In this document: positions 1 through 30,859 of the stretch, in pieces
Layout of the letters: each line of letters starts with the position of its first letter
Position numbering within the stretch: the first letter of the stretch is position 1
From: a virus
Lineage: Duplodnaviria > Heunggongvirae > Uroviricota > Caudoviricetes
DNA: 30,859 nucleotides
Direction: 5' to 3' (one strand)
IMG/VR virus record: IMGVR_UViG_2740892488_000014
Made by a program: the position numbers and the translations under genes
Notes under the pieces: generated by a model
Told to the model about the DNA's origin: nothing
Seen by the model: the letters and a program-made list of their open reading frames with translations, nothing else
Database searches by the model: none

Positions 1-513
<513 letters not shown>

Positions 514-1784
514 CTCGGTGGCCAGTTTTTGTTGACCACTTCAATCACAGCCTGTAAGGGCAATGGCGAGTAAGAGTACTGAGTATTTTAATCTCATGAA
601 TTCCCTTTAGAGTAAGGATTGGTTTTTAAGACGCGGTCTGTAATCAGTCCCGAGAGCTACAGTAAACAACGCTGAGCACTGAACGCATCACAGGTAAGGT
701 AAAAGGTGATATCGGCAAAGGCTGTGAAACCTTTAATTCAACAGATGGGAACGGTATGCGCAGGATCCTGTAACGACGCTCCCAAAACCGGAAACCTGTA
801 AGGCATGTTTTCGCTGCTGAACTTAATATACGAACCTGCACTATCATGAACATATTTTATATCGTTATACCCCGAGTGATTGTGCCCGGCAATGGATAGT
901 GTCCTGGAGGAACTATTTCTACTGTAAAAGGTAGATATTTAATTTCAGTTTTGAATTATTCCCTGCTGTTAATAACAATGGCTGTATATGGCACCGAGTA
1001 GGCATTTTTTCGCTTACTGAAGGGCAGCTGTGAGCGAGGAACAGACTTTCCCTACTTCGTTGAGAGTACACCTAGTACAATCAAGGCTAAATGATAAAAA
1101 TATACAAAATATCATATTTATGATATATATAATGGCATTAATCTTATTCTTGGATTACGTTGAAAGGGTAATATTATATTTGTGTAACATAGTTTAGATA
1201 ACAATGCCGTTATGGGGGGGGAAAGACATTTCAACATATTAGCTTTGTATCTAACGCTCATGTAGATCTCGATTTTGAACTTAAAGAACAATTATTTTTT
1301 AGAGAGCAAGGTATTTTTGGGGAACAAAAACATAAAGTAATGGAGAGAGGAGAATGTATCAAAAAATCATCGATTTAATTTAGATTGTCCGTATAGTTGG
1401 GGGTAAGTCGAATCGCTGGGCTACATGGAATATTGTGTCAAGTAAAAATATATTTCAATCTTGCAATAACCGATTGTTGAAAATAATGTCAAATCTTAAT
1501 GGTGAATGGGGAGAATATAATAAACATGAGTCGATATTATGCAAATGGATTTAAATATTTTATACCCGAAGACATAGGGTTTCGAGAGTTCGATGAGACT
1601 ACTTTGAATGCTTTCGAATTTGCTGGCTAAAACATATAGGTTATATCTTACATCTGTTTGTAATGGAGCGTAGATGCGACAAGCTACACCATAATAATCA
1701 TATTATGATATATTGTTAAGTTGTTATGGCATTAAATAAAATTATGTCATTTTGTTAACCAAGCAAGAATCAAAGGACTTTTAG

Positions 1785-2099
1785 ATGGGTACGGCATTAA
1801 TTTCAAGCTTTATTAGTGGTGCAATAGCTATAATCTCTATTGCTATATCTACTTATAATCAGAATAGAATAAACAAGCTCAATGAATCACTGGATGTAAG
1901 GAGAAAACATCAGTACTATATTGAACCGTTAATTCGCTCAGCTTCAGACTTACAAAGCCGTATTTATAATATATTAGAATTGGGGTTCATTGAAGAGTTT
2001 TATCATAATGGGAATAAGCGCCAACAAGATTATGTTATCAACAATACTGTTTTTTCTTTTTTTCCCAGTTTTTTGCATGGACAGAAGCTGCCCGCATAG
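1785..2099 (+). CDS. hypothetical small protein with N-terminal hydrophobic helix (AT-rich islet)
   Basis: 104-aa ORF with AAGGA Shine-Dalgarno about 8 nt upstream of the ATG; N-terminus ISSFISGAIAIISIAIS is a predicted transmembrane segment; no recognisable family. Confidence 0.3.
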   Translation: MGTALISSFISGAIAIISIAISTYNQNRINKLNESLDVRRKHQYYIEPLIRSASDLQSRIYNILELGFIEEFYHNGNKRQQDYVINNTVFSFFPSFLHGQKLPA

Positions 2100-2136
2100 A
2101 CATTCAATACCTTAGCCTAGAAAAAAAATAAAAAAA

Positions 2137-2352
2137 ATGAGGGAGTTTATTAGATTACAGAACAATATTAACTCATTAATCCAAACAGACGTCTTTGGTC
2201 AGTATTTTATGTTTTTCATAGGAGAGCAGAGAGCTATTGCAGAAAAGATGCTGATATCAACAGATACTGGATTTGATTGCATAGGTTACGGCAGTTTCAC
2301 AAAGGAAAATTGCTTTATCAATGAGCCATTTTTTTTTAGATTTAAACAATGA
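2137..2352 (+). CDS. hypothetical small protein (AT-rich islet)
   Basis: 71-aa ORF co-directional with 1785-2099, followed by a 41-codon ORF (2364-2486) and then the hairpin at 2673-2706; the ATG sits in an A-run with no clear RBS. Confidence 0.2.
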   Translation: MREFIRLQNNINSLIQTDVFGQYFMFFIGEQRAIAEKMLISTDTGFDCIGYGSFTKENCFINEPFFFRFKQ

Positions 2353-2672
2353 AGTGATAAATATGACAAGAGATATCGGAATTTATAAAGAAAGGCTAAT
2401 CAGAATACAGCACGCGTTAATCGATTTAATTAATTTTCTTGATCCTGGCATGATTCGATTTGACGGAAAAAAATATGGAAAAATATAACCCAGATGATTC
2501 GTATCAAGGTAAGTTGCTATATGTATCAATTTAATTATGGTTGGGTGAAATTTATGTTAATAGTAGCGGAGGGTTAGTTAAAATATGCTCTCAGTGATTT
2601 TTGGATAGTTCTTTTATTTATCATTGAAAGTAAATATGTATAGCTTCAAGATTTACAAGTGAATCTGTTTAT

Positions 2673-2706
2673 TGACAGTCCGCTTATGGCACAGAGCGGA
2701 CTGTCA
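2673..2706 (+). terminator. intrinsic-terminator-like hairpin closing the plus-strand small-ORF cluster
   Basis: Perfect 11-bp inverted repeat TGACAGTCCGC / GCGGACTGTCA with a 12-nt loop, followed by TATTAAATTT. Confidence 0.4.
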
Positions 2707-2904
2707 TATTAAATTTGGCTCCACGCCATAGATGTGTCAGCTCATATCTTATCTAATACACACAATAACTTTCTCATTCTTGGAGAATTATTTTTTTAAG
2801 GGTAGGTGTTGACGTTAGAGCAAAAGAATGGTGATTTTTTTGATGTGTATTACGTTGGAACTGATGGGAATAACTATCTGTTTTCAACGCACTGCTAATT
2901 TATC

Positions 2905-2926
2905 AAGGCCCTTTGATCAGGGCCTT
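2905..2926 (-). terminator. terminator-like hairpin downstream of the minus-strand ImmA/membrane-protein operon
   Basis: 8-bp stem AAGGCCCT / AGGGCCTT with a 6-nt loop, 25 nt beyond the stop of the 2951-3557 gene. Confidence 0.35.
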
Positions 2927-2950
2927 CGAAAGACTGTTGGACCGAGAGAG

Positions 2951-3557
2951 TTACTTGCGTTTAAAAAGGTATTTTGTCACGACCAGCACGAGGCCGAATA
3001 CCTCTGTCAAAGTACCGCCCATGTACAACTGTAGTGTTAAATCCTCAAATTCCAGCTTACCTGCGCCGTCGGCAATAAATACACCATTCATTATCAGAAG
3101 TTGGAAAGCAAGGATAATCAGGAACCATTTCCCGTATCGTTTTTTTAGAGCGATTTCTGCTTCAAAATCTTTGTTGTTGAGTTGTTTGCGCTCATGCTCG
3201 GTATCAAGTGAATTCACCTGTTTCACAGATGTGAACTCGGTCAAGATTTTACTCTCAGTACGGGTGACTTGTTGAGAGGGTGTAGCAGTTGGAATTCTTT
3301 TGCTAGACGCAGCTACAGCCATTTTGCGAGCTTCGGCAGCTCTTTTTCTGGCTATTCCGCGAATACGGACAGCCGTTTTTTTTGGGGGCGTGCGAAACCT
3401 TTGGCTGAGGTGAAGCTTCGTCAGGAGACTGAACCGGAGTTTCATCGTCCTCCGGCTCAACCTCTTCTGCTAACTGACGGTGTAGGTTGAGGGAATCCTT
3501 CAGTCTGCGTGCTACTTCCTGTTTGAAACGGCTGTTAAAATCGTCATCCGATGGCAT
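2951..3557 (-). CDS. hypothetical membrane protein (acidic N-terminal region, two C-terminal TM helices); frame change at a homopolymer
   Basis: Two overlapping minus-strand ORFs (3303-3557 and 2951-3460) switch frame at the T8 run 3376-3383; the upstream part of one and the downstream part of the other read as protein, the remainders as junk. C-terminal hydrophobic stretches WFLIILAFQLLIMNGVFIA and LTEVFGLVLVVTKYLF. Starts 9 nt after the ImmA stop. Confidence 0.4.
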
Positions 3558-3566
3558 TTTAAAGCG

Positions 3567-4056
3567 TTACCCCAACCTCAAGTTCTTTAAACGATAAGTC
3601 ATCGCATCGTCAGATACGCCAAAATAATGCGCCATTATATAACTTGGTTGACCGTCAGCGTGCAGTTTTCTGACCTCATCTACCGGCATCAGAAGTTCTG
3701 CTGCGAACTTGTTTGCAAAAATTTCATCAGGATGCGTTCCGGCGCTTGCGGTTTCGCCACGTAAATCAACGTACTCATATTCATCGCTATGCGATGCTTG
3801 CCGGGCGATGTAATGCCCCAACTCATGCCCACATGAAAAAACGTTGACGAACTTTGTTGTCATCACTGTTTAGAAAGATCGCTGGATCTTGATCTTTTTG
3901 TTTAATCAGTGCGCCAGAAACTTTCCCAGGAAGATCGGTAATAAAAACATCTAATCCCATGTCGTGAGCAATTTTCGCTGGATCAACAGGGAAACCACGC
4001 CCGCACCAGAACGTGTCCAGCACTCGCCGGGCGTGCTCTCTTGGGTTGGTAGCCAT
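3567..4056 (-). CDS. ImmA/IrrE-family (COG2856-like) HExxH metallopeptidase; frame change at a homopolymer
   Basis: HELGH zinc-binding motif followed by …EIFANKFAAELLMP…, typical of ImmA/IrrE peptidases. Two ORFs (3823-4056 and 3567-3866) join across the A6 run 3836-3841; removing one base gives a continuous ~163-aa protein. GGAGGAG Shine-Dalgarno upstream of the 4056 start. Confidence 0.6.
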
Positions 4057-4130
4057 AGCTCCTCCAGTTACTGCATTACGATTATTGGTTGAAATATAGA
4101 CAGCATGTTCCGTACCACATTCCTGTAAAA

Positions 4131-4145
4131 GTGCAAATTCTGCAC
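4131..4145. promoter_or_regulatory. palindromic operator-like site GTGCAAATTCTGCAC upstream of the ImmA-like gene
   Basis: 5-bp inverted arms GTGCA/TGCAC around a 5-bp spacer, about 75-90 bp upstream of the ImmA start; 12 of 15 positions identical to the site at 4897-4911. Confidence 0.35.
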
Positions 4146-4432
4146 TTCTGGTACGATATTAACTGTTAGTAGTAAAGTCTTCCAGATAAATCACTTTAAA
4201 ATCTTGTGAATTGCTTGCTTTTTACGCTGTATTGTGGATGGTTCAATGTTTCCAGTAAAAACATACATGATAATCATGAGTTTAGTGTTTTTTTAGGCGT
4301 CTATATGTTTCTGGAAAATACAGGTCTAACCTGATCTTATCGTTGAGATTTTTTGTACTCAGTATGCGTGAACGATTCGACCAGGTGACTGTGTACGTGA
4401 AGAAGACCGCCCTTAATATTTTAAATGTGCAA

Positions 4433-4448
4433 CCCCTCAGAAGAGGGG
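4433..4448 (-). terminator. terminator-like hairpin after the small HTH-like ORF
   Basis: CCCCTC-agaa-GAGGGG stem-loop directly downstream of the stop at 4455, then a T-rich stretch on the minus strand. Confidence 0.4.
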
Positions 4449-4454
4449 CTACTC

Positions 4455-4688
4455 TCACTTCTGCAGTATCTCGCCAATACCTGCCAGATTCTCGTCCATC
4501 TTGTCACCGTTTTCGATAAGGATGGAGTTGAGCCGATTCAGTTGCATAGCAATTTCAAGTTTGATTAAGGTATCCACCGATACACCAGTTTCTTTTGCTA
4601 ACTTAGTAAGAGCCGCAGCTCGATTGGCTAAATTAAAATCATCGAACTCATAACGACTTCTGCACGGCTGGTTGCCTAACGTACCCAT
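4455..4688 (-). CDS. small putative DNA-binding protein (helix-turn-helix-like)
   Basis: 77-aa ORF; segment AAALTKLAKETGVSVDTLIKLE looks like a helix-turn-helix; own terminator; divergent from the 4933 gene. Confidence 0.35.
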   Translation of the reverse strand: MGTLGNQPCRSRYEFDDFNLANRAAALTKLAKETGVSVDTLIKLEIAMQLNRLNSILIENGDKMDENLAGIGEILQK

Positions 4689-4896
4689 AGTGATTCCTCA
4701 TGATATAAAGACCCAACAATATAAATTACCAGGCACATCATAAGATAGGGTTCCAGCCCATATTTTCAAATATTTGCAAGTATCACCGTTCAGTCTAAAA
4801 AGTTGGATGATGATTTAACGAGCCATAACAAAACCCTGCCTCGGAGGTTTTTTTCTTTTTTATAGAACTCAGCGGCGTGAAAACGAATAATAAATT

Positions 4897-4911
4897 GTGC
4901 AAATAGTGCAG
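4897..4911. promoter_or_regulatory. second copy of the operator-like motif (GTGCAAATAGTGCAG) upstream of the 4933 gene
   Basis: Shares GTGCAAAT plus TGCA at the same spacing with 4131-4145; lies 22-36 bp upstream of the ATG at 4933. Confidence 0.35.
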
Positions 4912-4932
4912 TTTTTATTATTCGAGGTAATT

Positions 4933-5574
4933 ATGAAAACCTTCTATGAGGACTGGCCTGAAACTTTCGTTAGCCGGTTAGATATGTTACGGGCGTTGGA
5001 TGATCGCGGTTCGACCCGGAGGCTCTATCTTGAACGGACCGGGGCAATATTTGACGCTCTGGCAGAAGAGATACGTACAGTCGTTGCCGGGCATCCTGAA
5101 ATCGACGTGAGTGAACTTGATATCGGGCCGCTGTATCGCTATTACAAACGTGGAGAAAAGGGGAATCCGCTGGCTGACTTACTTATTGAGTTGGCTCCAC
5201 CAACTTGTGAACGGGTTCGTATATCTCCTGAAGTGTACATAATCCCGTATCTGTTTTTTGCACTGTTGATAGCGCAAGGCGCTGACAACGATGCCCGCGA
5301 TTTTTTCAATATGATGATGCGACCGTTAATCATCGCCTACCGTTTCAAACAACTGGCGCGATACCTGGGAACAAAGGGCGGAGGACGACCACAGCACAGA
5401 TTAAAAAGCGAAGCCATTGAACTGGCTGATCGTTTTTTTACTGAAAACCCGACAGCGCCATTATCGCGTGGCGTGCAATACATATCCGGTATTTTTGTGG
5501 CGAAATACTCTGACCCACCTGCAGCGTCGACGATTAGAAAATGGTTAATTCCAATTTACAGGAGTGATAAATAA
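4933..5574 (+). CDS. hypothetical protein, no family recognised
   Basis: ATG at 4933 with GAGGT Shine-Dalgarno 4 nt upstream (preferred over the GTG at 4897); 213 codons; typical enterobacterial composition; terminator-like hairpin follows. Confidence 0.5.
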   Translation: MKTFYEDWPETFVSRLDMLRALDDRGSTRRLYLERTGAIFDALAEEIRTVVAGHPEIDVSELDIGPLYRYYKRGEKGNPLADLLIELAPPTCERVRISPEVYIIPYLFFALLIAQGADNDARDFFNMMMRPLIIAYRFKQLARYLGTKGGGRPQHRLKSEAIELADRFFTENPTAPLSRGVQYISGIFVAKYSDPPAASTIRKWLIPIYRSDK

Positions 5575-5581
5575 TGACCAT

Positions 5582-5610
5582 AAACGGTTTAATCCCCTAT
5601 AAAACCGTTT
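5582..5610 (+). terminator. terminator-like hairpin after the 4933-5574 gene
   Basis: 9-bp stem AAACGGTTT / AAACCGTTT with an 11-nt loop, followed by AATAAAATT. Confidence 0.3.
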
Positions 5611-5691
5611 AATAAAATTCACGACGTGAATATAATTGTTCATTATTCCCTCATTGTATTTGGCGTTATGACAAATGCCATAAAATACTGT

Positions 5692-5699
5692 ATAAATAT
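5692..5699. repeat. left copy of the 8-bp target-site duplication ATAAATAT
   Basis: Identical 8-mer directly abuts both termini of the element (5692-5699 and 7585-7592). Confidence 0.75.
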
Positions 5700-5727
5700 G
5701 GGTCTTCCCCGATCATGGTGGGAAGAC

Positions 5728-6948
5728 TCAGTACGCCATATTCAGTTTCCCATAGTGGAACATAACTCCCAGTTTAAAGCGTTCCCGGTTTCGGTATCCC
5801 CTGGCCTTTATCCTCAGCAGTCTGATCTTGCTGTTCAGCGCCTCCGCATTTCCATTCGAGACGCGATGACGCATTGCATTCAGTATTCCGTATAACCGTT
5901 TTTTAATGGTTTTCGCTGCGTTTTTCATCATCGGCACATCACATTCAGACGCCAGCGATATCCACTGCAACCAGTCATTCCTGCGTTCTGTGCTCCAGGG
6001 GCGATCCCAGATATTTTTTGCCAGCTCTTTCAGTGTCCAGCACTGGCTTGTCTGTTGCATCTGTTCCCGCAACCACATCAGCTTTTCCTGCCGGGACTCA
6101 GTCATCCATTTGTCGCTGTACTGCCACAGGAAGCGGGTACCTTTGGCCTGACGACGACTTTCAACAGGGAGGTGCGGATGTTCATTCTGGCGGGTTTTAT
6201 CAACCACTTCGCCCAGTTGCTTCGCCACATGGAAGCGATCGAAGGCGATTTTCTCGACCGCATTGGGTAAATGGATACGCGCTGCTCTTATATAGCCCGC
6301 ATTCATGTCCATCGACAGTGTTTTGATGGCCAACAACTGACTGTCAGTAAGCGAACGGAGATAGCTGGCAAGACTCTCTGTGCCACGATCATCGGTTAAT
6401 GCCAGTGCCCGCCCGTCGCGATCAGATACCACGGTTATATACCTATGCCCTTTTTTAAAGGCGACTTCGTCTACATTCATATGACGCACTGATAAAGGCT
6501 TTTTAATCCGCGACAGGCCTCGCTTAACCGCGCGGGTCATGATGCCGTCAACGGCATTCCAGCTAAGTTTAAGTTGTTTTCTGACCGCATCAACGGTGCT
6601 GATTTTAAGCCATGAGAGCACGAACGATTCGAACAGCAGAGTGTACCGACTGCCGGAACCTGCCCACGGTACAGGCAGAGTCTGGCAGCCATGCTCCGGG
6701 CACATAACGCGGGGAACATCGGCTTCTACTAATGTCATGAACTGGCAGGTATCAAGGTGGCGCCATTTACGATGTCGGTGATCGTGAACAGAACAGGATT
6801 TCCTGCAGGTCGGACAGGTTAACTGAGTATTTTCAGCAATTCCGACTGTAACAGTAACGGAACCTGCATTTTCATCGAGGGTAAGGGATTTAACCTGCCA
6901 TGGTGCAGTCAGGTTAAGGATATGGGCATAGAGGGATTTTTCGTCCAT
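5728..6948 (-). CDS. ISL3-family transposase
   Basis: 406-aa ORF with an N-terminal Cys/His cluster (CPTC…C…H) and central/C-terminal region (…VDEVAFKKGHRYITVVSD…FDRFHVAKQL…) matching ISL3 transposase architecture. Confidence 0.85.
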   Translation of the reverse strand: MDEKSLYAHILNLTAPWQVKSLTLDENAGSVTVTVGIAENTQLTCPTCRKSCSVHDHRHRKWRHLDTCQFMTLVEADVPRVMCPEHGCQTLPVPWAGSGSRYTLLFESFVLSWLKISTVDAVRKQLKLSWNAVDGIMTRAVKRGLSRIKKPLSVRHMNVDEVAFKKGHRYITVVSDRDGRALALTDDRGTESLASYLRSLTDSQLLAIKTLSMDMNAGYIRAARIHLPNAVEKIAFDRFHVAKQLGEVVDKTRQNEHPHLPVESRRQAKGTRFLWQYSDKWMTESRQEKLMWLREQMQQTSQCWTLKELAKNIWDRPWSTERRNDWLQWISLASECDVPMMKNAAKTIKKRLYGILNAMRHRVSNGNAEALNSKIRLLRIKARGYRNRERFKLGVMFHYGKLNMAY

Positions 6949-6966
6949 ATAATTTCATTCTGAAGC

Positions 6967-7485
6967 TTACTTTAAACTGATATTATTATTTTTTGCCCAC
7001 TTTCTTAATCTTCCATTAGCGTTGGCGTAAGGCGAAGATGTGTTAAATGAGATCATTCTCCCCATCGTCCATTTTGTGTACCATGGTCTTCCATACAAAA
7101 TATCATCGGTACGATCATTAATAAGGTTCACAATCTCATTTTTTACAGTCTGAAGTTCAGCTACTAACAACTCATAACTTAACTCACTGTAATCTGAGTA
7201 AAATTTTTGAGCAAGAAGGCCAAGCTGATTCCATTTATAGCCAGTTTCCGGAAAATCGACAGGCAGACCTTTAGCATCAGAAGCGATCCACTTTACAACA
7301 AGAGCATTCCATCCAAGCAGATACGAAACGAGATCACGAACACTCATCTCCGTTCCTTTGGCGTGTCCGTCCATTGATTTATCTGAAGTAATTTCTGGTG
7401 GGATTGTGTTGAGGTAACTAATTAATTTACTAAAATTTTTATCAATAGCTAAAAGCAGTTCAGCTTTTGTTTGCGGCACACTCAT
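6967..7485 (-). CDS. ClbS/DfsB-like (DUF1706) four-helix-bundle protein, passenger inside the ISL3 element
   Basis: 172-aa ORF; motifs GHAKGT, LVSYLLGW, FPETGYKWN, LAQKFY, YGRPWYTKWTMGRMI and FNTSSPY match my recollection of this family; lies between the transposase gene and the right inverted repeat. Confidence 0.5.
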   Translation of the reverse strand: MSVPQTKAELLLAIDKNFSKLISYLNTIPPEITSDKSMDGHAKGTEMSVRDLVSYLLGWNALVVKWIASDAKGLPVDFPETGYKWNQLGLLAQKFYSDYSELSYELLVAELQTVKNEIVNLINDRTDDILYGRPWYTKWTMGRMISFNTSSPYANANGRLRKWAKNNNISLK

Positions 7486-7584
7486 AAGAATTCCCTCTCA
7501 TGTAAAAAGAGACACCATAAAGGTACTGTGTGGTGTTTGAAAATCGCTCAATTATGTACCACCCACCACAACAGGGGAAGACCC

Positions 7585-7592
7585 ATAAATAT
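7585..7592. repeat. right copy of the 8-bp target-site duplication ATAAATAT
   Basis: Identical to 5692-5699, directly outside the right inverted repeat. Confidence 0.75.
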
Positions 7593-7596
7593 ACAG
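7585..7596. promoter_or_regulatory. right half of a LexA (SOS) box split by the ISL3 insertion
   Basis: Removing the element and one duplication copy restores tACTGTATAAATATACAGgt, i.e. CTGT-N8-ACAG, about 25 bp upstream of the ATG at 7619; the left half is 5688-5699. Confidence 0.55.
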
Positions 7597-7618
7597 GTTG
7601 TGGCATTGGGGGGAAGAC

Positions 7619-7798
7619 ATGAATATTCAAGAATCTATAGGCGAACTACCGGAAACATGCCGGGCTGTTATCAAGCGTAAGGACGGACACATCGTTGGTG
7701 TGCGTGTTCTGACCGATGATGAGCGGATTGCCAGCCTGATGGCGTTTCTCGAGTTGGCAGAAATAGCTGGATATACTATTACACCCCCTGACGCGTAA
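7619..7798 (+). CDS. small hypothetical phage protein, first gene downstream of the disrupted SOS box
   Basis: 59 codons from ATG 7619, preceded by GGGGGGAAGA Shine-Dalgarno; the ORF track begins at an upstream TTG (7598). Confidence 0.4.
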   Translation: MNIQESIGELPETCRAVIKRKDGHIVGVRVLTDDERIASLMAFLELAEIAGYTITPPDA

Positions 7799-7875
7799 AA
7801 CACGGTATAATATCGGTGCTGGATTGAACACCCGGCATCATTTTCTGAACACTGCCGCGCCACCTGGAGTTAACC

Positions 7876-8472
7876 ATGGCGCAGCATTCATTTATCAGGG
7901 TATCCGGCGGTTCGCTAATACCCGCGACACCAGACACGCAACGCTGGTTGACTGAACGAGTCAAACCAGGTGCTGTTGTGTATGCAGATTTCAAACAGGC
8001 GCGTAATCCCGCGTTTCATCGTAAATTTTTCTCACTTCTCAACCTGGGCTTTGATTACTGGCATCCGTCCGGAGGGGCTATTTCTCCTGCGGAGCGCGAA
8101 CTGGTTCACGGCTACGTTAAGTTACTGGCGTATTACGGTGGACACGGTGATGTCATGGCAGAGCTGGCTGATCAGTATCTTCTCGATGAGTCGGAAAAGC
8201 GCGCGGGGAGTATCAGTGCGGTGAAGTCGTTCGAGGCGTTTCGCGCATGGGCGATTATGGAAGCTGGGTTTTATGACGTTCATCAGATGCCAGACGGCAG
8301 TTTGATGCGCGTACCTCGTTCAATCTCGTTTGCAGCGATGGACGATCTTGAGTTCGGTCAACTGTATTCAGCCGTTTTAGATGTGCTGTGGAATTATATT
8401 TTGTTCCGCACATTTGCCTCTCAGGAGGCCGCTGAAAATGCCGCCGCGCAGCTGCTGGATTACACATCATGA
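7876..8472 (+). CDS. lambdoid nin-region protein, YbcN/DUF1367-like
   Basis: 198-aa ORF with GGAG Shine-Dalgarno; stop overlaps the next start (ATGA); position and sequence recall prophage YbcN-type proteins. Confidence 0.55.
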   Translation: MAQHSFIRVSGGSLIPATPDTQRWLTERVKPGAVVYADFKQARNPAFHRKFFSLLNLGFDYWHPSGGAISPAERELVHGYVKLLAYYGGHGDVMAELADQYLLDESEKRAGSISAVKSFEAFRAWAIMEAGFYDVHQMPDGSLMRVPRSISFAAMDDLEFGQLYSAVLDVLWNYILFRTFASQEAAENAAAQLLDYTS

Positions 8473-8762
8473 AAAAAATCGACCTGAGAAAAGCTGCACG
8501 CAGTCGCGCTTGTACTGTGCGTATCCCCGGTGTGTGCAATCACAATCCTGAAACCAGCGTACTGGCTCATTATCGTCTCGCCGGAACGTGCGGCACAGCC
8601 ATCAAACCTCACGATATGCAGGGCGCTATCGCCTGCAGTGCGTGTCACGATGCCATCGACGGACGTACAAAAACGGATTACGAGCACGACTCATTGTTGT
8701 TGATGCACGCTGAGGGAGTTTTCAGAACACTGGCTATCTGGCGCGATGAGGAGTTTATCTGA
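8469..8762 (+). CDS. YbcO/DUF1364-like putative nuclease (lambdoid nin region)
   Basis: 97-aa ORF; Cys-rich signature RIPGVCNHNPETSVLAHYRL…ACSACHDAIDG matches the YbcO family as I recall it. Confidence 0.7.
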   Translation: MKKIDLRKAARSRACTVRIPGVCNHNPETSVLAHYRLAGTCGTAIKPHDMQGAIACSACHDAIDGRTKTDYEHDSLLLMHAEGVFRTLAIWRDEEFI

Positions 8763-9433
8763 TGAGTAACGAGTATTTATTGGAATATACCCGCATAAAA
8801 CTGCGCGCTGCATTGCGGGATTTGTCTGGTGGTTCTAAGGGGCAACTGGAAGCATTGTGTGAGCACCCACCGGCAGACAAAAACGCATACCCACGCAAAC
8901 ATATTCACCGTGTGCAGCTGGAGGACCGGACCGTTGATGCTCTGGTTACGCCAGTTTACGCTCTGGAAAGTTTCAGCAGACGTCGCCCCGCGCCGCCGAT
9001 GAGTGATTTTGAATTTGCTGATTCATCCTGGCGGCGTTCTGTGAACTCGCTGGATGCAAGTCAGCAAGCGTGGTTGCGTTATTGCTACGGTGGTAACCTG
9101 GCATTCAAACACCAAACAGCTATTTGTGAGGCTGTCTGGAGTCGCTATAAAGGAAACATCCCCGCGTCAACTCAGAGAAAAGTAGTTAAGCGCCTGCTTT
9201 CGTTGGTGTGGTTGTCCGTGCAGGCGGTCGCAGCAGCAAATAAACGCGAGGATTTTAAGGAGATGGCCGGATCTACCCTAGCAGGAATGCTGTCGGTTTC
9301 TCGTTCCACCTGGTGCGAAACATACTCCCTGCACTGGGTAGGAATGAAAGAGGCGGTGAGAGCACTTGATGAAGTGGCACTTCTTGCAACTTTGCATCAT
9401 TATCAGAACCATTTAGACGACGTTTGCGTATAA
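8762..9433 (+). CDS. putative late-gene antiterminator (Q-like), called by position
   Basis: 223-aa ORF directly after the nin-type genes and before a promoter-like region and the lysis cassette; no sequence-level match to lambda Q is claimed. Confidence 0.35.
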   Translation: MSNEYLLEYTRIKLRAALRDLSGGSKGQLEALCEHPPADKNAYPRKHIHRVQLEDRTVDALVTPVYALESFSRRRPAPPMSDFEFADSSWRRSVNSLDASQQAWLRYCYGGNLAFKHQTAICEAVWSRYKGNIPASTQRKVVKRLLSLVWLSVQAVAAANKREDFKEMAGSTLAGMLSVSRSTWCETYSLHWVGMKEAVRALDEVALLATLHHYQNHLDDVCV

Positions 9434-9436
9434 TGC

Positions 9437-9493
9437 TTGCAAAAACGAACAAAATAGGCCATATTTGACGCTAATTTGGTATGTTGCCAAATT
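9437..9493 (+). promoter_or_regulatory. candidate late promoter region (pR'-like) between the Q-like gene and the lysis genes
   Basis: Two overlapping sigma70-like candidates: TTGCAA-18-ATATTT and ATATTTGACG-17-CAAATT; the second resembles lambda pR' (ATTTGACT…TAAATT) as recalled. Confidence 0.25.
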
Positions 9494-9545
9494 TCTAAGA
9501 ACCTCGCCACGGCGGGGTTTTGTCGTTTCTGAATCAGGAAAAATC

Positions 9546-9929
9546 ATGTCTGAACCTCTAACCGCTGGCGTTGCTGCTGGCTCGGCGGGGGTGACGTTTG
9601 CTGCGTTATTTCCTGAGGCAACACCTGCAGTGATGATCTGTGCGCTGGCAGGCGCAGCTCTCTATGTGTTGTCGTCCGGGCAGCATCGATTCTGGAAGCA
9701 GGTTATTTTCGCACTCATTTCGTTTGTTGGCGGTGTGTATTGCGCTGAGACAGCGTCAGCCATCATTACCGGTATTCTGAACGCGGTGCTGAGTCACCTG
9801 AACCCTCCCGTAACAGTAAAAGTCTCTCCCGCCATTGGTGCACTGGTTGCATCAGTAATCAGCGTTACATCACTGTTGCGGATCATGTCACAAGCTCGTT
9901 TATGGAAATCAGATAAGGGGATGAAATAA
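9546..9929 (+). CDS. putative holin
   Basis: 127 codons from ATG 9546 (AGGA Shine-Dalgarno); several hydrophobic segments; first gene of the lysis cassette. Confidence 0.5.
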   Translation: MSEPLTAGVAAGSAGVTFAALFPEATPAVMICALAGAALYVLSSGQHRFWKQVIFALISFVGGVYCAETASAIITGILNAVLSHLNPPVTVKVSPAIGALVASVISVTSLLRIMSQARLWKSDKGMK

Positions 9930-10189
9930 TGACCCTGCACTCTGTCCTCATCAATGCCAATGCAATTATTTGTCTGATGTTGGCACTACGGTTGATGTTT
10001 TTTCAAAAAACAGGCCGCTATCGTTTTTTTCATCTCACTAACTGCTTACCTCGCGATTCTGTCTGCTGCGTGGATAGCCCTACGAATTTTTTTACGGGAA
10101 ATATACGCAGGTTGATCCCGCAGAGTTCTTTCTCAACCTCACCATCTGTATTGCTGTCTGGCGGGCACGAGGGAATATTTCAAAAATAA
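9929..10189 (+). CDS. small membrane protein in the lysis cassette (possible holin partner)
   Basis: 86-aa ORF overlapping the holin stop; N-terminal hydrophobic helix AIICLMLALRLMFF; contains a T7 run, so its C-terminus is uncertain. Confidence 0.3.
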   Translation: MTLHSVLINANAIICLMLALRLMFFQKTGRYRFFHLTNCLPRDSVCCVDSPTNFFTGNIRRLIPQSSFSTSPSVLLSGGHEGIFQK

Positions 10190-10202
10190 CAGGAGACAGG
10201 TA

Positions 10203-10682
10203 ATGACGGATCCTAAATGGCTAATCGAGGCTCGAAAAAACCTCGGCATTCGGGAAATGAAAGGGAAGCAACATGCTGCAGAAATTGTGCAGTACTGGAA
10301 AGATATCAAACGCGGCGGCATTAAGGATGACGAAACACCGTGGTGCGCTGCTTTCACCGGGGCAATGCTGGAACGTGCGGGTATTCGCTCAACGCGTTTT
10401 GAGTCTGCGAATTCTTATCTCGATTGGGGTAATGAACTGAAGGAACCCGCCTATGGATGCATTGCTATTCTGTCTCGGTCTGGCGGTGGTCACGTCGGCT
10501 TTGTTGTCGGGAAAAATGCCGCCGGGGATTTAATGATTTTGGGGGGCAACCAGGCAGATGAAGTAAATATCAAAGCTTTTCCTCGTTCCCGCGTAACAGG
10601 CTACCGCTGGCCAGCAGGTCAAACGGATGTTCCACAATCACTTCCATTGGTGAATGCTGAGAAATCTATCTCAGAAGCGTAG
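10203..10682 (+). CDS. putative endolysin, cysteine-peptidase type (CHAP/NlpC-P60-like)
   Basis: 159-aa ORF after the holin genes with AGGAGA Shine-Dalgarno; conserved Cys (ETPWCAAF) and His (GGGHVGFV) spaced as in papain-fold cell-wall peptidases; no lysozyme or transglycosylase motifs. Confidence 0.5.
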   Translation: MTDPKWLIEARKNLGIREMKGKQHAAEIVQYWKDIKRGGIKDDETPWCAAFTGAMLERAGIRSTRFESANSYLDWGNELKEPAYGCIAILSRSGGGHVGFVVGKNAAGDLMILGGNQADEVNIKAFPRSRVTGYRWPAGQTDVPQSLPLVNAEKSISEA

Positions 10683-10689
10683 GTAAAAC

Positions 10690-10884
10690 GTGAAAAAACT
10701 TCTCTTAGCTGTCGCGTTCTTCACGCTGGCAGGCTGCACACATTCGACATACACCGAAGCGACTCGCGCTGACGGCAGCAGTATTAAACACGTGATGATC
10801 GCGCCGGGTACGAAGATTACTACTGCGAACGGTGGTTGTATTGATTCAACCGGGGCAGAGGCTTCATGCCTTGGTGGAAAATAG
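10690..10884 (+). CDS. small lipoprotein (LAGC lipobox) at the end of the lysis cassette
   Basis: 64 codons from GTG 10690; signal peptide plus LAGC lipobox; not proline-rich and has no C-terminal TM helix, so not a canonical spanin. Confidence 0.5.
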   Translation: MKKLLLAVAFFTLAGCTHSTYTEATRADGSSIKHVMIAPGTKITTANGGCIDSTGAEASCLGGK

Positions 10885-10943
10885 GGTAATTTACTTTAAC
10901 GAGAGGCCGCCTTTTTGTTTTAAGGCGGCACACATTCAACAGA

Positions 10944-11204
10944 TTAAGGTAACTGATTTGACCATTTTGTTGCGCGCCAGTTGTTCTGAACCATAATCTT
11001 CTGAAGTATCTCATCTGAAGGCTCTGCTTCGCCGCTTAGCCATTCTCTTAAAGTTGAACAATTTAGATAAGAGGAGTTCGCACGATAAAAAGATACGATG
11101 GCGTCCTCTGATAACTTCTCAGGAAACTTTTTTGGGTCAGCTTCTTTTAATATTACGCTCATTAAGGCTTCAATTTTTTCTCTGTTCATTTTTTGCGTTC
11201 TCAT
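10944..11204 (-). CDS. hypothetical protein, reverse-oriented moron between lysis and packaging genes
   Basis: 86-aa ORF on the opposite strand to all surrounding phage genes; locally lower G+C; no strong Shine-Dalgarno. Confidence 0.35.
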   Translation of the reverse strand: MRTQKMNREKIEALMSVILKEADPKKFPEKLSEDAIVSFYRANSSYLNCSTLREWLSGEAEPSDEILQKIMVQNNWRATKWSNQLP

Positions 11205-11557
11205 GGTTGTTGTTTTTCTGTAATGATATCAATAAGTTCAAGATATATACATATATGGAAAACTTGTTCGGTAGTCTATCGATACAGCACAAAAGGATGG
11301 CTCGCTGCCAAAGTGAAAGCTTACGCTGATAATCAGATACACAAAGCTGATGTATGCAAACAAGTACGCCGCGAGGCTACAGTTGAGTTTGATGAACCTG
11401 ATGCGAGCCCCTAATTCCTGTCCTGAAAGGGAGATAGCCCCCTGGTCGCGGGTCCTTTCCGAAATCCAAAACACCGAGGGTCGGTAGACGCGCAAAAACT
11501 CGCTCGTTTTTAGTATTTTTTCATTTTGGGTATTTCCGGTTCCGGTGAGGATTTTTA

Positions 11558-12124
11558 ATGGCAAGTCAGGCTGAGGTTGCAGCACATTTACTGCTATCTG
11601 ATCGTCGTCTGCGCGATCTCGCAAAACTTCCGGGAGCACCAGTCCCACAAGGACGTGGTGATTGGGAGCTAGACGCATGGCGCCATTTTTATATTCGTTA
11701 TCTCCGGAGCAATAGACGCGACACAACTAGTAATGACGAACCGGAAGCGGGGGACAATTCTCCCGAAAAAAATCGCGAGCAGTGGCTGAAAAATGAGGAA
11801 CGACAGGAGCGAATCCTGATGGCACGAGTAAAACGCCGCATTCTCGCTAAACGCTACGCGCCAATTGAATTAATTAGCGTCGCTGTATCTCGCGTCGCCG
11901 TTGAATTACGTACCCGCGTCGAGTCGTGGCCACCACGCCTGAAAAAGGTCTGGCCGGAGATGCCGCAAGAGGCGAGCAGTGTATTACGAGAGGAGCTGGC
12001 GATAGCCTTAAATGAGTTGTCAGACATACGAATCGACTTCAGCGATTACGATGTCAGCGATATCGAACGCGATCTCGACAGGGTTGAATCCCTTGCGCGT
12101 GACGATACCGATGACGGGTGTTGA
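11558..12124 (+). CDS. terminase small subunit (lambda Nu1-like)
   Basis: 188-aa ORF immediately upstream of and overlapping the large-subunit gene; layout resembles lambda Nu1. Confidence 0.65.
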   Translation: MASQAEVAAHLLLSDRRLRDLAKLPGAPVPQGRGDWELDAWRHFYIRYLRSNRRDTTSNDEPEAGDNSPEKNREQWLKNEERQERILMARVKRRILAKRYAPIELISVAVSRVAVELRTRVESWPPRLKKVWPEMPQEASSVLREELAIALNELSDIRIDFSDYDVSDIERDLDRVESLARDDTDDGC

Positions 12125-13974
12125 GTGGGCTGATAAATATTTTTATCTCCCTGAGGGCTCCAGCCACATCGCTGGGCACTGGACGACTCAGCCGGTCCAG
12201 GTAGTGATGCTCAATATGATGACGAACGACGCGATAAAAATCGTGTCTGTTCGCAAATCAGCTCGTCTCGGTTATACAAAAATACTCGTCGCGGCGCTGC
12301 TCTATTTCGCTGAGCACAAAAAACGTAGTGCCGTGGTCTATCAGCCTATCGATGACGAATCGGATGGATTTGTCGCCGACGAGGTTGACCCCGCTATCGC
12401 CGAAATGCCAGTGATTCAGAAAATTTTCCCCGACTGGGATAAAAGCAACGAGCGTAACAATCTCCAGCGTAAAGAAATGAGCGGCGCGATTCTTGATTTT
12501 CGCGGCGCGAGTGCACCAGGAAATTTCCGGCGACTAACGAAACAGGTTGTCGAGGGTGACGAAGTTGACGGCTGGCCGCTGGAAGTTGCCAAAAAAGGCA
12601 AAGGCGAGGGCTCGCCCATCGAACTGGCGCTCGTTCGAATTAAAGGGGCAGCGTACCCGAAGGCGATTTTTGGTTCGACGCCGACCGTTACCGGCAAAAG
12701 TCATATCGAAATGCTCGAAGACGCTGCCGATCTGACGTTTCGTTTTTACCTGACATGTCCGCATTGTGGCGAGGAGCAGGTCCTGGTATTTGGTTTCGAC
12801 GGTATCGAATACGGCCTCAAATGGGATAACAGCCTGCAGACCAATGAGGCGAAATCGTCGTCCGCGTATTACCAGTGCTGCCACTGCCCGGAACATTTTT
12901 TACTATCGCGATCTCGAAAAAATGGAGTTCGGGGGGCGCTGGATAGCCGAGGACTGCACCTGGACCCGAGACGGCATTCATTTTTTTGATCATGACGGTG
13001 GCGTCGTTCGCGCGCCGAAACACGCTGCGATCGTGATAAACGCCCTGTATTCACTAAACCTCGATGGATGGGGCGAGATTGTCAGCGAGTGGCTGAAAGC
13101 GAAAGGCGACCCGCTCAAGGAAAAGACGTTTCATAACACGACGCTCGGCGAACTCTGGAGCGACGTGGCCAGCGAGCAGCTGGAGCACGATATTCTGGTT
13201 AATCGCCGGGAAAAATACGCCAGCCAGGTTCCTGACGGTGTTGTTTATATAACCGGCGGCATCGACTCTCAGACGTCCGGGCGCTACGAGTGTTATGTGT
13301 GGGGCTGGGGAGCCGAGGAGGAGTGCTGGCTGATTGATAAAACAATCGTCCTCGGTCGCTACGACGAGGAGGACACGCTGCAGCGCGTCGACGGAGTGAT
13401 TCGCAAACAATACCGGCGCAGCGACGGGACCACAATCGGCGTCAGTCGCTGGGCGTGGGATACCGGTGGTATAGATGCGCAGGTCGTTTATAACCGCTCG
13501 CTGAAACTCGGTCCGCTGTGGGTCATTCCAATCAAGGGCGCGAGCTCATACGGCCAGCCGGTCGTAAATATGCCTCGTACCCGTAACGCGAATAAAGTGT
13601 ATTTGTCGTTGATTGGGACAGATACAGCGAAAGACCTGCTCGCAATGCGCCTGCAGCTGGAACCCGACTCCAAATCGGCGACACCAGGTGCGATTCATTT
13701 TCCCAACGACGACGAAATATTCAGCACGACAGAGGCAAAACAGCTCGTCTCCGAGGTTCTGATCCCGAAACTCATTAACGGTCGCGTCGTTTATCGTTGG
13801 GACAACCAGGGCCGGCGAAATGAGGCGCTCGACTGCTGGGTGTACGGACTGGCAGCGCTGCGTATCAGTAAAATTCGTTTCCAGCTCAATCTCGAGACGC
13901 TCGCTGAGCAACGGAAAAAATCACAAAACAAACTGTCTCTCGAGGAGATGGCCAGAATGCTCGGAGGGAGCTAA
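12012..13974 (+). CDS. terminase large subunit (lambda gpA-like); frame change at a T6 run
   Basis: N-terminal GVEWADKYFYLPEGS… and C-terminal …WTRDGIHFF…TTLGELWS…YITGGIDSQ…CYVWGWG…IPIKGAS…ALDCWVYGLAALRIS match lambda gpA; the two ORFs (12012-12989, 12766-13974) join if the T-run 12896-12901 has one more T. Start codon uncertain (12012, 12051 or 12111). Confidence 0.85.
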
Positions 13975-14207
13975 TGACGTCGCGCGAGGTTTTAACAGAA
14001 CGACTGCTGGAAGCGGAAATCGCTCTGCACAAATTATTAACGGGTAAATCGACCGTGTCGCTGTCTCACGGCGATTCAGCAGGAAATAACCGGAGCTATC
14101 AATACTCGCAGGCGAGTATTGAGCAGCTCCGAACGTACATTATCGAGCTGAAATCACAGCTCGGTCTGAGTACGGGACGCCGTCGGCCCGTGGGAGTTCG
14201 ATTATGA
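13974..14207 (+). CDS. head-tail joining protein (lambda gpW-like)
   Basis: 77-aa ORF with LHKLLTGK…QLRTYIIELKSQL, matching lambda W; ATGA overlap with the terminase stop. Confidence 0.8.
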   Translation: MTSREVLTERLLEAEIALHKLLTGKSTVSLSHGDSAGNNRSYQYSQASIEQLRTYIIELKSQLGLSTGRRRPVGVRL

Positions 14208-15778
14208 CTGCTCCGCAGCAGCTGCTCGGGCCTGACGGTAAAACGCCACTACGCCGTTACGCGGGGTATAACGGCGGCGGTCCCGGTTTCGGTGGCCAGC
14301 TGATTGACTGGAACGCACCACAGCAGAGCGCCGACGCAGCACTGTTGCCGAATTTTTATCGCGGTAACGCGCGAGCAGACGATCTCGTTCGCAATAACGG
14401 CGTCGCGTCGAACGCCGTGCAGCTGCACCAGGATCATATCGTCGGCAATCTGTTTAAGTTGAGTTATCGCCCTAACTGGCGTTACCTCGGCATATCTCGC
14501 GAGGACGCCAGGGCGCTGGCGCGTGACGTCGAGGTAGCGTGGACTGAATACGCCGAGGACCCTCACTGCACGATTGATATCGAGCGGAAACGGACGTTCA
14601 CAATGATGATCCGCGAGGGCGTGGCTACTCACGCTTTCAACGGTGAAACCTGCGTACAACCAGTCTGGGAGAGTAGTGCCGGCAGCGTTTTTCGGACGCG
14701 ATTCAAAATGGTCTCACCGAAACGGATTCGAAATCCGGGTTACGCAGCTGACACTCAATTTCGCCGCGCCGGTGTTGATATCGATAAAAACGGGGCCGCG
14801 GTCGGGTACTGGATAGCCGAGGATACTTACCCTCTCGGCGGAGTCGGTAAATGCCGGCGTATCCCAGCACAGCTCAGCAGCGGCAGACACGCATTCATCC
14901 ACATATTCGAGCCGCTCGAGGACGGACAGACCCGCGGGGACAATATTTTTTACAGCGTCATGGAGCGCCTGAAAATGCTCGACACACTGCAGCAAACACA
15001 ACTGCAGAGCGCCATTGTGAAGGCGATGTATGCCGCGACAATCGAATCAGAGCTCGACAGCCAGCAGGCGTTTGAATATATCGCCGGCGCGGGTACTGAT
15101 ATCGACTCGAACCCGCTGAATTCGTTTATTCAGAGTTACGTGACGTACTACAACGGCGCAAATATCAAGCTCGGTGGTGTGAAAGTTCCCCACCTGCATC
15201 CCGGCGACAAACTCAGTTTACAGACCGCTCAGAATGCTGATGCTGGTTTTAGTTCACTGGAAAAATCACTCCTGCGTTACGTTGCAGCTGGCGTTGGCGC
15301 GTCATACGAAGAACTTAGCCGGGACTACAGCCAGGTCAGTTACTCCAGCGCCCGGGCCAGTGCTAACGTCAGCTGGCGATTTTTCATGGGGCGTCGACGT
15401 TTTATCGCCGCGCGACAGGCGTCGCTGATGTTCTGCTGCTGGTTTGAAGAGGCGCTGGCACGCGGAATTATCACCCTGCCACGCTCAGCTGTCCGGTCGT
15501 TTTATGAGGCGCGGAACTCCTGGACGAACGCGCTCTGGATCGGCGCTGGTCGCATGGCGATTGATGGGCTGAAAGAGGTTCAGGAGAGCGCCATGCGCAT
15601 CACAACTGGCCTCAGCACGTATCAGAACGAACTGGCGCTGCAGGGACAGGATTACGAGGAGGTTATGGAGCAGCAGGAATACGAAATTCAGCGCCGGCGT
15701 GAAATGGGGCTGAGCGAACCGTCATGGTCTGTATCTCACCCCTCAAATACCAACGATAACGGCTGGGGAGGTAACTGA
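14204..15778 (+). CDS. portal protein (lambda gpB-like)
   Basis: 524-aa ORF with long conserved stretches (LLGPDG…RRYAGY…GFGGQL…LLPNF…RGNARADDLVRNNG…LHQDHIVG…) matching lambda B. Confidence 0.9.
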   Translation: MTAPQQLLGPDGKTPLRRYAGYNGGGPGFGGQLIDWNAPQQSADAALLPNFYRGNARADDLVRNNGVASNAVQLHQDHIVGNLFKLSYRPNWRYLGISREDARALARDVEVAWTEYAEDPHCTIDIERKRTFTMMIREGVATHAFNGETCVQPVWESSAGSVFRTRFKMVSPKRIRNPGYAADTQFRRAGVDIDKNGAAVGYWIAEDTYPLGGVGKCRRIPAQLSSGRHAFIHIFEPLEDGQTRGDNIFYSVMERLKMLDTLQQTQLQSAIVKAMYAATIESELDSQQAFEYIAGAGTDIDSNPLNSFIQSYVTYYNGANIKLGGVKVPHLHPGDKLSLQTAQNADAGFSSLEKSLLRYVAAGVGASYEELSRDYSQVSYSSARASANVSWRFFMGRRRFIAARQASLMFCCWFEEALARGIITLPRSAVRSFYEARNSWTNALWIGAGRMAIDGLKEVQESAMRITTGLSTYQNELALQGQDYEEVMEQQEYEIQRRREMGLSEPSWSVSHPSNTNDNGWGGN

Positions 15779-17086
15779 TGCCGTGGAACAATTTTCCGCA
15801 CCTCGCCGCCAGGGCGTTCAATCAACCGCTTTTGCTGGAGCCCACCTACGCGCGGGTATTTTTTTTCGGCGCTGAGCGACCGGTTCGGTACCGGGCGACT
15901 GATTGATACAGCGTCTGGAGAGGTAATGAACAGCGACGAAATGAACGCGCTCGCGATGGGGTGGGACAGCAGCGAGCGAACACGCCAGAAATCGTATCGC
16001 GTGGAGCGTGGTATAGCCGTTCTGCCGGTTACCGGGACGCTGGTTCATAAATTGGGTTATATCAACCCAGTTAGCGGGATGAGCGGTTACAACGGAATCG
16101 CAAAACGCCTGCAGCAGGCGATTTCTGATCCCGATGTAAGAGGGGTCCTGCTTGATATTGACTCCCCTGGCGGTGAAGTCGCCGGCGCGTTTGATACTGC
16201 TGATTTAATCGCCCGGGCGCGAGAGCAAAAACCTGTGTGGGCGCTGGCCAGCGATACGGCCTGCAGCGCTGCCTATTTGCTGGCGTCAGCGTGTTCGCGC
16301 CGGCTGATAACGCAGACAGGCACAGTTGGTTCAATCGGTGTCCTGATGGCTCACCGCTGCGTCGAAAAAGCGCTGGAGATTGCTGGCGTCGACGTGACGC
16401 TGATTTACGCCGGCGCGCACAAAGTTGACGGGAACCCGTATTCCCAGCTGCCAGGCGACGTTCGCGACGAATTCCAGCTGAGTATTAACAGCACGCGCGA
16501 GCAGTTCGCGCAAAAAGTCTCGGATTATACCGGGCTGAAAAAATCCAGGGTGCTGGCCACGGAAGCTGCAGTATTTATCGGCGCGGACGCGATTAAATCT
16601 GGTCTCGCTGATCAACTCGTTAATTACGCGGACGCTATCGCAGTGATGGCCGACGCACTGAAACCAAAAATGGAGCGCTTTATGTCTGGTACAGAAACCA
16701 CGGCGGAGACCACGACCACAGAACAAACCGCGACCACGACTACTGTCGCGCAGGTTGAGTTTAACACGGAGCAGATTCGCGCGGACGCCGCATCAAGCGA
16801 ACTGGCGCGTGTGATGGCCATCATCAATTGTCCCGAAGCTGTTGGGCGCGAGGCGCAGGCAAAAGCGCTCGCTGGCGTCCCCGGGATGACGGTCGGGCAG
16901 GCGCAGGTAGTCCTCGCTGCAGCACCTAAAACGGCGCAGGCGCGGACAGAAACGGCGCTCGATACACTAATGAGCACTGAATCACCAGCGACTATTCAGG
17001 ATGCTGGCAGTACTACGGCAACAGGAACAACCGCAAACGTCTCGATGCTGGTTGCTGCAGGGCGTTCAATTTTAGGGGATGAATAA
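15778..17086 (+). CDS. head maturation protease / scaffold (lambda gpC/Nu3-like, S49 family); frame change at a T8 run
   Basis: ATG 15778 overlaps the portal stop; N-terminus FNQPLLLEPTYARVFF matches lambda C but stops after the T8 run 15859-15866; with one T fewer it continues into the 15926-17086 ORF (…GIAVLPVTGTL…GYNGI…LLDIDSPGG…KPVWALA…). Confidence 0.85.
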
Positions 17087-17415
17087 TGACTACAGAAACG
17101 TATAGCCCGGACGATTTTATTCTTGGGCCTGACCTTGTTGTCACGACCGTCGGTCATTTTCAGGGCGGGATCAACGTACCCCGGCTGACACCGATTATGC
17201 TCGACGCTACTGTCGGGACGTTTAAGGTTTGGGACGGCTCAGTCGGTAAAGCTATTGGCCTCACTGCCACCGCAGTTAATACTGGCTCCAGTTCTGCAGA
17301 CTGCTCGTACTATAAATCAGGCTCGTTCCGTTACACGGCGATTAACTGGGGTACGGTTACCGACGTAGCTAAACGCAAATCAGCATTTGCGGGTACGCCG
17401 ATCAGCGTCGGCTGA
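17086..17415 (+). CDS. head decoration protein (lambda gpD-like)
   Basis: 109-aa ORF; …PIMLDA…VWDG…YKSGSFRY…KRKSAFAGTPISV parallels lambda D. Confidence 0.8.
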   Translation: MTTETYSPDDFILGPDLVVTTVGHFQGGINVPRLTPIMLDATVGTFKVWDGSVGKAIGLTATAVNTGSSSADCSYYKSGSFRYTAINWGTVTDVAKRKSAFAGTPISVG

Positions 17416-17473
17416 TAGCAAAAAACTCAAAACAAGCCGCCTCCGGGCGGTTTTTTTATAACAGGATATATAA

Positions 17474-18509
17474 ATGAGCGATTCGTTTACTACGTCAGAA
17501 CTGATTACCGCGACACAGCAGGTATTTAAGTTCAATCCGTTGTTTTTAAAGCTGTTTTTCCGTGAGACCTACACGTTTACGAGCGAAGAGGTTTTTCTGG
17601 ATAAAATCCCGGGAAAAGTGAACATGGCCGTGTACTGCGCGCCGATGATCACCGGCAAAGTTGACCGCACTCGCGGCTATTCAACGAACCATTTCAAACC
17701 GGGTTACACGAAACCCAAGCACACGATCAATCCGAATATGAGCATCAAGCGCGCAGCCGGTGAGCAGATTGGCCAGCCGGAAACGCCGGTCGAACGTCGT
17801 GCAAAAATCATCATGCAGAACCTGCTTGATGAGGAACTGAGCATCAGCCAGCTCGAAGAGTTCCAGGCGGTACAGGCTGTTCTGTACGGTAAATACACTG
17901 TTTCCGGCAGCAATATCGAGACCTATGAGATCGACATGAGCCGCAGCGCGACGAATAACGTCACTCAGTCCGGTTCGACAGCCTGGTCGACTCAGGACGC
18001 GGAAACGTATGACCCGAGCGACGATATTGAATCCTACGCGGACCTCGCCTCCGGTGCGGTTAACGTGATCATCATGGATGGTAAAGCCTGGAAGCAGTTG
18101 AAGCGTTTTAAAAAATTCTGGACGGCACTGGATACGCGCCGTGGCTCAAACAGCCAGCTCGAGGTCGCGCTGAAAAACCTGGGCGACGTTGTCAGCTTTA
18201 AAGGCTACTACGGCGACACTGCGCTGTTTGTCTACAAAGGGCAATACCTCGACCCGGTAACAGACACTGAAACGCGTTATATGCCGGATAACACGATGAT
18301 CCTTGGCAACACAAAAAAACCGCGGGCTCCGCACTTATGGCGCAATTCAGGACGAAGACGCGCTGAAAGAGGGTATTTCCGAAGCGACGCGCTATCCAAA
18401 AGTCTGGACCACTACCGGTGATCCGGCAGTGACGCAAACAATGACGCAATCCGCGCCAGCAATGGTCCTCACGGACGCCGACGCGTTCGTTGTCGTAAAA
18501 ATCGCGTAA
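17474..18509 (+). CDS. major capsid protein (lambda gpE-like); frame change at an A7 run
   Basis: Matches lambda E across its length; ORFs 17474-18421 and 18303-18509 join if the A-run 18313-18319 has one A fewer, giving …DNTMILGNTKNRGLRTYG… as in lambda. Confidence 0.85.
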
Positions 18510-18530
18510 GAGTCGAAAGGCTCTTTTTTG
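18509..18530 (+). terminator. possible partial terminator between the major capsid and FI-like genes
   Basis: AGAGTC-GAAA-GGCTCT stem with a GNRA-type tetraloop followed by TTTTTT, directly after the capsid stop codon. Confidence 0.3.
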
Positions 18531-18543
18531 TTAAGGAATCAAC

Positions 18544-18963
18544 ATGAGCACAAAAACAGAATTGCTGGCGCGTATTGACGATCTGAGCGCTCAGCTCGGT
18601 CGCGAATTACCGCGCAGCGGGACTATTGCGGAACTGGAATCAATCGTTGCCGGCGCTGAGTCAGAGCTCGATATTCTGAACGAGCAATCCGGTGACGCGG
18701 GAGGCATCGAGATTACAGTGAATACTGCGTCCGGGACCGATAATGAACTCGCTCAATCAATCGCGAGCGCTATCGTTTCACAGTCACAAGAGCAGGAGCT
18801 CGCACCGGCTACGCGCCGCGTCAAGTTGCGTAACACGCTGGACGTTTATCACTACGTGAACGGGCGTCGCGTTCGCGAGATTGTTGCCGCAGGCCGTGAA
18901 ATTGTTGTTGATTCACCGGAGGTCGCAGACCTTATCGCAGCTGATCACGTTTACGCTCTATGA
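18544..18963 (+). CDS. DNA-packaging protein (lambda FI-like)
   Basis: 139-aa acidic protein; N-terminus MSTKTELLARIDDLSAQLGRELPRSGTIAELE resembles lambda FI. Confidence 0.6.
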   Translation: MSTKTELLARIDDLSAQLGRELPRSGTIAELESIVAGAESELDILNEQSGDAGGIEITVNTASGTDNELAQSIASAIVSQSQEQELAPATRRVKLRNTLDVYHYVNGRRVREIVAAGREIVVDSPEVADLIAADHVYAL

Positions 18964-19341
18964 GCTACTACGATGACCTCCGGGCCGGCGACGAGGAGAT
19001 GATCCGTGAGTGGGGACGGCCCGTTAAATTACGCGGTAAAACCGACCCCATTATCGCTATTTTCAACGAGCCTTACGCGCGCGTTGACGTTCCTCACGCT
19101 GGTTTTATTACCGGTACAGTAACGAGCCTGACGGCGCTCTCGGACGACGTCGCTGGCGTTGTTGCGCGTGACGTCGTCCAGGTTCCAAAGCAGCGCAGCA
19201 TCGAACCTGACGGCTCTGTTACCTGGTCTGGCTGGACCGATTACGTGGTTAAAGAGCCTCAACCTGATGGCACAGGGCTCACGAATATTTTTTTTAGAGC
19301 CTCACACGTCCAGCGAAAACAGCGAGTATTCAAAATACTAA
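18960..19341 (+). CDS. head-tail joining protein (FII-like); 3' end ambiguous at a T8 run
   Basis: As written the ORF runs to 19472 and overlaps the next gene by 100 nt; 9 T's at 19288-19295 would stop it at …GLTNIFF (113 aa), 7 T's would stop it at 19341; both fit an FII-sized protein. Confidence 0.4.
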
Positions 19342-19372
19342 GTGGGACCTCGGTCCCACTTAAGGGGGAACC

Positions 19373-20053
19373 GTGGCCGATTTACGTAGTAACGCGCAGA
19401 TGTTCGATATCGATGTTTCGGCGCTGGAGCAGCTCAGAGTCGAAATCAGCGCGACGCAACATCAAATGTTAATGGTATACAACAGGGCGCTGAACCGAAC
19501 TGCAAAACATATGCACCGAATTTCAGCAGGAATGATTTTGACTGCACTGGCAGCTAAAAATCATAAGGCCGTAGATAAACGAATCAAGCCGTTCATTAAG
19601 CGCCGTAATTTTACAAAAGAAGGGGCAGGAGACCTGAGCAGCGCCAAGCTCTGGTACGGTCTGAATGATTTCCGGGTATCTGAGCTAAAGGGGCGATTAC
19701 AAAATCCACGGAGGCAAAAACAGCCTCGCGATCTTGAGACCGGCCTGTTTTTGAAAACCAAAAAAGGCGCTAGAGGGGCAACTTTTACACCCAAAAGTGC
19801 AGGGCTGGCGATGATGAGTTGGCCCGATTCATTCGTAGCGAAACGCTACGGTGCGAAAAGTGTCTGGATTCGACTGGATCGCGGAGGAATCGAAGAGGCT
19901 CGCGTACCTGTGCACGACGCGCTGGAGGATGCTATCGATGATTATATTTTTGAAAACATTGGCCCTGTTTTTATGGGCTTTTTTGAGAAAGATTTGCGCG
20001 GTCGCGTGAAAGGTAATGTCCACGTAGACCCAAAAACAGGTAAACGATTATGA
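19373..20053 (+). CDS. hypothetical virion (neck/tail completion) protein
   Basis: 226-aa ORF from GTG 19373 with AAGGGGG Shine-Dalgarno; sits between the head and baseplate genes; no family recognised. Confidence 0.4.
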   Translation: MADLRSNAQMFDIDVSALEQLRVEISATQHQMLMVYNRALNRTAKHMHRISAGMILTALAAKNHKAVDKRIKPFIKRRNFTKEGAGDLSSAKLWYGLNDFRVSELKGRLQNPRRQKQPRDLETGLFLKTKKGARGATFTPKSAGLAMMSWPDSFVAKRYGAKSVWIRLDRGGIEEARVPVHDALEDAIDDYIFENIGPVFMGFFEKDLRGRVKGNVHVDPKTGKRL

Positions 20054-20586
20054 GCGGACTGGATGCATTTGACGAATATCTTGATCGCGTTAAAGGCGCG
20101 GTTTTACAAATACCGTTCATCAAAACATTCGGAATTTATCCGGAAATTCCGGCTGGATTTGAAACGCCAGCTCTGTTCCTGGAAATCAGCAACTGGTCAC
20201 AGAGTGACGAATCGGTTCCAGGCTCAATTCAGTCAGTCGAGCTGTCGTGTAATTTGTATTTGCTGCGTGAATTTGCAGCTGATCAGTACGGACTGAAATC
20301 GCAGAATGCAGCGCTCTATATGACGAGCTGGATCAATGGGCGAATGTTCGGTCCCGGAACTAAACCGGCAAAATTCAGCGACGCGGAACCGTGCGACTGG
20401 ATTAAAAACGGGCAGTCAGTCGGTTCGCATTCAGTTCAGTGCGTGTCGTTCACGCAGGTTGTAGGCGTTGGTCCAGATATTTTCGATTATCCCTCACAGG
20501 GGACCCTGAAAAATATATACGTCGGAATAGCACCAGATATCGGCGCAGAACATGAGGGCGACTATTATGGCCCAATCGGACGATGA
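20050..20586 (+). CDS. hypothetical virion protein (possible tail completion)
   Basis: 178-aa ORF translationally coupled to the neighbours (ATGA overlap); called by position. Confidence 0.4.
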   Translation: MSGLDAFDEYLDRVKGAVLQIPFIKTFGIYPEIPAGFETPALFLEISNWSQSDESVPGSIQSVELSCNLYLLREFAADQYGLKSQNAALYMTSWINGRMFGPGTKPAKFSDAEPCDWIKNGQSVGSHSVQCVSFTQVVGVGPDIFDYPSQGTLKNIYVGIAPDIGAEHEGDYYGPIGR

Positions 20587-21469
20587 ATATGCTGCAGCGG
20601 AGAACGCGCGCAGGCTGCGTGACGCAGTTAAACGCGGCACGATAGCTGCAGTTAAAATGAATCCTCCACGCTGCCGAGTCTCATTTGGTGGCGAACACCA
20701 GTCAGGCTGGCTGCAGTGGTTTACTCACGCCACCTCAGAACGCGTCGACTGGAGCGCACCATCAGTGGGCGATCCCGTTACTGTTGTTTCTGAGGGTGGG
20801 GATACGCGGAACGGTGTAGTTATGCTCGGGCTGCACATTGACGACAAAGCTCCGCCAAGCAATGACCCCCATGATCATGTCACTGCATACTGTGACGGGG
20901 CTACGATGACGTATAACACAAAAAATCACACTCTGACATGGCAGGGCGTACCGGACGGCGTGGTAAAAATACTCGGTGAGTCTGAAATAGAAATATTTGG
21001 ACGCGCAGATGTTACTATTAATAGCGAAAATGTAGTTAATATCCATGGTGGGAAATTAATTAACGCAGACGCTGATATTATTAATGTCACAGCGACAGAT
21101 ACAATTAACGCACATGCTGATTTAGTGAACGTTATAGCAACGAGTTCTGTTAGTGTTACTGCTGCGAACAGAATATCGCTGACAGCTCAAACAATCAGCG
21201 CGTGGGCTCCGGGTGGTATAACACTAGCTGGTCCAACGCATATTACCGAGACATTAGTAGTAGATAAATTAGCGACATTCCGTAACGATATTTCTGTCAC
21301 TGGAGATAACGGTGGAACAGGTAATATCACAACTCGCGGTAGTGTGTTAGCAGGGCAAGAGGTGCAGGACCGACAAGGCACAATAACTGAAGTCCGCACA
21401 ACGTATAACGGACACACTCATATATGTCCGGACGGGGAAACTCAACAACCGAACCAACCAATGGCGTAA
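20567..21469 (+). CDS. baseplate central spike protein (P2 gpV-like)
   Basis: N-terminal …CRVSFGGEHQSGWLQWFTH…WSAPSVGDPV… matches the gpV fold; AT-rich repeat segment 20990-21300; C-terminal …HTHICPDG…; GAGGG Shine-Dalgarno before ATG 20567. Confidence 0.8.
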   Translation: MAQSDDEYAAAENARRLRDAVKRGTIAAVKMNPPRCRVSFGGEHQSGWLQWFTHATSERVDWSAPSVGDPVTVVSEGGDTRNGVVMLGLHIDDKAPPSNDPHDHVTAYCDGATMTYNTKNHTLTWQGVPDGVVKILGESEIEIFGRADVTINSENVVNIHGGKLINADADIINVTATDTINAHADLVNVIATSSVSVTAANRISLTAQTISAWAPGGITLAGPTHITETLVVDKLATFRNDISVTGDNGGTGNITTRGSVLAGQEVQDRQGTITEVRTTYNGHTHICPDGETQQPNQPMA

Positions 21470-21471
21470 AG

Positions 21472-21813
21472 ATGCTTGGAATGGACCGTAACACCGGTAA
21501 ACTTTTATCGGGGACTGATCACATTCGTCAGTCTATCGTTGATATTTTAACGACCCCGCTGGGGACGCGTGTAATGCTGCCGGAATATGGCAGCAAATTA
21601 TTTGATCTTGTTGATAATCCCACAGATCCGTCGCTTGCTATGCGAATAATCATGGAAAGCGCTGGCGCAATAGCACGATGGGAACCACGCGTCAGAATTG
21701 ACAGAATAAATGTGTTAGCAGTGGATATCGGGAAAATAACAATATTAATTATCGCAACAGATATCGAAACACAACAGCGATTAGAGTTTAATAATATGGA
21801 GCTGATATTTTGA
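21472..21813 (+). CDS. baseplate protein (P2 gpW / gp25-like)
   Basis: MLGMDRNTGK…HIRQSIVDILTTPLGTRVMLPEYGS…WEPRV matches GPW/gp25. Confidence 0.8.
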   Translation: MLGMDRNTGKLLSGTDHIRQSIVDILTTPLGTRVMLPEYGSKLFDLVDNPTDPSLAMRIIMESAGAIARWEPRVRIDRINVLAVDIGKITILIIATDIETQQRLEFNNMELIF

Positions 21814-22730
21814 TAACATCAACAGTTCAGAATTCGATAGTGAAAACTATTGATATGAGTCTGCTGCCGCCGCCAGCATTCGTTAAAACCCCGTTATTTT
21901 CAGATGTTAAATCTAATCTACTGTCAGAGCTGCAGATATTATATCCACAATTTAACGCACTCCTGGAGTCAGACCCGGCCGTTAAACTGCTGGAAATAGT
22001 TGCATACAGAGAAATCATTATTACAGCTCGGGTAAATCAGGGGATGCTCGCTGTATTGCTCGCGTTTGCAAAGGGGAGTGACCTCGACCAGATTGGCGCT
22101 AATTTTGACTGCCTGCGGCTGTTGATAACGCCAGCTAATCCCGATGTAATTCCCCCGACTGAGGCTGTTTACGAGAGTGACGACGAGTATCGACACCGAA
22201 TACAGCTATCATGGTATGCGCGGAATACTGCCGGCAGTACGAACGCCTATAACTATTTCGCGCTGTCGAGTGATCCCGACGTTCTGTCAGCTCAGGCGTA
22301 CGGCCCGCCGGTGACCCAGCCTGGATACGTCGATATGTATGTCTTGTCGCGAACCGGCGACGGCACTCCGCCTCAATCACTACTGAATACAGTGAATGCG
22401 GCCCTGTCTCCTGACGATACTCGACCGCTGACTGATTTCGTGACTGTAAAACCTGCGTCGAACCTGAATTACCGGGTTGAGGCCGTTATCGTAGCCGGGC
22501 TCGGACCCGACCAGAACGTTTTGCTTAACGGTGCTCAGAGCGATTTGGCGATATATGTGGATACGCAACATAAAATCGGAGCGACGGCAGCTCTGTCAGG
22601 AATTTACGACGCGATACATCGTGACGGCACTGAACGTGTGATTCTGATATCGCCAACAGAGGATGTGATCGCTGGCGTCGGGCAGGCTCCGTACTGCACA
22701 GAAATCAAACTCAGCGTGCAAATGGGGTAG
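21810..22730 (+). CDS. baseplate protein (P2 gpJ-like)
   Basis: …LLPPPAF…ESDPAVKLLEIVAYRE…DLDQIGANF…TPANPDVIPPT…SDDEYRHRIQ… parallels P2 J; TTG start after a GGAG Shine-Dalgarno. Confidence 0.8.
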   Translation: MITSTVQNSIVKTIDMSLLPPPAFVKTPLFSDVKSNLLSELQILYPQFNALLESDPAVKLLEIVAYREIIITARVNQGMLAVLLAFAKGSDLDQIGANFDCLRLLITPANPDVIPPTEAVYESDDEYRHRIQLSWYARNTAGSTNAYNYFALSSDPDVLSAQAYGPPVTQPGYVDMYVLSRTGDGTPPQSLLNTVNAALSPDDTRPLTDFVTVKPASNLNYRVEAVIVAGLGPDQNVLLNGAQSDLAIYVDTQHKIGATAALSGIYDAIHRDGTERVILISPTEDVIAGVGQAPYCTEIKLSVQMG

Positions 22731-22732
22731 CC

Positions 22733-23359
22733 ATGACAAGTCAAAGCGTACTGCCTCCGAACGCAATAACCCCTGAGAGGGCGCTTGAGGTTGTTTTATC
22801 TCACGTCGGCGATCTGCCTGGCGATATTCGAATTATTAAAAATCCCGATTTGTGCCCTGCAAATCTGTTGCCGTGGCTGGCGTGGGAGTACGCGGTCACC
22901 TACTGGAACCCCGACTGGAGTGAGCAGCAAAAACGCGAAATTATTAAAGCAGCTGCGTGGCAGAATAAGCACCGCGGAACGCGTGGAGCTGTTGAACGAG
23001 CGTTATTAACTGTTGGCTTTGAGAGCAAAATGAGAGAGTGGTTTGAAGCCACGCCCAGGGACGACCCGTATACATTCGCAATTAAAATATATCTGCTAAA
23101 AAGCATGGGGTTAGATTTAGAACTATTGAATACATTTATTGCACAAATATTTGATGCAAAAAATTGTCGTTCCTTATTAAAAGAAATAAATTTCGAAACG
23201 GGTGTCGATGGTGAGTTTTTTATAGCCGGTACACCTTACGCGAAAATAGGCGTAAACGTCCCAGCAGACGGCGACGGCGGTGTAAAAATTAACGGCGGGC
23301 TATATATATCGGGCTCACCAATTGTTAGTTTAAATGTGGAGATAGGGCCAAATGGCTGA
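22733..23359 (+). CDS. baseplate/tail-fibre attachment protein (P2 gpI-like)
   Basis: …NPDLCPANLLPWLAWEY… matches P2 I; C-terminal half is AT-rich. Confidence 0.75.
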   Translation: MTSQSVLPPNAITPERALEVVLSHVGDLPGDIRIIKNPDLCPANLLPWLAWEYAVTYWNPDWSEQQKREIIKAAAWQNKHRGTRGAVERALLTVGFESKMREWFEATPRDDPYTFAIKIYLLKSMGLDLELLNTFIAQIFDAKNCRSLLKEINFETGVDGEFFIAGTPYAKIGVNVPADGDGGVKINGGLYISGSPIVSLNVEIGPNG

Positions 23360-24536
23360 AAATAAAATTTACGCAGTACTGACAGACCGTGGCGCACAAC
23401 TTGAAGCCGCTGCGCTGGCATCGGGTGTACCCGTGGTGCTGAATAAATTCGTTATTGGCGACGCAAACGGAAACGACGACGTAACACCGGACCCGGCACG
23501 AACTGCATTAATTCACGAGACGTATCGTGGGGATATTAAATCCGCAGAAAATAGCGGTAACCAGGTTATCTTTACACTTTACGTACCGCCAGACACTGGG
23601 GGCTATACTATCCGTGAGGTGGGGATATTAACAGATAAAGGCGAGCTGTACTCTGTGGCGCGCTCGCCGGACATTTTAAAACCTACGGACAGCAACGGTG
23701 CGCTGATTTCAATCACGTATAAATACACACTCGCGGTGTCCAGCACATCTACGGTTAATGTTGTAGTATATGACAACTACGTAACTCCCGAGGAAGCTGA
23801 CAAAAAATATTTGCAGATAAGTAAAAACTTATCTGAAATTCCCGCAAATGGTGAAACTGCTCAGCAGGCTGCGCGGAAAAATATTGGTATAGATGGGGAC
23901 GTTGCATATAGAGATAAGGGTAATGCATTTACTCATCCAAATACTTTTAAAGATGATGTGATTTTTGAAGACGTTTTATCCTCTAAAAAACAAATAAATA
24001 TAAACAAACCGGGCACTGATTTGACGTTGTTTTCATTTGCTGGTTTATCAGATGTGTCGGGCGATTATTTAGATTTTTCGACCCGTGGAGAAAACAATCA
24101 GAAGGTTTTTTATAGATTACGCGGAGTTCACTATGATGGCCTGGTGTTACTGTGCGGCGGGCAGACGTATAAATACTGGAATGAGGCTAATCTTAAACCG
24201 GTTAAAACGATTAACGGGGAGTCGCCGGATGAAAATGGCAACATAGATATAAGTCTTTCACCGGACCCATCACCGGAAATAGGTGTTGTTGGCGCGGTTG
24301 GTACTTATGCGCTTGTCGCTATTAATCATGCACCACAAATACTCCCGGGCTCCATATGGGCTGGAGGGGATTTATATTACGCTAGTATAAATAATACCGG
24401 TTCATATAACACGGATATTGCCACAAAACCATTTTATGACACACCACTTATTGGCTCATGGCGAGCCATGGCGTATTCACCCGGTGGAGTCGGTGATATT
24501 GGGACTGCCTGTTTTTTAGCTATTAGGATTGCGTAA
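23352..24536 (+). CDS. tail fibre protein (P2 gpH-like N-terminus, divergent C-terminus)
   Basis: N-terminal YAVLTDRGAQLEAAALASGVPVVLNKFVIGDANGNDDVTPDPARTALIHE…IREVGIL matches the conserved tail-fibre N-terminal domain; the C-terminal two-thirds is AT-rich. Confidence 0.75.
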   Translation: MAENKIYAVLTDRGAQLEAAALASGVPVVLNKFVIGDANGNDDVTPDPARTALIHETYRGDIKSAENSGNQVIFTLYVPPDTGGYTIREVGILTDKGELYSVARSPDILKPTDSNGALISITYKYTLAVSSTSTVNVVVYDNYVTPEEADKKYLQISKNLSEIPANGETAQQAARKNIGIDGDVAYRDKGNAFTHPNTFKDDVIFEDVLSSKKQININKPGTDLTLFSFAGLSDVSGDYLDFSTRGENNQKVFYRLRGVHYDGLVLLCGGQTYKYWNEANLKPVKTINGESPDENGNIDISLSPDPSPEIGVVGAVGTYALVAINHAPQILPGSIWAGGDLYYASINNTGSYNTDIATKPFYDTPLIGSWRAMAYSPGGVGDIGTACFLAIRIA

Positions 24537-24925
24537 TGATAAGCGTTGATTCATTTAGAAAAATAACAAACCCTGTTTTTAATGACGAGCATGGGTTATC
24601 TATAAATATTATTTGCGATATTGACGGGATTGGAAACGACATTCCATTCACCGCAATGAAAAATGATTGCGAGGAACACGGTAGGGTTTTATATGAAAGA
24701 GCGCTGAGCGGGGATTATGGGAGCATTTCTAAATTTGTAAAAAAAGAGCAGACGCAAAAACTCCAGACTACATTACGGACTGTTGGCGATCTGTCAATTG
24801 AGGCATTCTCAATTCAGTGTGCAGTAGATGCCGGAACCGCATCTGACGCGCAAATCGAAAATTTGGCCGAGCTTAAAGAAGCAATAGCGACGCGAATTGG
24901 TGAAAATAGAGAAGGAATAAAATGA
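24536..24925 (+). CDS. putative tail fibre assembly chaperone
   Basis: 129-aa ORF directly after the tail-fibre gene with ATGA overlaps on both sides; AT-rich; called by position and weak C-terminal resemblance to Tfa proteins. Confidence 0.4.
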   Translation: MISVDSFRKITNPVFNDEHGLSINIICDIDGIGNDIPFTAMKNDCEEHGRVLYERALSGDYGSISKFVKKEQTQKLQTTLRTVGDLSIEAFSIQCAVDAGTASDAQIENLAELKEAIATRIGENREGIK

Positions 24926-26425
24926 GCGTAACTAATTTTTTACACGGTATTCGCACGCTCGAATACGACGACGGCACAAAAGAGATCAACACAGTAGATA
25001 TTTCCGTGATTGGGATTGTTGGTACTGCTCCCGATTCCAGCTACCCAACTTGTGCATCACTATTATGGGGATCAGAGCTCGCAGACAATCTTGTTGAGTT
25101 TTCGACTGTCATGCCAGGGGCCGACGGAAACAACTGGATTGTTGAAATTGTTGATTTGGGAATTAACGGGAATGTAGCAACTCCAGGATACAGCACACTG
25201 CCCGACGGTTCGAGAAAATTAACAATGATCACGGACGGTGCCATGACCCCGTCAAAAATGTACGATCAGAACCAGCAGTATAAAGAAGGACTCCAGATTG
25301 GAGAATATATTAACGTCACATTCGGTGGTGATCACGCAGGAACGGGGACTGTATTCGCGCTCCCCCCAACAAATTTATCCGGTGGTAAAGACGAATCGTT
25401 CAAATATAATGTTCCGACGTTAATTGCAGGCAGTCAAAAAAAAAGCTGGATTGCTCGGTGGGTCTGGAACCCTTCCTCCCGCTGTATCTGAAATACTAAA
25501 TCAGGAGGATGCCATTATTGTTGTTGTCCGCGTCGAAGAGGACAGCGACGAAACAAAAATGCGGCAGAACGTCGTTAACGGGATTAACGCATTGTTGACG
25601 TCTGCGCAAATAAATCAAGTAACGCCGAGAATTTTAATCGCTCCAGATTATAGTGCTAACGATTATATTGCAGAACAACTTGAAGTGGTGACAAATAAAT
25701 TACGAGGCGTTGGATATATCGATTCACCGCGAGGCGCTACGCCTGCTGACGTTGTAAATCGTCGTCAGAGGTACGGCGGCAGAATGGAAATTCTGCGCCC
25801 TCGTGTTTATTCTACGAGTGATGTTAGTGGTTTATCTCGTCCGTATTCAGCTATCGCTGCTGGTTTACGAGCCAGAATTGATAACGAAAAAGGGTTTTGG
25901 TGGAGCAAATCGAATCAAAATATCTACGGAATTACAGGACTCGAACAAGTCGATGATTTTATAATCGGTGAAACGAACTGCACAGCAAATCTGCTGAACG
26001 CCAGCCAGGTCAGCACAATTATTCGCTATGATGGATTCAGACACTGGGGTAACTATCTGTGTAGCCTCAGTCCCCAATGGTCCTTTGAATGCGTTCGTCG
26101 GACAGCTGACGTAATTGAGGATTCAATAGCCCGGGCAATGATGACCGATTTTATTGATCGCCCGATAGACCTGCACCTCGGAACAGACGTTGTAGAGTCG
26201 ATAAACGCGTATCTGCATAAATTAGAGGAGCAGGGCGCGATTAACGGAGGACGGGCGTGGTTAGATGAAGAGTTAAATACAAAAGAAAGTCTGGCCGCTG
26301 GTAATCTTTATATTAATGTTGACTTTGGACCGAAATCCCCGGCACAAACAATTACGTTAATGTACCGCATTAATAATGATTACACAGTTGAAGCTCTGGC
26401 CTCTCTTTTTAAAGAAACAGTCTAA
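24922..26425 (+). CDS. contractile tail sheath protein; frame change at an A9 run
   Basis: N-terminus MSVTNFLHGIRTLEYDDGTKEINTVDISVIGIVGTAPDS and C-terminal region (…ARIDNEKGFWWSKSNQ…IRYDGFRHWGN…NLYINVDFGPKSP…) are typical of sheath proteins; ORFs 24922-25491 and 25424-26425 join if the A-run 25436-25444 has one A fewer. Confidence 0.85.
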
Positions 26426-26442
26426 TAATCTGGAGAATTGAT

Positions 26443-26955
26443 ATGGCAGATAGTAACACCTATCGTGCATTTGCGTTGTTCGTCCAGGGAGAACGAGTTT
26501 TAAATTGCACTGAATACACTCCCGTCGATATGAAAATAATCGAAGATGATTTTAAGACGGGCGCTATGGATACAGCTATCACTCTGGACGGGGGAATGGA
26601 GAAAATGTCAGCCAGTTTTAAAGTCTCTGGCTCCGATTCTGGTGTGATGGGGTATTTGGGATTAATACCAGGTGCTAAAACAAGGTTCGAAATTCGAAGT
26701 GCATATACTGACAATTACGGTGTCAATTTTGAACGTATTGATACATATGAGGGGCTTATTACGGCGATTACTGATGACGCGCAGGGGACTGATTCAAAAT
26801 CAGCAGTTGGGCAATCAGTAACGATTGCGCCGAGCTATTATAAACGAGTTCAAAATGGAAAAATTATTTACGAGATTCATCCTGCAAAAATGAAACGAGT
26901 AATTAATGGTGTTGACGTTCTTGCGGGCGTTGCTCGTATTCTCCATGTATATTAA
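26443..26955 (+). CDS. tail tube protein (P2 FII-like)
   Basis: 170-aa ORF directly after the sheath gene with GGAGAA Shine-Dalgarno; size and position match the tube protein. Confidence 0.7.
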   Translation: MADSNTYRAFALFVQGERVLNCTEYTPVDMKIIEDDFKTGAMDTAITLDGGMEKMSASFKVSGSDSGVMGYLGLIPGAKTRFEIRSAYTDNYGVNFERIDTYEGLITAITDDAQGTDSKSAVGQSVTIAPSYYKRVQNGKIIYEIHPAKMKRVINGVDVLAGVARILHVY

Positions 26956-26967
26956 AAGGCAAATAAA

Positions 26968-27249
26968 ATGGAATCATTATTAGACAGTATGACTATTACG
27001 CTCTCTCGCCCGTTTATTATTAAGGGGGAGAGCCGCGATACAATTACTATTCGCGAACCAAAATTACGCGACCGCATTATGTTCAGTAACGATAAAAGTG
27101 GTCTTGAAGAGCGGACAGCGACAATGCTGGCGCGCCTGGCAAATCTGGAGCGTGAGGATTTATATGCACTGCCTGCGTGCGATTACGATCAAATGGAGGC
27201 CGCATTTAACGAACTGGTAAAGCCTCCGAAAGACCGACATCAGATATAG
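26968..27249 (+). CDS. tail assembly chaperone (P2 gpE-like), with an overlapping -1 frame extension (E'-like) to 27380
   Basis: 93-aa ORF before the tape-measure gene; a 55-codon open -1 frame (27210-27380) overlaps its 3' end and the tape-measure start, as in the conserved chaperone frameshift arrangement. Confidence 0.65.
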   Translation: MESLLDSMTITLSRPFIIKGESRDTITIREPKLRDRIMFSNDKSGLEERTATMLARLANLEREDLYALPACDYDQMEAAFNELVKPPKDRHQI

Positions 27250-27357
27250 TTATTCTGATTCCGTTTATTGCGAAAAAACTTGCCATCCCGCCCGATACGC
27301 AAATGGACCTGCCGTACCGGGTTTTTAATTTCTATGTAAACGAGGTCATGAAAATCG

Positions 27358-28997
27358 ATGGCTATTTCTCAAAACTTTAAAACGCAGGTTGTATTCGGTG
27401 GGCGAATAGACCCGTCGTTTCGTCGCGGTACAACAGAACTCAATGATGCGATTCGGCAGACGTCGTCTACTGTCGGGAAATTAACGAAAAGTCAGGATAA
27501 ATTAAAAGACAAAATCGCAGCAATGAAACTGGCAGGTAAAGACGTTTCTGATTTATCTGCTCAGTATCAAAAGCTGGACCGTCGAATAAAAGCGACAACG
27601 CAGGACCAGGAGGCGCTGAATACTCAACTTGCTAAAAAACAGCGGCTGGAGAAGTGGACGGGTCGCGCAAAAGGAGCTGCAAAATGGGGCGGACGAGCCG
27701 CCGCAGGTGCGGTGAGGGCTACGGGGCGGGGTATCAAATGGGGGACACTTGGCGCGGCAGGGCTCATTGGCGGTGCTGCAGCTGGTGCGCTGGCAATGAA
27801 TGCAGAGACGTCAGAAAAACTCGGTCTGGCGAAGTCCTACGGCGTTGGCGTCGAAAAATACGCTGCGTGGGAAAATATTGGTAAAGCCGCGGGCCTGAAC
27901 GGCGAAAATATCGGGGATTTGTCTGAAGAACTTACAAATAAAATCGGCGAAATCGGAAACGAAAAAAGCCTGAATCCCATGTTATTTCAAATTGGCCTGA
28001 CGAAAAAACGAATGGCTGGCTGGGATCGGGAAAAACAGTTTAATGAGGTTATGCGTCGCATCTCTGAAATGAAAGATGAGAAGCAAGCGGCGAGCCTCGC
28101 TGACCAGCTCATGGGGGGCGAGGCTAATAAGATCATGACGTATATGAAGGCGACGGGTAAAAGCTGGGAACAGACAATGTCTGACGCGCAAAAGTCGAAT
28201 TTGTTAACAAAAGAGGGTGCGGAAGGGGCGGCGCGTGCGCATGTATCAGTGACAAATCTGTGGGGCTCTATTACGTCGGGACTTGCAGATACACTCGGTA
28301 AAATCGGGGGGGAACTCGCGCCGACGTTTGACTCAGTACGTGAAACATTTACATCCTGGTTTAAGGATAATCAGGGTGGTTTTGTCAGCACAATTACTGA
28401 GTGGGTAAAACCAGAAAATATGAAAAAATGTGGGATGGCATCGTCAATTTTGGAGAAGGTTGCGTCAAATTCGGGAAGATTATATGGGCTGTCGTAAAGA
28501 AACTGGAGTGGCTTATTCCGGATGAAAAATCAGATGAAGAACAGAAAACTTATAATGACGAATATAATCGGGCATATCAAGAGTTTATGGATTCGGGAGG
28601 TAAATATTCACCGAACGCTGGATTGACTGCTGATAATATTGCGAAGGCAAAAGCCGAAGAGGCTGTCGAAAATATGCGGCATCCAGAACGGCAAGAACAG
28701 GCAAAATCTCAGGCAGAATCAATGCTCGCGTTTGTTAATCCATTATCCGGGATGGTAAATAAAAATACCGCGCCTGCAGCACTGGATTCGTCGACGTTAA
28801 ATATTGATACGTTGAAGCAGGCAGTCTCGACACCTGCGCCGGAGCAAAACAATAAAATCGAAATCAATATTGTCGGTGCGACAGATCCGCAGTCAATACA
28901 ACAATCTGCAGCGTCGGGGGTGCTCGATGGACTGAGACAGGCTGCGAGTTCGTACAATCGTGGCGCGATGTTTGATAAACCAGCTGCGGCGGGGTGA
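27358..28997 (+). CDS. tail tape-measure protein; frame change at an A6 run
   Basis: Long helical Ala/Gly/Lys-rich protein following the chaperone; ORFs 27358-28497 and 28401-28997 join if the A-run 28423-28428 has one more A (…PENMKKMWDGIVNF…). Confidence 0.8.
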
Positions 28998-29422
28998 CAA
29001 TGAGTGATGCAATAAACGGTGCTGAGGATATCATGCTCGGCCTGGGTGATTTCATTTTTGCTATATCAACAGTAGCGTACAACAAACTGCAACGTAGTGA
29101 CGCCTGGCGCTGGGCTCAGCAAACACGATTCGGGAAAAACGACGCGTTGCAGATAACCGGACGACCGAACCCCACAATTACTATCGATGGAAAGATAAAC
29201 GCTTTATTTCTTGACGGGTGCGGCGTCGGCCTGTTGACAGATTTGCGAGCGCTCGGGAACACGGGAGAACCCCAGCAGCTAGTGCTGGGGACCGGGGAGG
29301 TGAAAGGGTACTGGGTGCTGCGAGAACTAACTGAAACGCAAAACAGCTTTTTGATGGGCGGAACACCTAAATCGCAGGACTTTTCACTCACGCTCGAATA
29401 TTATGGAGCTTCGCTAGATTAA
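28994..29422 (+). CDS. tail protein (P2 gpU-like)
   Basis: 142-aa ORF; …GYWVLRELTETQNSFLMGGTPKSQDFSLTLEYYG resembles gpU; start GTG 28994 or ATG 29000. Confidence 0.7.
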   Translation: MTMSDAINGAEDIMLGLGDFIFAISTVAYNKLQRSDAWRWAQQTRFGKNDALQITGRPNPTITIDGKINALFLDGCGVGLLTDLRALGNTGEPQQLVLGTGEVKGYWVLRELTETQNSFLMGGTPKSQDFSLTLEYYGASLD

Positions 29423-29597
29423 TACAAAATCAAGCGCTACCAGAGCACTTAACAAGTATAAAAATAATAAAAAAAAACTACGAACATAAATGTAAAACAA
29501 CCTGATGGTATTTTTTTTTGACGCCGAAATACTAATACCTCTCCGACTACTAAAATTAATTCTCATTATGAAATCCTTTTAATTAATGGGGCCCCAA

Positions 29598-29811
29598 ATG
29601 ATTACATACACTACACGGGACGGTGACCGTCTCGATCAGATCTGCCTTGCGGTCTACGGGAGAGCGTCAAAAACGACAGAGACTGTTTTATATCAGGTTT
29701 CGAATTACGGCGTAACGGATATGTGTGCCGTGTTTCGTGCTGGAGAAAAAAATTGTTTTACCAGATATCGAACCAGAGCCGGTTAAAAAAGAAACGCAAT
29801 TATGGGATTGA
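29598..29811 (+). CDS. tail protein X (P2 gpX-like, LysM-type); frame change at an A7 run
   Basis: N-terminus MITYTTRDGDRLDQICLAVYGR matches gpX; with one A fewer at 29746-29752 the reading continues …EKIVLPDIEPEPVKKETQLWD and stops at 29811, matching the gpX C-terminus. Confidence 0.65.
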
Positions 29812-29814
29812 TGA

Positions 29815-30859
29815 ATGAGTGATTACGTAAATACTGGCGTGGAGGCGTGGAAACCTAATTTTTATATATCTGCTGATAATAAAAACATCACGGATAAAAT
29901 AAGAAAAGGTTTGATCAATATCACGCTGACAGATTACGGCGGCTCCAGTAAACAGACAGACGAACTCCGCGTAGCAATAGTTTCTGAAACTCTGAAAATT
30001 CCGGCCCGCGGAGTAAAAATCAGTATTGGGCTCGGTTTCGGTAATCAGATAATTGATAAAGGGATATACATCGTTGACGGTGCTAGCAGTGGCGGTGAAC
30101 CCCGGGTAGTTGATTTCACAGCAAAAGCGGCTCCGATGAACGCAGCAAAAGGATCTCCGACAGTTCAGAGCAAAAAGACTCGTTCCTGGAGCGACGTCAC
30201 TGTCAGCGATATCGTTGCGACAATAGCGAGCGATAATGGGCTAAAACCACGCGTATCAAAGCGGTTTGCAGACAATGTTATCACGCAACTCGATCAGGTC
30301 GGCGAGTCAGATATGCACCTGATGTCGCGGCTCGCAACGAGATTCGATGCGGTGAGTAAACCCGCGGGCGGGTACTGGATATTCCTGCCGCGCGGCGCGG
30401 GCGAATCTGTTAGCGGTGCTCCGCTCCAGCACTACACGCTAACTCGTCGTGATAACTCCAGCTGGGGCTATTCGAGAAATGGACAAAGTGGCGATAGTGG
30501 TAGCGGTGGCGAAAATCCGGAACCGACGTATCTGATTAAATATCACGACACAGCAACTGGGCAGATCAAAGAATTGCGGACAAGGTAGTGGCGGCGATCC
30601 TGTCATTGAATGGCCGGCAGTTGAGCCGTCGCTCGACGCAGCGAAAGAAGCTGCACCAGGGCTCAAGGGCGGTGCAGCTAAAAAAGAGTTCTCTATGACG
30701 TACACGACGCCAGCGACGCTCGATTTAGTGTCGCTGACAGCAGAATGCAAAGTCACAACTCAAGGTTTCGGGACCGAGGAGGACCGGGACTGGACTATCA
30801 ACACACTGAGTCTGACGCTCGCTGAAAACGGTTTTTCGGTTCGGCTGTCTCTGGAGTAA
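29815..30859 (+). CDS. tail protein D (P2 gpD-like); frame change near 30568-30576
   Basis: N-terminal and middle regions (…KGIYIVDG…SWSDVTVSDIVATIASDNGL…ESDMHLMSRLA…YHDTATGQIK…) match gpD; the C-terminal 95 codons in the next frame (…WTINTLSLTLAENGFSVRLSLE) match the gpD C-terminus and stop at the last base of the window. Confidence 0.8.

Follow-up and report, generated by a model that had tools for sequence, protein, structure and literature searches.

The AT-rich islet examined here, within a 30,859-nt stretch of caudoviral DNA (hereafter the window), is a 1.9-kb cargo ("moron") segment that fills a variable slot in an ST131-type lambdoid prophage. Its core is a 1.7-kb cassette that P2-like prophages also carry, at their Z/fun cargo locus, and that contains one dead gene (1212–1630) and one live gene (1785–2488) followed by a conserved terminator-like hairpin. 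As prophage cargo the cassette is of an ordinary kind; from its sequence, the live gene most likely encodes a membrane-anchored anti-phage or exclusion effector. Taken as a whole, we somewhat favor the explanation that a cargo cassette carries a dead nuclease gene beside a live gene whose product would be an autonomous membrane-anchored anti-phage effector.

The limits of the islet (999–2928, no strand) were set by backbone comparison together with G+C content. The RM10042 backbone (L009) aligns to window positions 544–998 and picks up again at 2929, with a GIY-YIG nuclease gene and small ORFs occupying the slot in place of the islet. G+C content is 0.327 (32.7%) over 999–2928 compared to 0.488 (48.8%) in the rest of the window, and 500-nt windows stay at 0.32–0.33 over ~1000–2750. 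The islet therefore has the marks of a moron: its base composition is unlike that of the flanking phage DNA, and related prophages hold different, non-essential cargo in the corresponding slot (RM10042, and the Z/fun position in P2-like prophages). A preliminary description of this DNA had reported AT-richness and suggested a foreign origin; the composition agrees with the former, and the latter holds in that the islet moves horizontally as a cassette: P2-like prophages have it too, and another strain holds other cargo in its lambdoid slot.

By nucleotide identity, the mobile cassette common to P2-like prophages at Z/fun spans 1027–2760 (plus strand) and is 85.8% identical to its counterparts in P2-EC58 (AJ512683) and the P2-like prophage of GDAR2-2, where genes for the tail sheath and for tail-fibre assembly flank it. 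A third cassette version (L012-14) has window positions 1038–2701 in common at about 74% identity. The region is present in 453 of 5,426 complete E. coli genomes (about 8%), mostly of ST131 type, none of these carriers matching it at >99.8%. Among sequenced phages the live gene is rare, being found in one of 50,697 records (P2-EC58) and in seven IMG/VR contigs. Z/fun is a recognised P2 defence locus (PMC13586616), and the cassette connects two classical cargo sites, this one and the lambdoid slot.

In the window as given, plus-strand ORFs lie at 1785–2099 and 2137–2352, with a third ending at 2488, and the preliminary description took them for a cluster of three small genes. The ORFs do occur at these positions, but alignment shows that the pattern is artefactual: five homopolymers were over-called in the assembly, and the surplus A/T bases break one gene. 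An 8.4-kb alignment with E. coli EC958, which carries a single annotated 699-bp CDS at the locus, showed 10 differences and no substitutions, every difference being an additional base (+1) in the window within an A/T run of 6–9. Five of these surplus bases, confined to this assembly, fall in the live gene (runs 2050–2055, 2057–2063, 2121–2128, 2130–2137 and 2329–2337), and deletion of one base per run yields exactly the 232-aa reference protein WP_000536231. On the basis of the EC958 CDS, 1785–2488 (plus strand) was annotated as a single gene for this N-terminally membrane-anchored protein (“lysogenic protein”, PHROG 5606). Since the assembly over-calls long A/T homopolymers, with at least 10 such sites breaking genes in the window, small-ORF “clusters” within it are suspect.

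The upstream gene is a different case, in which in-frame stops and a lost catalytic core mean that better reads cannot bring about repair. Sequence comparison identifies 1212–1630 (plus strand) as the decayed gene of a 150-aa PD-(D/E)XK (restriction-endonuclease-like) protein, a real pseudogene because it lacks the strand that bears the motif and its frame is disrupted. Its lesions comprise four in-frame stops, an out-of-frame start, and deletion of the ExK strand with loss of the catalytic core. The G8 tract that had already been noticed at 1214–1221 (plus strand, pseudogene codons 2–4) leaves ATG 1212 out of frame relative to the homologous reading frame; G9 or G6 at the tract restores the frame, for just 55 codons until the next lesion. 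EC958 and >400 other genomes carry the same broken sequence, identical throughout. The earlier suggestion that upstream genes had been fragmented by indels is thus right insofar as an indel-broken gene is present, and wrong insofar as accurate reads were expected to mend it; the accompanying observation that no upstream ORF exceeds 60 codons stands, as the longest within ~850–1785 is 57 aa.

Between cassette versions the upstream DNA is 70–84% identical, with indels, and the L012 copy of the nuclease gene is nearly intact, having a single frameshift. Intact relatives of the 150-aa family possess the alpha-beta-beta-beta-alpha-beta core and the D...(D/E)xK motif by which the PD-(D/E)XK superfamily is recognised, and no Pfam, NCBIfam or PADLOC model covers the family. 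Two other identities were considered for this DNA. For an ncRNA or a retron-like element, the 1.2 kb without ORFs gave no Rfam match at E ≤ 1 and no meaningful tandem or direct repeats, and the idea was given up once the pseudogene emerged; a degraded reverse transcriptase, prompted by the RTasTM match described below, was ruled out, the remnant being the 150-aa PD-(D/E)XK gene. The pseudogene may simply be inert baggage travelling with the live gene.

The live gene is presumed to be expressed from the prophage in lysogens. A Shine-Dalgarno sequence, AAGGA (1773–1777, plus strand), lies 7 nt before ATG 1785, as previously proposed, and is kept in the alignment of all three cassette versions. 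Further upstream, a promoter-like site (TTGTTA-18-TAAAAT, 1713–1742, plus strand) matches consensus at 9 of 12 positions, a candidate only, because such sites are no more numerous in the region than shuffled expectation. Downstream, the conserved hairpin (2673–2706, plus strand) pairs 2673–2684 with 2695–2706; it is perfect and located where the preliminary description placed it, although its stem is 12 bp rather than 11, with seven G-C pairs and a 10-nt loop. A terminator scan rated it terminator-like, its tail (TATTAAATTT) having 5 T in 8 in an interrupted T-tract. The hairpin is conserved in P2-EC58 and GDAR2-2, L012 retaining the inner GTCCG/CGGAC stem alone, and it is probably an intrinsic terminator or the 3′ end of the live gene's transcript. 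The P2-EC58 record annotates “inverted repeats”, which amount to this hairpin and a single arm-like copy at the cassette's left edge; the latter is not conserved in the window.

The live gene is under purifying selection, with dN/dS of 0.12–0.25, while the DNA upstream of it is less conserved. Residues 3–23 form the sole strongly hydrophobic segment of the 232-aa product, in line with the N-terminal transmembrane (TM) helix earlier predicted for the first ORF, and so a membrane-anchored accessory protein is indeed encoded. An AF2 model (pLDDT 87) extends this segment into a continuous N-terminal helix (residues 3–65). A net-positive stretch follows the TM helix, so that under the positive-inside rule the conserved domain is cytoplasmic. 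The residual ~190 residues are modeled as a bundle of helices in which numerous polar residues are invariant (D55, Q57, S58, R59, N62, E100, R103, E146, Q147, R148 and D218). The protein belongs to no Pfam or NCBIfam family, and fold searches returned generic helical bundles only, with a likeness to four-helix-bundle sensor domains. A CxGYG motif resembles the filter of K+ channels, a likeness that was set aside because the motif sits in a beta-hairpin on the cytoplasmic side and has no TM helices next to it. Literature searches by protein accession found no paper citing the live protein, and a search for “RTasTM” gave irrelevant matches only.

Profile comparisons place the protein and its solitary relatives, a large family of about 1,900 cluster representatives in many phyla, as distant homologues of the 1TM protein found beside UG5/UG1 RT-nitrilase (DRT-type) anti-phage systems. 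The window protein matched the PADLOC RTasTM profile at E = 1.8e-5, all 46 of 46 aligned relatives matched it as well (best E = 1e-10), and hhalign of the family against the validated E101 1TM protein, the archetype of the RTasTM model, scored 95.6% (E = 1.3e-8) over the conserved core, a homology at superfamily level. The RT-nitrilase plus 1TM system of E. coli E101 is a validated anti-phage system (PMC9122126 Table S2A). An adjacent upstream RT-nitrilase gene was absent from the window and EC958 neighbourhood, from Pfam-annotated contexts and from 80 genome loci of homologues; these 80 loci likewise showed no recurrent partner and no RT.

We propose that the live protein would work alone against phages as an effector anchored in the membrane, by abortive infection or exclusion: a cue derived from the phage would be sensed by the cytoplasmic bundle, upon which TM helices would oligomerise and the inner membrane would be compromised. 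A toxin or abortive-infection role, as the preliminary description guessed, is plausible for such a membrane protein, and RT-nitrilase defence systems, whose 1TM partner is homologous to it, strengthen the guess somewhat. Pairing as a toxin-antitoxin or two-gene Abi system did not hold up: the neighbour is a pseudogene, and each gene family stands alone elsewhere rather than beside a conserved partner. We extend the proposal tentatively, considering it unlikely in this broad form, to solitary RTasTM-like proteins at large, which may be autonomous single-gene anti-phage sensor-effectors, a free-living form of the membrane module recruited by RT-nitrilase (UG5/DRT1) systems, with the prophage copy fixed in >400 sequenced ST131-type E. 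coli genomes. If this were true, they would constitute a new widespread single-gene defence family and hint at the job of the TM partner in DRT systems.

The genomic contexts of homologues bear on a different possibility, that the family serves a general, membrane-associated function in the cell, unconnected with phages (e.g., stress sensing or envelope regulation), and that the prophage copy is a passenger conferring another benefit or none. Many environmental homologues (Acidobacteriaceae, Heliomicrobium, Blastocatellia) occupy lineage-conserved chromosomal neighbourhoods beside housekeeping genes; in Acidobacteriaceae and further lineages the conserved synteny takes in a hemB-like gene and genes for carboxylase subunits. 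Such stable settings are atypical for defence cargo. One homologue (L011) is surrounded by metabolic genes, and the missing partner gene and sensor-like fold fit this role too. In Enterobacterales and Lysobacteraceae (Proteobacteria), however, nearly all contexts examined are prophage, island or defence neighbourhoods: in Providencia, AAA_15 and DUF2971 genes accompany a homologue in a P2-like remnant, while there are a Lysobacteraceae homologue in a SIR2+HerA neighbourhood, a Lonsdalea homologue in a prophage with an integrase and a PARIS-like AAA_15+DUF4435 pair, an Erwinia homologue near an integrase fragment and RelE, and another in an AlpA island. Moreover, the sole characterised relatives are components of anti-phage systems, and we regard a purely cellular role as unlikely.

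Superinfection exclusion, in which the protein would block DNA entry or another early step at the inner membrane and the cell would survive, is distinctly less probable. Single-pass membrane proteins of other prophages act as superinfection-exclusion factors, in P2 the native fun(Z) gene gives resistance against another phage, and the live gene, which likewise encodes a prophage-borne single-pass membrane protein in the P2 Z/fun slot, is oriented in P2-like prophages against the flanking late genes. Yet entry blockers usually act in the periplasm, whereas the conserved domain here is predicted to be cytoplasmic; no homology to the Z/fun product of P2 itself is seen, P2-EC58 being the protein's sole phage-record match; and the family extends across phyla, into genomes where a phage-specific entry block is unlikely to stay conserved.

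We think it very improbable that the cassette is a former two-gene nuclease and membrane-protein system whose membrane gene became a non-functional remnant once the nuclease died. The nuclease-like and TM genes are adjacent and co-oriented in three cassette lineages, the near-intact L012 nuclease gene among them, but three different contexts have an intact 150-aa gene and no TM gene, >80 loci have a TM gene and no nuclease gene, and the TM gene is still under purifying selection after nuclease decay; the contexts of intact copies therefore rule out an obligate pair. The literal reading, three separate toxin/Abi-type ORFs with upstream genes broken merely by read errors, deserves almost no credence even though three ORFs are visible in the window, being refuted by the EC958 comparison, by removal of the five surplus bases to give exactly one 232-aa protein present in >400 genomes, and by upstream lesions identical across independent high-quality assemblies.

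Autonomous anti-phage action remains our preferred reading, although several points count against it: the distance of the homology to the RT-associated TM protein, which DRT11 can do without; the chromosomal settings of many environmental homologues; fold matches to generic helical bundles only; rarity among sequenced phages; a promoter candidate at chance frequency; and the interrupted T-tract of the hairpin. The live gene, a relative of the RT-nitrilase systems' membrane protein that comes with no RT, is amenable to experiment. Should the lone protein protect against phage, it would represent a new single-gene system and a handle on the role of the DRT membrane partner; should it give no protection, it would be one more prophage gene without an assigned function.

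Among the closest known elements is ORF1 of P2-EC58, a “putative lysogenic protein” (AJ512683, CAD54907) in the Z-region of a P2-like coliphage, which is the same gene as the live gene (92% protein identity by tblastn, 94% nucleotide identity across the CDS). The cassette is equivalent there, upstream pseudogene and downstream hairpin included, the pseudogene having been left unannotated in the deposited record; that copy sits in a P2-like prophage amid tail genes, whereas the window copy is in a lambdoid prophage. The nearest kind of the upstream gene is found in small PD-(D/E)XK nuclease-like proteins (XisH-like 2okf, AF1548, and CdiA-CT/Tox-REase-5 toxin domains), and unlike these the window copy is dead.

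Another close known system is that of the E101 1TM protein (UG5-large system; pFR76, Rousset et al. 2022), which is PADLOC “RTasTM”, falls in clusters 85/1858 of Mestre et al. 2022, and is related to Drt1b of DRT type 1. Of such systems, DRT11 can do without the TM protein and DRT1 is reported to need it (PMC13436386). The solitary family, far larger than the RT-associated one, is about 21–25% identical to the E101 protein and has an N-terminal invariant motif (EPL-x-R-A-A-x-DLQSR-x-YN) that the latter does not conserve; the live gene further differs in having no adjoining RT-nitrilase gene in the window or in about 90 loci examined. At the same time, the E101 protein (229 aa) and the live protein (232 aa) are nearly equal in size, each with a single N-terminal TM helix at the same position, and share a homologous helical core with common motifs (Y-x-I-x-x-T-x-F-x-x-x-Q-F/Y-F-x-W, EQ-x-x-IGE and C-x-x-Y-x-x-F), and both the E101 system and the live gene reside in cargo hotspots of E. 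coli temperate elements.

A G+C trough of 0.32–0.33 extends from ~1000 to 2750 in the composition profile, with the remaining window at 0.40–0.58. A related lambdoid prophage of E. coli RM10042 matches the window over 544–998 and again from 2929; what it has in between, with the same genes to either side, is not the AT-rich segment but a GIY-YIG nuclease plus small ORFs. Because this match ends at 998 and restarts at 2929, we assign the islet to 999–2928, within a variable cargo slot; its G+C of 0.327, against 0.488 for the remainder of the window, bears out the AT-richness noted in the preliminary description. In RM10042 the slot (locus L009, 5400–7500) is taken up by one gene of the GIY-YIG nuclease family together with two small hypothetical genes; its flanks are an LprI-family gene and, on the opposite side, a 606-bp hypothetical gene paired with an ImmA/IrrE gene. 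In prophages of this family the slot may serve as a hotspot for cargo or defence genes. The plus-strand hairpin at 2673–2706 was scored terminator-like by the terminator scan (tail TATTAAATTT) and is perfectly paired as first described, with a stem of 12 bp rather than 11 (2673–2684 with 2695–2706) and a 10-nt loop. A second hairpin, AAGGCCC-TTTGATCA-GGGCCTT, read from the sequence at the right edge of the islet (2905–2926), lies just beyond the 3′ end of a convergent minus-strand gene; it was unflagged by the scan and is possibly the terminator of that gene.

The region was found in 453 of 5,426 complete E. coli genomes, chromosomal in all and mostly ST131 (EC958 and JJ1886 among them), and the EC958 annotation has here one 699-bp CDS for a hypothetical protein, WP_000536231. 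The three small plus-strand ORFs and the AAGGA Shine-Dalgarno sequence (1773–1777, 7 nt 5′ of ATG 1785) of the preliminary description exist in the window as given; as separate genes the ORFs do not stand, forming a single 232-aa gene (the live gene, 1785–2488, plus strand) once five surplus homopolymer bases are removed. Alignment of the window with EC958 over 8.4 kb gave 10 differences, all of them surplus bases in A/T runs of the window, and zero substitutions. Five lie within the CDS, where the affected runs are 6–9 bases long, and removing one base from each run yields the exact 232-aa reference protein. Five further surplus bases (3376, 3836, 4848, 10024 and 10087, in A/T runs of 6–8) break up two genes beside the islet, the 606-bp hypothetical gene and that for the ImmA/IrrE metallopeptidase, and affect genes farther along. 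Since none of the 453 genomes exceeds 99.8% identity to the window, the surplus bases are private to its assembly, the signature of homopolymer over-calling, and long homopolymers appear to be over-called across the whole assembly. Also relative to EC958, only the last ~55 nt of an LprI-family gene are left in the window (544–597), beside the terminus of an IS3-like element, ISEc52, and the 3′ portion of its transposase gene (1–~560); from this stub we conclude that the IS truncated the LprI-family gene in this strain. A segment of ~1.9 kb (5700–7584) is absent from EC958 at the same position and contains two minus-strand ORFs, one of 406 aa (5728–6948), transposase-like and presumably ISL3-like, and one of 172 aa (6967–7485).

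Upstream of the live gene, ~850 to 1785 is indeed free of longer ORFs (longest, 57 aa), and neither an Rfam match nor significant repeats were found in 600–1784. In a third, diverged cassette version (L012–L014), whose TM protein is 85% identical, the aligned upstream DNA has two plus-strand frames of 74 and 93 aa, which the addition of one A to an A6 run joins into a 150-aa product. Full-length matches to this product were obtained for 1,551 database proteins of similar size (~150 aa; 58–87% identity), a PD-(D/E)XK nuclease-like family. An intact family member aligned by tblastn to 1220–1615 of the window (E=2.4e-20); four in-frame stops interrupt the alignment, and the invariant VECKSHRW segment has been lost to a deletion. 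The G8 tract, confirmed at 1214–1221 on the plus strand, spans codons 2–4 of this pseudogene (1212–1630, plus strand) and thereby throws ATG 1212 out of frame; a tract of G9 or G6 would bring it back into frame, for 55 codons only. By these alignments the stretch qualifies as a true pseudogene whose damage is biological, and so would not be mendable by better reads. The proposal of a gene fragmented by indels thus survives in its lesions and fails as sequencing error, as window 600–1784 is identical in >400 genomes, with no annotated gene in any. At L012 5356–5840 (likewise in L013 and L014) the gene is interrupted by the single A6-run frameshift, common to three independent assemblies; inactivation in this lineage may therefore be separate from the heavy decay of the copy in the window and in phage P2-EC58.

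The suspected foreign and mobile character of the islet is supported by the presence of its cassette (1027–2760) in P2-like prophages and of other cargo in the RM10042 slot. The cassette has 86% identity to the Z-region deposited for P2-EC58 and is equally close to a P2-like prophage of strain GDAR2-2, in which it separates the tail sheath gene from the genes for tail-fibre assembly and opposes their direction; the third version is located in an AlpA-type island. Per 100-nt block, the window and P2-EC58 are 94–99% identical in the CDS vs just 70–84%, with indels, in the pseudogene region, and dN/dS of the CDS was 0.25, 0.14, 0.12 and 0.13 in four comparisons, a pattern indicating that the TM gene is maintained while the upstream gene drifts. 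An obligate nuclease and TM pair was ruled out: intact 150-aa genes are solitary, occurring without the TM gene in Yersinia, E. coli TA054 and metagenomes, and a 71%-identical TM homologue has the CDS alone in common with the cassette. In TA054 and relatives (L022–L024) a UvrD-like helicase, a Cap4_nuclease-domain gene and a 550-aa gene of unknown function immediately precede the intact gene, an arrangement that looks like a defence island.

For the 232-aa protein, no Pfam or NCBIfam family was found; it matches PHROG 5606, a group without known function, over its full length, and its sole label in public sources, “lysogenic protein”, is inherited from the P2-EC58 record. An exhaustive profile search returned 1,904 cluster representatives at E<=1e-3, almost all of 230–280 aa, and the family is present in 268 species genomes (Proteobacteria, Acidobacteriota, Cyanobacteria, Actinomycetota and others). 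In the family alignment a variable N-terminal TM helix and linker precede strongly conserved motifs (EPLxRAAxDLQSRxYN, AQFFAWTExxRxxIQ, FxGEQRAIGE, CxGYG and LQxALxDLxxFLDP), with 23 invariant residues. Strong hydrophobicity is limited to residues 3–23; the following 22 residues hold 5 K/R vs 2 D/E, a net-positive stretch from which the positive-inside rule predicts a cytoplasmic conserved domain. The AF2 model (pLDDT 87) shows an unbroken helix 3–65 entering a helical bundle with a small beta-hairpin, for which fold searches found nothing beyond generic helical bundles. Two rare long members with a C-terminal extension, P0128 (557 aa) and P0130 (622 aa), gave weak NAL1_N domain matches under the Pfam cutoff (E=2.7e-5 and 1.6e-4), and the sole PDB sequence match of the family profile was a non-significant one to a “trypsin-like serine protease” chain (9pno_A, E=0.96); these matches could hint at a protease partner.

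Genes for UG1 and UG5-large RT-nitrilases often have a TM protein companion (clusters 85 and 1858; Mestre et al. 2022, PMC9226505), and an “RT-nitrilase + 1TM” system from a P4 hotspot of E. coli E101 has been validated, its TM protein being termed an effector (Rousset et al. 2022, PMC9122126). The window protein weakly matches RTasTM, the PADLOC model for such RT-associated TM proteins (E=1.8e-5); all 46 aligned relatives match it (best E=1e-10), and 35 match a second RTasTM model. Both models have as their archetype the E101 1TM protein (E=5e-164; sequence from Table S2A of Rousset et al. 2022, PMC9122126), and hhalign of this protein against the live-gene family gave a probability of 95.6% (E=1.3e-8), the alignment spanning 118 conserved-core columns.

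In Proteobacteria the gene mostly has mobile or defence-rich surroundings: a P2-like remnant adjoining AAA_15 and DUF2971 genes in Providencia, a position immediately after SIR2+HerA in Lysobacteraceae, an integrase fragment and RelE pair in Erwinia, and, in Lonsdalea quercina (L108 3715–7729), the end of a P2/186-like prophage, where the homologue overlaps the integrase stop codon directly after an AAA_15+DUF4435 (PARIS-type) pair. Because of these surroundings, residence in a cargo slot, purifying selection and homology to a defence component, the best-supported reading points to a membrane-anchored anti-phage effector that would act alone and be expressed in the lysogen. Counted against this role are the housekeeping-gene neighbourhoods, conserved within each lineage, that the gene has in Acidobacteriaceae, Heliomicrobium and Blastocatellia, its rarity in phage collections, and the behaviour of the RT-associated TM homologue, dispensable in DRT11 and reportedly required in DRT1 (PMC13436386). 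That the protein has a role outside phage biology seems unlikely to us, and that it is a non-lethal superinfection exclusion factor less likely still. The anatomy is near-certain, the anti-phage role by itself about evenly balanced, and the combined statement slightly favoured.

The object itself is not new, since cassette and ORF were already deposited as P2-EC58 ORF1 and the protein is grouped in PHROG 5606. In the database records and literature examined we did not find the upstream PD-(D/E)XK pseudogene, the occurrence of the same cassette in both a P2 Z/fun locus and a lambdoid slot, or the kinship of the solitary family with the RT-nitrilase 1TM partner. The islet is prophage cargo with a TM effector-like protein, of greater interest if the lone protein proves an autonomous defence gene. 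Unlike in RT-nitrilase systems, the live gene is without a neighbouring RT, none being found in the window, in the neighbourhoods annotated with Pfam or among the recurring neighbours across 80 genome loci. Together with the homology to RTasTM, this argues for a solitary paralogue of the RT-associated TM protein, outside any DRT system, that resembles the E101 1TM protein in being of about the same length and in its identically placed TM helix.

Follow-up and report, generated by a model that had tools for sequence, protein, structure and literature searches.

A putative RosmerTA-type cassette of a zinc peptidase and a two-helix membrane protein on a lambdoid prophage of Escherichia coli ST131

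What is the role of an ImmA/IrrE-like zinc peptidase whose gene is followed by a gene encoding a membrane protein, with no Xre-type repressor beside it? This question is raised by a two-gene locus on the minus strand of the Caudoviricetes record IMGVR_UViG_2740892488_000014, the whole of which (30,859 nucleotides) is referred to here as the window. An earlier note on this DNA offered two explanations for the locus, a protease-gated membrane effector and a non-canonical induction module. We put at roughly 70% the probability that the locus is a RosmerTA-type toxin-antitoxin phage-defence cassette comprising a small zinc peptidase and a two-helix membrane toxin, as its homology to a validated system suggests. 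The cassette is probably a moron of a lambdoid prophage of E. coli ST131, self-contained and horizontally mobile. The RosmerTA D25:D5-type architecture is already known from Gordonia phage Kita, and the E. coli pair, judged by homology, adds to that type. The accessions of the E. coli pair are not mentioned in the searchable papers, and the literature on these accessions, or on an M78 peptidase combined with a membrane protein, contained no paper about this pair.

As given in the window, both genes are out of frame. The peptidase gene appears as two minus-strand ORFs (4056..3823 and 3866..3567) that are joined on correction, and both genes are restored by dropping one extra base each (Table 1). 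The single-base frame changes that had been noticed at homopolymers in both genes are thus present in the window, and their best explanation is sequencing or assembly error. A comparison of the window with the intact E. coli reference NZ_AP018784.2 over 16.3 kb revealed 14 single-base indels and only 2 substitutions. All of the indels fall within homopolymers, 13 of them as a +1 in A/T runs and one as a -1 in a G run, and they also disrupt the terminase along with further essential genes of the phage. Because the indels are without exception homopolymeric and accompanied by just two substitutions, the two frameshifts in the cassette are almost certainly errors of sequencing or assembly and not biology, and the cassette is therefore presumably intact in the real strain. 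Homopolymer slippage is a real mutational route too, and genuine frameshifts, for example inactivation of the toxin followed by decay of the antitoxin, would leave a dead cassette in the source strain with both genes out of frame. This reading is quite unlikely given the distribution of the indels and the damage to essential genes. In addition, truncated variants of both proteins in the protein collection (P0002, P0004, P0309, P0266) resemble homopolymer assembly errors that affect both genes, and variants broken in this manner recur in other error-prone assemblies. About 430 complete E. coli genomes, many of them labelled ST131, carry the locus, and all those listed have both genes annotated as intact (the intact genes correspond to WP_001138663.1 and WP_000224749.1). 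The two "pseudogenes" of the window should not be accepted at face value in annotation.

Table 1. Features of the cassette and its flanking DNA, in window positions; residue numbers refer to the corrected proteins.
Feature	Position	Strand	Remarks
rmrA-like gene, stand-alone M78 (ImmA/IrrE) zinc peptidase	3567..4056	-	162 aa after dropping one extra base
HELGH codons (residues 77-81), zinc-binding/catalytic motif	3813..3827	-	motif present in the corrected protein
E111 codon, third zinc ligand, DEIFAN helix	3723..3725	-	invariant in 60 orthologues
rmrT-like gene, membrane protein	2951..3557	-	201 aa after dropping one extra base; homology to Kita RmrT(D5) toxin
N-terminal amphipathic helix (residues 4-32), conserved, cytoplasmic	3462..3548	-	AF2 pLDDT ~86-93 at residues 11-30
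Linker (residues 33-118), disordered, acidic/Pro-rich then basic	3203..3461	-	hypervariable in length and sequence across homologues
Juxtamembrane helix (LKKxY motif) running into TM1 (residues 119-164)	3065..3202	-	TM1 ~144-164; Q152 and N157 conserved
TM2 (residues 174-197), motif LYMGGTLxEVFG...YLF	2966..3037	-	most conserved part of the family
Ribosome-binding region CTGGAGGAGCT, directly before the peptidase ATG	4057..4067	-	identical in the K. oxytoca, E. coli, Salmonella, and E. whittamii copies of the cassette
Inverted repeat, outer arms CGTACCA/TGGTACG, inner arms AGTGCA/TGCACT	4111..4155	-	in the conserved leader of the cassette; z -2.39
GC-rich hairpin AAGGCCCTGATCAAAGGGCCTT, 25 nt past the membrane-protein gene stop	2905..2926	-	no call by the terminator scan; T-poor tail
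A6 run, one extra base vs A5 in intact references	3836..3841	+ strand run	apparent frameshift in the peptidase gene
T8 run, one extra base vs T7 in intact references	3376..3383	+ strand run	apparent frameshift in the membrane-protein gene

The first gene of the cassette encodes a zinc peptidase, as the earlier note had concluded from its HELGH motif and a downstream helix. The corrected protein matches Peptidase_M78 in Pfam (PF06114, 7.7e-18) with a domain that spans residues 32-157, and the HELGH...E site is intact. The catalytic site is also conserved: H77, H81, and E111 do not vary among 60 orthologues, E78 is conserved in at least 90% of them, and HExxH is retained in 31 of 32 loci. This conservation of the catalytic site implies that proteolysis matters. 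The protein has the zinc ligands of M78 peptidases, HExxH and a downstream Glu, on their IrrE N-terminal-like fold; its AF2 model has a pLDDT of 91.2, and among solved structures it fits CapP (7T5T) and IrrE (3DTE) best. The M78 domain is followed by a short helical tail and the protein ends at residue 162, with no HTH match in Pfam and no GAF domain.

The gene encoding the membrane protein starts at 3557, leaving 9 nt between it and the peptidase stop codon (3567-3569). The acidic, proline-rich N-terminus and two C-terminal transmembrane helices ascribed to its product are retained in the corrected 201-residue protein, in which residues 1-60 (the N-terminal third) carry a net charge of -5. 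The topology is N-in/C-in, so that everything ahead of the membrane helices lies on the cytoplasmic side, where the peptidase could reach it. The N-terminal helix has conserved residues L19, L23, and R27, and a similar short helix occurs in distant members of the family and in Kita RmrT; this helix may be the element on which the peptidase docks or by which it recognizes its partner. The bilayer part contains the conserved polar residues Q152, N157, T182, and E185. The last of these (codon 3002-3004) lies inside TM2 and is invariant in a 29-sequence alignment and conserved in at least 90% of 148 sequences. A Foldseek search of the PDB with the model of the membrane protein found nothing, the PADLOC-DB 2.0.0 models did not match the protein, and a tblastn search of 50,697 phage genomes with the E. 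coli protein gave no match.

The two genes are consistently found together. An orthologous peptidase of ~160 aa is encoded directly upstream on the same strand in each of 54 loci that have a full-length homologue of the membrane protein, and the junction between the genes is mostly a -1/-4 overlap or a gap of <10 nt. Held in 54 of 54 independent loci, this pairing is far beyond chance. The hosts include Enterobacterales, Pseudoalteromonas, Microbulbifer, Endozoicomonas, Gallionellaceae, Zoogloeaceae, Nitrospirae, Desulfobacteraceae, Bacillota, and cyanobacteria as well as IMG/VR prophage contigs, and the subfamily (peptidase plus two-TM toxin) comprises at least 700 protein clusters at 50% identity across phyla. 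Some copies separate an att-site tRNA from the integrase, some lie between Q and the lysis genes or in the nin region, and some are surrounded by housekeeping genes; in different prophages the pair occupies four different positions. The absence of an Xre partner, pointed out in the earlier note, extends to the family, as no third gene and no HTH/Xre or other repressor gene recurs in the neighbourhoods of the 54 loci. Such variable contexts together with the lack of a recurrent third gene are typical of toxin-antitoxin modules, and so strict a linkage within one operon, with codons that overlap, speaks for a joint role of the two products. Related short peptidases also have other partners: different small membrane proteins follow them in a P2 variant, Che9c, Carl1, and ACA1, whereas in a Salmonella element the next gene encodes a small soluble protein. 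Partner swapping of this kind is the pattern of antitoxin hubs such as NetFlax D25.

In the window the cassette is antisense to the nin-Q-lysis genes of the prophage, and its transcription would start from its own leader. A strong sigma-70 promoter was looked for upstream of the cassette, where the scan called no consensus promoter; a weak candidate, TGGAAG-17-TAATAT, is visible by eye in the conserved leader, where no LexA-box-like motif was noticed by eye. The inverted repeat in the leader is a candidate operator or 5'-UTR hairpin, and the GC-rich hairpin beyond the membrane-protein gene probably terminates transcription of the two genes. Further upstream, the 77-aa ORF at 4455-4688 that had been called HTH-like does exist and is followed by a hairpin (4432-4449) and a terminator-like site called by the scan (4333-4321). 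Its HTH-like character did not hold up: apart from phrog_5550, a family without known function, the sole match is MerR at 0.13. The ORF is confined to the prophage context of ST131. It was considered as a hidden Xre partner and rejected, as it shows no sign of an HTH and no other locus has it, not even the closest, that of E. whittamii.

The assignment to RosmerTA comes from Kita. The peptidase shares 43% identity with Kita gp32 (YP_009301393.1, RmrA(D25); E 1e-41), and the profile of the membrane family detects Kita gp33 (YP_009301394.1, RmrT(D5)) with 45.3 bits. Aligning the membrane family with Kita RmrT(D5) by hhalign gave 96.5% probability and an E-value of 7.4e-10 over 81 columns; this toxin homology is remote, at 25% identity over the 81 columns, and is confined to the juxtamembrane and transmembrane part. 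The link to Kita was found only via the peptidase and the membrane family profile. A study by Ernits et al. (2023, PMC10440598) validated the Kita RmrA(D25)/RmrT(D5) pair experimentally as a RosmerTA system. Kita RmrT depolarises and permeabilises the inner membrane of E. coli and quickly stops translation, transcription, and replication, and RmrA neutralises its toxin partially. The operon protected E. coli against Bas54 and Bas59, and modelling did not yield a stable complex of the two proteins (pDockQ 0.05). According to the same study, RmrA "often" has an N-terminal Xre-type HTH, which is not universal. The window locus has an M78/COG2856 zinc peptidase in the antitoxin position and an adjacent, co-oriented gene with homology to a validated RmrT. 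The Xre-type HTH is lacking in the 162-aa peptidase, and this HTH does not define RosmerTA because the validated Kita RmrA is also without one.

By this homology, the membrane protein is probably the toxin and the peptidase an RmrA-type antitoxin without an HTH. The peptidase would be made first, its translation coupled to that of the toxin, and would restrain the toxin via the ~140-residue cytoplasmic part, with the N-terminal helix as a handle and the disordered tether as the likely cleavage substrate; that is, the peptidase may cleave the toxin. A phage that disturbs the peptidase or its supply would free the membrane toxin, the proton-motive force would collapse, and the infected cell would no longer support phage growth. 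Such an abortive outcome would shield the lysogen population and the prophage. A more specific and tentative version is that the HTH-less peptidase acts as a proteolytic antitoxin that docks on the N-terminal helix and either clips the tether continuously or marks the toxin for ClpXP/Lon, that infection is sensed as lost or inhibited protease activity, and that E185, Q152, and N157 line a proton-conducting oligomeric channel. If this were true, the toxin would be neutralised by destruction as opposed to binding or transcriptional repression. This would be an enzymatic, toxin-cleaving antitoxin mode not yet demonstrated for RosmerTA, and it would be found in the ST131 lineage, which makes up ~8% of the complete genomes of E. 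coli, and in the 700 or more protein clusters of the subfamily.

Two other readings of the pair have to be weighed against the toxin-antitoxin assignment. The protease-gated effector of the earlier note would resemble a gasdermin: the N-terminal helix auto-inhibits the protein, and a peptidase activated by infection or DNA damage cuts the linker and frees a pore-forming hairpin. The confidently predicted helix, the long variable disordered linker, and the conserved transmembrane hairpin would permit such a fold-back with release by one cut, the closest structural relatives of the peptidase (CapP and IrrE) are signal-activated proteases, and the catalytic residues are strictly conserved. The Kita toxin is nevertheless toxic alone and the Kita peptidase lowers its toxicity, the 162-aa peptidase has no GAF domain and hence lacks the inter-domain ssDNA groove through which CapP and IrrE are activated, and the peptidase-first gene order with translational coupling suits an antitoxin. 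We therefore regard activation by proteolysis as unlikely. The coupling between peptidase and membrane effector that the note had proposed stands, and the direction of gating is probably reversed, as the Kita peptidase restrains its toxin. In the other reading, the induction module, the peptidase would be an ImmA-type antirepressor that cleaves the repressor of the prophage itself or another one whose gene lies at a distance, and the membrane protein would be an unrelated accessory, for instance one for superinfection exclusion. ImmA of ICEBs1 is likewise a short stand-alone M78 peptidase, a related gene in Pseudoalteromonas phage ACA1 is annotated "antirepressor", and several copies of the pair adjoin integrases. 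Against this, none of the 54 loci shares a recurrent repressor or HTH gene beside the pair, the pair is also found outside prophages among housekeeping genes and sits at different positions in different prophages, its strict linkage argues for a joint function of the two proteins, and the prophage has a cI/Cro-like region of its own ~10 kb from the cassette. An induction module is thus highly improbable, and the RosmerTA-type reading is the one retained here.

Almost all of the pandemic ST131 lineage of E. coli has the cassette on a prophage. The tested PADLOC-DB 2.0.0 models would not flag it, as they leave the toxin unmatched and their RmrA models give only a partial match to the peptidase. 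The assignment to the RosmerTA D25:D5 type would add one likely anti-phage, abortive-infection determinant to ST131, which bears on the host range of phages used in therapy. The subfamily is large and uniform and is a clean model for how a peptidase without a DNA-binding domain controls a RosmerTA toxin.

The cassette can be compared with several known systems, of which Kita RosmerTA is the closest in architecture. Both are carried by temperate phages, begin with the peptidase gene, and have genes that are coupled or overlap. In both, the peptidase is a stand-alone M78 domain that lacks an HTH (178 aa in Kita and 162 aa here), and the toxins are of the same family, with a cytoplasmic part at the N-terminus and a hairpin of two membrane helices at the C-terminus. 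They differ in that the E. coli toxin has a disordered insert of ~85 residues and strongly conserved polar Q/N/E residues in its transmembrane helices, and in that Kita is an actinobacteriophage whereas the pair described here is from an Enterobacterales prophage and is known from sequence. Canonical RosmerTA (Millman et al. 2022) also has a COG2856/M78 antitoxin beside a toxin of variable family, and its toxin-antitoxin behaviour and phage defence would extend to the E. coli pair by homology. The typical RmrA differs in size (360-400 aa) and in having an N-terminal Xre HTH before the peptidase; consistent with this, the PADLOC RmrA models match the window protein over the peptidase part only (best 5.8e-12), and the capP model scores better.

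CapP is the best match to the peptidase in PADLOC, among PDB sequences, and in Foldseek. CapP/CapH and IrrE/DdrO, which are DNA-damage-responsive protease-repressor pairs, resemble the cassette in the peptidase fold and in having the substrate, here a proposed one, encoded next door. Both CapP and IrrE contain an HTH and a GAF domain, with an ssDNA groove between the domains, and many CapP proteins have a cysteine-switch loop. In contrast, the window peptidase stops after the M78 domain and its short helical tail: the central HTH and C-terminal GAF domain of CapP are both absent, the match covers positions 3-151 of the 242-position capP profile, and the Foldseek TM score against CapP, normalised to the target, is 0.40. 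There is likewise no adjacent CapH-like HTH repressor and no regulated immune operon downstream. A CapP-like sensing of ssDNA was rejected as the mechanism of the peptidase as the GAF domain is missing.

ImmA/ImmR of ICEBs1 and the phage antirepressor modules share with the cassette a short stand-alone M78 peptidase, of ~170 aa in ImmA, carried on a mobile element. The partner and substrate of ImmA is the adjacent Xre-type ImmR; no such repressor is adjacent here, and the invariant partner is the two-TM protein. PD-lambda-2 is another Zn-peptidase system, in which the peptidase-bearing component was itself toxic, a finding that speaks against the antitoxin role proposed here for the peptidase. 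PanA-PanT, for example B. choladocola PanT-D11, has a similarly small membrane-depolarising toxin, and the predicted antitoxin contact of PanT-D11 is an N-terminal unstructured region and a short helix before the TM segment. The antitoxin PanA differs from the window peptidase in that it consists of a Panacea (DUF4065) domain and has no peptidase.

The cassette is made up of a peptidase gene followed 9 nt later by a gene for a membrane protein, and in the window both genes are split by a frame change. Of 5,426 complete E. coli genomes, 414 carry the surrounding 2.1 kb (2700-4800) at no less than 99% identity, all copies being chromosomal; these carriers include JJ1886 and many strains labelled O25b:H4-ST131. 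In the E. coli chromosome NZ_AP018784.2, used as the reference, the cassette lies in a lambdoid prophage with replication genes on one side and the DUF1367/DUF1364/Q antiterminator genes on the other, and the locus is annotated as three intact genes. Across the cassette stretch two inserted bases are the sole differences between the window and the reference, which agrees with the homopolymer frame changes described in the earlier note. The 16.3 kb that is alignable to the reference (indel-bearing range 544-18699) contains two substitutions and 14 single-base indels, every one of the indels in a homopolymer: 13 add a base to an A/T run and one removes a base from a G run. Because the indels are all homopolymeric, the substitutions are few and both cassette genes are broken similarly in other assemblies of the protein collection, the frame changes are very probably sequencing or assembly artefacts and the corrected proteins (162 and 201 aa) were therefore analysed. 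Indels also break a 232-aa ORF into three pieces and probably the terminase gene (~11558-13974), which is seen as three overlapping ORFs. Any "pseudogene" call in the window thus needs prior comparison with references.

Features of the cassette, its flanks, the reference annotation and the 201-aa protein
Feature	Position	Strand	Remarks
Peptidase gene, uncorrected	4056..3823 and 3866..3567	-	overlapping ORFs, different frames
Membrane-protein gene, uncorrected	3557..3303 and 3460..2951	-	overlapping ORFs, different frames
Extra base, peptidase gene	3836-3841		A6 run; A5 in reference
Extra base, membrane-protein gene	3376-3383		T8 run; T7 in reference
Leader inverted repeat	4111-4155	-	counterparts at comparison loci L009 (4300-4502) and L014 (3300-3502)
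77-aa ORF	4455-4688	-	WP_000536919.1, PHROG 5550; upstream of cassette; hairpin follows at 4432-4449
232-aa protein	1785-2488	+	N-terminal TM segment; intact as WP_000536231.1 (comparison locus L001, 11091-11789)
ISL3-family transposase	5728-6948	-	in 1.9-kb insertion
DUF1706 protein	6967-7485	-	passenger-like gene in 1.9-kb insertion
Reference: hypothetical protein		-	77 aa
Reference: ImmA/IrrE family metallo-endopeptidase		-	WP_000224749.1, 162 aa
Reference: hypothetical protein		-	WP_001138663.1, 201 aa
N-terminal helix	residues 4-32		AlphaFold2, confident
Disordered stretch	residues 33-118		AlphaFold2
Long helix	residues 119-164		AlphaFold2
Second helix	residues 172-197		AlphaFold2
TM1	residues ~144-164		hydropathy
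TM2	residues ~174-197		hydropathy

The 162-aa protein matches Pfam Peptidase_M78 (7.7e-18, residues 32-157) and PHROG 87 "metallo-protease" (3.9e-30). The top PADLOC match is capP (2.4e-25, profile positions 3-151 of 242 only), followed by many RmrA models (best 5.8e-12) that are matched only in their C-terminal peptidase part. The zinc site of the corrected protein is complete, with HELGH at residues 77-81 and the third ligand, E111, within DEIFAN; all 60 orthologues compared have H77, H81 and E111, and E78 is conserved to 90% or more. The nearest solved folds to the AlphaFold2 model (pLDDT 91.2, pTM 0.87) are CapP (7T5T), IrrE/PprI (3DTE, 8SLN) and an M. tuberculosis Xre-peptidase regulator, and the ImmA/IrrE-type assignment made from the HELGH motif holds. 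The orthologues form a highly uniform subfamily: nearly all of its 126 cluster representatives at E <=1e-10 are 159-170 aa long. The sole replacement of the catalytic Glu among 32 orthologues (HQLGH) occurs in an Elainellaceae cyanobacterium MAG (L038, 1930-2469), and could reflect decay of this copy or a variant that only binds; two sister MAGs retain HELGH.

The 201-aa protein matched no family in Pfam, NCBIfam or PADLOC, its sole match being PHROG 5346 (function unknown). Hydropathy and an AlphaFold2 model built with 148 homologues confirm the two C-terminal TM helices that had been seen in the uncorrected gene. With KKRYGK ahead of TM1, an acidic connecting loop and a KRK tail, the predicted topology is N-in/C-in with ~140 cytoplasmic residues. 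Close homologues are confined to Enterobacterales and retain the N-terminal helix and the C-terminal 90 residues, with a linker of ~10 to 130 residues. A profile search of 1.84 billion cluster representatives returned 700 clusters at E <=1e-3 (184 at <=1e-10) that have in common just the juxtamembrane helix and the two TM helices. A 29-sequence alignment shows no variation at Y141, G164, E185, L197 and F198 and almost none at Q152 and N157; among 148 sequences L197 alone is strictly invariant, with Y141, Q152, T182, E185 and F198 at 90% or more. A set of polar residues within the bilayer is therefore conserved. Non-coding toxin-gene remnants, which consist of only the last ~26 codons (TM2 end, 77-92% identical), were found in many prophages lacking the peptidase gene (L001 8830-8907, L065-L073 from IMG/VR, E. 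coli E24377A and others, H83 and H84 of the genome matches); in the ST131 prophage, 3.4 kb separate one such remnant from the intact cassette. These look like scars of cassette loss or exchange via recombination at the conserved 3' end.

The peptidase and the membrane protein form an operon that is conserved across phyla. Seen from the membrane-protein side, an orthologous peptidase gene lies directly upstream on the same strand at every locus examined, including Klebsiella oxytoca, Serratia marcescens, a second E. coli type, Salmonella, Plesiomonas and two metagenomic contigs with remote membrane-protein members. A one-genome-per-species scan found it in 30/30 loci (phmmer E-values 1e-38 to 1e-114), most with a -1 or -4 overlap between the genes, among them Pseudoalteromonas, Microbulbifer, Endozoicomonas, Gallionellaceae, Zoogloeaceae, Nitrospirae, Desulfobacteraceae, a Bacillota MAG and Elainellaceae cyanobacteria. 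The same holds for 15/15 IMG/VR contigs with a full-length membrane homologue, so the possibility that the latter is a common prophage protein unrelated to the peptidase did not survive. A Pfam scan of 107 neighbour proteins from 21 non-enteric loci found no recurrent third gene and no recurrent HTH, in keeping with the missing Xre partner remarked on earlier. The cassette occupies the nin region in the ST131 prophage, a site flanked by the integrase and an att-site tRNA gene in K. oxytoca and E. coli prophages, the Q/lysis-gene interval in Serratia and a site near the immunity region in Plesiomonas; a compact mobile module of two closely coupled genes whose surroundings vary in this way bears the signature of a toxin-antitoxin system. 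Seen from the peptidase side, a Pectobacterium peptidase (56% identical) has the same membrane partner and a 54%-identical Salmonella peptidase has a different one, a soluble 65-aa protein. The Salmonella ORF (MDMNNPGRKHRPLTNEEVDNIRNLV...; L047 4476-4700, L048 2172-2369) overlaps the peptidase gene in place of the 2-TM toxin, in an element that also carries Hok and MuF/LPD polyvalent-protein genes, and is an example of partner swapping and possibly a different toxin.

When annotated phage genomes were searched with the peptidase, the best matches outside E. coli were a Gordonia phage family that includes Kita (44% identity, E 5e-31; pairwise BLASTP 43%, 1e-41). In Kita, gene 33 (YP_009301394.1, 119 aa) starts within gene 32 (YP_009301393.1, 178 aa, no HTH); Ernits et al. 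(2023; PMC10440598) validated the product of gene 32 as the antitoxin RmrA(D25) and that of gene 33 as the toxin RmrT(D5). The Kita toxin scores 45.3 bits against an HMM of the 2-TM family, and the hhalign alignment of the two (probability 96.5%, E 7.4e-10) has 81 columns, which take in the juxtamembrane helix and the two TM helices. It was determined that the Kita toxin depolarises and permeabilises the membrane, causing immediate growth arrest and shutdown of translation, transcription and replication, that RmrA neutralises it in part, and that the native operon protects E. coli against Bas54 and Bas59 (PMC10440598). Membrane toxicity, the antitoxin role and phage defence thus belong to the Kita homologue; the cassette shares homology in both proteins, in addition to its own gene structure, intact active site, predicted membrane topology and operon conservation, and by analogy the E. 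coli pair would behave like the Kita pair.

The peptidase may act on the cytoplasmic N-terminal part of the toxin, with the helix as handle and the disordered tether as substrate, and infection would set the toxin free. That the catalytic residues are so strictly conserved speaks for proteolysis as part of toxin control. No stable complex could be modelled for the Kita pair (pDockQ 0.05; PMC10440598), which would agree with only transient contact between enzyme and substrate, as described for CapP-CapH and IrrE-DdrO (PMC13228613). The reverse direction, in which the peptidase switches the membrane effector on, would be one form of the protease-gated effector suggested in the earlier note; both the neutralisation seen with the Kita pair and the lack of a sensor domain in the cassette peptidase make it less likely. 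Should the peptidase neutralise the toxin through cleavage, the cassette would gain interest.

The cassette is preceded by a conserved leader of ~130 nt, which it shares with the Salmonella and E. whittamii copies; the leader contains an inverted repeat, and its ribosome-binding site is identical among the copies. The repeats are nested; the outer arms (CGTACCA/TGGTACG) are kept among E. coli, E. whittamii and Salmonella, and the inner hairpin is retained in Salmonella despite a different sequence (MFE z-score of the leader structure, -2.39). The leader may hold an operator or form a regulatory structure in the 5' UTR. The 77-aa ORF, earlier called HTH-like, has no convincing HTH and is confined to the ST131 prophage context, being missing at all other cassette loci. 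The 232-aa gene adjoins the cassette in a very AT-rich block (900-2700, 31-33% GC); its product weakly matches the PADLOC model "RTasTM" (DRT-associated TM protein, E 1.8e-5) and is a member of PHROG 5606 (function unknown). No reverse transcriptase lies next to the gene, which is possibly a further defence-type moron. Compared with the reference prophage, the window carries a 1.9-kb insertion at 5700-7584, and the C-terminal integrase-core part of an IS3-family transposase (31-513) supplants the reference sequence upstream of 544.

In the definition of Millman et al., RosmerTA pairs a Zn-peptidase antitoxin with a toxin of unknown function; its peptidase domain is a hub antitoxin with many toxin partners, and an HTH is only "often" present. 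Stand-alone short M78 peptidases (31-45% identical) also occur at genome ends or in accessory slots of temperate phages, namely P2 variant OU784750.1, mycobacteriophage Che9c, Burkholderia phage Carl1 and Pseudoalteromonas phage ACA1 (L076-L079), the ACA1 peptidase being annotated as an antirepressor. Each precedes a different small protein with 1-2 TM helices outside the 2-TM toxin family, so that the combination of a peptidase and a small membrane protein seems to recur more widely than in the D5 family; the varied partners are consistent with hub-antitoxin behaviour. What is new here is the assignment of an ST131-wide prophage cassette to the D25:D5 type though the PADLOC models tested miss its toxin, a large D5-type toxin family whose partner nearly always comes from a single uniform subfamily of short peptidases, and a toxin anatomy of a putative docking-type N-terminal helix, a variable tether and conserved polar TM residues.

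Among known systems, a CapP/CapH module was rejected for the cassette (no GAF domain, no CapH, no regulated operon), as was an ImmA/ImmR module (no repressor partner). In CapP and IrrE an extra HTH and GAF domain form the ssDNA-binding groove behind their activation (PMC13228613), whereas the cassette peptidase ends after the peptidase domain and a short helical tail, and this mechanism is therefore not simply transferable. The cassette resembles RosmerTA in having a Zn-peptidase and an adjacent putative toxin, both homologous to their Kita counterparts, and on the criteria tested the locus belongs to RosmerTA, of the HTH-less D25:D5 type.

Follow-up and report, generated by a model that had tools for sequence, protein, structure and literature searches.

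Single-base indels at A/T runs of an E. coli prophage sequence: probable homopolymer length miscalls and an inherited frameshift in gpD

The window analysed here, the whole stretch of 30,859 nucleotides filed as IMG/VR record IMGVR_UViG_2740892488_000014, is a prophage with a lambda-type head and a P2-type tail, present in over 420 complete genomes of E. coli. Its sequence is very probably an error-containing consensus of this well-known E. coli (ST131-type) element with lambda-like head and P2-like tail genes, and nearly all of its run indels, gpD excepted, can with high confidence be ascribed to the miscalling of homopolymer length rather than to biology. The sequencing or consensus process would over-count A/T homopolymers by one base, with a chance of miscalling that climbs from about 3% in five-base runs to 100% in eight-base runs. 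Eighteen such +1 miscalls would break ten genes (the islet gene, the 201-aa hypothetical protein, ImmA, holin, terminase large subunit, protease C, major capsid, FII-like, sheath and gpX) and change three intergenic runs, and the strain's own DNA should be free of these +1 frameshifts. The importance of the result is practical and not biological.

Comparison with reference genomes

The comparison of positions 544-30859 of the window with S65EC, the best reference, showed 19 single-base indels and no substitution over 30.3 kb. All 19 are located in A/T runs of at least five bases, 18 being insertions and one a deletion (Table 1). With strain 4/4 as the reference the same 19 indels were recovered together with one substitution, and none of the 19 is present in either of these two complete genomes, which were compared base by base. 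Moreover, the record ON470624, obtained from Illumina HiSeq 2500 reads by SPAdes assembly, is 100.000% identical to S65EC across 26.5 kb; it has no substitution relative to the window and lacks all 13 of the indels that fall in its covered region.

Table 1. Single-base length differences between the window and the reference or intact alleles (sites numbered as in the earlier note)
Position	Strand	Window	Reference	Change	Gene or location	Site	Also in
12..21 (about positions 14 and 18)		GCGTGACGAG	GCCGTGACCGAG	two single-C deletions	ISEc52 end fragment		
2050..2055	+	T6	T5	+1	AT-rich islet gene WP_000536231.1, 232 aa		
2057..2063	+	T7	T6	+1	islet gene WP_000536231.1		
2121..2128	+	A8	A7	+1	islet gene WP_000536231.1		Logan ERR13868052
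2130..2137	+	A8	A7	+1	islet gene WP_000536231.1		
2329..2337	+	T9	T8	+1	islet gene WP_000536231.1		
3376..3383	-	T8	T7	+1	hypothetical protein WP_001138663.1, 201 aa ('membrane protein')	1	
3836..3841	-	A6	A5	+1	ImmA/IrrE metallopeptidase, 162 aa	2	
4848..4854		T7	T6	+1	intergenic		
10024..10030	+	T7	T6	+1	holin-family gene, 90 aa		Logan ERR13868052
10087..10093	+	T7	T6	+1 (second in this gene)	holin-family gene, 90 aa		
12896..12901	+	T6	T5	+1	terminase large subunit, 620 aa	3	
15859..15866	+	T8	T7	+1	S49 peptidase / protease C, 435 aa	4	GCA_024546825.1
18313..18319	+	A7	A6	+1	major capsid, 344 aa	5	
19288..19295	+	T8	T7	+1	FII-like head-tail joining, 126 aa	6	Logan ERR13669416
25436..25444	+	A9	A8	+1	tail sheath, 500 aa	7	
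28423..28428	+	A6	A7	-1 (only one)	tape measure, 546 aa	8	
29469..29477		A9	A8	+1	intergenic		
29511..29519		T9	T8	+1	intergenic		
29746..29752	+	A7	A6	+1	tail protein X (gpX), 70 aa	9	
30582..30583	+	AA	single A (intact allele)	+1	gpD, baseplate hub	10	

An earlier note, made from the letters of the window alone, had listed ten frame changes, nine of them at A/T homopolymers, and had read them as systematic sequencing or assembly error rather than decay. The coordinates and lengths of the nine runs proved exact, and each run lies inside the gene named for it, one base off the intact reference allele, so that the gene is broken. The list was incomplete, since ten further run indels (2055, 2057, 2128, 2130, 2329, 10024, 10087, 4848, 29469 and 29511) as well as the two single-C deletions in the ISEc52 fragment are missing from it; five of the additional indels fall in one gene of the AT-rich islet, which bears out the caution that had been advised for ORF boundaries in that region. 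The statement that the changes run in both directions is literally true but describes a one-sided pattern, because eight of the nine homopolymer sites, and gpD, need a base removed and only 28423 needs one added. The argument built on mixed signs is accordingly weak, the indels being 18:1 towards insertion, and the conclusion of systematic error is upheld on other grounds, namely the 19 run indels with no substitution, the dependence on run length, the intergenic hits and the clean Illumina record.

An insertion of ISEc53 occupies 5700-7584 and an ISEc52 junction is found at 543/544. The ISEc53 copy contains no indel, but it is underpowered as an internal control: it holds five six-base runs and none longer, for which about 0.6 errors are expected. 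Four database records labelled 'phage' were considered as evidence for particle production and were rejected, since they were predicted with PHASTER in Illumina drafts and are silent on inducibility.

Distribution of the indels and their occurrence in other assemblies

The share of reference A/T runs altered in the window rises with length, from 3/109 at five bases through 6/52 at six and 6/17 at seven to all four of the eight-base runs. All 19 differences fall within the 3.4% of the aligned sequence that consists of A/T runs of at least five bases (p about 1e-28), and the sign bias of 18:1 gives p about 8e-5 in a two-sided sign test. The excess of indels over substitutions (19:0) has p < 2e-6 even on the assumption that every second mutation is an indel. 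Whether mismatch repair is active or not, natural mutation gives substitution rates comparable to or above those of indels (PMC5854121), so that 19:0 does not represent a mutational spectrum. The specificity for A/T over G/C was not significant (Fisher p = 0.23), long G/C runs being few (21 of at least five bases). Coding and intergenic runs were both altered, the latter (3 of the 19 indels) at similar rates, and essential virion genes are included, which argues that no purifying selection has acted on the changes.

Frame-restored versions of the genes, for which the earlier note had suggested a search in related genomes, were found to be the norm in about 440 genomes. The window allele was present in none of 443 complete genomes for the terminase (12896) and none of 443 for the major capsid gene (18313), in 1 of 441 for protease C (15859), in none of 417 for the sheath (25436), where several draft and Logan assemblies also have it, and in none of 427 for the tape measure (28423). 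The five tracts tested in this way were essentially invariant in length among complete genomes; sharing by descent was found for gpD only, and at none of the five homopolymer sites. Exact look-ups of the truncated products of the window (capsid, 315 aa; FII-like, 170 aa; gpX, 66 aa; and the ImmA, membrane-protein and terminase fragments) returned no record.

Changes of the same kind were encountered in other assemblies of the prophage. Logan ERR13868052, which carries an identical prophage, showed 22 single-base insertions and no deletion, in GCA_024546825.1 insertions were found at 11 homopolymer sites, with two bases gained at one of them, besides a single deletion, and ERR13669416 and ERR1739590 had four +1 and eight -1 indels, respectively. 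At least three other public data sets have the same insertion bias on this prophage, and indels of this kind hit different sets of runs from one noisy assembly to the next; the tape-measure A7 run, for instance, is A6 in the window and A8 in GCA_024546825.1. In long-read assemblies, homopolymer indels that fragment genes are documented as the principal class of error (PMC12007338). The window shares with the Kastor-type long-read or flow-based errors described there the confinement of single-base indels to runs, the splitting of genes into adjacent fragments, the lack of substitutions and the disappearance of the changes against short-read references. It differs from them in sign and composition, since the documented errors are mostly false deletions (PMC12007338), whereas those of the window are almost all insertions and occur only in A/T runs.

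The gpD frameshift

The extra base in gpD is a genuine inherited frameshift in most carriers of the prophage, judged from the distribution of the alleles: among the 435 complete genomes with the element, 364 have the gpD allele of the window and 69 the intact 347-aa gene, and gene D is also split in the Illumina record ON470624. The frameshifted product has 257 aa and ends at a TAG stop at 30586-30588, while about 90 C-terminal codons of the ancestral gene run on in another frame to 30859. The frame-restored 347-aa protein aligns end to end with homologues of 347-354 aa from six genera. The Pfam family Phage_GPD matched residues 120-178 only, below the gathering score, whether the 257-aa or the 347-aa form was searched; the ancestral form is thus settled by the homologue search and not by the Pfam match. 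The earlier note had located a frame break near 30568-30576 and counted it among the assembly errors; the break is real, the extra base lies 6-7 nt further downstream, and its attribution to assembly does not hold. The note had also concluded that the prophage, if the changes were real, would be cryptic. This may be partly correct, though through the inherited gpD frameshift, which suggests that the widespread form of the prophage may be tail-defective anyway. With 364 of 435 carriers, the frameshift is usable as a lineage marker.

Alternative readings and consequences for annotation

The tape-measure deletion may be either an error of opposite sign or a rare real allele. It is possible, and put forward here tentatively, that the picture is a mixed one, in which most of the indels are errors and the tape-measure -1, possibly together with the sheath +1, represents real hot-spot alleles; the prophage would then be without tape measure and/or sheath, besides being without an intact gpD. 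The change at 28423 is the only deletion among the 19, and the insertion-biased ERR13868052 has none at all. Moreover, a Logan contig common to eight samples, ERR6876163 among them, departs from the reference by the tape-measure A6 alone, and in GCA_964044565.1 this allele is found with no other A/T-tract indel, the only other indel there being an AA-to-A change that restores gpD. The truncated 379-aa tape-measure product is RefSeq WP_346711130.1; Logan SRR25438603 has the sheath A9 and no other indel, and 324-aa sheath fragments occur on 265 contigs. The occurrence of A6 and A9 alone in otherwise clean contigs shows that both runs can vary without a globally noisy assembly. Against this reading, neither allele was seen in the complete genomes surveyed at these two sites. 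In addition, the deletion-biased noisy sets ERR1739590 and ERR5984423 also have A6, which makes the site error-prone in both directions, and since all four eight-base runs of the window gained a base, the sheath A9 needs no special cause.

Real decay, that is, a cryptic prophage in which relaxed selection has allowed about 19 true frameshifts to collect by slippage at A/T tracts, is very unlikely. True lesions do exist (the gpD frameshift, the ISEc53 insertion and the ISEc52 junction), so that selection on particle formation may already be relaxed, and the tape-measure A6 and sheath A9 do stand as sole indels in other samples. As in the natural decay of cryptic prophages, the gpD +1 is inherited, is carried by 364 genomes and lies outside any long run. 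The other sites of the window differ in this respect, not being common by descent with any relative. Decay is also contradicted by 19 indels with zero substitutions, by the alteration of every eight-base run, by the similar rates in intergenic runs and by the five sites tested in about 440 complete genomes, where the window alleles are lacking bar one record for the protease; since the window is otherwise identical to genomes free of these indels, decay would need the indels to have arisen in a burst, before any other divergence had time to build up. Still less likely is that the A/T-tract expansions are real products of substitution-free slippage, with A9 and T9 partly rescued by transcriptional slippage, or, in a more modest version, that A6 and A9 are recurrent hot-spot inactivations of the ST131 contractile tail. 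In that modest version the two alleles, on top of the fixed gpD frameshift, would be signs of a domestication or decay still in progress.

A mismatch-repair-deficient host or a slippage-prone polymerase, producing real homopolymer indels genome-wide, is extremely improbable. Mismatch-repair-deficient bacteria concentrate single-base indels in homopolymers at a rate that rises with run length, as in the window, but their spectrum is rich in transitions, the loss of repair raising substitutions 85- to 317-fold and indels 102- to 142-fold (PMC5854121); the window has no transition in 30.3 kb. Furthermore, 6e-4 indels per base would mean that a 5-Mb genome carries about 3,000 frameshifts, enough to break a large part of its essential genes.

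In other systems, RNA polymerase can slip on runs as long as A9 or T8-T9, and the tail-chaperone gene contains, at about 27200-27370, a real candidate for programmed frameshifting of the E/E' type. The probability that the tracts are functional, programmed ribosomal frameshifting or transcriptional slippage keeping the genes expressed, is nevertheless vanishingly small, since the in-frame versions prevail in other genomes, five- to six-base and intergenic runs are shifted as well, and conserved frameshift architecture is present at none of the sites. Phase variation was rejected: one-base changes of mononucleotide tracts switch frames at contingency loci by slipped-strand mispairing, as they do in the window, but phase-variable tracts vary in length between high-quality genomes and belong to specific surface or restriction genes, whereas the affected tracts of the window are spread over head, tail, lysis and intergenic DNA, and the five tested show essentially no variation among about 440 complete genomes.

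If the insertions are miscalls of run length, reading the window at face value gives eleven falsely broken genes, ten through the +1 changes and the tape measure as well if its -1 is an error, and these lead to the wrong call of a cryptic, particle-defective prophage. Such fragments have already entered public protein databases, as the RefSeq tape-measure entry and the sheath fragments illustrate. At about 6e-4 indels per base, the remaining source assembly probably contains thousands of such breaks, and it needs polishing ahead of any analysis of gene content or pseudogenes. The two single-C deletions in the ISEc52 fragment are probable errors of another type, outside A/T runs; the best full-length matches of this fragment in complete genomes are 122 nt long, compared with 120 nt in the window, at 98.4% identity.

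Length differences in homopolymer runs

The stretch from 11500 to 30859 of the window is at least 99% identical to more than 420 complete Escherichia coli chromosomes and four GenBank 'phage' records match it too. Strain 4/4 (NZ_CP023826) has the region as a prophage adjoining yecA/tyrP. Length differences first showed in the matches to the references, which fell six or seven bases short of the 19,360-base query. Comparison with strain 4/4, in two collinear blocks, gave one substitution, together with 20 single-base indels that all lie in mononucleotide runs. The best reference, S65EC (NZ_CP036245), shares the ISEc53 insertion of the window, and positions 544-30859 aligned with it in one piece with no substitutions and 19 indels, 16 of which fall inside 11 genes of the reference annotation. 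The 15 coding insertions break ten genes, the other three insertions being intergenic.

Single-base run indels of the window relative to S65EC (+1, one base more in the window; -1, one base fewer), with the occurrence of the window allele in complete genomes
Feature	Change	Window position	Complete genomes with window allele
Islet gene (AT-rich islet)	+1, five times	2055, 2057, 2128, 2130, 2329	
201-aa hypothetical protein (one site), holin (two sites), intergenic (three sites)	+1 each	3376 (hypothetical protein), 4848 (intergenic), 10024 and 10087 (holin), 29469 and 29511 (intergenic)	
ImmA	+1	3836	
Terminase large subunit	+1	12896 (T6)	0/443
Protease C	+1	15859 (T8)	1/441
Major capsid	+1	18313 (A7)	0/443
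FII-like gene	+1	19288	
Sheath	+1	25436 (A9)	0/417
Tape measure	-1	28423 (A6)	0/427
gpX	+1	29746	

The earlier note had listed ten frame changes, nine of them at A/T runs. All nine runs are present at the positions and with the lengths it gave and all recur among the 19 indels, although ten further run indels had escaped it. The window contains 98 runs of at least six A/T or at least five G/C, so that runs as such are common and the point at issue is whether the lengths of these particular ones are wrong.

The probability of an altered length rose with the length of the reference A/T run, from 3/109 at five bases through 6/52 at six and 6/17 at seven to 4/4 at eight, and no run shorter than five bases was altered. 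None of the 21 G/C runs of at least five bases differed, a number too small to establish real A/T specificity (p = 0.23). The sign of the indels was biased 18:1 toward insertion (p about 8e-5), and the chance that 19 random differences would all land in A/T runs of at least five bases, which make up 3.4% of the sequence, is about 1e-28. ON470624 and its sister records are PHASTER-predicted prophages from SPAdes assemblies of Illumina HiSeq 2500 reads (bioRxiv 10.1101/2022.06.29.498070); ON470624 was 100.000% identical to S65EC over 26.5 kb, and 13 run indels were the sole differences of the window from it within the shared part. Short queries around individual sites gave the allele counts in the table. 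Length dependence, sign bias, absence of substitutions, the clean Illumina record and the allele counts together constitute an error signature. The reading of the eight listed insertions as homopolymer sequencing or assembly error, which the earlier note had proposed, is thus supported, and it covers ten further insertions of this kind as well; the tape-measure deletion could be either an error or a real allele.

The sites at the tape-measure gene and gpD

The tape-measure run at 28423 is the sole deletion among the 19. That A6 is a real allele of the isolate, as opposed to an error, is possible but less likely than not. It is the only difference from the reference in a contig common to eight samples of the Logan public assemblies (ERR6876163); it occurs in GCA_964044565.1, where the only other indel is a single-base change that restores gpD and no further homopolymer run is affected; and its 379-aa product is a RefSeq entry. 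Against this, A6 is absent from all complete genomes and is also seen in deletion-biased noisy data sets. The sheath A9 is likewise the sole indel in SRR25438603, but all four eight-base runs of the window gained a base, so that A9 needs no separate explanation here.

The tenth frame change, in gpD, had been placed at 30568-30576, a region which reads AAAGAATTG and in which no difference between the window and the references was found. The 257-aa product of the window is annotated as WP_001296153.1. In GCA_964044565.1 the sequence GGACAGG stands in place of GGACAAGG (30578-30585), and the gene is then open to 347 aa. The alignment of this longer product with homologues of 347-354 aa in E. coli, E. 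fergusonii, Salmonella, Enterobacter, Cronobacter and Citrobacter covered 99-100% of its length, which makes it the ancestral form. The missing ~90 codons are present in the window in another frame, ending exactly at 30859, and are labelled 'Gene D protein' in the Illumina record. Among complete genomes the frameshifted allele was found in 364 and the one-base-shorter allele, annotated as a VgrG/Pvc8-family protein, in 69. The frame break, correctly flagged earlier as unlike the others, is therefore a real and widespread frameshift, that is inherited decay and no assembly error. Since gpD is the baseplate hub in P2-like tails, the common form of the prophage may already be tail-defective.

Origin of the run indels and other copies of the prophage

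In wild-type mutation accumulation the indel rate is roughly one fifth of the substitution rate, and both climb by some two orders of magnitude when mismatch repair is lost (PMC5854121); 19 indels to no substitutions accordingly matches no natural spectrum, that of a mutator included.

Other assemblies of the prophage were reached through exact look-ups of the truncated products of the window and compared with S65EC. In the Logan contig ERR13868052 all 22 indels were single-base insertions in runs, and it has the double insertion in the holin gene and several of the sites in the islet in common with the window. GCA_024546825.1 had one deletion and eleven sites of homopolymer insertion, at one of which two bases were added; ERR13669416 had four single-base insertions and one deletion, while ERR1739590 had the opposite bias, with eight single-base deletions. 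The indel sets coincide at the longest runs and otherwise differ; the A7 run of the tape-measure gene is A6 in the window and A8 in GCA_024546825.1. The pattern looks like stochastic, platform-dependent miscalling of run length on one invariant template. Homopolymer indels that fragment genes are documented as the chief type of error in long-read assemblies (PMC12007338). The errors reported in that paper are mostly false deletions, so the insertion bias of the window suggests another chemistry or another route of polishing.

No new biological feature is involved; the value of the result is a warning that the gene calls of the window need polishing and, by extrapolation, those of the whole source assembly (error density about 6e-4 indels per base). 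Several public assemblies of the prophage (L004, L006, L007, L010, L011) carry homopolymer frameshifts of their own, and the protease T8 occurs in one record of the 'complete genome' set (NZ_CM190152.1). Public databases contain the resulting protein fragments, among them WP_346711130.1 (379 aa) and a sheath fragment of 324 aa seen on 265 contigs.

Layout of the prophage and insertion sequences

The virion module (11558-30859) is a mosaic of lambda-type head and packaging genes (A, W, B, C, D, E, FI, FII-like: terminase, gpW, portal, S49 protease C, decoration protein, major capsid, FI and the FII-like gene) and a P2-type contractile tail (V, W/gp25, J, I, fibre H, sheath, tube, chaperone E, tape measure T, U, X, D), all listed as intact in the annotation of strain 4/4. 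The tail-assembly-chaperone gene (PF10109; 26968-27370) has an open -1 frame extension reaching the start of the tape-measure gene, the same layout as the programmed frameshift of P2 E/E'; it would be a true, functional frameshift, outside the ten sites of the earlier note.

The AT-rich islet (1000-3000) has 32-34% GC compared with 45-57% elsewhere, and contains one gene for a 232-aa hypothetical protein (WP_000536231.1), which is shattered in the window by the five run indels. The intergenic G run at 1214-1221 is G8 in the window and S65EC, whereas strains 4/4 and 23366 and Logan ERR13868052 have G9; either the tract truly varies or some of the compared assemblies are in error.

At its start (1-543) the window lies within the end of an ISEc52 copy, of the IS3 family, which directly adjoins the prophage's LprI-family gene. 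The exact 543/544 junction was found in no complete genome, and in strain 23366 ISEc52 lies about 517 bp further away; the junction may have arisen by a deletion next to the IS, by an independent insertion or through an assembly join at a repeat. Two C residues that every full-length copy of the fragment in complete genomes has are missing from it here, at about positions 14 and 18. A complete ISEc53 (ISL3 family; 5700-7584), carrying a gene for a 406-aa transposase and a ClbS/DfsB-family passenger gene, is inserted in the early region. It is bounded by terminal inverted repeats (GGGTCTTCCCC...) and flanked by direct repeats at 5692-5699 and 7585-7592, an 8-bp duplication of the target, ATAAATAT. 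S65EC and about a dozen further complete genomes have this insertion; strain 4/4 does not.

What the first reader, a model, noticed from the sequence alone, without database searches (positions are those of the whole stretch)
5700..7584. ISL3-family element with clear ends and target duplication, carrying a ClbS/DfsB-like passenger ORF
Terminal inverted repeats (GGGTCTTCCCC…TGGTGGG at both ends in inverted orientation) and a perfect 8-bp direct repeat ATAAATAT (5692-5699, 7585-7592) delimit an 1885-bp element. Besides the transposase it contains a second ORF, co-oriented with it and lying between it and the right inverted repeat, whose motifs resemble the ClbS/DfsB (DUF1706) four-helix-bundle family, which includes a colibactin self-protection protein. 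Most ISL3 members carry only the transposase. The intact duplication suggests a recent insertion.
Basis: partly seen in the sequence, partly recalled or inferred. Interest (0 to 1): 0.6.

Follow-up and report, generated by a model that had tools for sequence, protein, structure and literature searches.

The report
Known ISEc53; lands in SOS boxes
This is the already named E. coli insertion sequence ISEc53, which carries a colibactin-resistance-like gene; the less ordinary point is that it and its relatives insert almost only into LexA "SOS box" operator sequences, a preference I could not find reported.

Summary
Window 5700-7584 is an 1885-bp ISL3 element with 23-bp imperfect inverted repeats (19/23), a perfect 8-bp duplication ATAAATAT, a 406-aa transposase and a co-oriented 172-aa DUF1706 gene upstream of it.

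It is not new. It is 100% identical to ISEc53, the element that interrupts fimB in E. coli ST131 and sits on pUTI89-type plasmids. Full copies occur in 657 of 5426 complete E. coli genomes. The passenger is identical to the crystallised EcDfsB (PDB 5COF) and 54% identical to ClbS. A 2025 preprint already describes a clbS-like gene beside an ISL3 transposase in ST131 chromosomes and pUTI89-like plasmids, evidently this unit.

The insertion is recent: 14 genomes have this site occupied and 419 have it empty.

One property seems unreported. The target is TACTGT-ATAAATAT-ACAGGT, which matches the LexA box consensus at 17 of 20 positions. Of 30 distinct complete insertions of ISEc53, ISKox3 and relatives (transposase 70-100% identical), 27 sit in CTGT-N8-ACAG with the duplication equal to N8. 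Of 103 distinct end flanks, 92 have CTGT. The neighbouring genes are often umuD-like or dinI-like.

The parts
5686..5699 (.). Left half of the split target: TA-CTGT (5686-5691) plus the first copy of the 8-bp target duplication ATAAATAT (5692-5699).
   Evidence: The reconstructed empty site TACTGTATAAATATACAGGT matches the LexA consensus TACTGTATATATATACAGTA at 17 of 20 positions. It is intact in EC958 and in over 400 other genomes.
5700..5722 (.). Terminal inverted repeat at the transposase 3' side (GGGTCTTCCCCGATCATGGTGGG).
   Evidence: 19 of 23 positions match the other end. The same sequence ends ISKox3.
5728..6948 (-). ISL3-family DDE transposase, 406 aa (WP_000343765.1 in RefSeq annotation).
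   Evidence: Pfam and NCBIfam matches. PGAP names it 'ISL3-like element ISEc53 family transposase'. It is 90% aa identical to the ISKox3 transposase.
6952..7550 (-). Captured cargo cassette: the clbS-like ORF with 65 nt of its native upstream region and 15 nt downstream.
   Evidence: It is 85.5% nt identical to a stand-alone chromosomal clbS-like locus of Citrobacter farmeri. ISKox3 lacks window 6949-7559 and has 42 bp there instead. GC is 37% against 50% for the transposase gene.
6967..7485 (-). Passenger gene: ClbS/DfsB (DUF1706) four-helix-bundle protein, 172 aa (WP_000115885.1). It is the first gene of a probable clbS-like/transposase operon, with an 18-nt gap to the transposase start codon.
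   Evidence: PF08020 E=3e-54. 100% identical to PDB 5COF. 54% identical to ClbS, with ClbS Tyr55 conserved in the motif LVSYL.
7562..7584 (.). Terminal inverted repeat upstream of the passenger (reverse complement GGGTCTTCCCCTGTTGTGGTGGG).
   Evidence: A CATAAT hexamer lies 29-34 nt inside this end. It may be the -10 of the element's own promoter. This is an inference only, because the consensus scan found no promoter there.
7585..7598 (.). Right half of the split target: the second copy of ATAAATAT (7585-7592) plus ACAG-GT (7593-7598).
7619..7798 (+). First prophage gene downstream of the split box (59 aa, phrog_340, function unknown). NinB-like, HNH-like and Q antiterminator genes follow it.
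   Evidence: The IS now separates these genes from everything upstream.

Best explanation
Window 5700-7584 is a copy of ISEc53, a known ISL3-family insertion sequence.

Anatomy. ISEc53 is an ISKox3-type backbone: two 23-bp inverted repeats and a 406-aa DDE transposase that makes 8-bp duplications. Into the short leader between one inverted repeat and the transposase start codon, a roughly 600-bp cassette was captured from an enterobacterial chromosome. The cassette encodes a ClbS-like protein with its own 5' region, so the passenger is transcribed ahead of the transposase. That co-transcription is inferred.

This copy. It jumped recently, most likely from the identical fimB or plasmid copy in the same lineage, into a lambdoid-type prophage. 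It landed in the centre of an SOS-box-like palindrome, TACTGT|ATAAATAT|ACAGGT, about 20 nt upstream of a small phage gene that precedes ninB-like genes and Q.

Target choice. This is not accidental. The whole clade (ISEc53, ISKox3 and relatives down to 70% transposase identity) inserts with near-absolute specificity into CTGT-N8-ACAG and duplicates the N8. That motif is the LexA operator of Gammaproteobacteria. I infer that a symmetric transposase complex reads the two CTGT half-sites directly. I think guidance by the LexA protein itself is less likely. Because SOS boxes are common in front of umuD-like and dinI-like genes on plasmids and prophages, this preference delivers the element onto mobile vehicles.

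Cargo. By homology it most likely hydrolyses the cyclopropane warhead of colibactin. [quoted passage not shown]
For: Identity
- 100% nt identity over 1885 bp to fimB::ISEc53 of EC958, JJ1886 and others, and 99.9% to the pUTI89 copy.
- PGAP names the genes ISEc53 transposase and ClbS/DfsB protein.
- Totsika 2011 (PMC3203889) describes the same two-CDS unit with 23-bp inverted repeats.

Mobility
- 419 genomes have the site empty and 14 have it occupied.

Mosaic origin
- ISKox3 (1316 bp) aligns to window 5700-6948 and 7560-7584 only.
- The cassette is homologous to a stand-alone Citrobacter farmeri locus.
- GC is 37% in the cassette against 50% in the transposase gene.
- Relatives hold other genes in the same slot: a tandem-SH3 protein in the intact 1684-bp element of L108.

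Targeting
- 27 of 30 distinct complete sites are exact CTGT-N8-ACAG.
- 92 of 103 distinct end flanks have CTGT at -12 to -9; the consensus flank is TACTGTATATATAT followed by the IS end.
- All readable sites of elements with 70-100% identical transposase fit the motif, exactly or within one base of it.
- The window holds no other CTGT-N8-ACAG; 0.15 are expected per 31 kb.
- An independent ISKox3-like element occupies exactly the same prophage site, with the same duplication, in strain AVS0247.
- pUTI89 and IncX3 plasmids carry these elements in the box directly upstream of dinI-like/umuD or umuD-like operons.
- Of 40 distinct neighbouring proteins, 7 are Peptidase_S24 and 5 are DinI.

Cargo function
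- Identical to 5COF and 54% identical to ClbS.
- Every ClbS-like protein tested by Silpe 2022, at 25-80% identity to ClbS, protected against colibactin (PMC8907063). Their panel includes proteins from Dickeya dadantii, Kluyvera intestini and Metakosakonia. This passenger is 76-81% identical to its Dickeya, Kluyvera and Kosakonia homologues, though I could not match those hits to the tested accessions.
Against: - No experiment on this exact protein was found. Taylor 2016 (PMC4773401) treated it as a DfsB homologue, with no evidence either way.
- No consensus sigma-70 promoter was detected upstream of the passenger.
- The fimB insertion sits in GTGT-ATATATAT-CCAT, which is not a credible LexA box, and in ST131 it has only a 5-bp duplication. 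The specificity is therefore strong but not absolute.
- Whether the prophage palindrome actually binds LexA is untested.
- I could not consult ISfinder, so 'ISEc53' rests on the PGAP label.
- The targeting may have been described somewhere I could not search.
Confidence: 0.85

Rival explanations
1. The SOS-box preference depends on the LexA protein. The transposase would recognise LexA bound to its operator, or the DNA bend that LexA makes, rather than reading CTGT-N8-ACAG itself.
For: - The target logo extends to the TA flanks and the alternating AT spacer of the full 20-bp LexA consensus.
- Many targets are genuine SOS promoters, such as umuD-like and dinI-like genes.
Against: - The cleavage positions lie at the inner edges of the two CTGT half-sites. 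From my recollection of the published LexA-DNA structure, those are the bases LexA contacts, so bound LexA should hinder access rather than help.
- The fimB site (GTGT...CCAT) lacks the CTG/CAG that LexA requires, yet it was used.
- T at position 4 of each half-site is nearly invariant in targets (97 of 103). From memory, many real E. coli LexA boxes have CCAG in one half.
Confidence: 0.2
2. The resemblance to the SOS box is coincidental. The element merely prefers AT-rich palindromic 8-mers, as is said of ISL3 elements generally.
For: - The duplicated 8-mer is about 90% A+T.
- fimB offers (TA)4 without proper half-sites and was hit.
Against: - C, T, G and T at positions -12 to -9 are each present in 97-101 of 103 flanks, and 27 of 30 sites have both half-sites. 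AT-richness alone cannot produce that.
- Two different elements hit the identical nucleotide position in one prophage.
- About 0.15 such motifs are expected per 31 kb.
Confidence: 0.03
3. The passenger is not a colibactin-resistance enzyme. It could be a DfsB/Slf-type bacteriocin precursor, a transposition accessory factor, or a functionless hitchhiker.
For: - The family was first named for the Paenibacillus sibling-lethal-factor precursor, and Taylor 2016 crystallised this very protein as 'EcDfsB'.
- No direct assay of this protein was found.
Against: - ISKox3 and other relatives spread widely without it (1080 plasmid records at 99% identity or more), so it is not needed for transposition.
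- The sequence starts MSVPQTKAELL, with no obvious signal peptide, and Taylor 2016 report no evidence of processing.
- It is far closer to ClbS (54% identity, E=1e-55) than to the Paenibacillus protein 5CIV (E=8e-19).
- Every ClbS-like protein in the Silpe 2022 panel, including ones from Dickeya, Kluyvera and Metakosakonia, protected against colibactin.
- The ORF is intact and near-identical across hundreds of copies.
Confidence: 0.12

Closest known systems
ISEc53 (ISL3 family), the fimB insertion of E. coli ST131 clade C and Nissle 1917, also on pUTI89-like plasmids
   Same: 100% nt identity over all 1885 bp, with the same inverted repeats, transposase and passenger.
   Different: Only the location differs. 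Here it sits in a prophage intergenic SOS-box-like site with a clean 8-bp duplication. The ST131 fimB copy has a 5-bp duplication in a degenerate site.
ISKox3 (ISL3 family, 1316 bp), the 'ISKox3-umuD' context of IncX3 blaNDM plasmids
   Same: Same inverted repeats, 90% aa identical transposase, 8-bp duplication and the same CTGT-N8-ACAG target.
   Different: It has no passenger. Only 67 bp lie between the outer end of the inverted repeat and the transposase start, against 636 bp in ISEc53.
ClbS, the colibactin self-protection cyclopropane hydrolase of the pks island (PDB 6ANR)
   Same: DUF1706 four-helix bundle, 54% identity over 166 aa, and Tyr55 conserved in its motif.
   Different: It is not linked to pks genes, it is carried on an IS, and its activity has not been shown directly.
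The 'clbS-like transposon' of Maklin et al. 2025 (bioRxiv 10.1101/2025.11.17.686825)
   Same: A DUF1706/dfsB gene next to a single ISL3 transposase, on pUTI89-like plasmids and in ST131 C1/C2 chromosomes. This is evidently the same unit.
   Different: In the sections I read, the preprint gives no element boundaries, no ISEc53 name and no target-site analysis.
Sequence-specific or 'homing' transposable elements (IS30 hot spots, IS10 consensus, Tn7 attTn7, Tn5053 res-hunters); comparison from my own knowledge
   Same: A symmetric target consensus flanking the duplication. The preference steers insertions to a defined class of sites that is enriched on mobile vehicles.
   Different: Here the preferred site coincides with the operator of a global stress regulator, LexA. 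I did not find that reported for any IS.

Membership tests
ISL3 family insertion sequence | DDE transposase with ISL3 zinc-ribbon, HTH and DDE_Tnp_ISL3 domains | tested here: met
   PF14690, PF13542 and PF01610 all match. NCBIfam NF033550 scores 328 bits against a cut-off of 180.
ISL3 family insertion sequence | Terminal imperfect inverted repeats and an 8-bp target duplication | tested here: met
   Inverted repeats match at 19 of 23 positions. ATAAATAT is present twice. An empty site with a single copy exists in 419 genomes.
ISL3 family insertion sequence | Multiple copies with identical ends in unrelated contexts (mobility) | tested here: met
   Copies sit in fimB, on pUTI89, in the prophage and in metagenomic contigs. 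The window site is polymorphic, occupied in 14 genomes and empty in 419.
ISEc53 (named ISfinder element) | Sequence identity to the ISfinder reference | not testable with these tools
   ISfinder is not available. The name rests on the PGAP label 'ISL3-like element ISEc53 family transposase' on 100%-identical copies.
ClbS/DfsB (DUF1706) | Full-length PF08020 match and four-helix-bundle fold | tested here: met
   PF08020 E=3e-54 over residues 1-165. The sequence is identical to the solved structure 5COF.
ClbS-type colibactin resistance proteins | Conservation of the ClbS catalytic tyrosine. That Tyr55 is catalytic is from memory of Tripathi et al. 2017, which I could not read. | tested here: met
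   The alignment has no gaps before residue 104. LVSY55LIGW in ClbS aligns with LVSY55LLGW here.
ClbS-type colibactin resistance proteins | Protection from colibactin, or cyclopropane hydrolase activity | not testable with these tools
   Only by analogy. All ClbS-like proteins tested by Silpe 2022 protected. Whether their 'E. coli 69' or E. albertii proteins are this sequence could not be checked.
LexA operator (SOS box) of Gammaproteobacteria, as the target site | CTGT-N8-ACAG palindrome close to the TACTGTATATATATACAGTA consensus, in a promoter region | tested here: met
   The reconstructed site matches 17 of 20 positions and lies about 20 nt upstream of ORF 7619. 27 of 30 other targets fit the motif exactly.
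LexA operator (SOS box) of Gammaproteobacteria, as the target site | LexA binding and SOS-dependent regulation at this prophage site | not testable with these tools
   No binding data are available. At other target sites the adjacent genes are classic SOS genes, umuD-like and dinI-like.

The most novel reading that the evidence does not exclude
The ISEc53/ISKox3 clade of ISL3 elements is a family of 'SOS-operator-homing' insertion sequences. The transposase reads the LexA box (CTGT-N8-ACAG) and splits it, so each insertion rewires or uncouples an SOS-controlled gene. That includes the umuD-like operons on IncX3 blaNDM plasmids, the dinI-like/umuD operon on pUTI89, and prophage genes. ISEc53 couples this homing to a DNA-damage-protection cargo. 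In the accessible literature this specificity has not been described.
Probability: 0.55. Interest if true: 0.75.

Novelty: already known. Interest (0 to 1): 0.5.

Why it matters
As flagged, the finding is catalogued biology: a named IS, a solved passenger structure, and a published account of a clbS-like gene beside an ISL3 transposase.

Two points give it wider weight.

First, the cargo probably gives colibactin immunity to the dominant multidrug-resistant E. coli lineage ST131. That makes the element a marker of competition with pks+ strains in the gut.

Second, this clade has near-absolute targeting of LexA operators. If this is truly unreported, it explains the 'conserved ISKox3-umuD context' on IncX3 blaNDM plasmids and the ISEc53 position on pUTI89. 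It also predicts where new copies will land. It implies that each insertion removes or rewires SOS control of error-prone polymerases, dinI-like genes and prophage genes. It would also offer a compact, naturally sequence-specific DDE transposase for mechanistic study.

Tried and rejected
- Promoter scan of 5550-7750 found no consensus promoter upstream of the passenger. The CATAAT near the inverted repeat is therefore only a suggestion.
- Orientation bias relative to the SOS-regulated neighbour: the four complete ISEc53-type sites I inspected have the neighbouring gene beside the cargo end, but ISKox3-type sites show both orientations. I treat this as not significant.
- A LexA box inside the IS that might regulate the transposase or cargo: there is no CTG-N10-CAG in 5700-7584.
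- The idea that the passenger is flanking host DNA is rejected.
- The genome-contig scan with the left-end pattern gave only 12 loci, many of them at contig ends. The broader inverted-repeat pattern on viral and metagenome contigs was far more productive, though it also returned chance hits that had to be filtered by alignment to the IS.
- Literature searches: ISL3 with 'SOS box' gave 0 papers. ISL3 with LexA gave 8, none relevant by title, of which I read one. A six-term, any-two search of LexA and 'SOS box' with the four IS names showed only its top 25 of 268 papers, so it cannot exclude a paper pairing LexA with one of those names. Two ISKox3-umuD papers mention neither LexA nor SOS.
- Tripathi 2017 and Siguier 2014 are not held.
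- The apparent 1815-bp pair in L072 and the OspG-containing arrangement in L264 are not clean elements, so I did not count them as cargo variants.
Full report
**1.

Window 5700-7584 is bounded by GGGTCTTCCCCGATCATGGTGGG on the left and its imperfect inverse on the right, matching at 19 of 23 positions. A perfect 8-bp repeat, ATAAATAT, flanks it at 5692-5699 and 7585-7592.

Two co-oriented ORFs lie on the minus strand. The first is a 406-aa protein at 5728-6948 with the zinc-ribbon, HTH and DDE domains of ISL3 transposases; NCBIfam transpos_ISL3 scores 328 bits against a cut-off of 180. The second, 18 nt upstream of it, is a 172-aa ORF at 6967-7485 that matches PF08020/DUF1706 end to end with E=3e-54.

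Joining the flanks with one copy of ATAAATAT gives a sequence present uninterrupted in 419 complete E. coli genomes, at 100% identity in EC958 and JJ1886 among others. It always lies in the same prophage. The junction itself is found in only 14 genomes, including S65EC, S103EC, Ec55 and AR_0081. This is therefore a real, recent insertion.

**2. What it is**

The 1885 bp are 100% identical to the element that interrupts fimB in ST131 strains, and 99.9% identical to the copy on pUTI89 and related IncF plasmids. Full-length copies occur in 657 of 5426 E. coli genomes and in 203 plasmid records. RefSeq annotation calls the genes 'ISL3-like element ISEc53 family transposase' and 'ClbS/DfsB family four-helix bundle protein'.

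Totsika et al. 2011 described this unit in EC958 fimB: two CDS, 23-bp imperfect inverted repeats and a 5-bp repeat. [quoted passage not shown]

The passenger protein is identical to 'EcDfsB' from UTI89, crystallised as PDB 5COF (PMC4773401). It is 54% identical to ClbS, and the ClbS tyrosine-55 motif is conserved.

Maklin et al. 2025 (bioRxiv 10.1101/2025.11.17.686825) already report a clbS-like gene next to a single ISL3 transposase. They find it on pUTI89-like plasmids and integrated in ST131 C1/C2 chromosomes, and they interpret it as a colibactin-immunity transposon.

The flagged finding is therefore correct but already known.

**3. How the element is built**

The closest passenger-less relative is ISKox3: 1316 bp, 90% identical transposase, and at 99% identity or more in 1080 plasmid records. 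It aligns with ISEc53 over window 5700-6948 and over the last 25 bp, 7560-7584. In between, ISKox3 has 42 bp where ISEc53 has 611 bp (6949-7559).

That segment has 37% GC, against 50% for the transposase gene. From 65 nt upstream of the ATG to 15 nt past the stop, it is 85.5% identical at the nucleotide level to a stand-alone chromosomal clbS-like locus of Citrobacter farmeri. The cargo was therefore captured with its native 5' region into the leader between the inverted repeat and the transposase start.

The same slot is used in relatives. An intact 1684-bp element, with a transposase 72% identical, carries a tandem-SH3 protein there (L108).

**4. The target site**

The uninterrupted site reads TACTGTATAAATATACAGGT. 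It matches the LexA-box consensus TACTGTATATATATACAGTA at 17 of 20 positions, and the duplicated 8 bp are exactly the spacer between CTGT and ACAG.

I first saw the pattern when ISKox3 in an Enterobacter phage turned out to sit in TACTGTATATATATACAGTT. On pUTI89 the IS sits in TACTGTATATACATACAGCA, about 35 bp upstream of a dinI-like/umuD operon.

I then collected IS ends without reference to their flanks. I scanned genome, viral and metagenome contigs for the inverted-repeat core and kept only hits that aligned to the IS interior. The results were:

- Of 103 distinct end flanks, 92 have CTGT at -12 to -9. The consensus flank is AAAAAATACTGTATATATAT followed by the IS end.
- Of 30 distinct complete insertions with readable flanks, 27 are exact CTGT-N8-ACAG, 2 are ATGT-N8-ACAG, and the last is fimB.
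- A separate protein-based retrieval, with transposase identity of 70-100%, gave the same picture.
- The window contains no other CTGT-N8-ACAG; 0.15 are expected per 31 kb.
- In strain AVS0247 a different element, ISKox3-like and only 85% identical to ISEc53, occupies exactly the same prophage position with the same duplication.
- On a 46-kb IncX3 blaNDM plasmid, ISKox3 sits in TACTGT-ATATGCAT-ACAGCT directly upstream of a small-ORF/S24-peptidase (umuD-like) operon. This is the 'ISKox3-umuD' context reported in many papers without comment on SOS boxes.
- Of 40 distinct proteins encoded next to insertions, 7 are Peptidase_S24, 5 are DinI and one is GyrI-like.

The targeting of LexA-operator sequences is therefore shown. 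How the site is recognised is inferred.

**5. Intrinsic recognition or LexA guidance**

I favour direct reading of the two CTGT half-sites by a symmetric transposase complex, for three reasons.

- The cuts fall at the inner edges of the half-sites.
- T at position 4 of each half-site is as invariant as CTG (97 of 103).
- The fimB site, GTGT-ATATATAT-CCAT, lacks the bases LexA needs and was still used.

LexA guidance, or occlusion of the site by LexA with insertion favoured during SOS induction, remains possible at about 0.2.

**6. Consequences here (inferred)**

The IS splits the palindrome. It also places 1.9 kb of oppositely transcribed DNA between the upstream prophage genes and the downstream genes: the phrog_340 ORF, the NinB-like gene, the HNH-like gene and the Q antiterminator. 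This may weaken late-gene activation of the prophage.

The cargo, if it acts like ClbS, would also damp colibactin-triggered SOS and prophage induction, as Silpe et al. 2022 showed for every ClbS-like protein they tested (PMC8907063). Their panel includes proteins from Dickeya dadantii, Kluyvera intestini and Metakosakonia. This passenger is 76-81% identical to the Dickeya, Kluyvera and Kosakonia homologues found, though I could not match those hits to the tested accessions.

**7. Novelty and limits**

The element and its cargo are already known.

For the SOS-box specificity, I found no description in the searchable library:

- ISL3 with 'SOS box': 0 papers.
- ISL3 with LexA: 8 papers, none relevant by title; I read one.
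- Two ISKox3-umuD papers that I read mention neither LexA nor SOS.
- A combined search of the four IS names with LexA and 'SOS box' displayed only the top 25 of 268 papers. It therefore cannot rule out a paper that pairs an IS name with LexA.

I could not consult ISfinder, TnPedia or subscription journals. I give about 0.55 that the specificity is both real and unreported. That it is real is close to certain.

Noticed in passing
window 5686-5699 and 7585-7598; also L003, L005, L279 and about 100 further loci: ISEc53, ISKox3 and relatives insert almost exclusively into CTGT-N8-ACAG, the LexA SOS-box motif, and duplicate the N8. Of 103 distinct end flanks 92 fit, and of 30 complete sites 27 fit. 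No report of this was found in the searchable literature.
   Followed up: yes
L237 2721-4036 (E. coli AVS0247 chromosome): The same prophage site as in the window is occupied by a different, passenger-less 1316-bp ISKox3-like element with the same duplication, ATAAATAT. This is an independent, convergent insertion.
   Followed up: yes
L108 6566-8249 (viral contig): An intact 1684-bp relative (transposase 72% identical) carries a different passenger, a 116-aa tandem-SH3 protein, in the same slot between the inverted repeat and the transposase gene. It sits in an SOS box next to a umuD-like gene.
   Followed up: partly
L264 767-2721 (viral contig): An OspG-like type III effector kinase gene (PDB 4BVU, E=2.5e-115) lies between an ISKox3-type inverted repeat and a transposase 88% identical to that of ISEc53. 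The other inverted repeat is missing and the flank is irregular, so this is probably a rearrangement rather than a mobile unit.
   Followed up: partly
L241 about 2902-3576 (Edwardsiella tarda chromosome): A diverged ISEc53-like remnant: an inverted repeat (GGGCCTTCCC...) preceded by CTGT-TCATACAT, a clbS-like gene (91% aa identical), and a transposase gene truncated after about 25 codons. The cargo has been left behind without a working transposase.
   Followed up: partly
L010, L033, L107, L244, L245: Some elements have CTGT and ACAG half-boxes on both sides but different 8-mers left and right. This suggests recombination between copies sitting in different SOS boxes, that is, IS-mediated inversions or deletions.
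   Followed up: no
L004 1501-3385 (EC958 fimB) against L236 (K-12 fimB): The ST131 fimB copy sits in a degenerate site (GTGT-ATATATAT-CCAT) and has only a 5-bp duplication, with 3 nt missing at one junction. This agrees with Totsika 2011, who also note that Nissle 1917 has the insertion at the same point without the 3-bp deletion.
   Followed up: yes
L279 2551-3149; L003 3841-4409; many viral loci: A recurrent 79-aa protein family (MPRxxDI..., phrog_3893, no Pfam match) is the first gene after the SOS box, followed by an S24 peptidase (umuD-like) gene, on IncX3 plasmids and prophages. It is likely an uncharacterised SOS-regulated gene.
   Followed up: partly
window 4933-5574 and 7619-9000: The IS lies between a phrog_5215 gene and the genes for phrog_340, a NinB-like protein, an HNH-like protein and the Q antiterminator of a prophage that also has an ImmA/IrrE-type peptidase. 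The insertion may uncouple Q from upstream transcription.
   Followed up: no
L238-L240 3001-3519 (Citrobacter farmeri): A stand-alone chromosomal clbS-like gene (87% aa identical) lies between a DUF4310-4312 operon and a LysR regulator. Its nucleotide homology to the ISEc53 cargo cassette extends into the 5' untranslated region, so this is a plausible source type for the cargo.
   Followed up: partly

Follow-up and report, generated by a model that had tools for sequence, protein, structure and literature searches.

Several transposable elements choose their targets by sequence. These include IS1397 and ISKpn1, which insert into REP/BIME palindromes, IS30, which uses palindromic hot spots, the IS1111-attC elements, Tn7 (attTn7), and the 'res hunters' of the Tn5053 type. 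For such elements, a defined and repeated motif provides a safe intergenic landing site, one that is found on plasmids and phages too. The ISEc53/ISKox3 clade of the ISL3 family, as characterized below, differs from IS1397, IS30, IS1111-attC, Tn7, and Tn5053 in that its motif appears to be an operator through which a global stress regulator acts. In other respects, the clade resembles the rest of its family: the transposase domains, inverted repeats (IRs) starting GGGTCTTC, AT-rich 8-bp duplications, and optional cargo are common to both.

Two earlier descriptions concern the same element. Totsika et al. 2011 (PMC3203889) treated fimB::ISL3 of ST131 and Nissle 1917 simply as a fimB insertion with 5-bp repeats, and a 'clbS-like transposon' was described 'near otherwise unrelated genes' (bioRxiv 10.1101/2025.11.17.686825). 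Both are ISEc53 with the same cargo as the copy studied here; the SOS-box logic and the fimB look-alike are absent from both papers. With respect to the interrupted prophage, the closest described systems are the modules of Gifsy-1, -2, and -3 (GfoA, GftA, and GfhA; Lemire et al. 2011, PMC3121763). As in the prophage studied here, these modules occur with a short HTH repressor that has no cleavage domain. Tum of coliphage 186 and AntC of N15 are related systems by function.

Results

An ISEc53 element and its empty site

The window, a stretch of 30,859 nucleotides of viral DNA (IMG/VR record IMGVR_UViG_2740892488_000014), contains a 1,885-bp ISEc53 element at positions 5700-7584 of the minus strand. 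The imperfect 23-bp terminal IRs (5700-5722 and 7562-7584) start GGGTCTTCCCC and match at 19 of 23 positions. The target duplication is the 8-bp sequence ATAAATAT, with copies at 5692-5699 and 7585-7592. Analysis using Pfam and NCBIfam revealed that the gene at 5728-6948 (minus strand) encodes a 406-residue ISL3 transposase with Zn-ribbon, HTH, and DDE domains (PF01610, 1.3e-58; PF13542; PF14690; transpos_ISL3, 328 bits versus a cut-off of 180). These domains, the terminal IRs, and the 8-bp duplication, checked against the empty site, place the element in the ISL3 family. The cargo gene (6967-7485, minus strand) encodes a 172-residue protein of the ClbS/DfsB family (DUF1706), as judged from PF08020 (3e-54) and the RefSeq name. 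This protein is the 'clbS-like' colibactin-resistance homologue of the recent preprint (bioRxiv 10.1101/2025.11.17.686825).

Removal of ISEc53 and one copy of ATAAATAT yields TACTGTATAAATATACAGGT, which has the form CTGT-N8-ACAG. Specifically, the left flank ends in AAAATACTGT ATAAATAT (5688-5699) and the right flank begins with ATAAATAT ACAGGT (7585-7598). An earlier note on this DNA had proposed that the insertion splits a LexA box and leaves a half-site in each flank (5688-5699 and 7585-7596); its reading of the two half-sites was exact. To search for the empty site, the rebuilt junction was used as a query of 1,208 nt, comprising 600 nt from the left and 608 nt from the right. At least 80% of this query was matched in each of 419 E. 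coli chromosomes, mostly of ST131. The best 30 of these 419 records, including EC958 and JJ1886, were identical over all 1,208 nt. The rebuilt junction is the true empty site because it is matched intact in IS-free genomes, and the box is indeed whole in such relatives, as the note had anticipated. One prophage record also matched the junction over its full length. ISEc53 itself was found at exactly the same position in 13 complete genomes. In the 14.8 kb shared by the window and EC958, the only differences are homopolymer indels.

The split operator and its putative promoter

We scored the site using a LexA weight matrix based on 26 E. coli sites drawn from general background on the regulon rather than from a database. 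With this matrix, the restored 20-mer scored 25.15 bits, third-best against the 26 sites in a leave-one-out comparison, and the two junction 20-mers scored 0.3 and -2.8 bits, in agreement with the note's reading of the site. The same matrix gave 23.7 bits for the experimentally defined Gifsy-2 box (PMC3121763), and we infer that LexA binds TACTGTATAAATATACAGGT. The restored site exceeds what chance would give: the window with its insertion contains no CTGT-N8-ACAG, where 0.15 would be expected, and the matrix scan revealed no other LexA-like site above 10 bits in it. Two further candidates were rejected. A LexA box within ISEc53 that would govern the transposase or the clbS-like gene was discarded as no site there reaches 8 bits, and the idea that the IS-flank junctions create a LexA box or a hybrid promoter was discarded as these score approximately 0 bits and show no -35 hexamer, as judged by eye, at the right distance.

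A putative SOS-controlled sigma-70 promoter was assigned by eye on the plus strand. It comprises a putative -35 hexamer, ATGACA (5668-5673), and, 17 bp past it, a putative -10 hexamer, TATAAA (5691-5696), which lies inside the LexA box. The overlap of box and -10 that the earlier note had described is thus seen by eye, with the hexamer being TATAAA and another promoter-like site lying upstream. The centre of the box lies some 30 bp before the ATG at 7619, where the note had given about 25 bp. A promoter scan found three sites, versus 4.8 in shuffled sequence, and listed TTAATA-16-TATAAT (5609-5636), approximately 50 bp upstream of the box. TATAAA is absent from the scan because the latter demands a T at position 6, and ATGACA-17-TATAAA was therefore identified by eye only. 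Given TTAATA-16-TATAAT upstream, the predicted assignment of the promoter to ATGACA-17-TATAAA is not unique.

Comparison with diverged loci provided a view of which of these elements persist. The -35 region, TTATGACA, is invariant across seven diverged loci. In six loci that carry a diverged homologue (75-76% identical) of the 59-residue protein encoded downstream, CTGT and ACAG are both kept in five, and the remaining locus has a 2-bp deletion within the box. Upstream of homologues that are 73-76% identical, the DNA from the -35 to the box drifts while the half-sites and the -35 persist. Further upstream, just past the stop codon of a 225-residue gene, the plus strand contains an inverted repeat, TAAACGGTTTAAT / ATAAAACCGTTTA (5581-5611). 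It is weakly terminator-like, its hairpin is not kept in diverged relatives, and its role is uncertain. Terminator-like palindromes precede the LexA boxes of Gifsy prophages as well (PMC3121763).

The insertion destroys the operator and puts the promoter 1,885 bp from the gene for the 59-residue protein. The -10 hexamer at 5691-5696 now faces into ISEc53, antisense to the transposase gene. Within ISEc53, a weak outward promoter-like site (7409-7436) could drive the 59-residue gene after the insertion.

The prophage and its 59-residue protein

The gene formerly behind the predicted SOS promoter is a 59-residue ORF at 7619-7798 (WP_001025459, phrog_340). It is followed, also on the plus strand, by a run of genes at 7876-9433 encoding a DUF1367/NinB-like protein (7876-8472), YbcO (8469-8762), and antiterminator Q (8762-9433). 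As the window does not include the immunity region, the repressor was read from the EC958 copy of the prophage. It is a 130-residue protein with HTH_3 as its only domain and no S24 protease domain, and it shares 33% identity with Gifsy-2 GtgR over its full length (E 5e-23). To cover the prophage more widely, we scanned approximately 49 kb, comprising two EC958 loci (L114 and L001) and the rest of the window. In this DNA, the split box is the sole LexA-like site of at least 11 bits.

Gene order was compared with that of Gifsy-2, in which a LexA box is followed by dinI, the small antirepressor gene gftA, DUF1367, and Q. In the prophage studied here, as in the Gifsy modules, the LexA box comes past the replication genes and not within the immunity region, and it is followed by a small ORF, a DUF1367 orthologue, and Q. 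The Gifsy-2 DUF1367 protein is 56% identical to the product of 7876-8472. Unlike in Gifsy-2, no dinI separates the box from the small ORF. The short repressor is of the non-cleavable kind and the box is positioned outside the immunity region, as in a Gifsy-type module, whereas the small ORF is not homologous to GfoA, GftA, or FsoA. As read from the sequence, the layout of this lambdoid ST131 prophage is of the Gifsy type, with a short non-cleavable repressor and a putatively LexA-controlled small gene between the replication genes and DUF1367/Q.

By position only, the 59-residue protein is a plausible candidate for an antirepressor, as the earlier note had suggested. The Gifsy-like context and the single SOS box in approximately 49 kb accord with this suggestion; the protein itself does not. 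Neither its sequence nor its profile resembles that of GftA: BLASTP against Gifsy-2 GftA gave no alignment, and the two belong to different PHROG families (340 and 4847). Profile searches against Pfam, NCBIfam, and PDB gave no match. An AlphaFold2 model (pLDDT 80) has a helix-hairpin-helix arrangement, and Foldseek found no structural match for it in PDB or BFVD.

The protein might instead have another SOS-induced function, as a RecA/LexA modulator, a division inhibitor, or a toxin, or its ORF might be the leader of a transcript that reaches the ninB-like gene, ybcO, and Q. The lack of homology to GftA or GfoA fits this alternative, as does the annotation of phrog_340 in PHROGs, which is unknown function. 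So does the finding that a sequence scan detected no terminator between the 59-residue ORF and the DUF1367-YbcO-Q genes. Other prophage SOS boxes occupied by elements of the ISEc53/ISKox3 clade precede dinI-like genes, a DNA methyltransferase gene, and small genes of unknown role. Against it, a repressor of the GtgR type, lacking a cleavage domain, requires an SOS-linked inactivator, the scanned prophage has a single SOS box, and the ORF sits in the gftA slot, directly upstream of the DUF1367 orthologue. We regard this alternative as a serious one, with a little less than an even chance of being correct.

Two other leads did not contribute. Phage vB_EcoM-705R4 was considered as proof of inducibility and set aside: its sole paper covers prophages inside the genomes of clinical isolates, and the record may have been extracted from a genome. 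Recurrent 79-residue neighbour genes were considered as Tum-like antirepressors of the P2/186 type. Using tblastn, these were traced to the lambdoid phages mEp390, HK225, and HK140, in which they encode hypothetical proteins adjoining dinI.

Target specificity of the ISEc53/ISKox3 clade

The earlier note had overlooked that the split was targeted and not accidental, as the flanks of related elements indicate. Element ends were located by anchoring each search on the IR tip, which is conserved; an unanchored inverted-repeat search gave spurious element ends at many loci and was dropped. Junctions were de-duplicated by flank sequence. Among 182 unique junction flanks of the ISEc53/ISKox3 group, CTGT occurs exactly at -12 to -9 from the IS end in 138, and CTGN in 149. 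The flank consensus, aaTACTGTATATATAT, matches the half-site of the E. coli LexA consensus. In the sister ISL3 clade, the same analysis revealed CTGN in 0 of 49 flanks. Both clades have an A+T content of 85% in the 8 nt beside the element. Unlike the sister clade, the ISEc53/ISKox3 clade thus appears to require CTGT and ACAG around its 8-bp target.

Rebuilt empty sites were evaluated for elements with perfect 8-bp duplications. Of these, 34 of 36 scored at least 18 bits; by comparison, none of 20,000 random 20-mers reached 14 bits. The identified neighbour genes of the rebuilt sites encode DinI (7), UmuD-type S24 proteins (4), RecA, SulA, YdjM, TisB, a colicin, and DinD. In E. coli, seven of the eight independent ISEc53/ISKox3 sites examined are LexA boxes: the split box in the window, two other prophage boxes, and the boxes of a plasmid dinI-umuDC, dinD, an IncX3 umuD-like gene, and sbmC. 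The eighth, in fimB, is a pseudo-box of 11.5 bits. Some insertions lie outside good boxes. Two, at loci L089 and L108, are at GC-rich or imperfect sites of 3 bits, and several further copies occur in an IS-expanded symbiont genome. There was no orientation bias with respect to the regulated gene (8 versus 11 beside identified SOS genes).

In a neighbour-joining tree, the SOS-box-targeting ISL3 elements form one clade. It includes deep members from Marinobacter, where a yebG box is occupied, and Achromobacter; the centres of these sites are not AT-rich. The motif recurs in one register and is missing from the control sister clade, as would be expected of a site-specific IS. These data indicate that the ISEc53/ISKox3 branch of ISL3 inserts precisely at the centre of SOS boxes. 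Specifically, we interpret 5686-5699 (TACTGT and the left copy of ATAAATAT) and 7585-7598 (the right copy and ACAGGT), both on the plus strand, as the halves of a predicted LexA operator that was split by an SOS-box-selecting ISEc53, and assign this explanation as a whole a probability of about 0.85.

Basis of target choice

In the proposed mechanism, the transposition machinery of ISEc53 would select CTGT-N8-ACAG. Both half-sites would be cut at their inner edges, with a stagger that duplicates the central 8 bp and leaves one half-site in each flank. The transposase would read both half-sites directly, without guidance from LexA.

Alternatively, LexA protein could guide targeting, either because the machinery is tethered to operator-bound LexA or because the box is usable only after LexA cleavage; in the latter case, transposition would be linked to the SOS response. 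Indeed, the target and LexA logos agree at each position, down to the outer T/A and the tolerance of CTGG/CCAG, and the sites used are real operators of the SOS regulon. The site centres in the higher-GC hosts Marinobacter and Achromobacter are also not AT-rich, as expected of those hosts' boxes. However, the trait maps to a clade of transposases. The fimB site, GTGT-N8-CCAT, is without the C of CTG on one side and the G of CAG on the other and would probably bind LexA poorly; this weak site is nonetheless reported to be occupied in ST131 EC958 and Nissle (PMC3203889). At L089, perfect half-sites enclose a GC-rich centre. All the clade members found are from hosts that share the CTGT-N8-ACAG motif, with no host of a different LexA motif among them. 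Overall, we consider guidance by LexA doubtful and favour direct reading by the transposase.

A second alternative is that insertion is random and that only hits in SOS boxes survive, since SOS deregulation pays. Disarmed prophage induction or deregulated umuDC or dinI could benefit the host, and clonal lineages carry such insertions. Selection of this kind fails to account for insertion exact to the base pair, in which it is always the central 8 bp that are duplicated, or for the use of both orientations. The targets are as unrelated as recA, a colicin gene, tisB, and sbmC, and insertions a few bp away would deregulate equally, yet none were seen. We consider this explanation very improbable. 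Finally, ISL3 elements generally favour AT-rich targets and might land by chance in an AT-rich palindrome such as a LexA box, a coincidence that is scarcely credible given the exact offset of CTGT in 138 of 182 flanks versus 0 of 49 in an equally AT-rich sister clade, the high scores of the rebuilt sites, and neighbours that are canonical SOS genes.

Discussion

No description of SOS-box targeting by ISL3 elements was found in the searchable literature, within which the homing of these elements to SOS boxes is apparently undescribed. ISEc53 at 99% identity or above is present in 724 of 20,395 E. coli chromosome and plasmid records, and ISKox3-like elements (80-90% identity) in 1,305 records of the same collection. 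ISEc53/ISKox3-like elements were found in ST131 as well as on plasmids of the IncX3 and F types. IncX3 plasmids are carriers of NDM.

At the locus described here, the promoter left without its operator would be constitutively active, with antisense transcription entering the transposase gene at its 3' end, and the 59-residue gene, together with any SOS-driven read-through to Q, would lose SOS control. If the 59-residue protein is an antirepressor, the prophage would no longer be inducible by DNA damage. In strains with the insertion, mitomycin C, fluoroquinolones, and colibactin are predicted not to trigger this prophage.

A broader and rather unlikely proposal is that the ISL3 clade lands on LexA operators via LexA or LexA cleavage. 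In that case, the SOS response would be coupled to transposition, the regulon would be rewired with each hop, and the recurrent fimB::ISL3 insertion of ST131 and Nissle would be an off-target event at an SOS-box look-alike. If so, prophage antirepressor modules would lose SOS control, with SOS induction expected to be blocked, umuDC and dinI would be deregulated on resistance plasmids such as IncX3, and clbS-like or fosA cargo would protect against agents that trigger the SOS response.

For the reading that we prefer, in which the transposase itself selects the box, each insertion of an ISEc53-clade element would take a single gene or operon out of the SOS regulon or away from its promoter. 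The location of an ISEc53, ISKox3, or related element would therefore mark a destroyed SOS box and predict the gene that has been freed from LexA. This rule would tie together three observations that have been considered apart, namely the 'colibactin resistance transposon' with its clbS-like gene, the insertion in fimB that is typical of ST131, and ISKox3 beside umuD on IncX3. An IS that chooses a 16-bp operator may also provide a tractable model for target choice by DDE transposases, and a natural marker for the discovery of SOS boxes.

The ISEc53 insertion and its empty site

ISEc53 occupies positions 5700–7584 (1,885 bp) and is delimited by imperfect 23-bp terminal inverted repeats beginning GGGTCTTCCCC. 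Two genes lie on its minus strand: one for a 406-aa ISL3 transposase (5728–6948; PF01610, 1.3e-58, plus ISL3 Zn-ribbon and HTH domains), identical copies of which are annotated in RefSeq as 'ISL3-like element ISEc53 family', and a cargo gene for a 172-aa protein of the ClbS/DfsB family (DUF1706; 6967–7485). An 8-bp direct repeat, ATAAATAT, bounds the element on both sides (5692–5699 and 7585–7592). Removal of ISEc53 and one repeat copy yielded ...AAAATACTGTATAAATATACAGGTTG..., matching the LexA box (CTGT-N8-ACAG) that an earlier note had proposed to be split by the insertion.

The left (600 nt) and right (608 nt) flanks were joined and used to search 5,426 complete Escherichia coli genomes. 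In 419 E. coli chromosomes, a match covered at least 80% of the rebuilt junction. Among these, the best 30 records listed, which include ST131 EC958 and JJ1886, were 100% identical to it across 1,208 nt, so that relatives without the IS carry the intact box, the comparison by which the earlier note would have had its claim judged. Based on these IS-free matches, the rebuilt sequence is the real ancestral site. ISEc53 was found at precisely this site in 13 genomes; judging from these matches, it inserted here recently, in a minority sub-lineage.

Across the 14.8 kb that the window and EC958 have in common, the sole differences were twelve +1 indels in A/T homopolymers (window 2055, 2057, 2128, 2130, 2329, 3376, 3836, 4848, 10024, 10087, 12896, and 15859), with 0 substitutions. 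These are probably assembly errors, and they give apparent frameshifts in, for example, an ImmA/IrrE-like gene and its neighbour. Window 1–543 is the end of a copy of ISEc52, an IS3-family element that breaks the prophage near an LprI-like gene and is missing from EC958 at this position.

Quality of the LexA operator

The rebuilt 20-mer was scored using a symmetric LexA matrix made from an informally compiled set of 26 E. coli SOS boxes. It reached 25.15 bits and, in leave-one-out scoring, was exceeded only by dinD and umuDC. The same matrix recovered the LexA box of Salmonella phage Gifsy-2, which is experimentally defined (PMC3121763), at 23.7 bits. The present-day junction 20-mers scored 0.3 and −2.8 bits, and the rest of the window held no site above about 10 bits. 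CTGT-N8-ACAG occurs nowhere in the intact window (0.15 sites expected by chance).

The box overlaps a putative −10 hexamer, TATAAA (5691–5696), 17 bp after a putative −35 hexamer, ATGACA (5668–5673). In six loci encoding a homologue of the 59-aa protein at 75–76% identity, TTATGACA, CTGT, and ACAG were unchanged, except in one with a 2-bp deletion in the box, and the 13 nt from the −35 to the box had diverged freely. A functional operator and promoter would be expected to leave such a pattern. Another promoter-like site, TTAATA-16-TATAAT (5609–5636), lies ~50 bp upstream of the box and may be the true promoter of the 59-aa gene. This strong site is overlapped by a palindrome, ATTCACGACGTGAAT (5617–5631), which relatives largely keep as ATTCACGnGGTGAAT and which may serve a different regulator as its operator.

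The 59-aa gene in a Gifsy-like prophage

The 59-aa gene (7619–7798) begins 22 bp downstream of the LexA box. Its product belongs to phrog_340 (unknown function), has few homologues, and had no match in Pfam, NCBIfam, or PDB. An AlphaFold2 model (pLDDT 80) comprised a short helix, a beta-hairpin, and a long helix, with no significant structural neighbour. The DUF1367/NinB-like, YbcO, and antiterminator Q genes follow, and no terminator was detected between them and the 59-aa gene.

As the immunity region is not within the window, it was read in EC958, where a 130-aa HTH-only repressor is encoded divergently from YdaS/YdaT-like genes. This protein has no S24 protease domain and aligns along its entire length with GtgR, the Gifsy-2 repressor, at 33% identity (E 5e-23). 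Gifsy repressors are not cleaved (Lemire et al., PMC3121763). The Gifsy-2 order is terminator, LexA box, dinI, gftA (encoding the 73-aa antirepressor), STM1020, and, further on, Q. The window shares this order, STM1020 being 56% identical to window 7876–8472, but has no dinI in it. No similarity to GftA was detected for the 59-aa protein, which falls in a different PHROG. Across ~49 kb of the prophage, made up of EC958 loci L114 and L001 and the remainder of the window, no other LexA-like site reached 11 bits. The Gifsy-like context and this sole LexA-like site in the parts scanned make an antirepressor reading well motivated, and we consider the 59-aa protein a candidate antirepressor, by context, at odds of even or slightly less.

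SOS boxes as targets of ISEc53 and ISKox3

In the genome search, other ISEc53 copies matched the query for 13–19 bp past both IS ends, and their flanks were therefore inspected. All four further E. coli sites were LexA boxes in which the central 8 bp had been duplicated. Rebuilt ISEc53 sites read TACTGT-ATAAATAT-ACAGTT at a prophage small gene, TACTGT-AAAAATAT-CCAGTT at a prophage DNA methyltransferase gene, TACTGT-ATATACAT-ACAGCA at a plasmid dinI-like/umuDC locus, and AACTGT-ATTTATAT-ACAGTT at chromosomal dinD, the classical dinD box. The relative ISKox3 (1,316 bp, no cargo) is 85% identical to ISEc53 in nucleotide sequence, and matches to it at 80–90% identity occurred in 1,305 E. coli records. 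An IncX3 plasmid of 51.5 kb has a copy within TACTGTATATGCATACAGCT, with a small ORF and a umuD-like S24 gene downstream; another lies within the sbmC SOS box, TACTGTATATAAAAACAGTG, of the E. coli XYEH3314 chromosome. ISKox3 is common on IncX3 plasmids, which are carriers of NDM.

A wider sample was drawn from viral contigs (by inverted-repeat tip), species-representative genomes (by transposase), and metagenomes (by transposase alignment). CTGT stood at precisely −12 to −9 from the IS end in 138 of 182 unique, de-duplicated flanks of the ISEc53/ISKox3 group and CTGG in a further 7; CTGN was present in 149. The flank consensus, aaTACTGTATATATAT abutting the IS, agrees with the LexA consensus half-site of E. 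coli. Complete elements whose 8-bp duplications were perfect gave 36 unique rebuilt sites, of which 34 scored at least 18 bits and 30 contained an exact CTGT-N8-ACAG. Of 20,000 20-mers drawn at random from these loci, none reached 14 bits (99.9th percentile, 3.5 bits). The first outward-facing genes at the junctions include those for DinI (7), S24/UmuD (4), RecA, SulA, YdjM, TisB, a colicin, and DinD; uvrA/ssb and cho were recognized by eye. Beside recognisable SOS genes the element used both orientations (8 vs 11), consistent with a palindromic target.

A family of 79-aa phage proteins (phrog_3893, unknown function), also found in phages mEp390, HK225, and HK140, recurs beside hit boxes (loci L011, L013, L015, L020, L021, L027, L030, L031, L033, L041, L045, and L088) and is often the target in viral contigs. 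In several loci its gene diverges from a dinI-like gene, with one LexA box between the two.

Targeting is confined to one ISL3 branch

A large sister ISL3 group from the metagenome scan, 41–47% identical to ISEc53 and with inner inverted repeats of the type ...ATCGAGTGGGT, makes clean 8-bp duplications in equally AT-rich targets (0.85 A+T). CTGN occurred at −12 to −9 in 0 of its 49 unique flanks. In a neighbour-joining transposase tree, the elements that target SOS boxes formed one clade, sister to this control group. The clade includes deep lineages at 38–46% identity, namely one from Marinobacter in the yebG box (TACTGG-TCAAACGT-ACAGTA), others from Achromobacter (CTGT-ATGGATTT-CCAG and CTGG-GTCAGTTT-TCAG), and several environmental elements. 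Based on the clade restriction and the sister-group control, SOS-box targeting is a heritable trait of a single ISL3 branch, added onto the family's general preference for AT-rich 8-mers. The spacer is not AT-rich in higher-GC hosts, and the constant requirement thus seems to be two half-sites with 8 bp between them.

Cargo varies among clade members: a clbS-like gene (1,885 bp), a FosA-type fosfomycin transferase gene (1,761 bp), a gene for an unknown 293-aa protein (2,215 bp), or none. Target preference is therefore independent of cargo. The 1,761-bp element (L062, a Scandinavium sp. MAG, 2937–4697) is inserted in TGCTGTATATGCATACAGTG and encodes a FosA-type fosfomycin-resistance glutathione transferase (NCBIfam Fos_GSH, 199.7 bits; cut-off, 180). 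The 293-aa protein of the 2,215-bp variant (L088 and L104, 2034–4248) had no NCBIfam match; inspected by eye, its sequence is suggestive of an ADP-ribosyltransferase-type effector.

Exceptions and target recognition

On chromosomes, ISEc53 is most often found as the already known ST131 fimB insertion (PMC3203889). Intact K-12 fimB (L125, 220–300) reads AAGTGTATATATATCCATCG, that is, GTGT-N8-CCAT, an SOS-box look-alike scoring 11.5 bits. The flanks of fimB::ISEc53 in E. coli R13 (L122) had only 5 bp (ATATA) in common, not the usual 8. Totsika et al. described 5-bp repeats at this insertion and found the same position occupied in Nissle 1917 (PMC3203889). This near-cognate look-alike is unlikely to be a good LexA binder, which mildly favours a transposase that reads the target DNA directly over one guided by LexA.

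Two further sites (L089 and L108) scored only 3 bits each. In the IS-expanded Candidatus Symbiopectobacterium endolongispinus (L069–L098), a 1,315-bp clade member is present in about 30 copies, a few of them in sites other than boxes. Many had non-matching duplications or recombinant flanks, yet kept CTGT or ACAG on each side, which suggests recombination between copies.

Proposed mechanism and consequences

A symmetric transpososome would recognise CTGT and ACAG and would make cuts, staggered by 8 bp, at the inner edge of each. Insertion sequences with specific targets are already known; here the target class is a new one, the operators that govern a global stress regulon. No description of LexA or SOS-box targeting by ISL3 elements was found among the papers of the searchable library. 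In two papers, ISEc53 is a gene-table entry or goes unnamed. A 2025 preprint describes a 'clbS-like transposon' lying 'near otherwise unrelated genes' (bioRxiv 10.1101/2025.11.17.686825).

In the prophage, the operator would be lost because neither junction could bind a LexA dimer. The putative promoter remains on the left flank, and the 59-aa gene is now 1.9 kb away, behind the divergently oriented IS genes. It should be constitutively active there, with transcription entering the transposase gene from its 3' end in the antisense direction, and may thereby quieten ISEc53. No convincing hybrid promoter was found at the IS-flank junction; inside ISEc53 there is a weak, outward-facing promoter-like site (7409–7436). 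Alternatively, the 59-aa gene may be expressed constitutively at a low level after insertion. Most likely, however, it has lost SOS induction. The 2-bp deletion within the box of the related locus L119 (about 3960–3980; TACTG--TATATATACAG) would likewise uncouple the 59-aa gene from LexA, by another route. If the 59-aa protein is an antirepressor, the prophage would no longer be inducible by DNA damage.

Follow-up and report, generated by a model that had tools for sequence, protein, structure and literature searches.

A lambdoid prophage at leuZ of Escherichia coli with lambda-family head genes and P2-family contractile tail genes

Several phages and prophages combine relatives of lambda head genes with a P2-like tail. 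Lambda/P2 chimeras have been reported in hosts other than that of the element described here, namely Wolbachia WO and Xylella fastidiosa XfP1 and XfP2, whose published description lists a lambda-like terminase, portal and minor capsid protein together with a P2-like baseplate and tail (PMC3235987). Among the closest known systems are the Iiscvirinae/Jilinvirus phages Arya (an Enterobacter phage), vB_EcoM_ECO1230-10, vB_EcoM-ep3 and HeidiAbel Bas97, together with Citrobacter phage Chris1, Hafnia phage yong2 and Vibrio phage Valp1. Genomes of this Jilinvirus-type group measure 40-45 kb and share with the element a gpA-type terminase, a head-tail joining protein, a portal, an FII-type closure protein, a Z-like completion protein and a protein of ∼180 aa in the terminator position, followed by V-W-J-I-fibres-sheath-tube-E-T-U-X-D. 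Jilinvirus particles have myovirus morphology by TEM (bioRxiv 10.1101/2024.09.12.612763).

The DNA analysed here, termed the window, is a stretch of 30,859 nucleotides, and positions 11558-30859 are the late-gene half of a 42.6-kb E. coli prophage. The prophage is integrated at a tRNA-Leu gene (leuZ), with the integrase adjoining the tRNA gene and yecA on the opposite flank, and is bounded by 125-bp direct repeats (attL/attR) at a spacing of 42.6 kb. The late genes are all on one (plus) strand. The window element matches the prophage found at leuZ in ST131-type E. coli genomes, and GenBank ON470624, deposited as "Escherichia phage vB_EcoM-705R4", has the same insertion site beside yecA and is 100% identical to 11558-30859 except for homopolymer lengths. 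Because it contains the host gene yecA, the ON470624 record appears to be a predicted prophage region rather than an isolate. Relative to it, the window has an additional ISL3 insertion at 5699-7585, and its left end holds an IS3 fragment. Of 5426 complete E. coli genomes, 442 carry the element at a coverage of at least 80%, and it is nearly invariant over hundreds of them; ST131-labelled strains, such as O25b:H4-ST131 MB1159, are among the matches listed. Taken together, it is very probable that the late operon is a single unit of one lambdoid temperate prophage, with the tail and neck assignments given below.

The head and packaging module (11558-19341) follows lambda, as the preliminary description had proposed. 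Seven Pfam families from gpW to FII score above their curated cut-offs in lambda order (gpW, portal, S49 protease C, gpD, gpE, FI and FII), and they are preceded by a gpA-type terminase. The ORF in the Nu1 position (11558-12124, 188 aa) encodes the small terminase subunit. Its sole family match is PHROG 57, terminase small subunit (E 3e-39); there is no match to Pfam Phage_Nu1, BLASTP similarity to the lambda Nu1 C-terminus is weak (E 6e-4 over 49 aa), and the orthologue in a relative, L007, does match PF07471. The large terminase (12111-13974; GpA_ATPase, 2.5e-46; GpA_nuclease, 5e-64; PF05876 and PF20454) is 43% identical to lambda A over the full length (624 aa). It is followed by the gpW head-tail adaptor (13974-14207; Pfam gpW, 6e-16), the portal of the lambda gpB family (14204-15778; Phage_portal_2, 8e-91; 64% identity to lambda B) and an S49 prohead protease/scaffold of the lambda C/Nu3 type (15778-17086; Peptidase_S49, 1.6e-37). 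The gpD-type decoration protein (17086-17415) scores 30.7 bits against the cut-off of 29.1 for Pfam HDPD. The remaining head genes encode the gpE-type major capsid protein (17474-18509; Phage_cap_E, 1.5e-59; 56% identity to lambda E), the FI DNA-packaging protein (18544-18963; Packaging_FI, 1.1e-8) and an FII-type head closure protein (18960-19341; Phage_attach, 2.8e-11; PHROG 82 head closure Hc1, 1e-25).

The order of a small terminase gene in the Nu1 position, then A-W-B-C-D-E-FI-FII, a putative Z-family gene and a terminator, is common to the element and lambda, and FII, Z and the terminator have no similarity to the lambda proteins detectable by pairwise BLASTP. Beyond the terminator, the lambda tail genes V-G-T-H-M-L-K-I-J are replaced by a contractile P2-type tail. 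No families of the non-contractile Lambdavirus tail (V, G/GT, H, M, L, K, I, J) were found, their place being taken by a contractile sheath and tube.

The point where head and tail modules meet had been placed within two unassigned ORFs at 19373-20586, but several observations locate it upstream of both. GC content is 54.6% over 11558-19341 and 46.6% over 19373-30859, with a changepoint at 19284 (LLR 62, with block shuffles reaching at most 18). A hairpin with an 11-bp stem (19338-19363) lies in the gap between FII and the first of these ORFs, orf226, at the GC step; further terminator-like hairpins occur inside the operon. Comparison with relatives divides the genes in the same way. The portal of relative L009 is only 23% identical and its capsid is of another type, yet its Z protein, terminator and sheath are 63-64% identical to those of the element. 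The GC step and these identity patterns indicate that both orf226 and orf178 were inherited with the tail and that the module boundary is the 31-nt FII-orf226 gap (19342-19372), which makes orf226 and orf178 the first two tail genes. Orthologues of the pair lie beside V-W-J-I in phages of Enterobacter, Citrobacter, Hafnia, Vibrio, Pseudomonas, Burkholderia, Ralstonia and Aeromonas.

Both genes are annotated as hypothetical in the deposited records (ON470624 and the leuZ prophages) and have no curated family name in Pfam or NCBIfam. They do not match P2 R (PF06891) or S (PF05069), and BLASTP and hhalign comparisons were also negative; as a control, P2 R and S themselves match these models. The first gene, orf226 (19373-20053, plus strand), encodes a putative tail completion protein, a divergent member of the gpZ/HK97-gp10 family. 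The second, orf178 (20050-20586, plus strand), is predicted to encode a tail terminator of the gpU/gp15 fold, nearest to the R2-pyocin collar PA0615. This prediction draws on a profile match to 6u5f_A, the PA0615 structure in the PDB (E 9.6e-4; residues 25-179 against 24-167 of 171; phmmer E 0.019), on Foldseek and on the location of the gene where the tail module begins. The structure model has low confidence (pLDDT 54.8), and its best Foldseek matches are 6u5j/6u5f (E 4e-5), with a probability of 1.00 to 6u5j, 6u5f and the Mu terminator 9khy; the diffocin collar, T4 gp15, T5 p142 and lambda gpU are also among the top matches. Structure prediction, the check proposed in the preliminary description, thus suggests a tail terminator at this locus rather than a new adaptor. 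The idea that the two proteins are novel head-tail adaptors is rejected in favor of a putative tail completion protein and a terminator that came with the tail, and the true adaptors of the element are gpW and FII.

The tail module (19373-30859) was expected to follow P2 in both families and order. The families hold: P2-like V, W (gp25), J, I, FI, FII, E, U, X and D are all present, with D below the Pfam cut-off. The baseplate genes, all on the plus strand like the rest of the module, are V, spike/assembly (20552-21469; Phage_base_V, 3e-12), W, a gp25-like wedge protein (21472-21813; GPW_gp25, 1.6e-16), J (21810-22730; Baseplate_J, 2.4e-20; 41% identity to P2 J) and the baseplate/tail protein I (22733-23359; Tail_P2_I, 3e-37). 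A tail fibre with an H-like N-terminus follows (23352-24536; Phage_tail_fib, 5e-30, residues 4-139; PHROG 5075). The sheath (24922-26425; Phage_sheath_1 and Phage_sheath_1C) is 36% identical to P2 FI and has an insertion of ∼115 aa, and next to it are the tube (26443-26955; Phage_tube, 1.5e-21) and the tail assembly chaperone E (26968-27249; Phage_TAC_7, 1.7e-15). The -1 frame of E is open for ∼57 codons, to about 27380, across the E-T gap and may encode an E'; the -1 extension has no canonical slippery heptamer (X XXY YYZ) and no Pfam match. The tape measure T (27358-28997; 546 aa in the reference, versus 815 aa in P2) matches no named Pfam or NCBIfam family and is assigned by its position between E and U and by a full-length match to PHROG 3654. 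The module ends with U (29000-29422; Phage_P2_GpU, 2.9e-31), X (29598-29811; Phage_tail_X, 1.9e-15) and a broken baseplate hub gene D (29815-30859), recognized by BLASTP to P2 D at 25-30% identity. D scores 22-24 bits against Pfam GPD, under the cut-off of 30.1, and an intact 347-aa allele (AR_0089) aligns with P2 D residues 15-373 (BLASTP E 2e-25).

Two parts of the P2 comparison did not stand. A small protein encoded between fibre and sheath, orf129 (24536-24925), had been taken for the tail fibre assembly protein (tfa/G). It has no Pfam or NCBIfam match, including to the tail-fibre-assembly family Caudo_TAP, which is present in relatives L007 and L009, and its similarity to the tail-fibre families PHROG 1795 and 1141 is confined to their N-terminal part; it is best described as a small fibre-related protein. 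The order also departs from that of P2, since X lies between U and D in the element and beside L in P2. This U-X-D order is found in Arya and Chris1.

The early and lysis regions had been called lambdoid, and their organization agrees. Among the window ORFs, Pfam identifies a Q antiterminator (Phage_antiter_Q) upstream of the late genes, YbcO and DUF1367, and RefSeq annotation of a reference copy adds two holins, a peptidoglycan hydrolase, HTH regulators, a replicative helicase and the integrase. Between D and attR, the RefSeq annotation contains no ogr-like gene. The P2 head genes Q, P, O, N, M and L, along with R, S and ogr, are absent from the element, whose lambda-family head genes and upstream Q set it apart from the Peduoviridae. 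Because head and packaging genes are present, with an integrase in the same element, it is not an R-type tailocin, although it shares with P2 and R-pyocins the V, W, J, I, H N-terminus, sheath, tube, E, T, U, X and D families.

Several window ORFs are interrupted. Compared with ON470624, there are 11 single-base A/T homopolymer differences in 23 kb and no substitutions. These indels split or alter seven structural genes: TerL (T6 versus T5, about 12901), C (T8 versus T7, about 15866), the major capsid gene (A7 versus A6, about 18319), FII (T8 versus T7, about 19295), the sheath (A9 versus A8, about 25444), T (A6 versus A7, about 28428) and X (A7 versus A6, about 29752). Three-frame translation shows the C frame broken at its T8 run where ON470624 has an intact 435-aa gene, and the FII ORF runs on to 19472. 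Such indels look like sequencing errors, and in reference copies all structural genes other than D are intact. The lesion in D, on the other hand, is genuine: a 1-bp insertion at about 30582 places GGACAAGG in place of GGACAGG and leaves an N-terminal ORF of 257 aa (29815-30588) and a C-terminal fragment (30695-30859). Among 435 genomes with the element, 367 have the frameshift and 66 an intact D, and some copies have IS1 in the D region. With its hub gene frameshifted, the window copy, which has the ST131-type allele, is probably tail-defective and unable to make infectious tails.

These features bear on how the element came to be and what it now is. The preliminary description had named two adjacent prophage remnants as the alternative to a single unit; these would be a lambdoid remnant with head genes beside a P2-like or tailocin remnant. 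The sharp 8-percentage-point GC step between the halves, the frameshifted D and the IS elements in and near the prophage could be read in that way, but a single integrase and a single 125-bp att pair enclose the whole 42.6 kb between leuZ and yecA, neither a second integrase nor another regulatory region appears in the RefSeq annotation of the interior, neighbouring genes have overlapping start and stop codons between orf226 and V and throughout the operon, and the same head-neck-tail synteny recurs in independent relatives and in plaque-forming myovirus isolates. Two remnants are therefore extremely improbable. A recent recombination between a lambda-like and a P2-like phage, with orf226 and orf178 newly recruited as adaptors, is also very unlikely. 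It would account for Pfam names that read "lambda" on one side and "P2" on the other, for a GC step reflecting differing histories of the halves and for two genes that lack curated family names. However, megablast similarity to lambdoid phages is confined to ∼150 bp within the portal gene and its matches include no P2-like phage, the proteins share 43-64% identity with lambda and 25-41% with P2, and the element lacks P2 R/S and Ogr and does not have X in its P2 position. Orthologues of orf226 and orf178 adjoin V-W-J-I in many phages, and the two genes follow the tail rather than the join. If modules were exchanged, it was head cassettes that moved between members of the element's own lineage.

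A further possibility is a defective, domesticated element, tailocin-like or a cryptic prophage, that ST131 retains because it serves the host rather than as a virus. The D frameshift in most copies, the IS1 insertions, the extra ISL3 insertion and IS3 fragment of the window copy and the near-invariance of the element all fit this explanation, which is nonetheless unlikely. Near-invariance is attributable to clonal descent, with ST131-labelled strains among the matches, and D is intact in 66 genomes, with the other structural genes intact in reference copies. D is essential in tailocins too, and a tailocin would not be expected to keep a full head and packaging set. Moreover, CRISPR spacers against the element occur in other E. 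coli (PMC12736100; H108), which argues that the element or its close kin has been met as an invader. The single temperate prophage is thus the preferred reading.

Virion particles have not been seen for the element, and a lambda-type head on a contractile tail is their predicted morphology. By analogy, Q antitermination, not a P2 Ogr activator, probably drives late transcription. The lambda-type terminase (TerS and gpA) would package cos DNA through the lambda-family portal into a gpE-type capsid matured by the S49 protease/scaffold and decorated by the gpD-type protein, and the portal would then be closed by gpW and FII. A P2/R-pyocin-type tail would be made separately from the baseplate proteins V, W, J, I, U, X and D, the H fibre, sheath, tube, chaperone E(/E') and the 546-aa tape measure. 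The orf226 protein may finish the tail, probably in the top of the tube in contact with the tape measure and the DNA end, and a hexameric, pyocin-collar-like orf178 ring would cap it. Head and tail would join by docking of FII onto this ring, as lambda FII docks on gpU, making FII the putative head-side partner of the terminator. The C-terminal ∼30 aa of FII are kept in relatives whose heads are unrelated.

The nearest relatives place this arrangement in a broader lineage. The same FII-Z-terminator-V-W-J-I...U-X-D synteny is present in the Jilinvirus myovirus isolate Arya, where Hc1 is followed by a tail completion gene, a gene for a 188-aa protein and V-W-J-I...sheath-tube-E-T-U-X-D, as well as in Chris1 and a Vibrio prophage, and the stretch from FII to I is laid out alike in many other prophages. 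Differences are substantial: megablast finds no DNA match to any Jilinvirus, the Z-like protein is ∼30% identical (28-32%) and the terminator 28-33% identical across the Jilinvirus-type group, a fused protease-capsid gene stands in Arya and Chris1 where the element has lambda-type C, D and E, and in Chris1 the sheath-to-D block precedes W-J-I. The combination of a lambda head with a P2 tail is an old and widespread lineage already in the literature, not a fresh hybrid. Mosaics of this type have been known for decades, and the genes at the junction of this one are probably of ordinary tail-completion and terminator types.

The 42.6-kb Escherichia coli prophage at leuZ forms one integrated element, flanked by an ordinary attL and an ordinary attR. 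Its layout was taken from a reference copy, NZ_CM190152 (loci L001 and L002). At the left end, tRNA-Gly, tRNA-Cys, and tRNA-Leu (leuZ) precede a tyrosine integrase, followed by an early region of HTH regulators, a YdaT-family protein, and a replicative helicase. DUF1367, YbcO, the Q antiterminator, holins, and a peptidoglycan hydrolase come next, and the right part holds the head and tail genes, a lipoprotein gene, and lastly yecA. A 125-bp direct repeat, composed of the 3' 56 nt of tRNA-Leu and 69 nt downstream, recurs 42,613 bp away between the lipoprotein gene and yecA. Because this one pair of repeats flanks everything between, the element is one unit and not two adjacent prophage remnants, the alternative that the preliminary description had named as fatal to its hybrid interpretation. 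The lipoprotein gene (139 aa, PHROG 890; L001 34463-34882) lies between D and attR, just past the right end of the window, and is likely a moron or lysogenic-conversion gene.

The element is already known: GenBank has it, and hundreds of E. coli genomes carry it. By megablast, ON470624 ('Escherichia phage vB_EcoM-705R4') and three sister records are 100% identical to window positions 11558-30859, and 442 of 5426 complete E. coli genomes match this region at ≥80% coverage, nearly all with ≥99% identity. Some of the carriers are labelled O25b:H4-ST131. The host gene yecA is part of ON470624, which therefore looks like a predicted prophage region rather than a sequenced virion. Literature searches returned no paper on the biology of ON470624 and nothing specific on a named ST131 leuZ prophage. 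Twenty-eight CRISPR spacers from urological E. coli are reported to match the ON470624 prophage (PMC12736100), and the array of E. coli LR-46 holds a spacer 100% identical to a stretch of gene D (window 29908-29941; H108).

Evidence for a lambda-type head includes Pfam matches above curated cut-offs, in lambda order, to the GpA ATPase and nuclease, gpW, Phage_portal_2, Peptidase_S49, HDPD, Phage_cap_E, Packaging_FI, and Phage_attach. The comparison with lambda and P2 that had been proposed was made gene by gene, and pairwise identity to lambda is 43% for A, 64% for B, and 56% for E. FII is recognisable by profile only. The small terminase is recognised only through PHROG 57 and, weakly, through a match to the C-terminus of Nu1, with no match in NCBIfam. 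DNA similarity to lambdoid phages by megablast is restricted to ~150 bp of the portal gene. On alignment, the head thus belongs to the lambda lineage, as a distant relative, rather than to a non-lambda lineage. The major capsid gene is bracketed by two terminator-like GC hairpins with T-runs, at 17434-17453 (+), behind the decoration gene, and at 18508-18525 (+), behind the capsid gene itself; they may be read-through or attenuation sites within the late operon.

The claim of a P2-family contractile tail likewise holds. Pfam detects Phage_base_V, GPW_gp25, Baseplate_J, Tail_P2_I, the P2 H-type fibre N-terminus, sheath, tube, TAC_7 (E), GpU, and tail X, with GPD matched weakly, and identity to P2 is 41% for J, 36% for FI, and 25-30% for D. 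Details of the preliminary description fare less well. X lies between U and D, whereas in P2 it adjoins L, so that U-X-D is not the P2 order; Enterobacter phage Arya and Citrobacter phage Chris1 share this placement, as do R-type pyocin clusters. The gene called tfa, orf129 (24536-24925, +), is not recognisable as a tail-fibre assembly protein in Pfam, PHROG, or NCBIfam; the tape measure T and the lipoprotein are also without an NCBIfam match. For E/E', the -1 frame is open across the 109-nt gap between E and T, as expected for an E' product, but no canonical slippery heptamer was found and the putative extension matches no Pfam family. In further differences from P2, the R and S families are absent from the tail, and ogr is absent, with a lambdoid Q antiterminator upstream instead. 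The sheath (24922-26425) has 500 aa versus 396 aa in P2 FI, with ~115 extra residues (44-157) after the conserved N-terminus that probably form an additional surface domain; the sheaths of two relatives, L007 and L009, have 496 and 503 aa.

The two junction genes, orf226 (19373-20053, +) and orf178 (20050-20586, +), had been singled out as head-tail adaptors of interest, with structure prediction suggested as the check. For orf226, we favor with moderate confidence a divergent tail completion protein of the gpZ/HK97-gp10 type, from its PHROG 27 match (E 4e-43; family label 'tail completion or Neck1 protein') and from homologues that match Minor_tail_Z. Although orf226 has no direct Pfam match, 3 of 30 homologues hit this family, the best of them, P0038 (38% identity to orf226), at 47.7 bits against a cut-off of 23.9 and over positions 6-186 of 190; P0038 also matches lambda Z by BLASTP (E 4e-4). 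The orf226 model is good (pLDDT 80.9), and Foldseek finds no PDB structure resembling it at E ≤ 0.001. Searches of PDB sequences by phmmer and profile gave chance matches only, and NCBIfam gave none.

The orf178 product is concluded from its profile match and predicted fold to be a tail terminator. Its sole match among PDB sequences is the R2-pyocin collar PA0615, near whole length, by phmmer (E 0.019) and more strongly with a 10-sequence profile (E 9.6e-4). The AlphaFold model is poor (pLDDT 54.8); the Foldseek hit list is nonetheless coherent, led by the pyocin collar (E 4e-5, probability 1.0) and continuing, in order, with the Mu terminator, diffocin collar, T1 terminator, monocin cap, T4 gp15, T5 p142, and lambda gpU. 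NCBIfam gave no match. Neither protein gave a significant pairwise BLASTP match to lambda Z or U or to P2 R or S. hhalign of the two family profiles against single lambda Z, P2 R, and P2 S sequences also found nothing, but these are weak templates and not evidence against homology. A Z-like gene followed by a terminator is the order of the first two tail genes of lambda.

Where the two halves meet is marked by composition. GC content is 54.6% over 11558-19341 versus 46.6% over 19373-30859, with all head genes at 52-57% and all tail genes at 40-51%. The maximum-likelihood changepoint, 19284 (2-LLR interval 19183-20965), falls within the 3' end of FII, with an LLR of 62 versus ≤18 in 200 block shuffles. 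The 31-nt gap between FII and orf226 contains a strong hairpin with an 11-bp stem (19338-19363). It is situated between the stop codon of FII and the GTG that starts orf226, and coincides exactly with the GC step and module boundary. It lacks a T-run on the + strand and occupies the only real intergenic gap of the neck region; from orf226 to V, coding regions overlap.

Two relatives, L009 and L007, served as a reciprocal test, by amino acid identity to the prophage. L009 has a ClpP-fused capsid of a different type and a portal of 23% identity, yet its Z-like protein, terminator, and sheath are 64%, 63%, and 64% identical, and its FII (9617-9967) is 39% identical over the C-terminal 94 aa only. 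L007 has a full lambda-type head set (portal 75%, MCP 64%, a further protein 33%), with FII (9585-9971) at 48%, Z-like protein at 47%, terminator at 42%, and sheath at 46%. In the Vibrio prophage L008 the capsid gene is a fusion of the S78-protease/HK97 type, yet Phage_attach, a Z-like protein, a 184-aa protein, and V-W-J-I are retained. It follows that orf226 and orf178 travel with the tail. The exchangeable unit, as judged from these comparisons, is the capsid cassette, and its boundary is placed at the FII 3' end or just within it.

The last ~30 residues of FII (QPDGTGLT.I.L.P.T.SE.S.YS.Y; window 19250-19341) are conserved even in L009, despite its unrelated head genes and an N-terminal FII part that cannot be aligned, and this pattern suggests that the C-terminus is the tail-facing surface. 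A more far-reaching proposal treats FII, the Z-like protein, and the terminator as a portable 'neck cassette', able to dock one P2-type tail lineage onto unrelated heads. On that view FII would itself be mosaic within the gene, with an N-terminal part that follows the head (gpW and portal) and C-terminal ~30 residues that follow the terminator. The partial FII alignment in L009, the ~64% identity of its Z-like protein, terminator, and sheath, and the changepoint within FII are compatible with this proposal, which we nevertheless consider rather unlikely.

Beyond the demonstrated family assignments, the working of the virion is reconstructed by analogy with lambda and P2. Late transcription, antiterminated by Q, probably crosses the lysis genes and continues through D. 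A gpE/gpD-type capsid would be filled by lambda-type cos packaging, and a 42.6-kb genome is within the lambda packaging range. The portal would be closed by gpW and FII, while a P2-type tail assembles on the baseplate around the 546-aa tape measure. The P2 tail is ~135 nm long, and scaling from the 815-aa T of P2 suggests a length of ~85-90 nm. The tail would be finished by orf226 and capped by an orf178 hexamer, and FII would dock on the orf178 ring as it does on gpU in lambda.

The copy in the window requires caution over its base calls. Relative to L001 there are zero substitutions, only single-base length differences in A/T homopolymers; relative to ON470624 there are 11 homopolymer differences in 23 kb, 10 of them +1 in the window. 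The differences from reference copies affect A/T runs of 5-9 nt at 10030, 10093, 12901, 15866, 18319, 19295, 25444, 28428, 29477, 29519, and 29752, and also within 2055-4854. They break one holin and seven structural genes, namely TerL (~12901), protease C (~15866), MCP (~18319), FII (~19295), sheath (~25444), tape measure (~28428), and X (~29752), which accounts for overlapping half-ORFs in the mechanical ORF list. The pattern suggests that homopolymers were systematically miscalled in the source assembly. RefSeq flags a frameshift in the S49 protease C of L001, but a real lesion was rejected: L001 and the window have T8, whereas ON470624 has T7 and an intact 435-aa gene, and the frameshift is best read as a homopolymer-length issue. 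Annotators of the window need to be warned of these seven structural genes besides D.

The window also carries inserted elements. An ISL3-family element (5699-7585), not found in the reference copy, occupies the early/late regulatory region, with a transposase (5728-6948, -; Pfam DDE_Tnp_ISL3, HTH, and Zn-ribbon) and a DUF1706 passenger gene (6967-7485, -). Positions 1-543 are not collinear with the reference prophage and include the C-terminal part of an IS3-family (rve) transposase at 31-513; a second IS therefore lies at or adjoining this copy.

The interruption of gene D, the baseplate hub (29815-30859, +), is of another nature, a real 1-bp insertion at ~30582 with no long homopolymer there (GGACAAGG versus GGACAGG). 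C-terminal truncation and internal deletion were rejected, as the +1 frame and an intact allele show the insertion; the product of the intact allele has 347 aa and aligns with residues 15-373 of P2 D. An 81-bp probe over the site is exact in 66 genomes and 95-99% identical in 367, the latter class being consistent with the insertion variant. A subset of genomes has IS1 inserted in the D region. Because D is frameshifted and the P2 record annotates it as an essential hub protein, the majority copy, including that in the window, probably cannot assemble tails.

The same neck and tail synteny is found in Arya (Jilinvirus, Iiscvirinae), Escherichia phages ECO1230-10, ep3, and HeidiAbel, Pseudomonas phages PPpW-3 and Persinger, Burkholderia phage Mica, Ralstonia phage phiRSP, Aeromonas phages, Chris1, Hafnia phage yong2, and Vibrio phage Valp1. 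The element is excluded from Lambdavirus by its different tail, from Peduoviridae by their different head, R and S, and Ogr control, and from Jilinvirus by ~30% identity and a different capsid type. TEM has confirmed Jilinviruses as myoviruses, their genomes are small, and the group is noted to include bona fide prophages (bioRxiv 10.1101/2024.09.12.612763). Mosaics of lambda-type heads and P2-type tails are already described: in WO phages of Wolbachia, the genes for packaging and head are lambda-like and those for baseplate and tail P2-like (PMC3235987), and the literature contains similar statements on a Xylella prophage. The preliminary observation is confirmed, and its interpretation finds partial support: the element is a real single-unit mosaic, but not a novel or fresh one, its junction ORFs being a standard tail completion protein and terminator.

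With the element in GenBank and related myoviruses (Jilinvirus) already imaged, little here is new. Two genes labelled 'hypothetical' everywhere can be named tail completion protein and tail terminator, and the head/tail exchange point of the lineage can be pinned to the gap between FII and Z. The widespread ST131-type copy is probably not a source of infectious phage, whereas the 66 genomes with intact D, for which AR_0089, SK1144, and SA186 are example carriers, could be induced.
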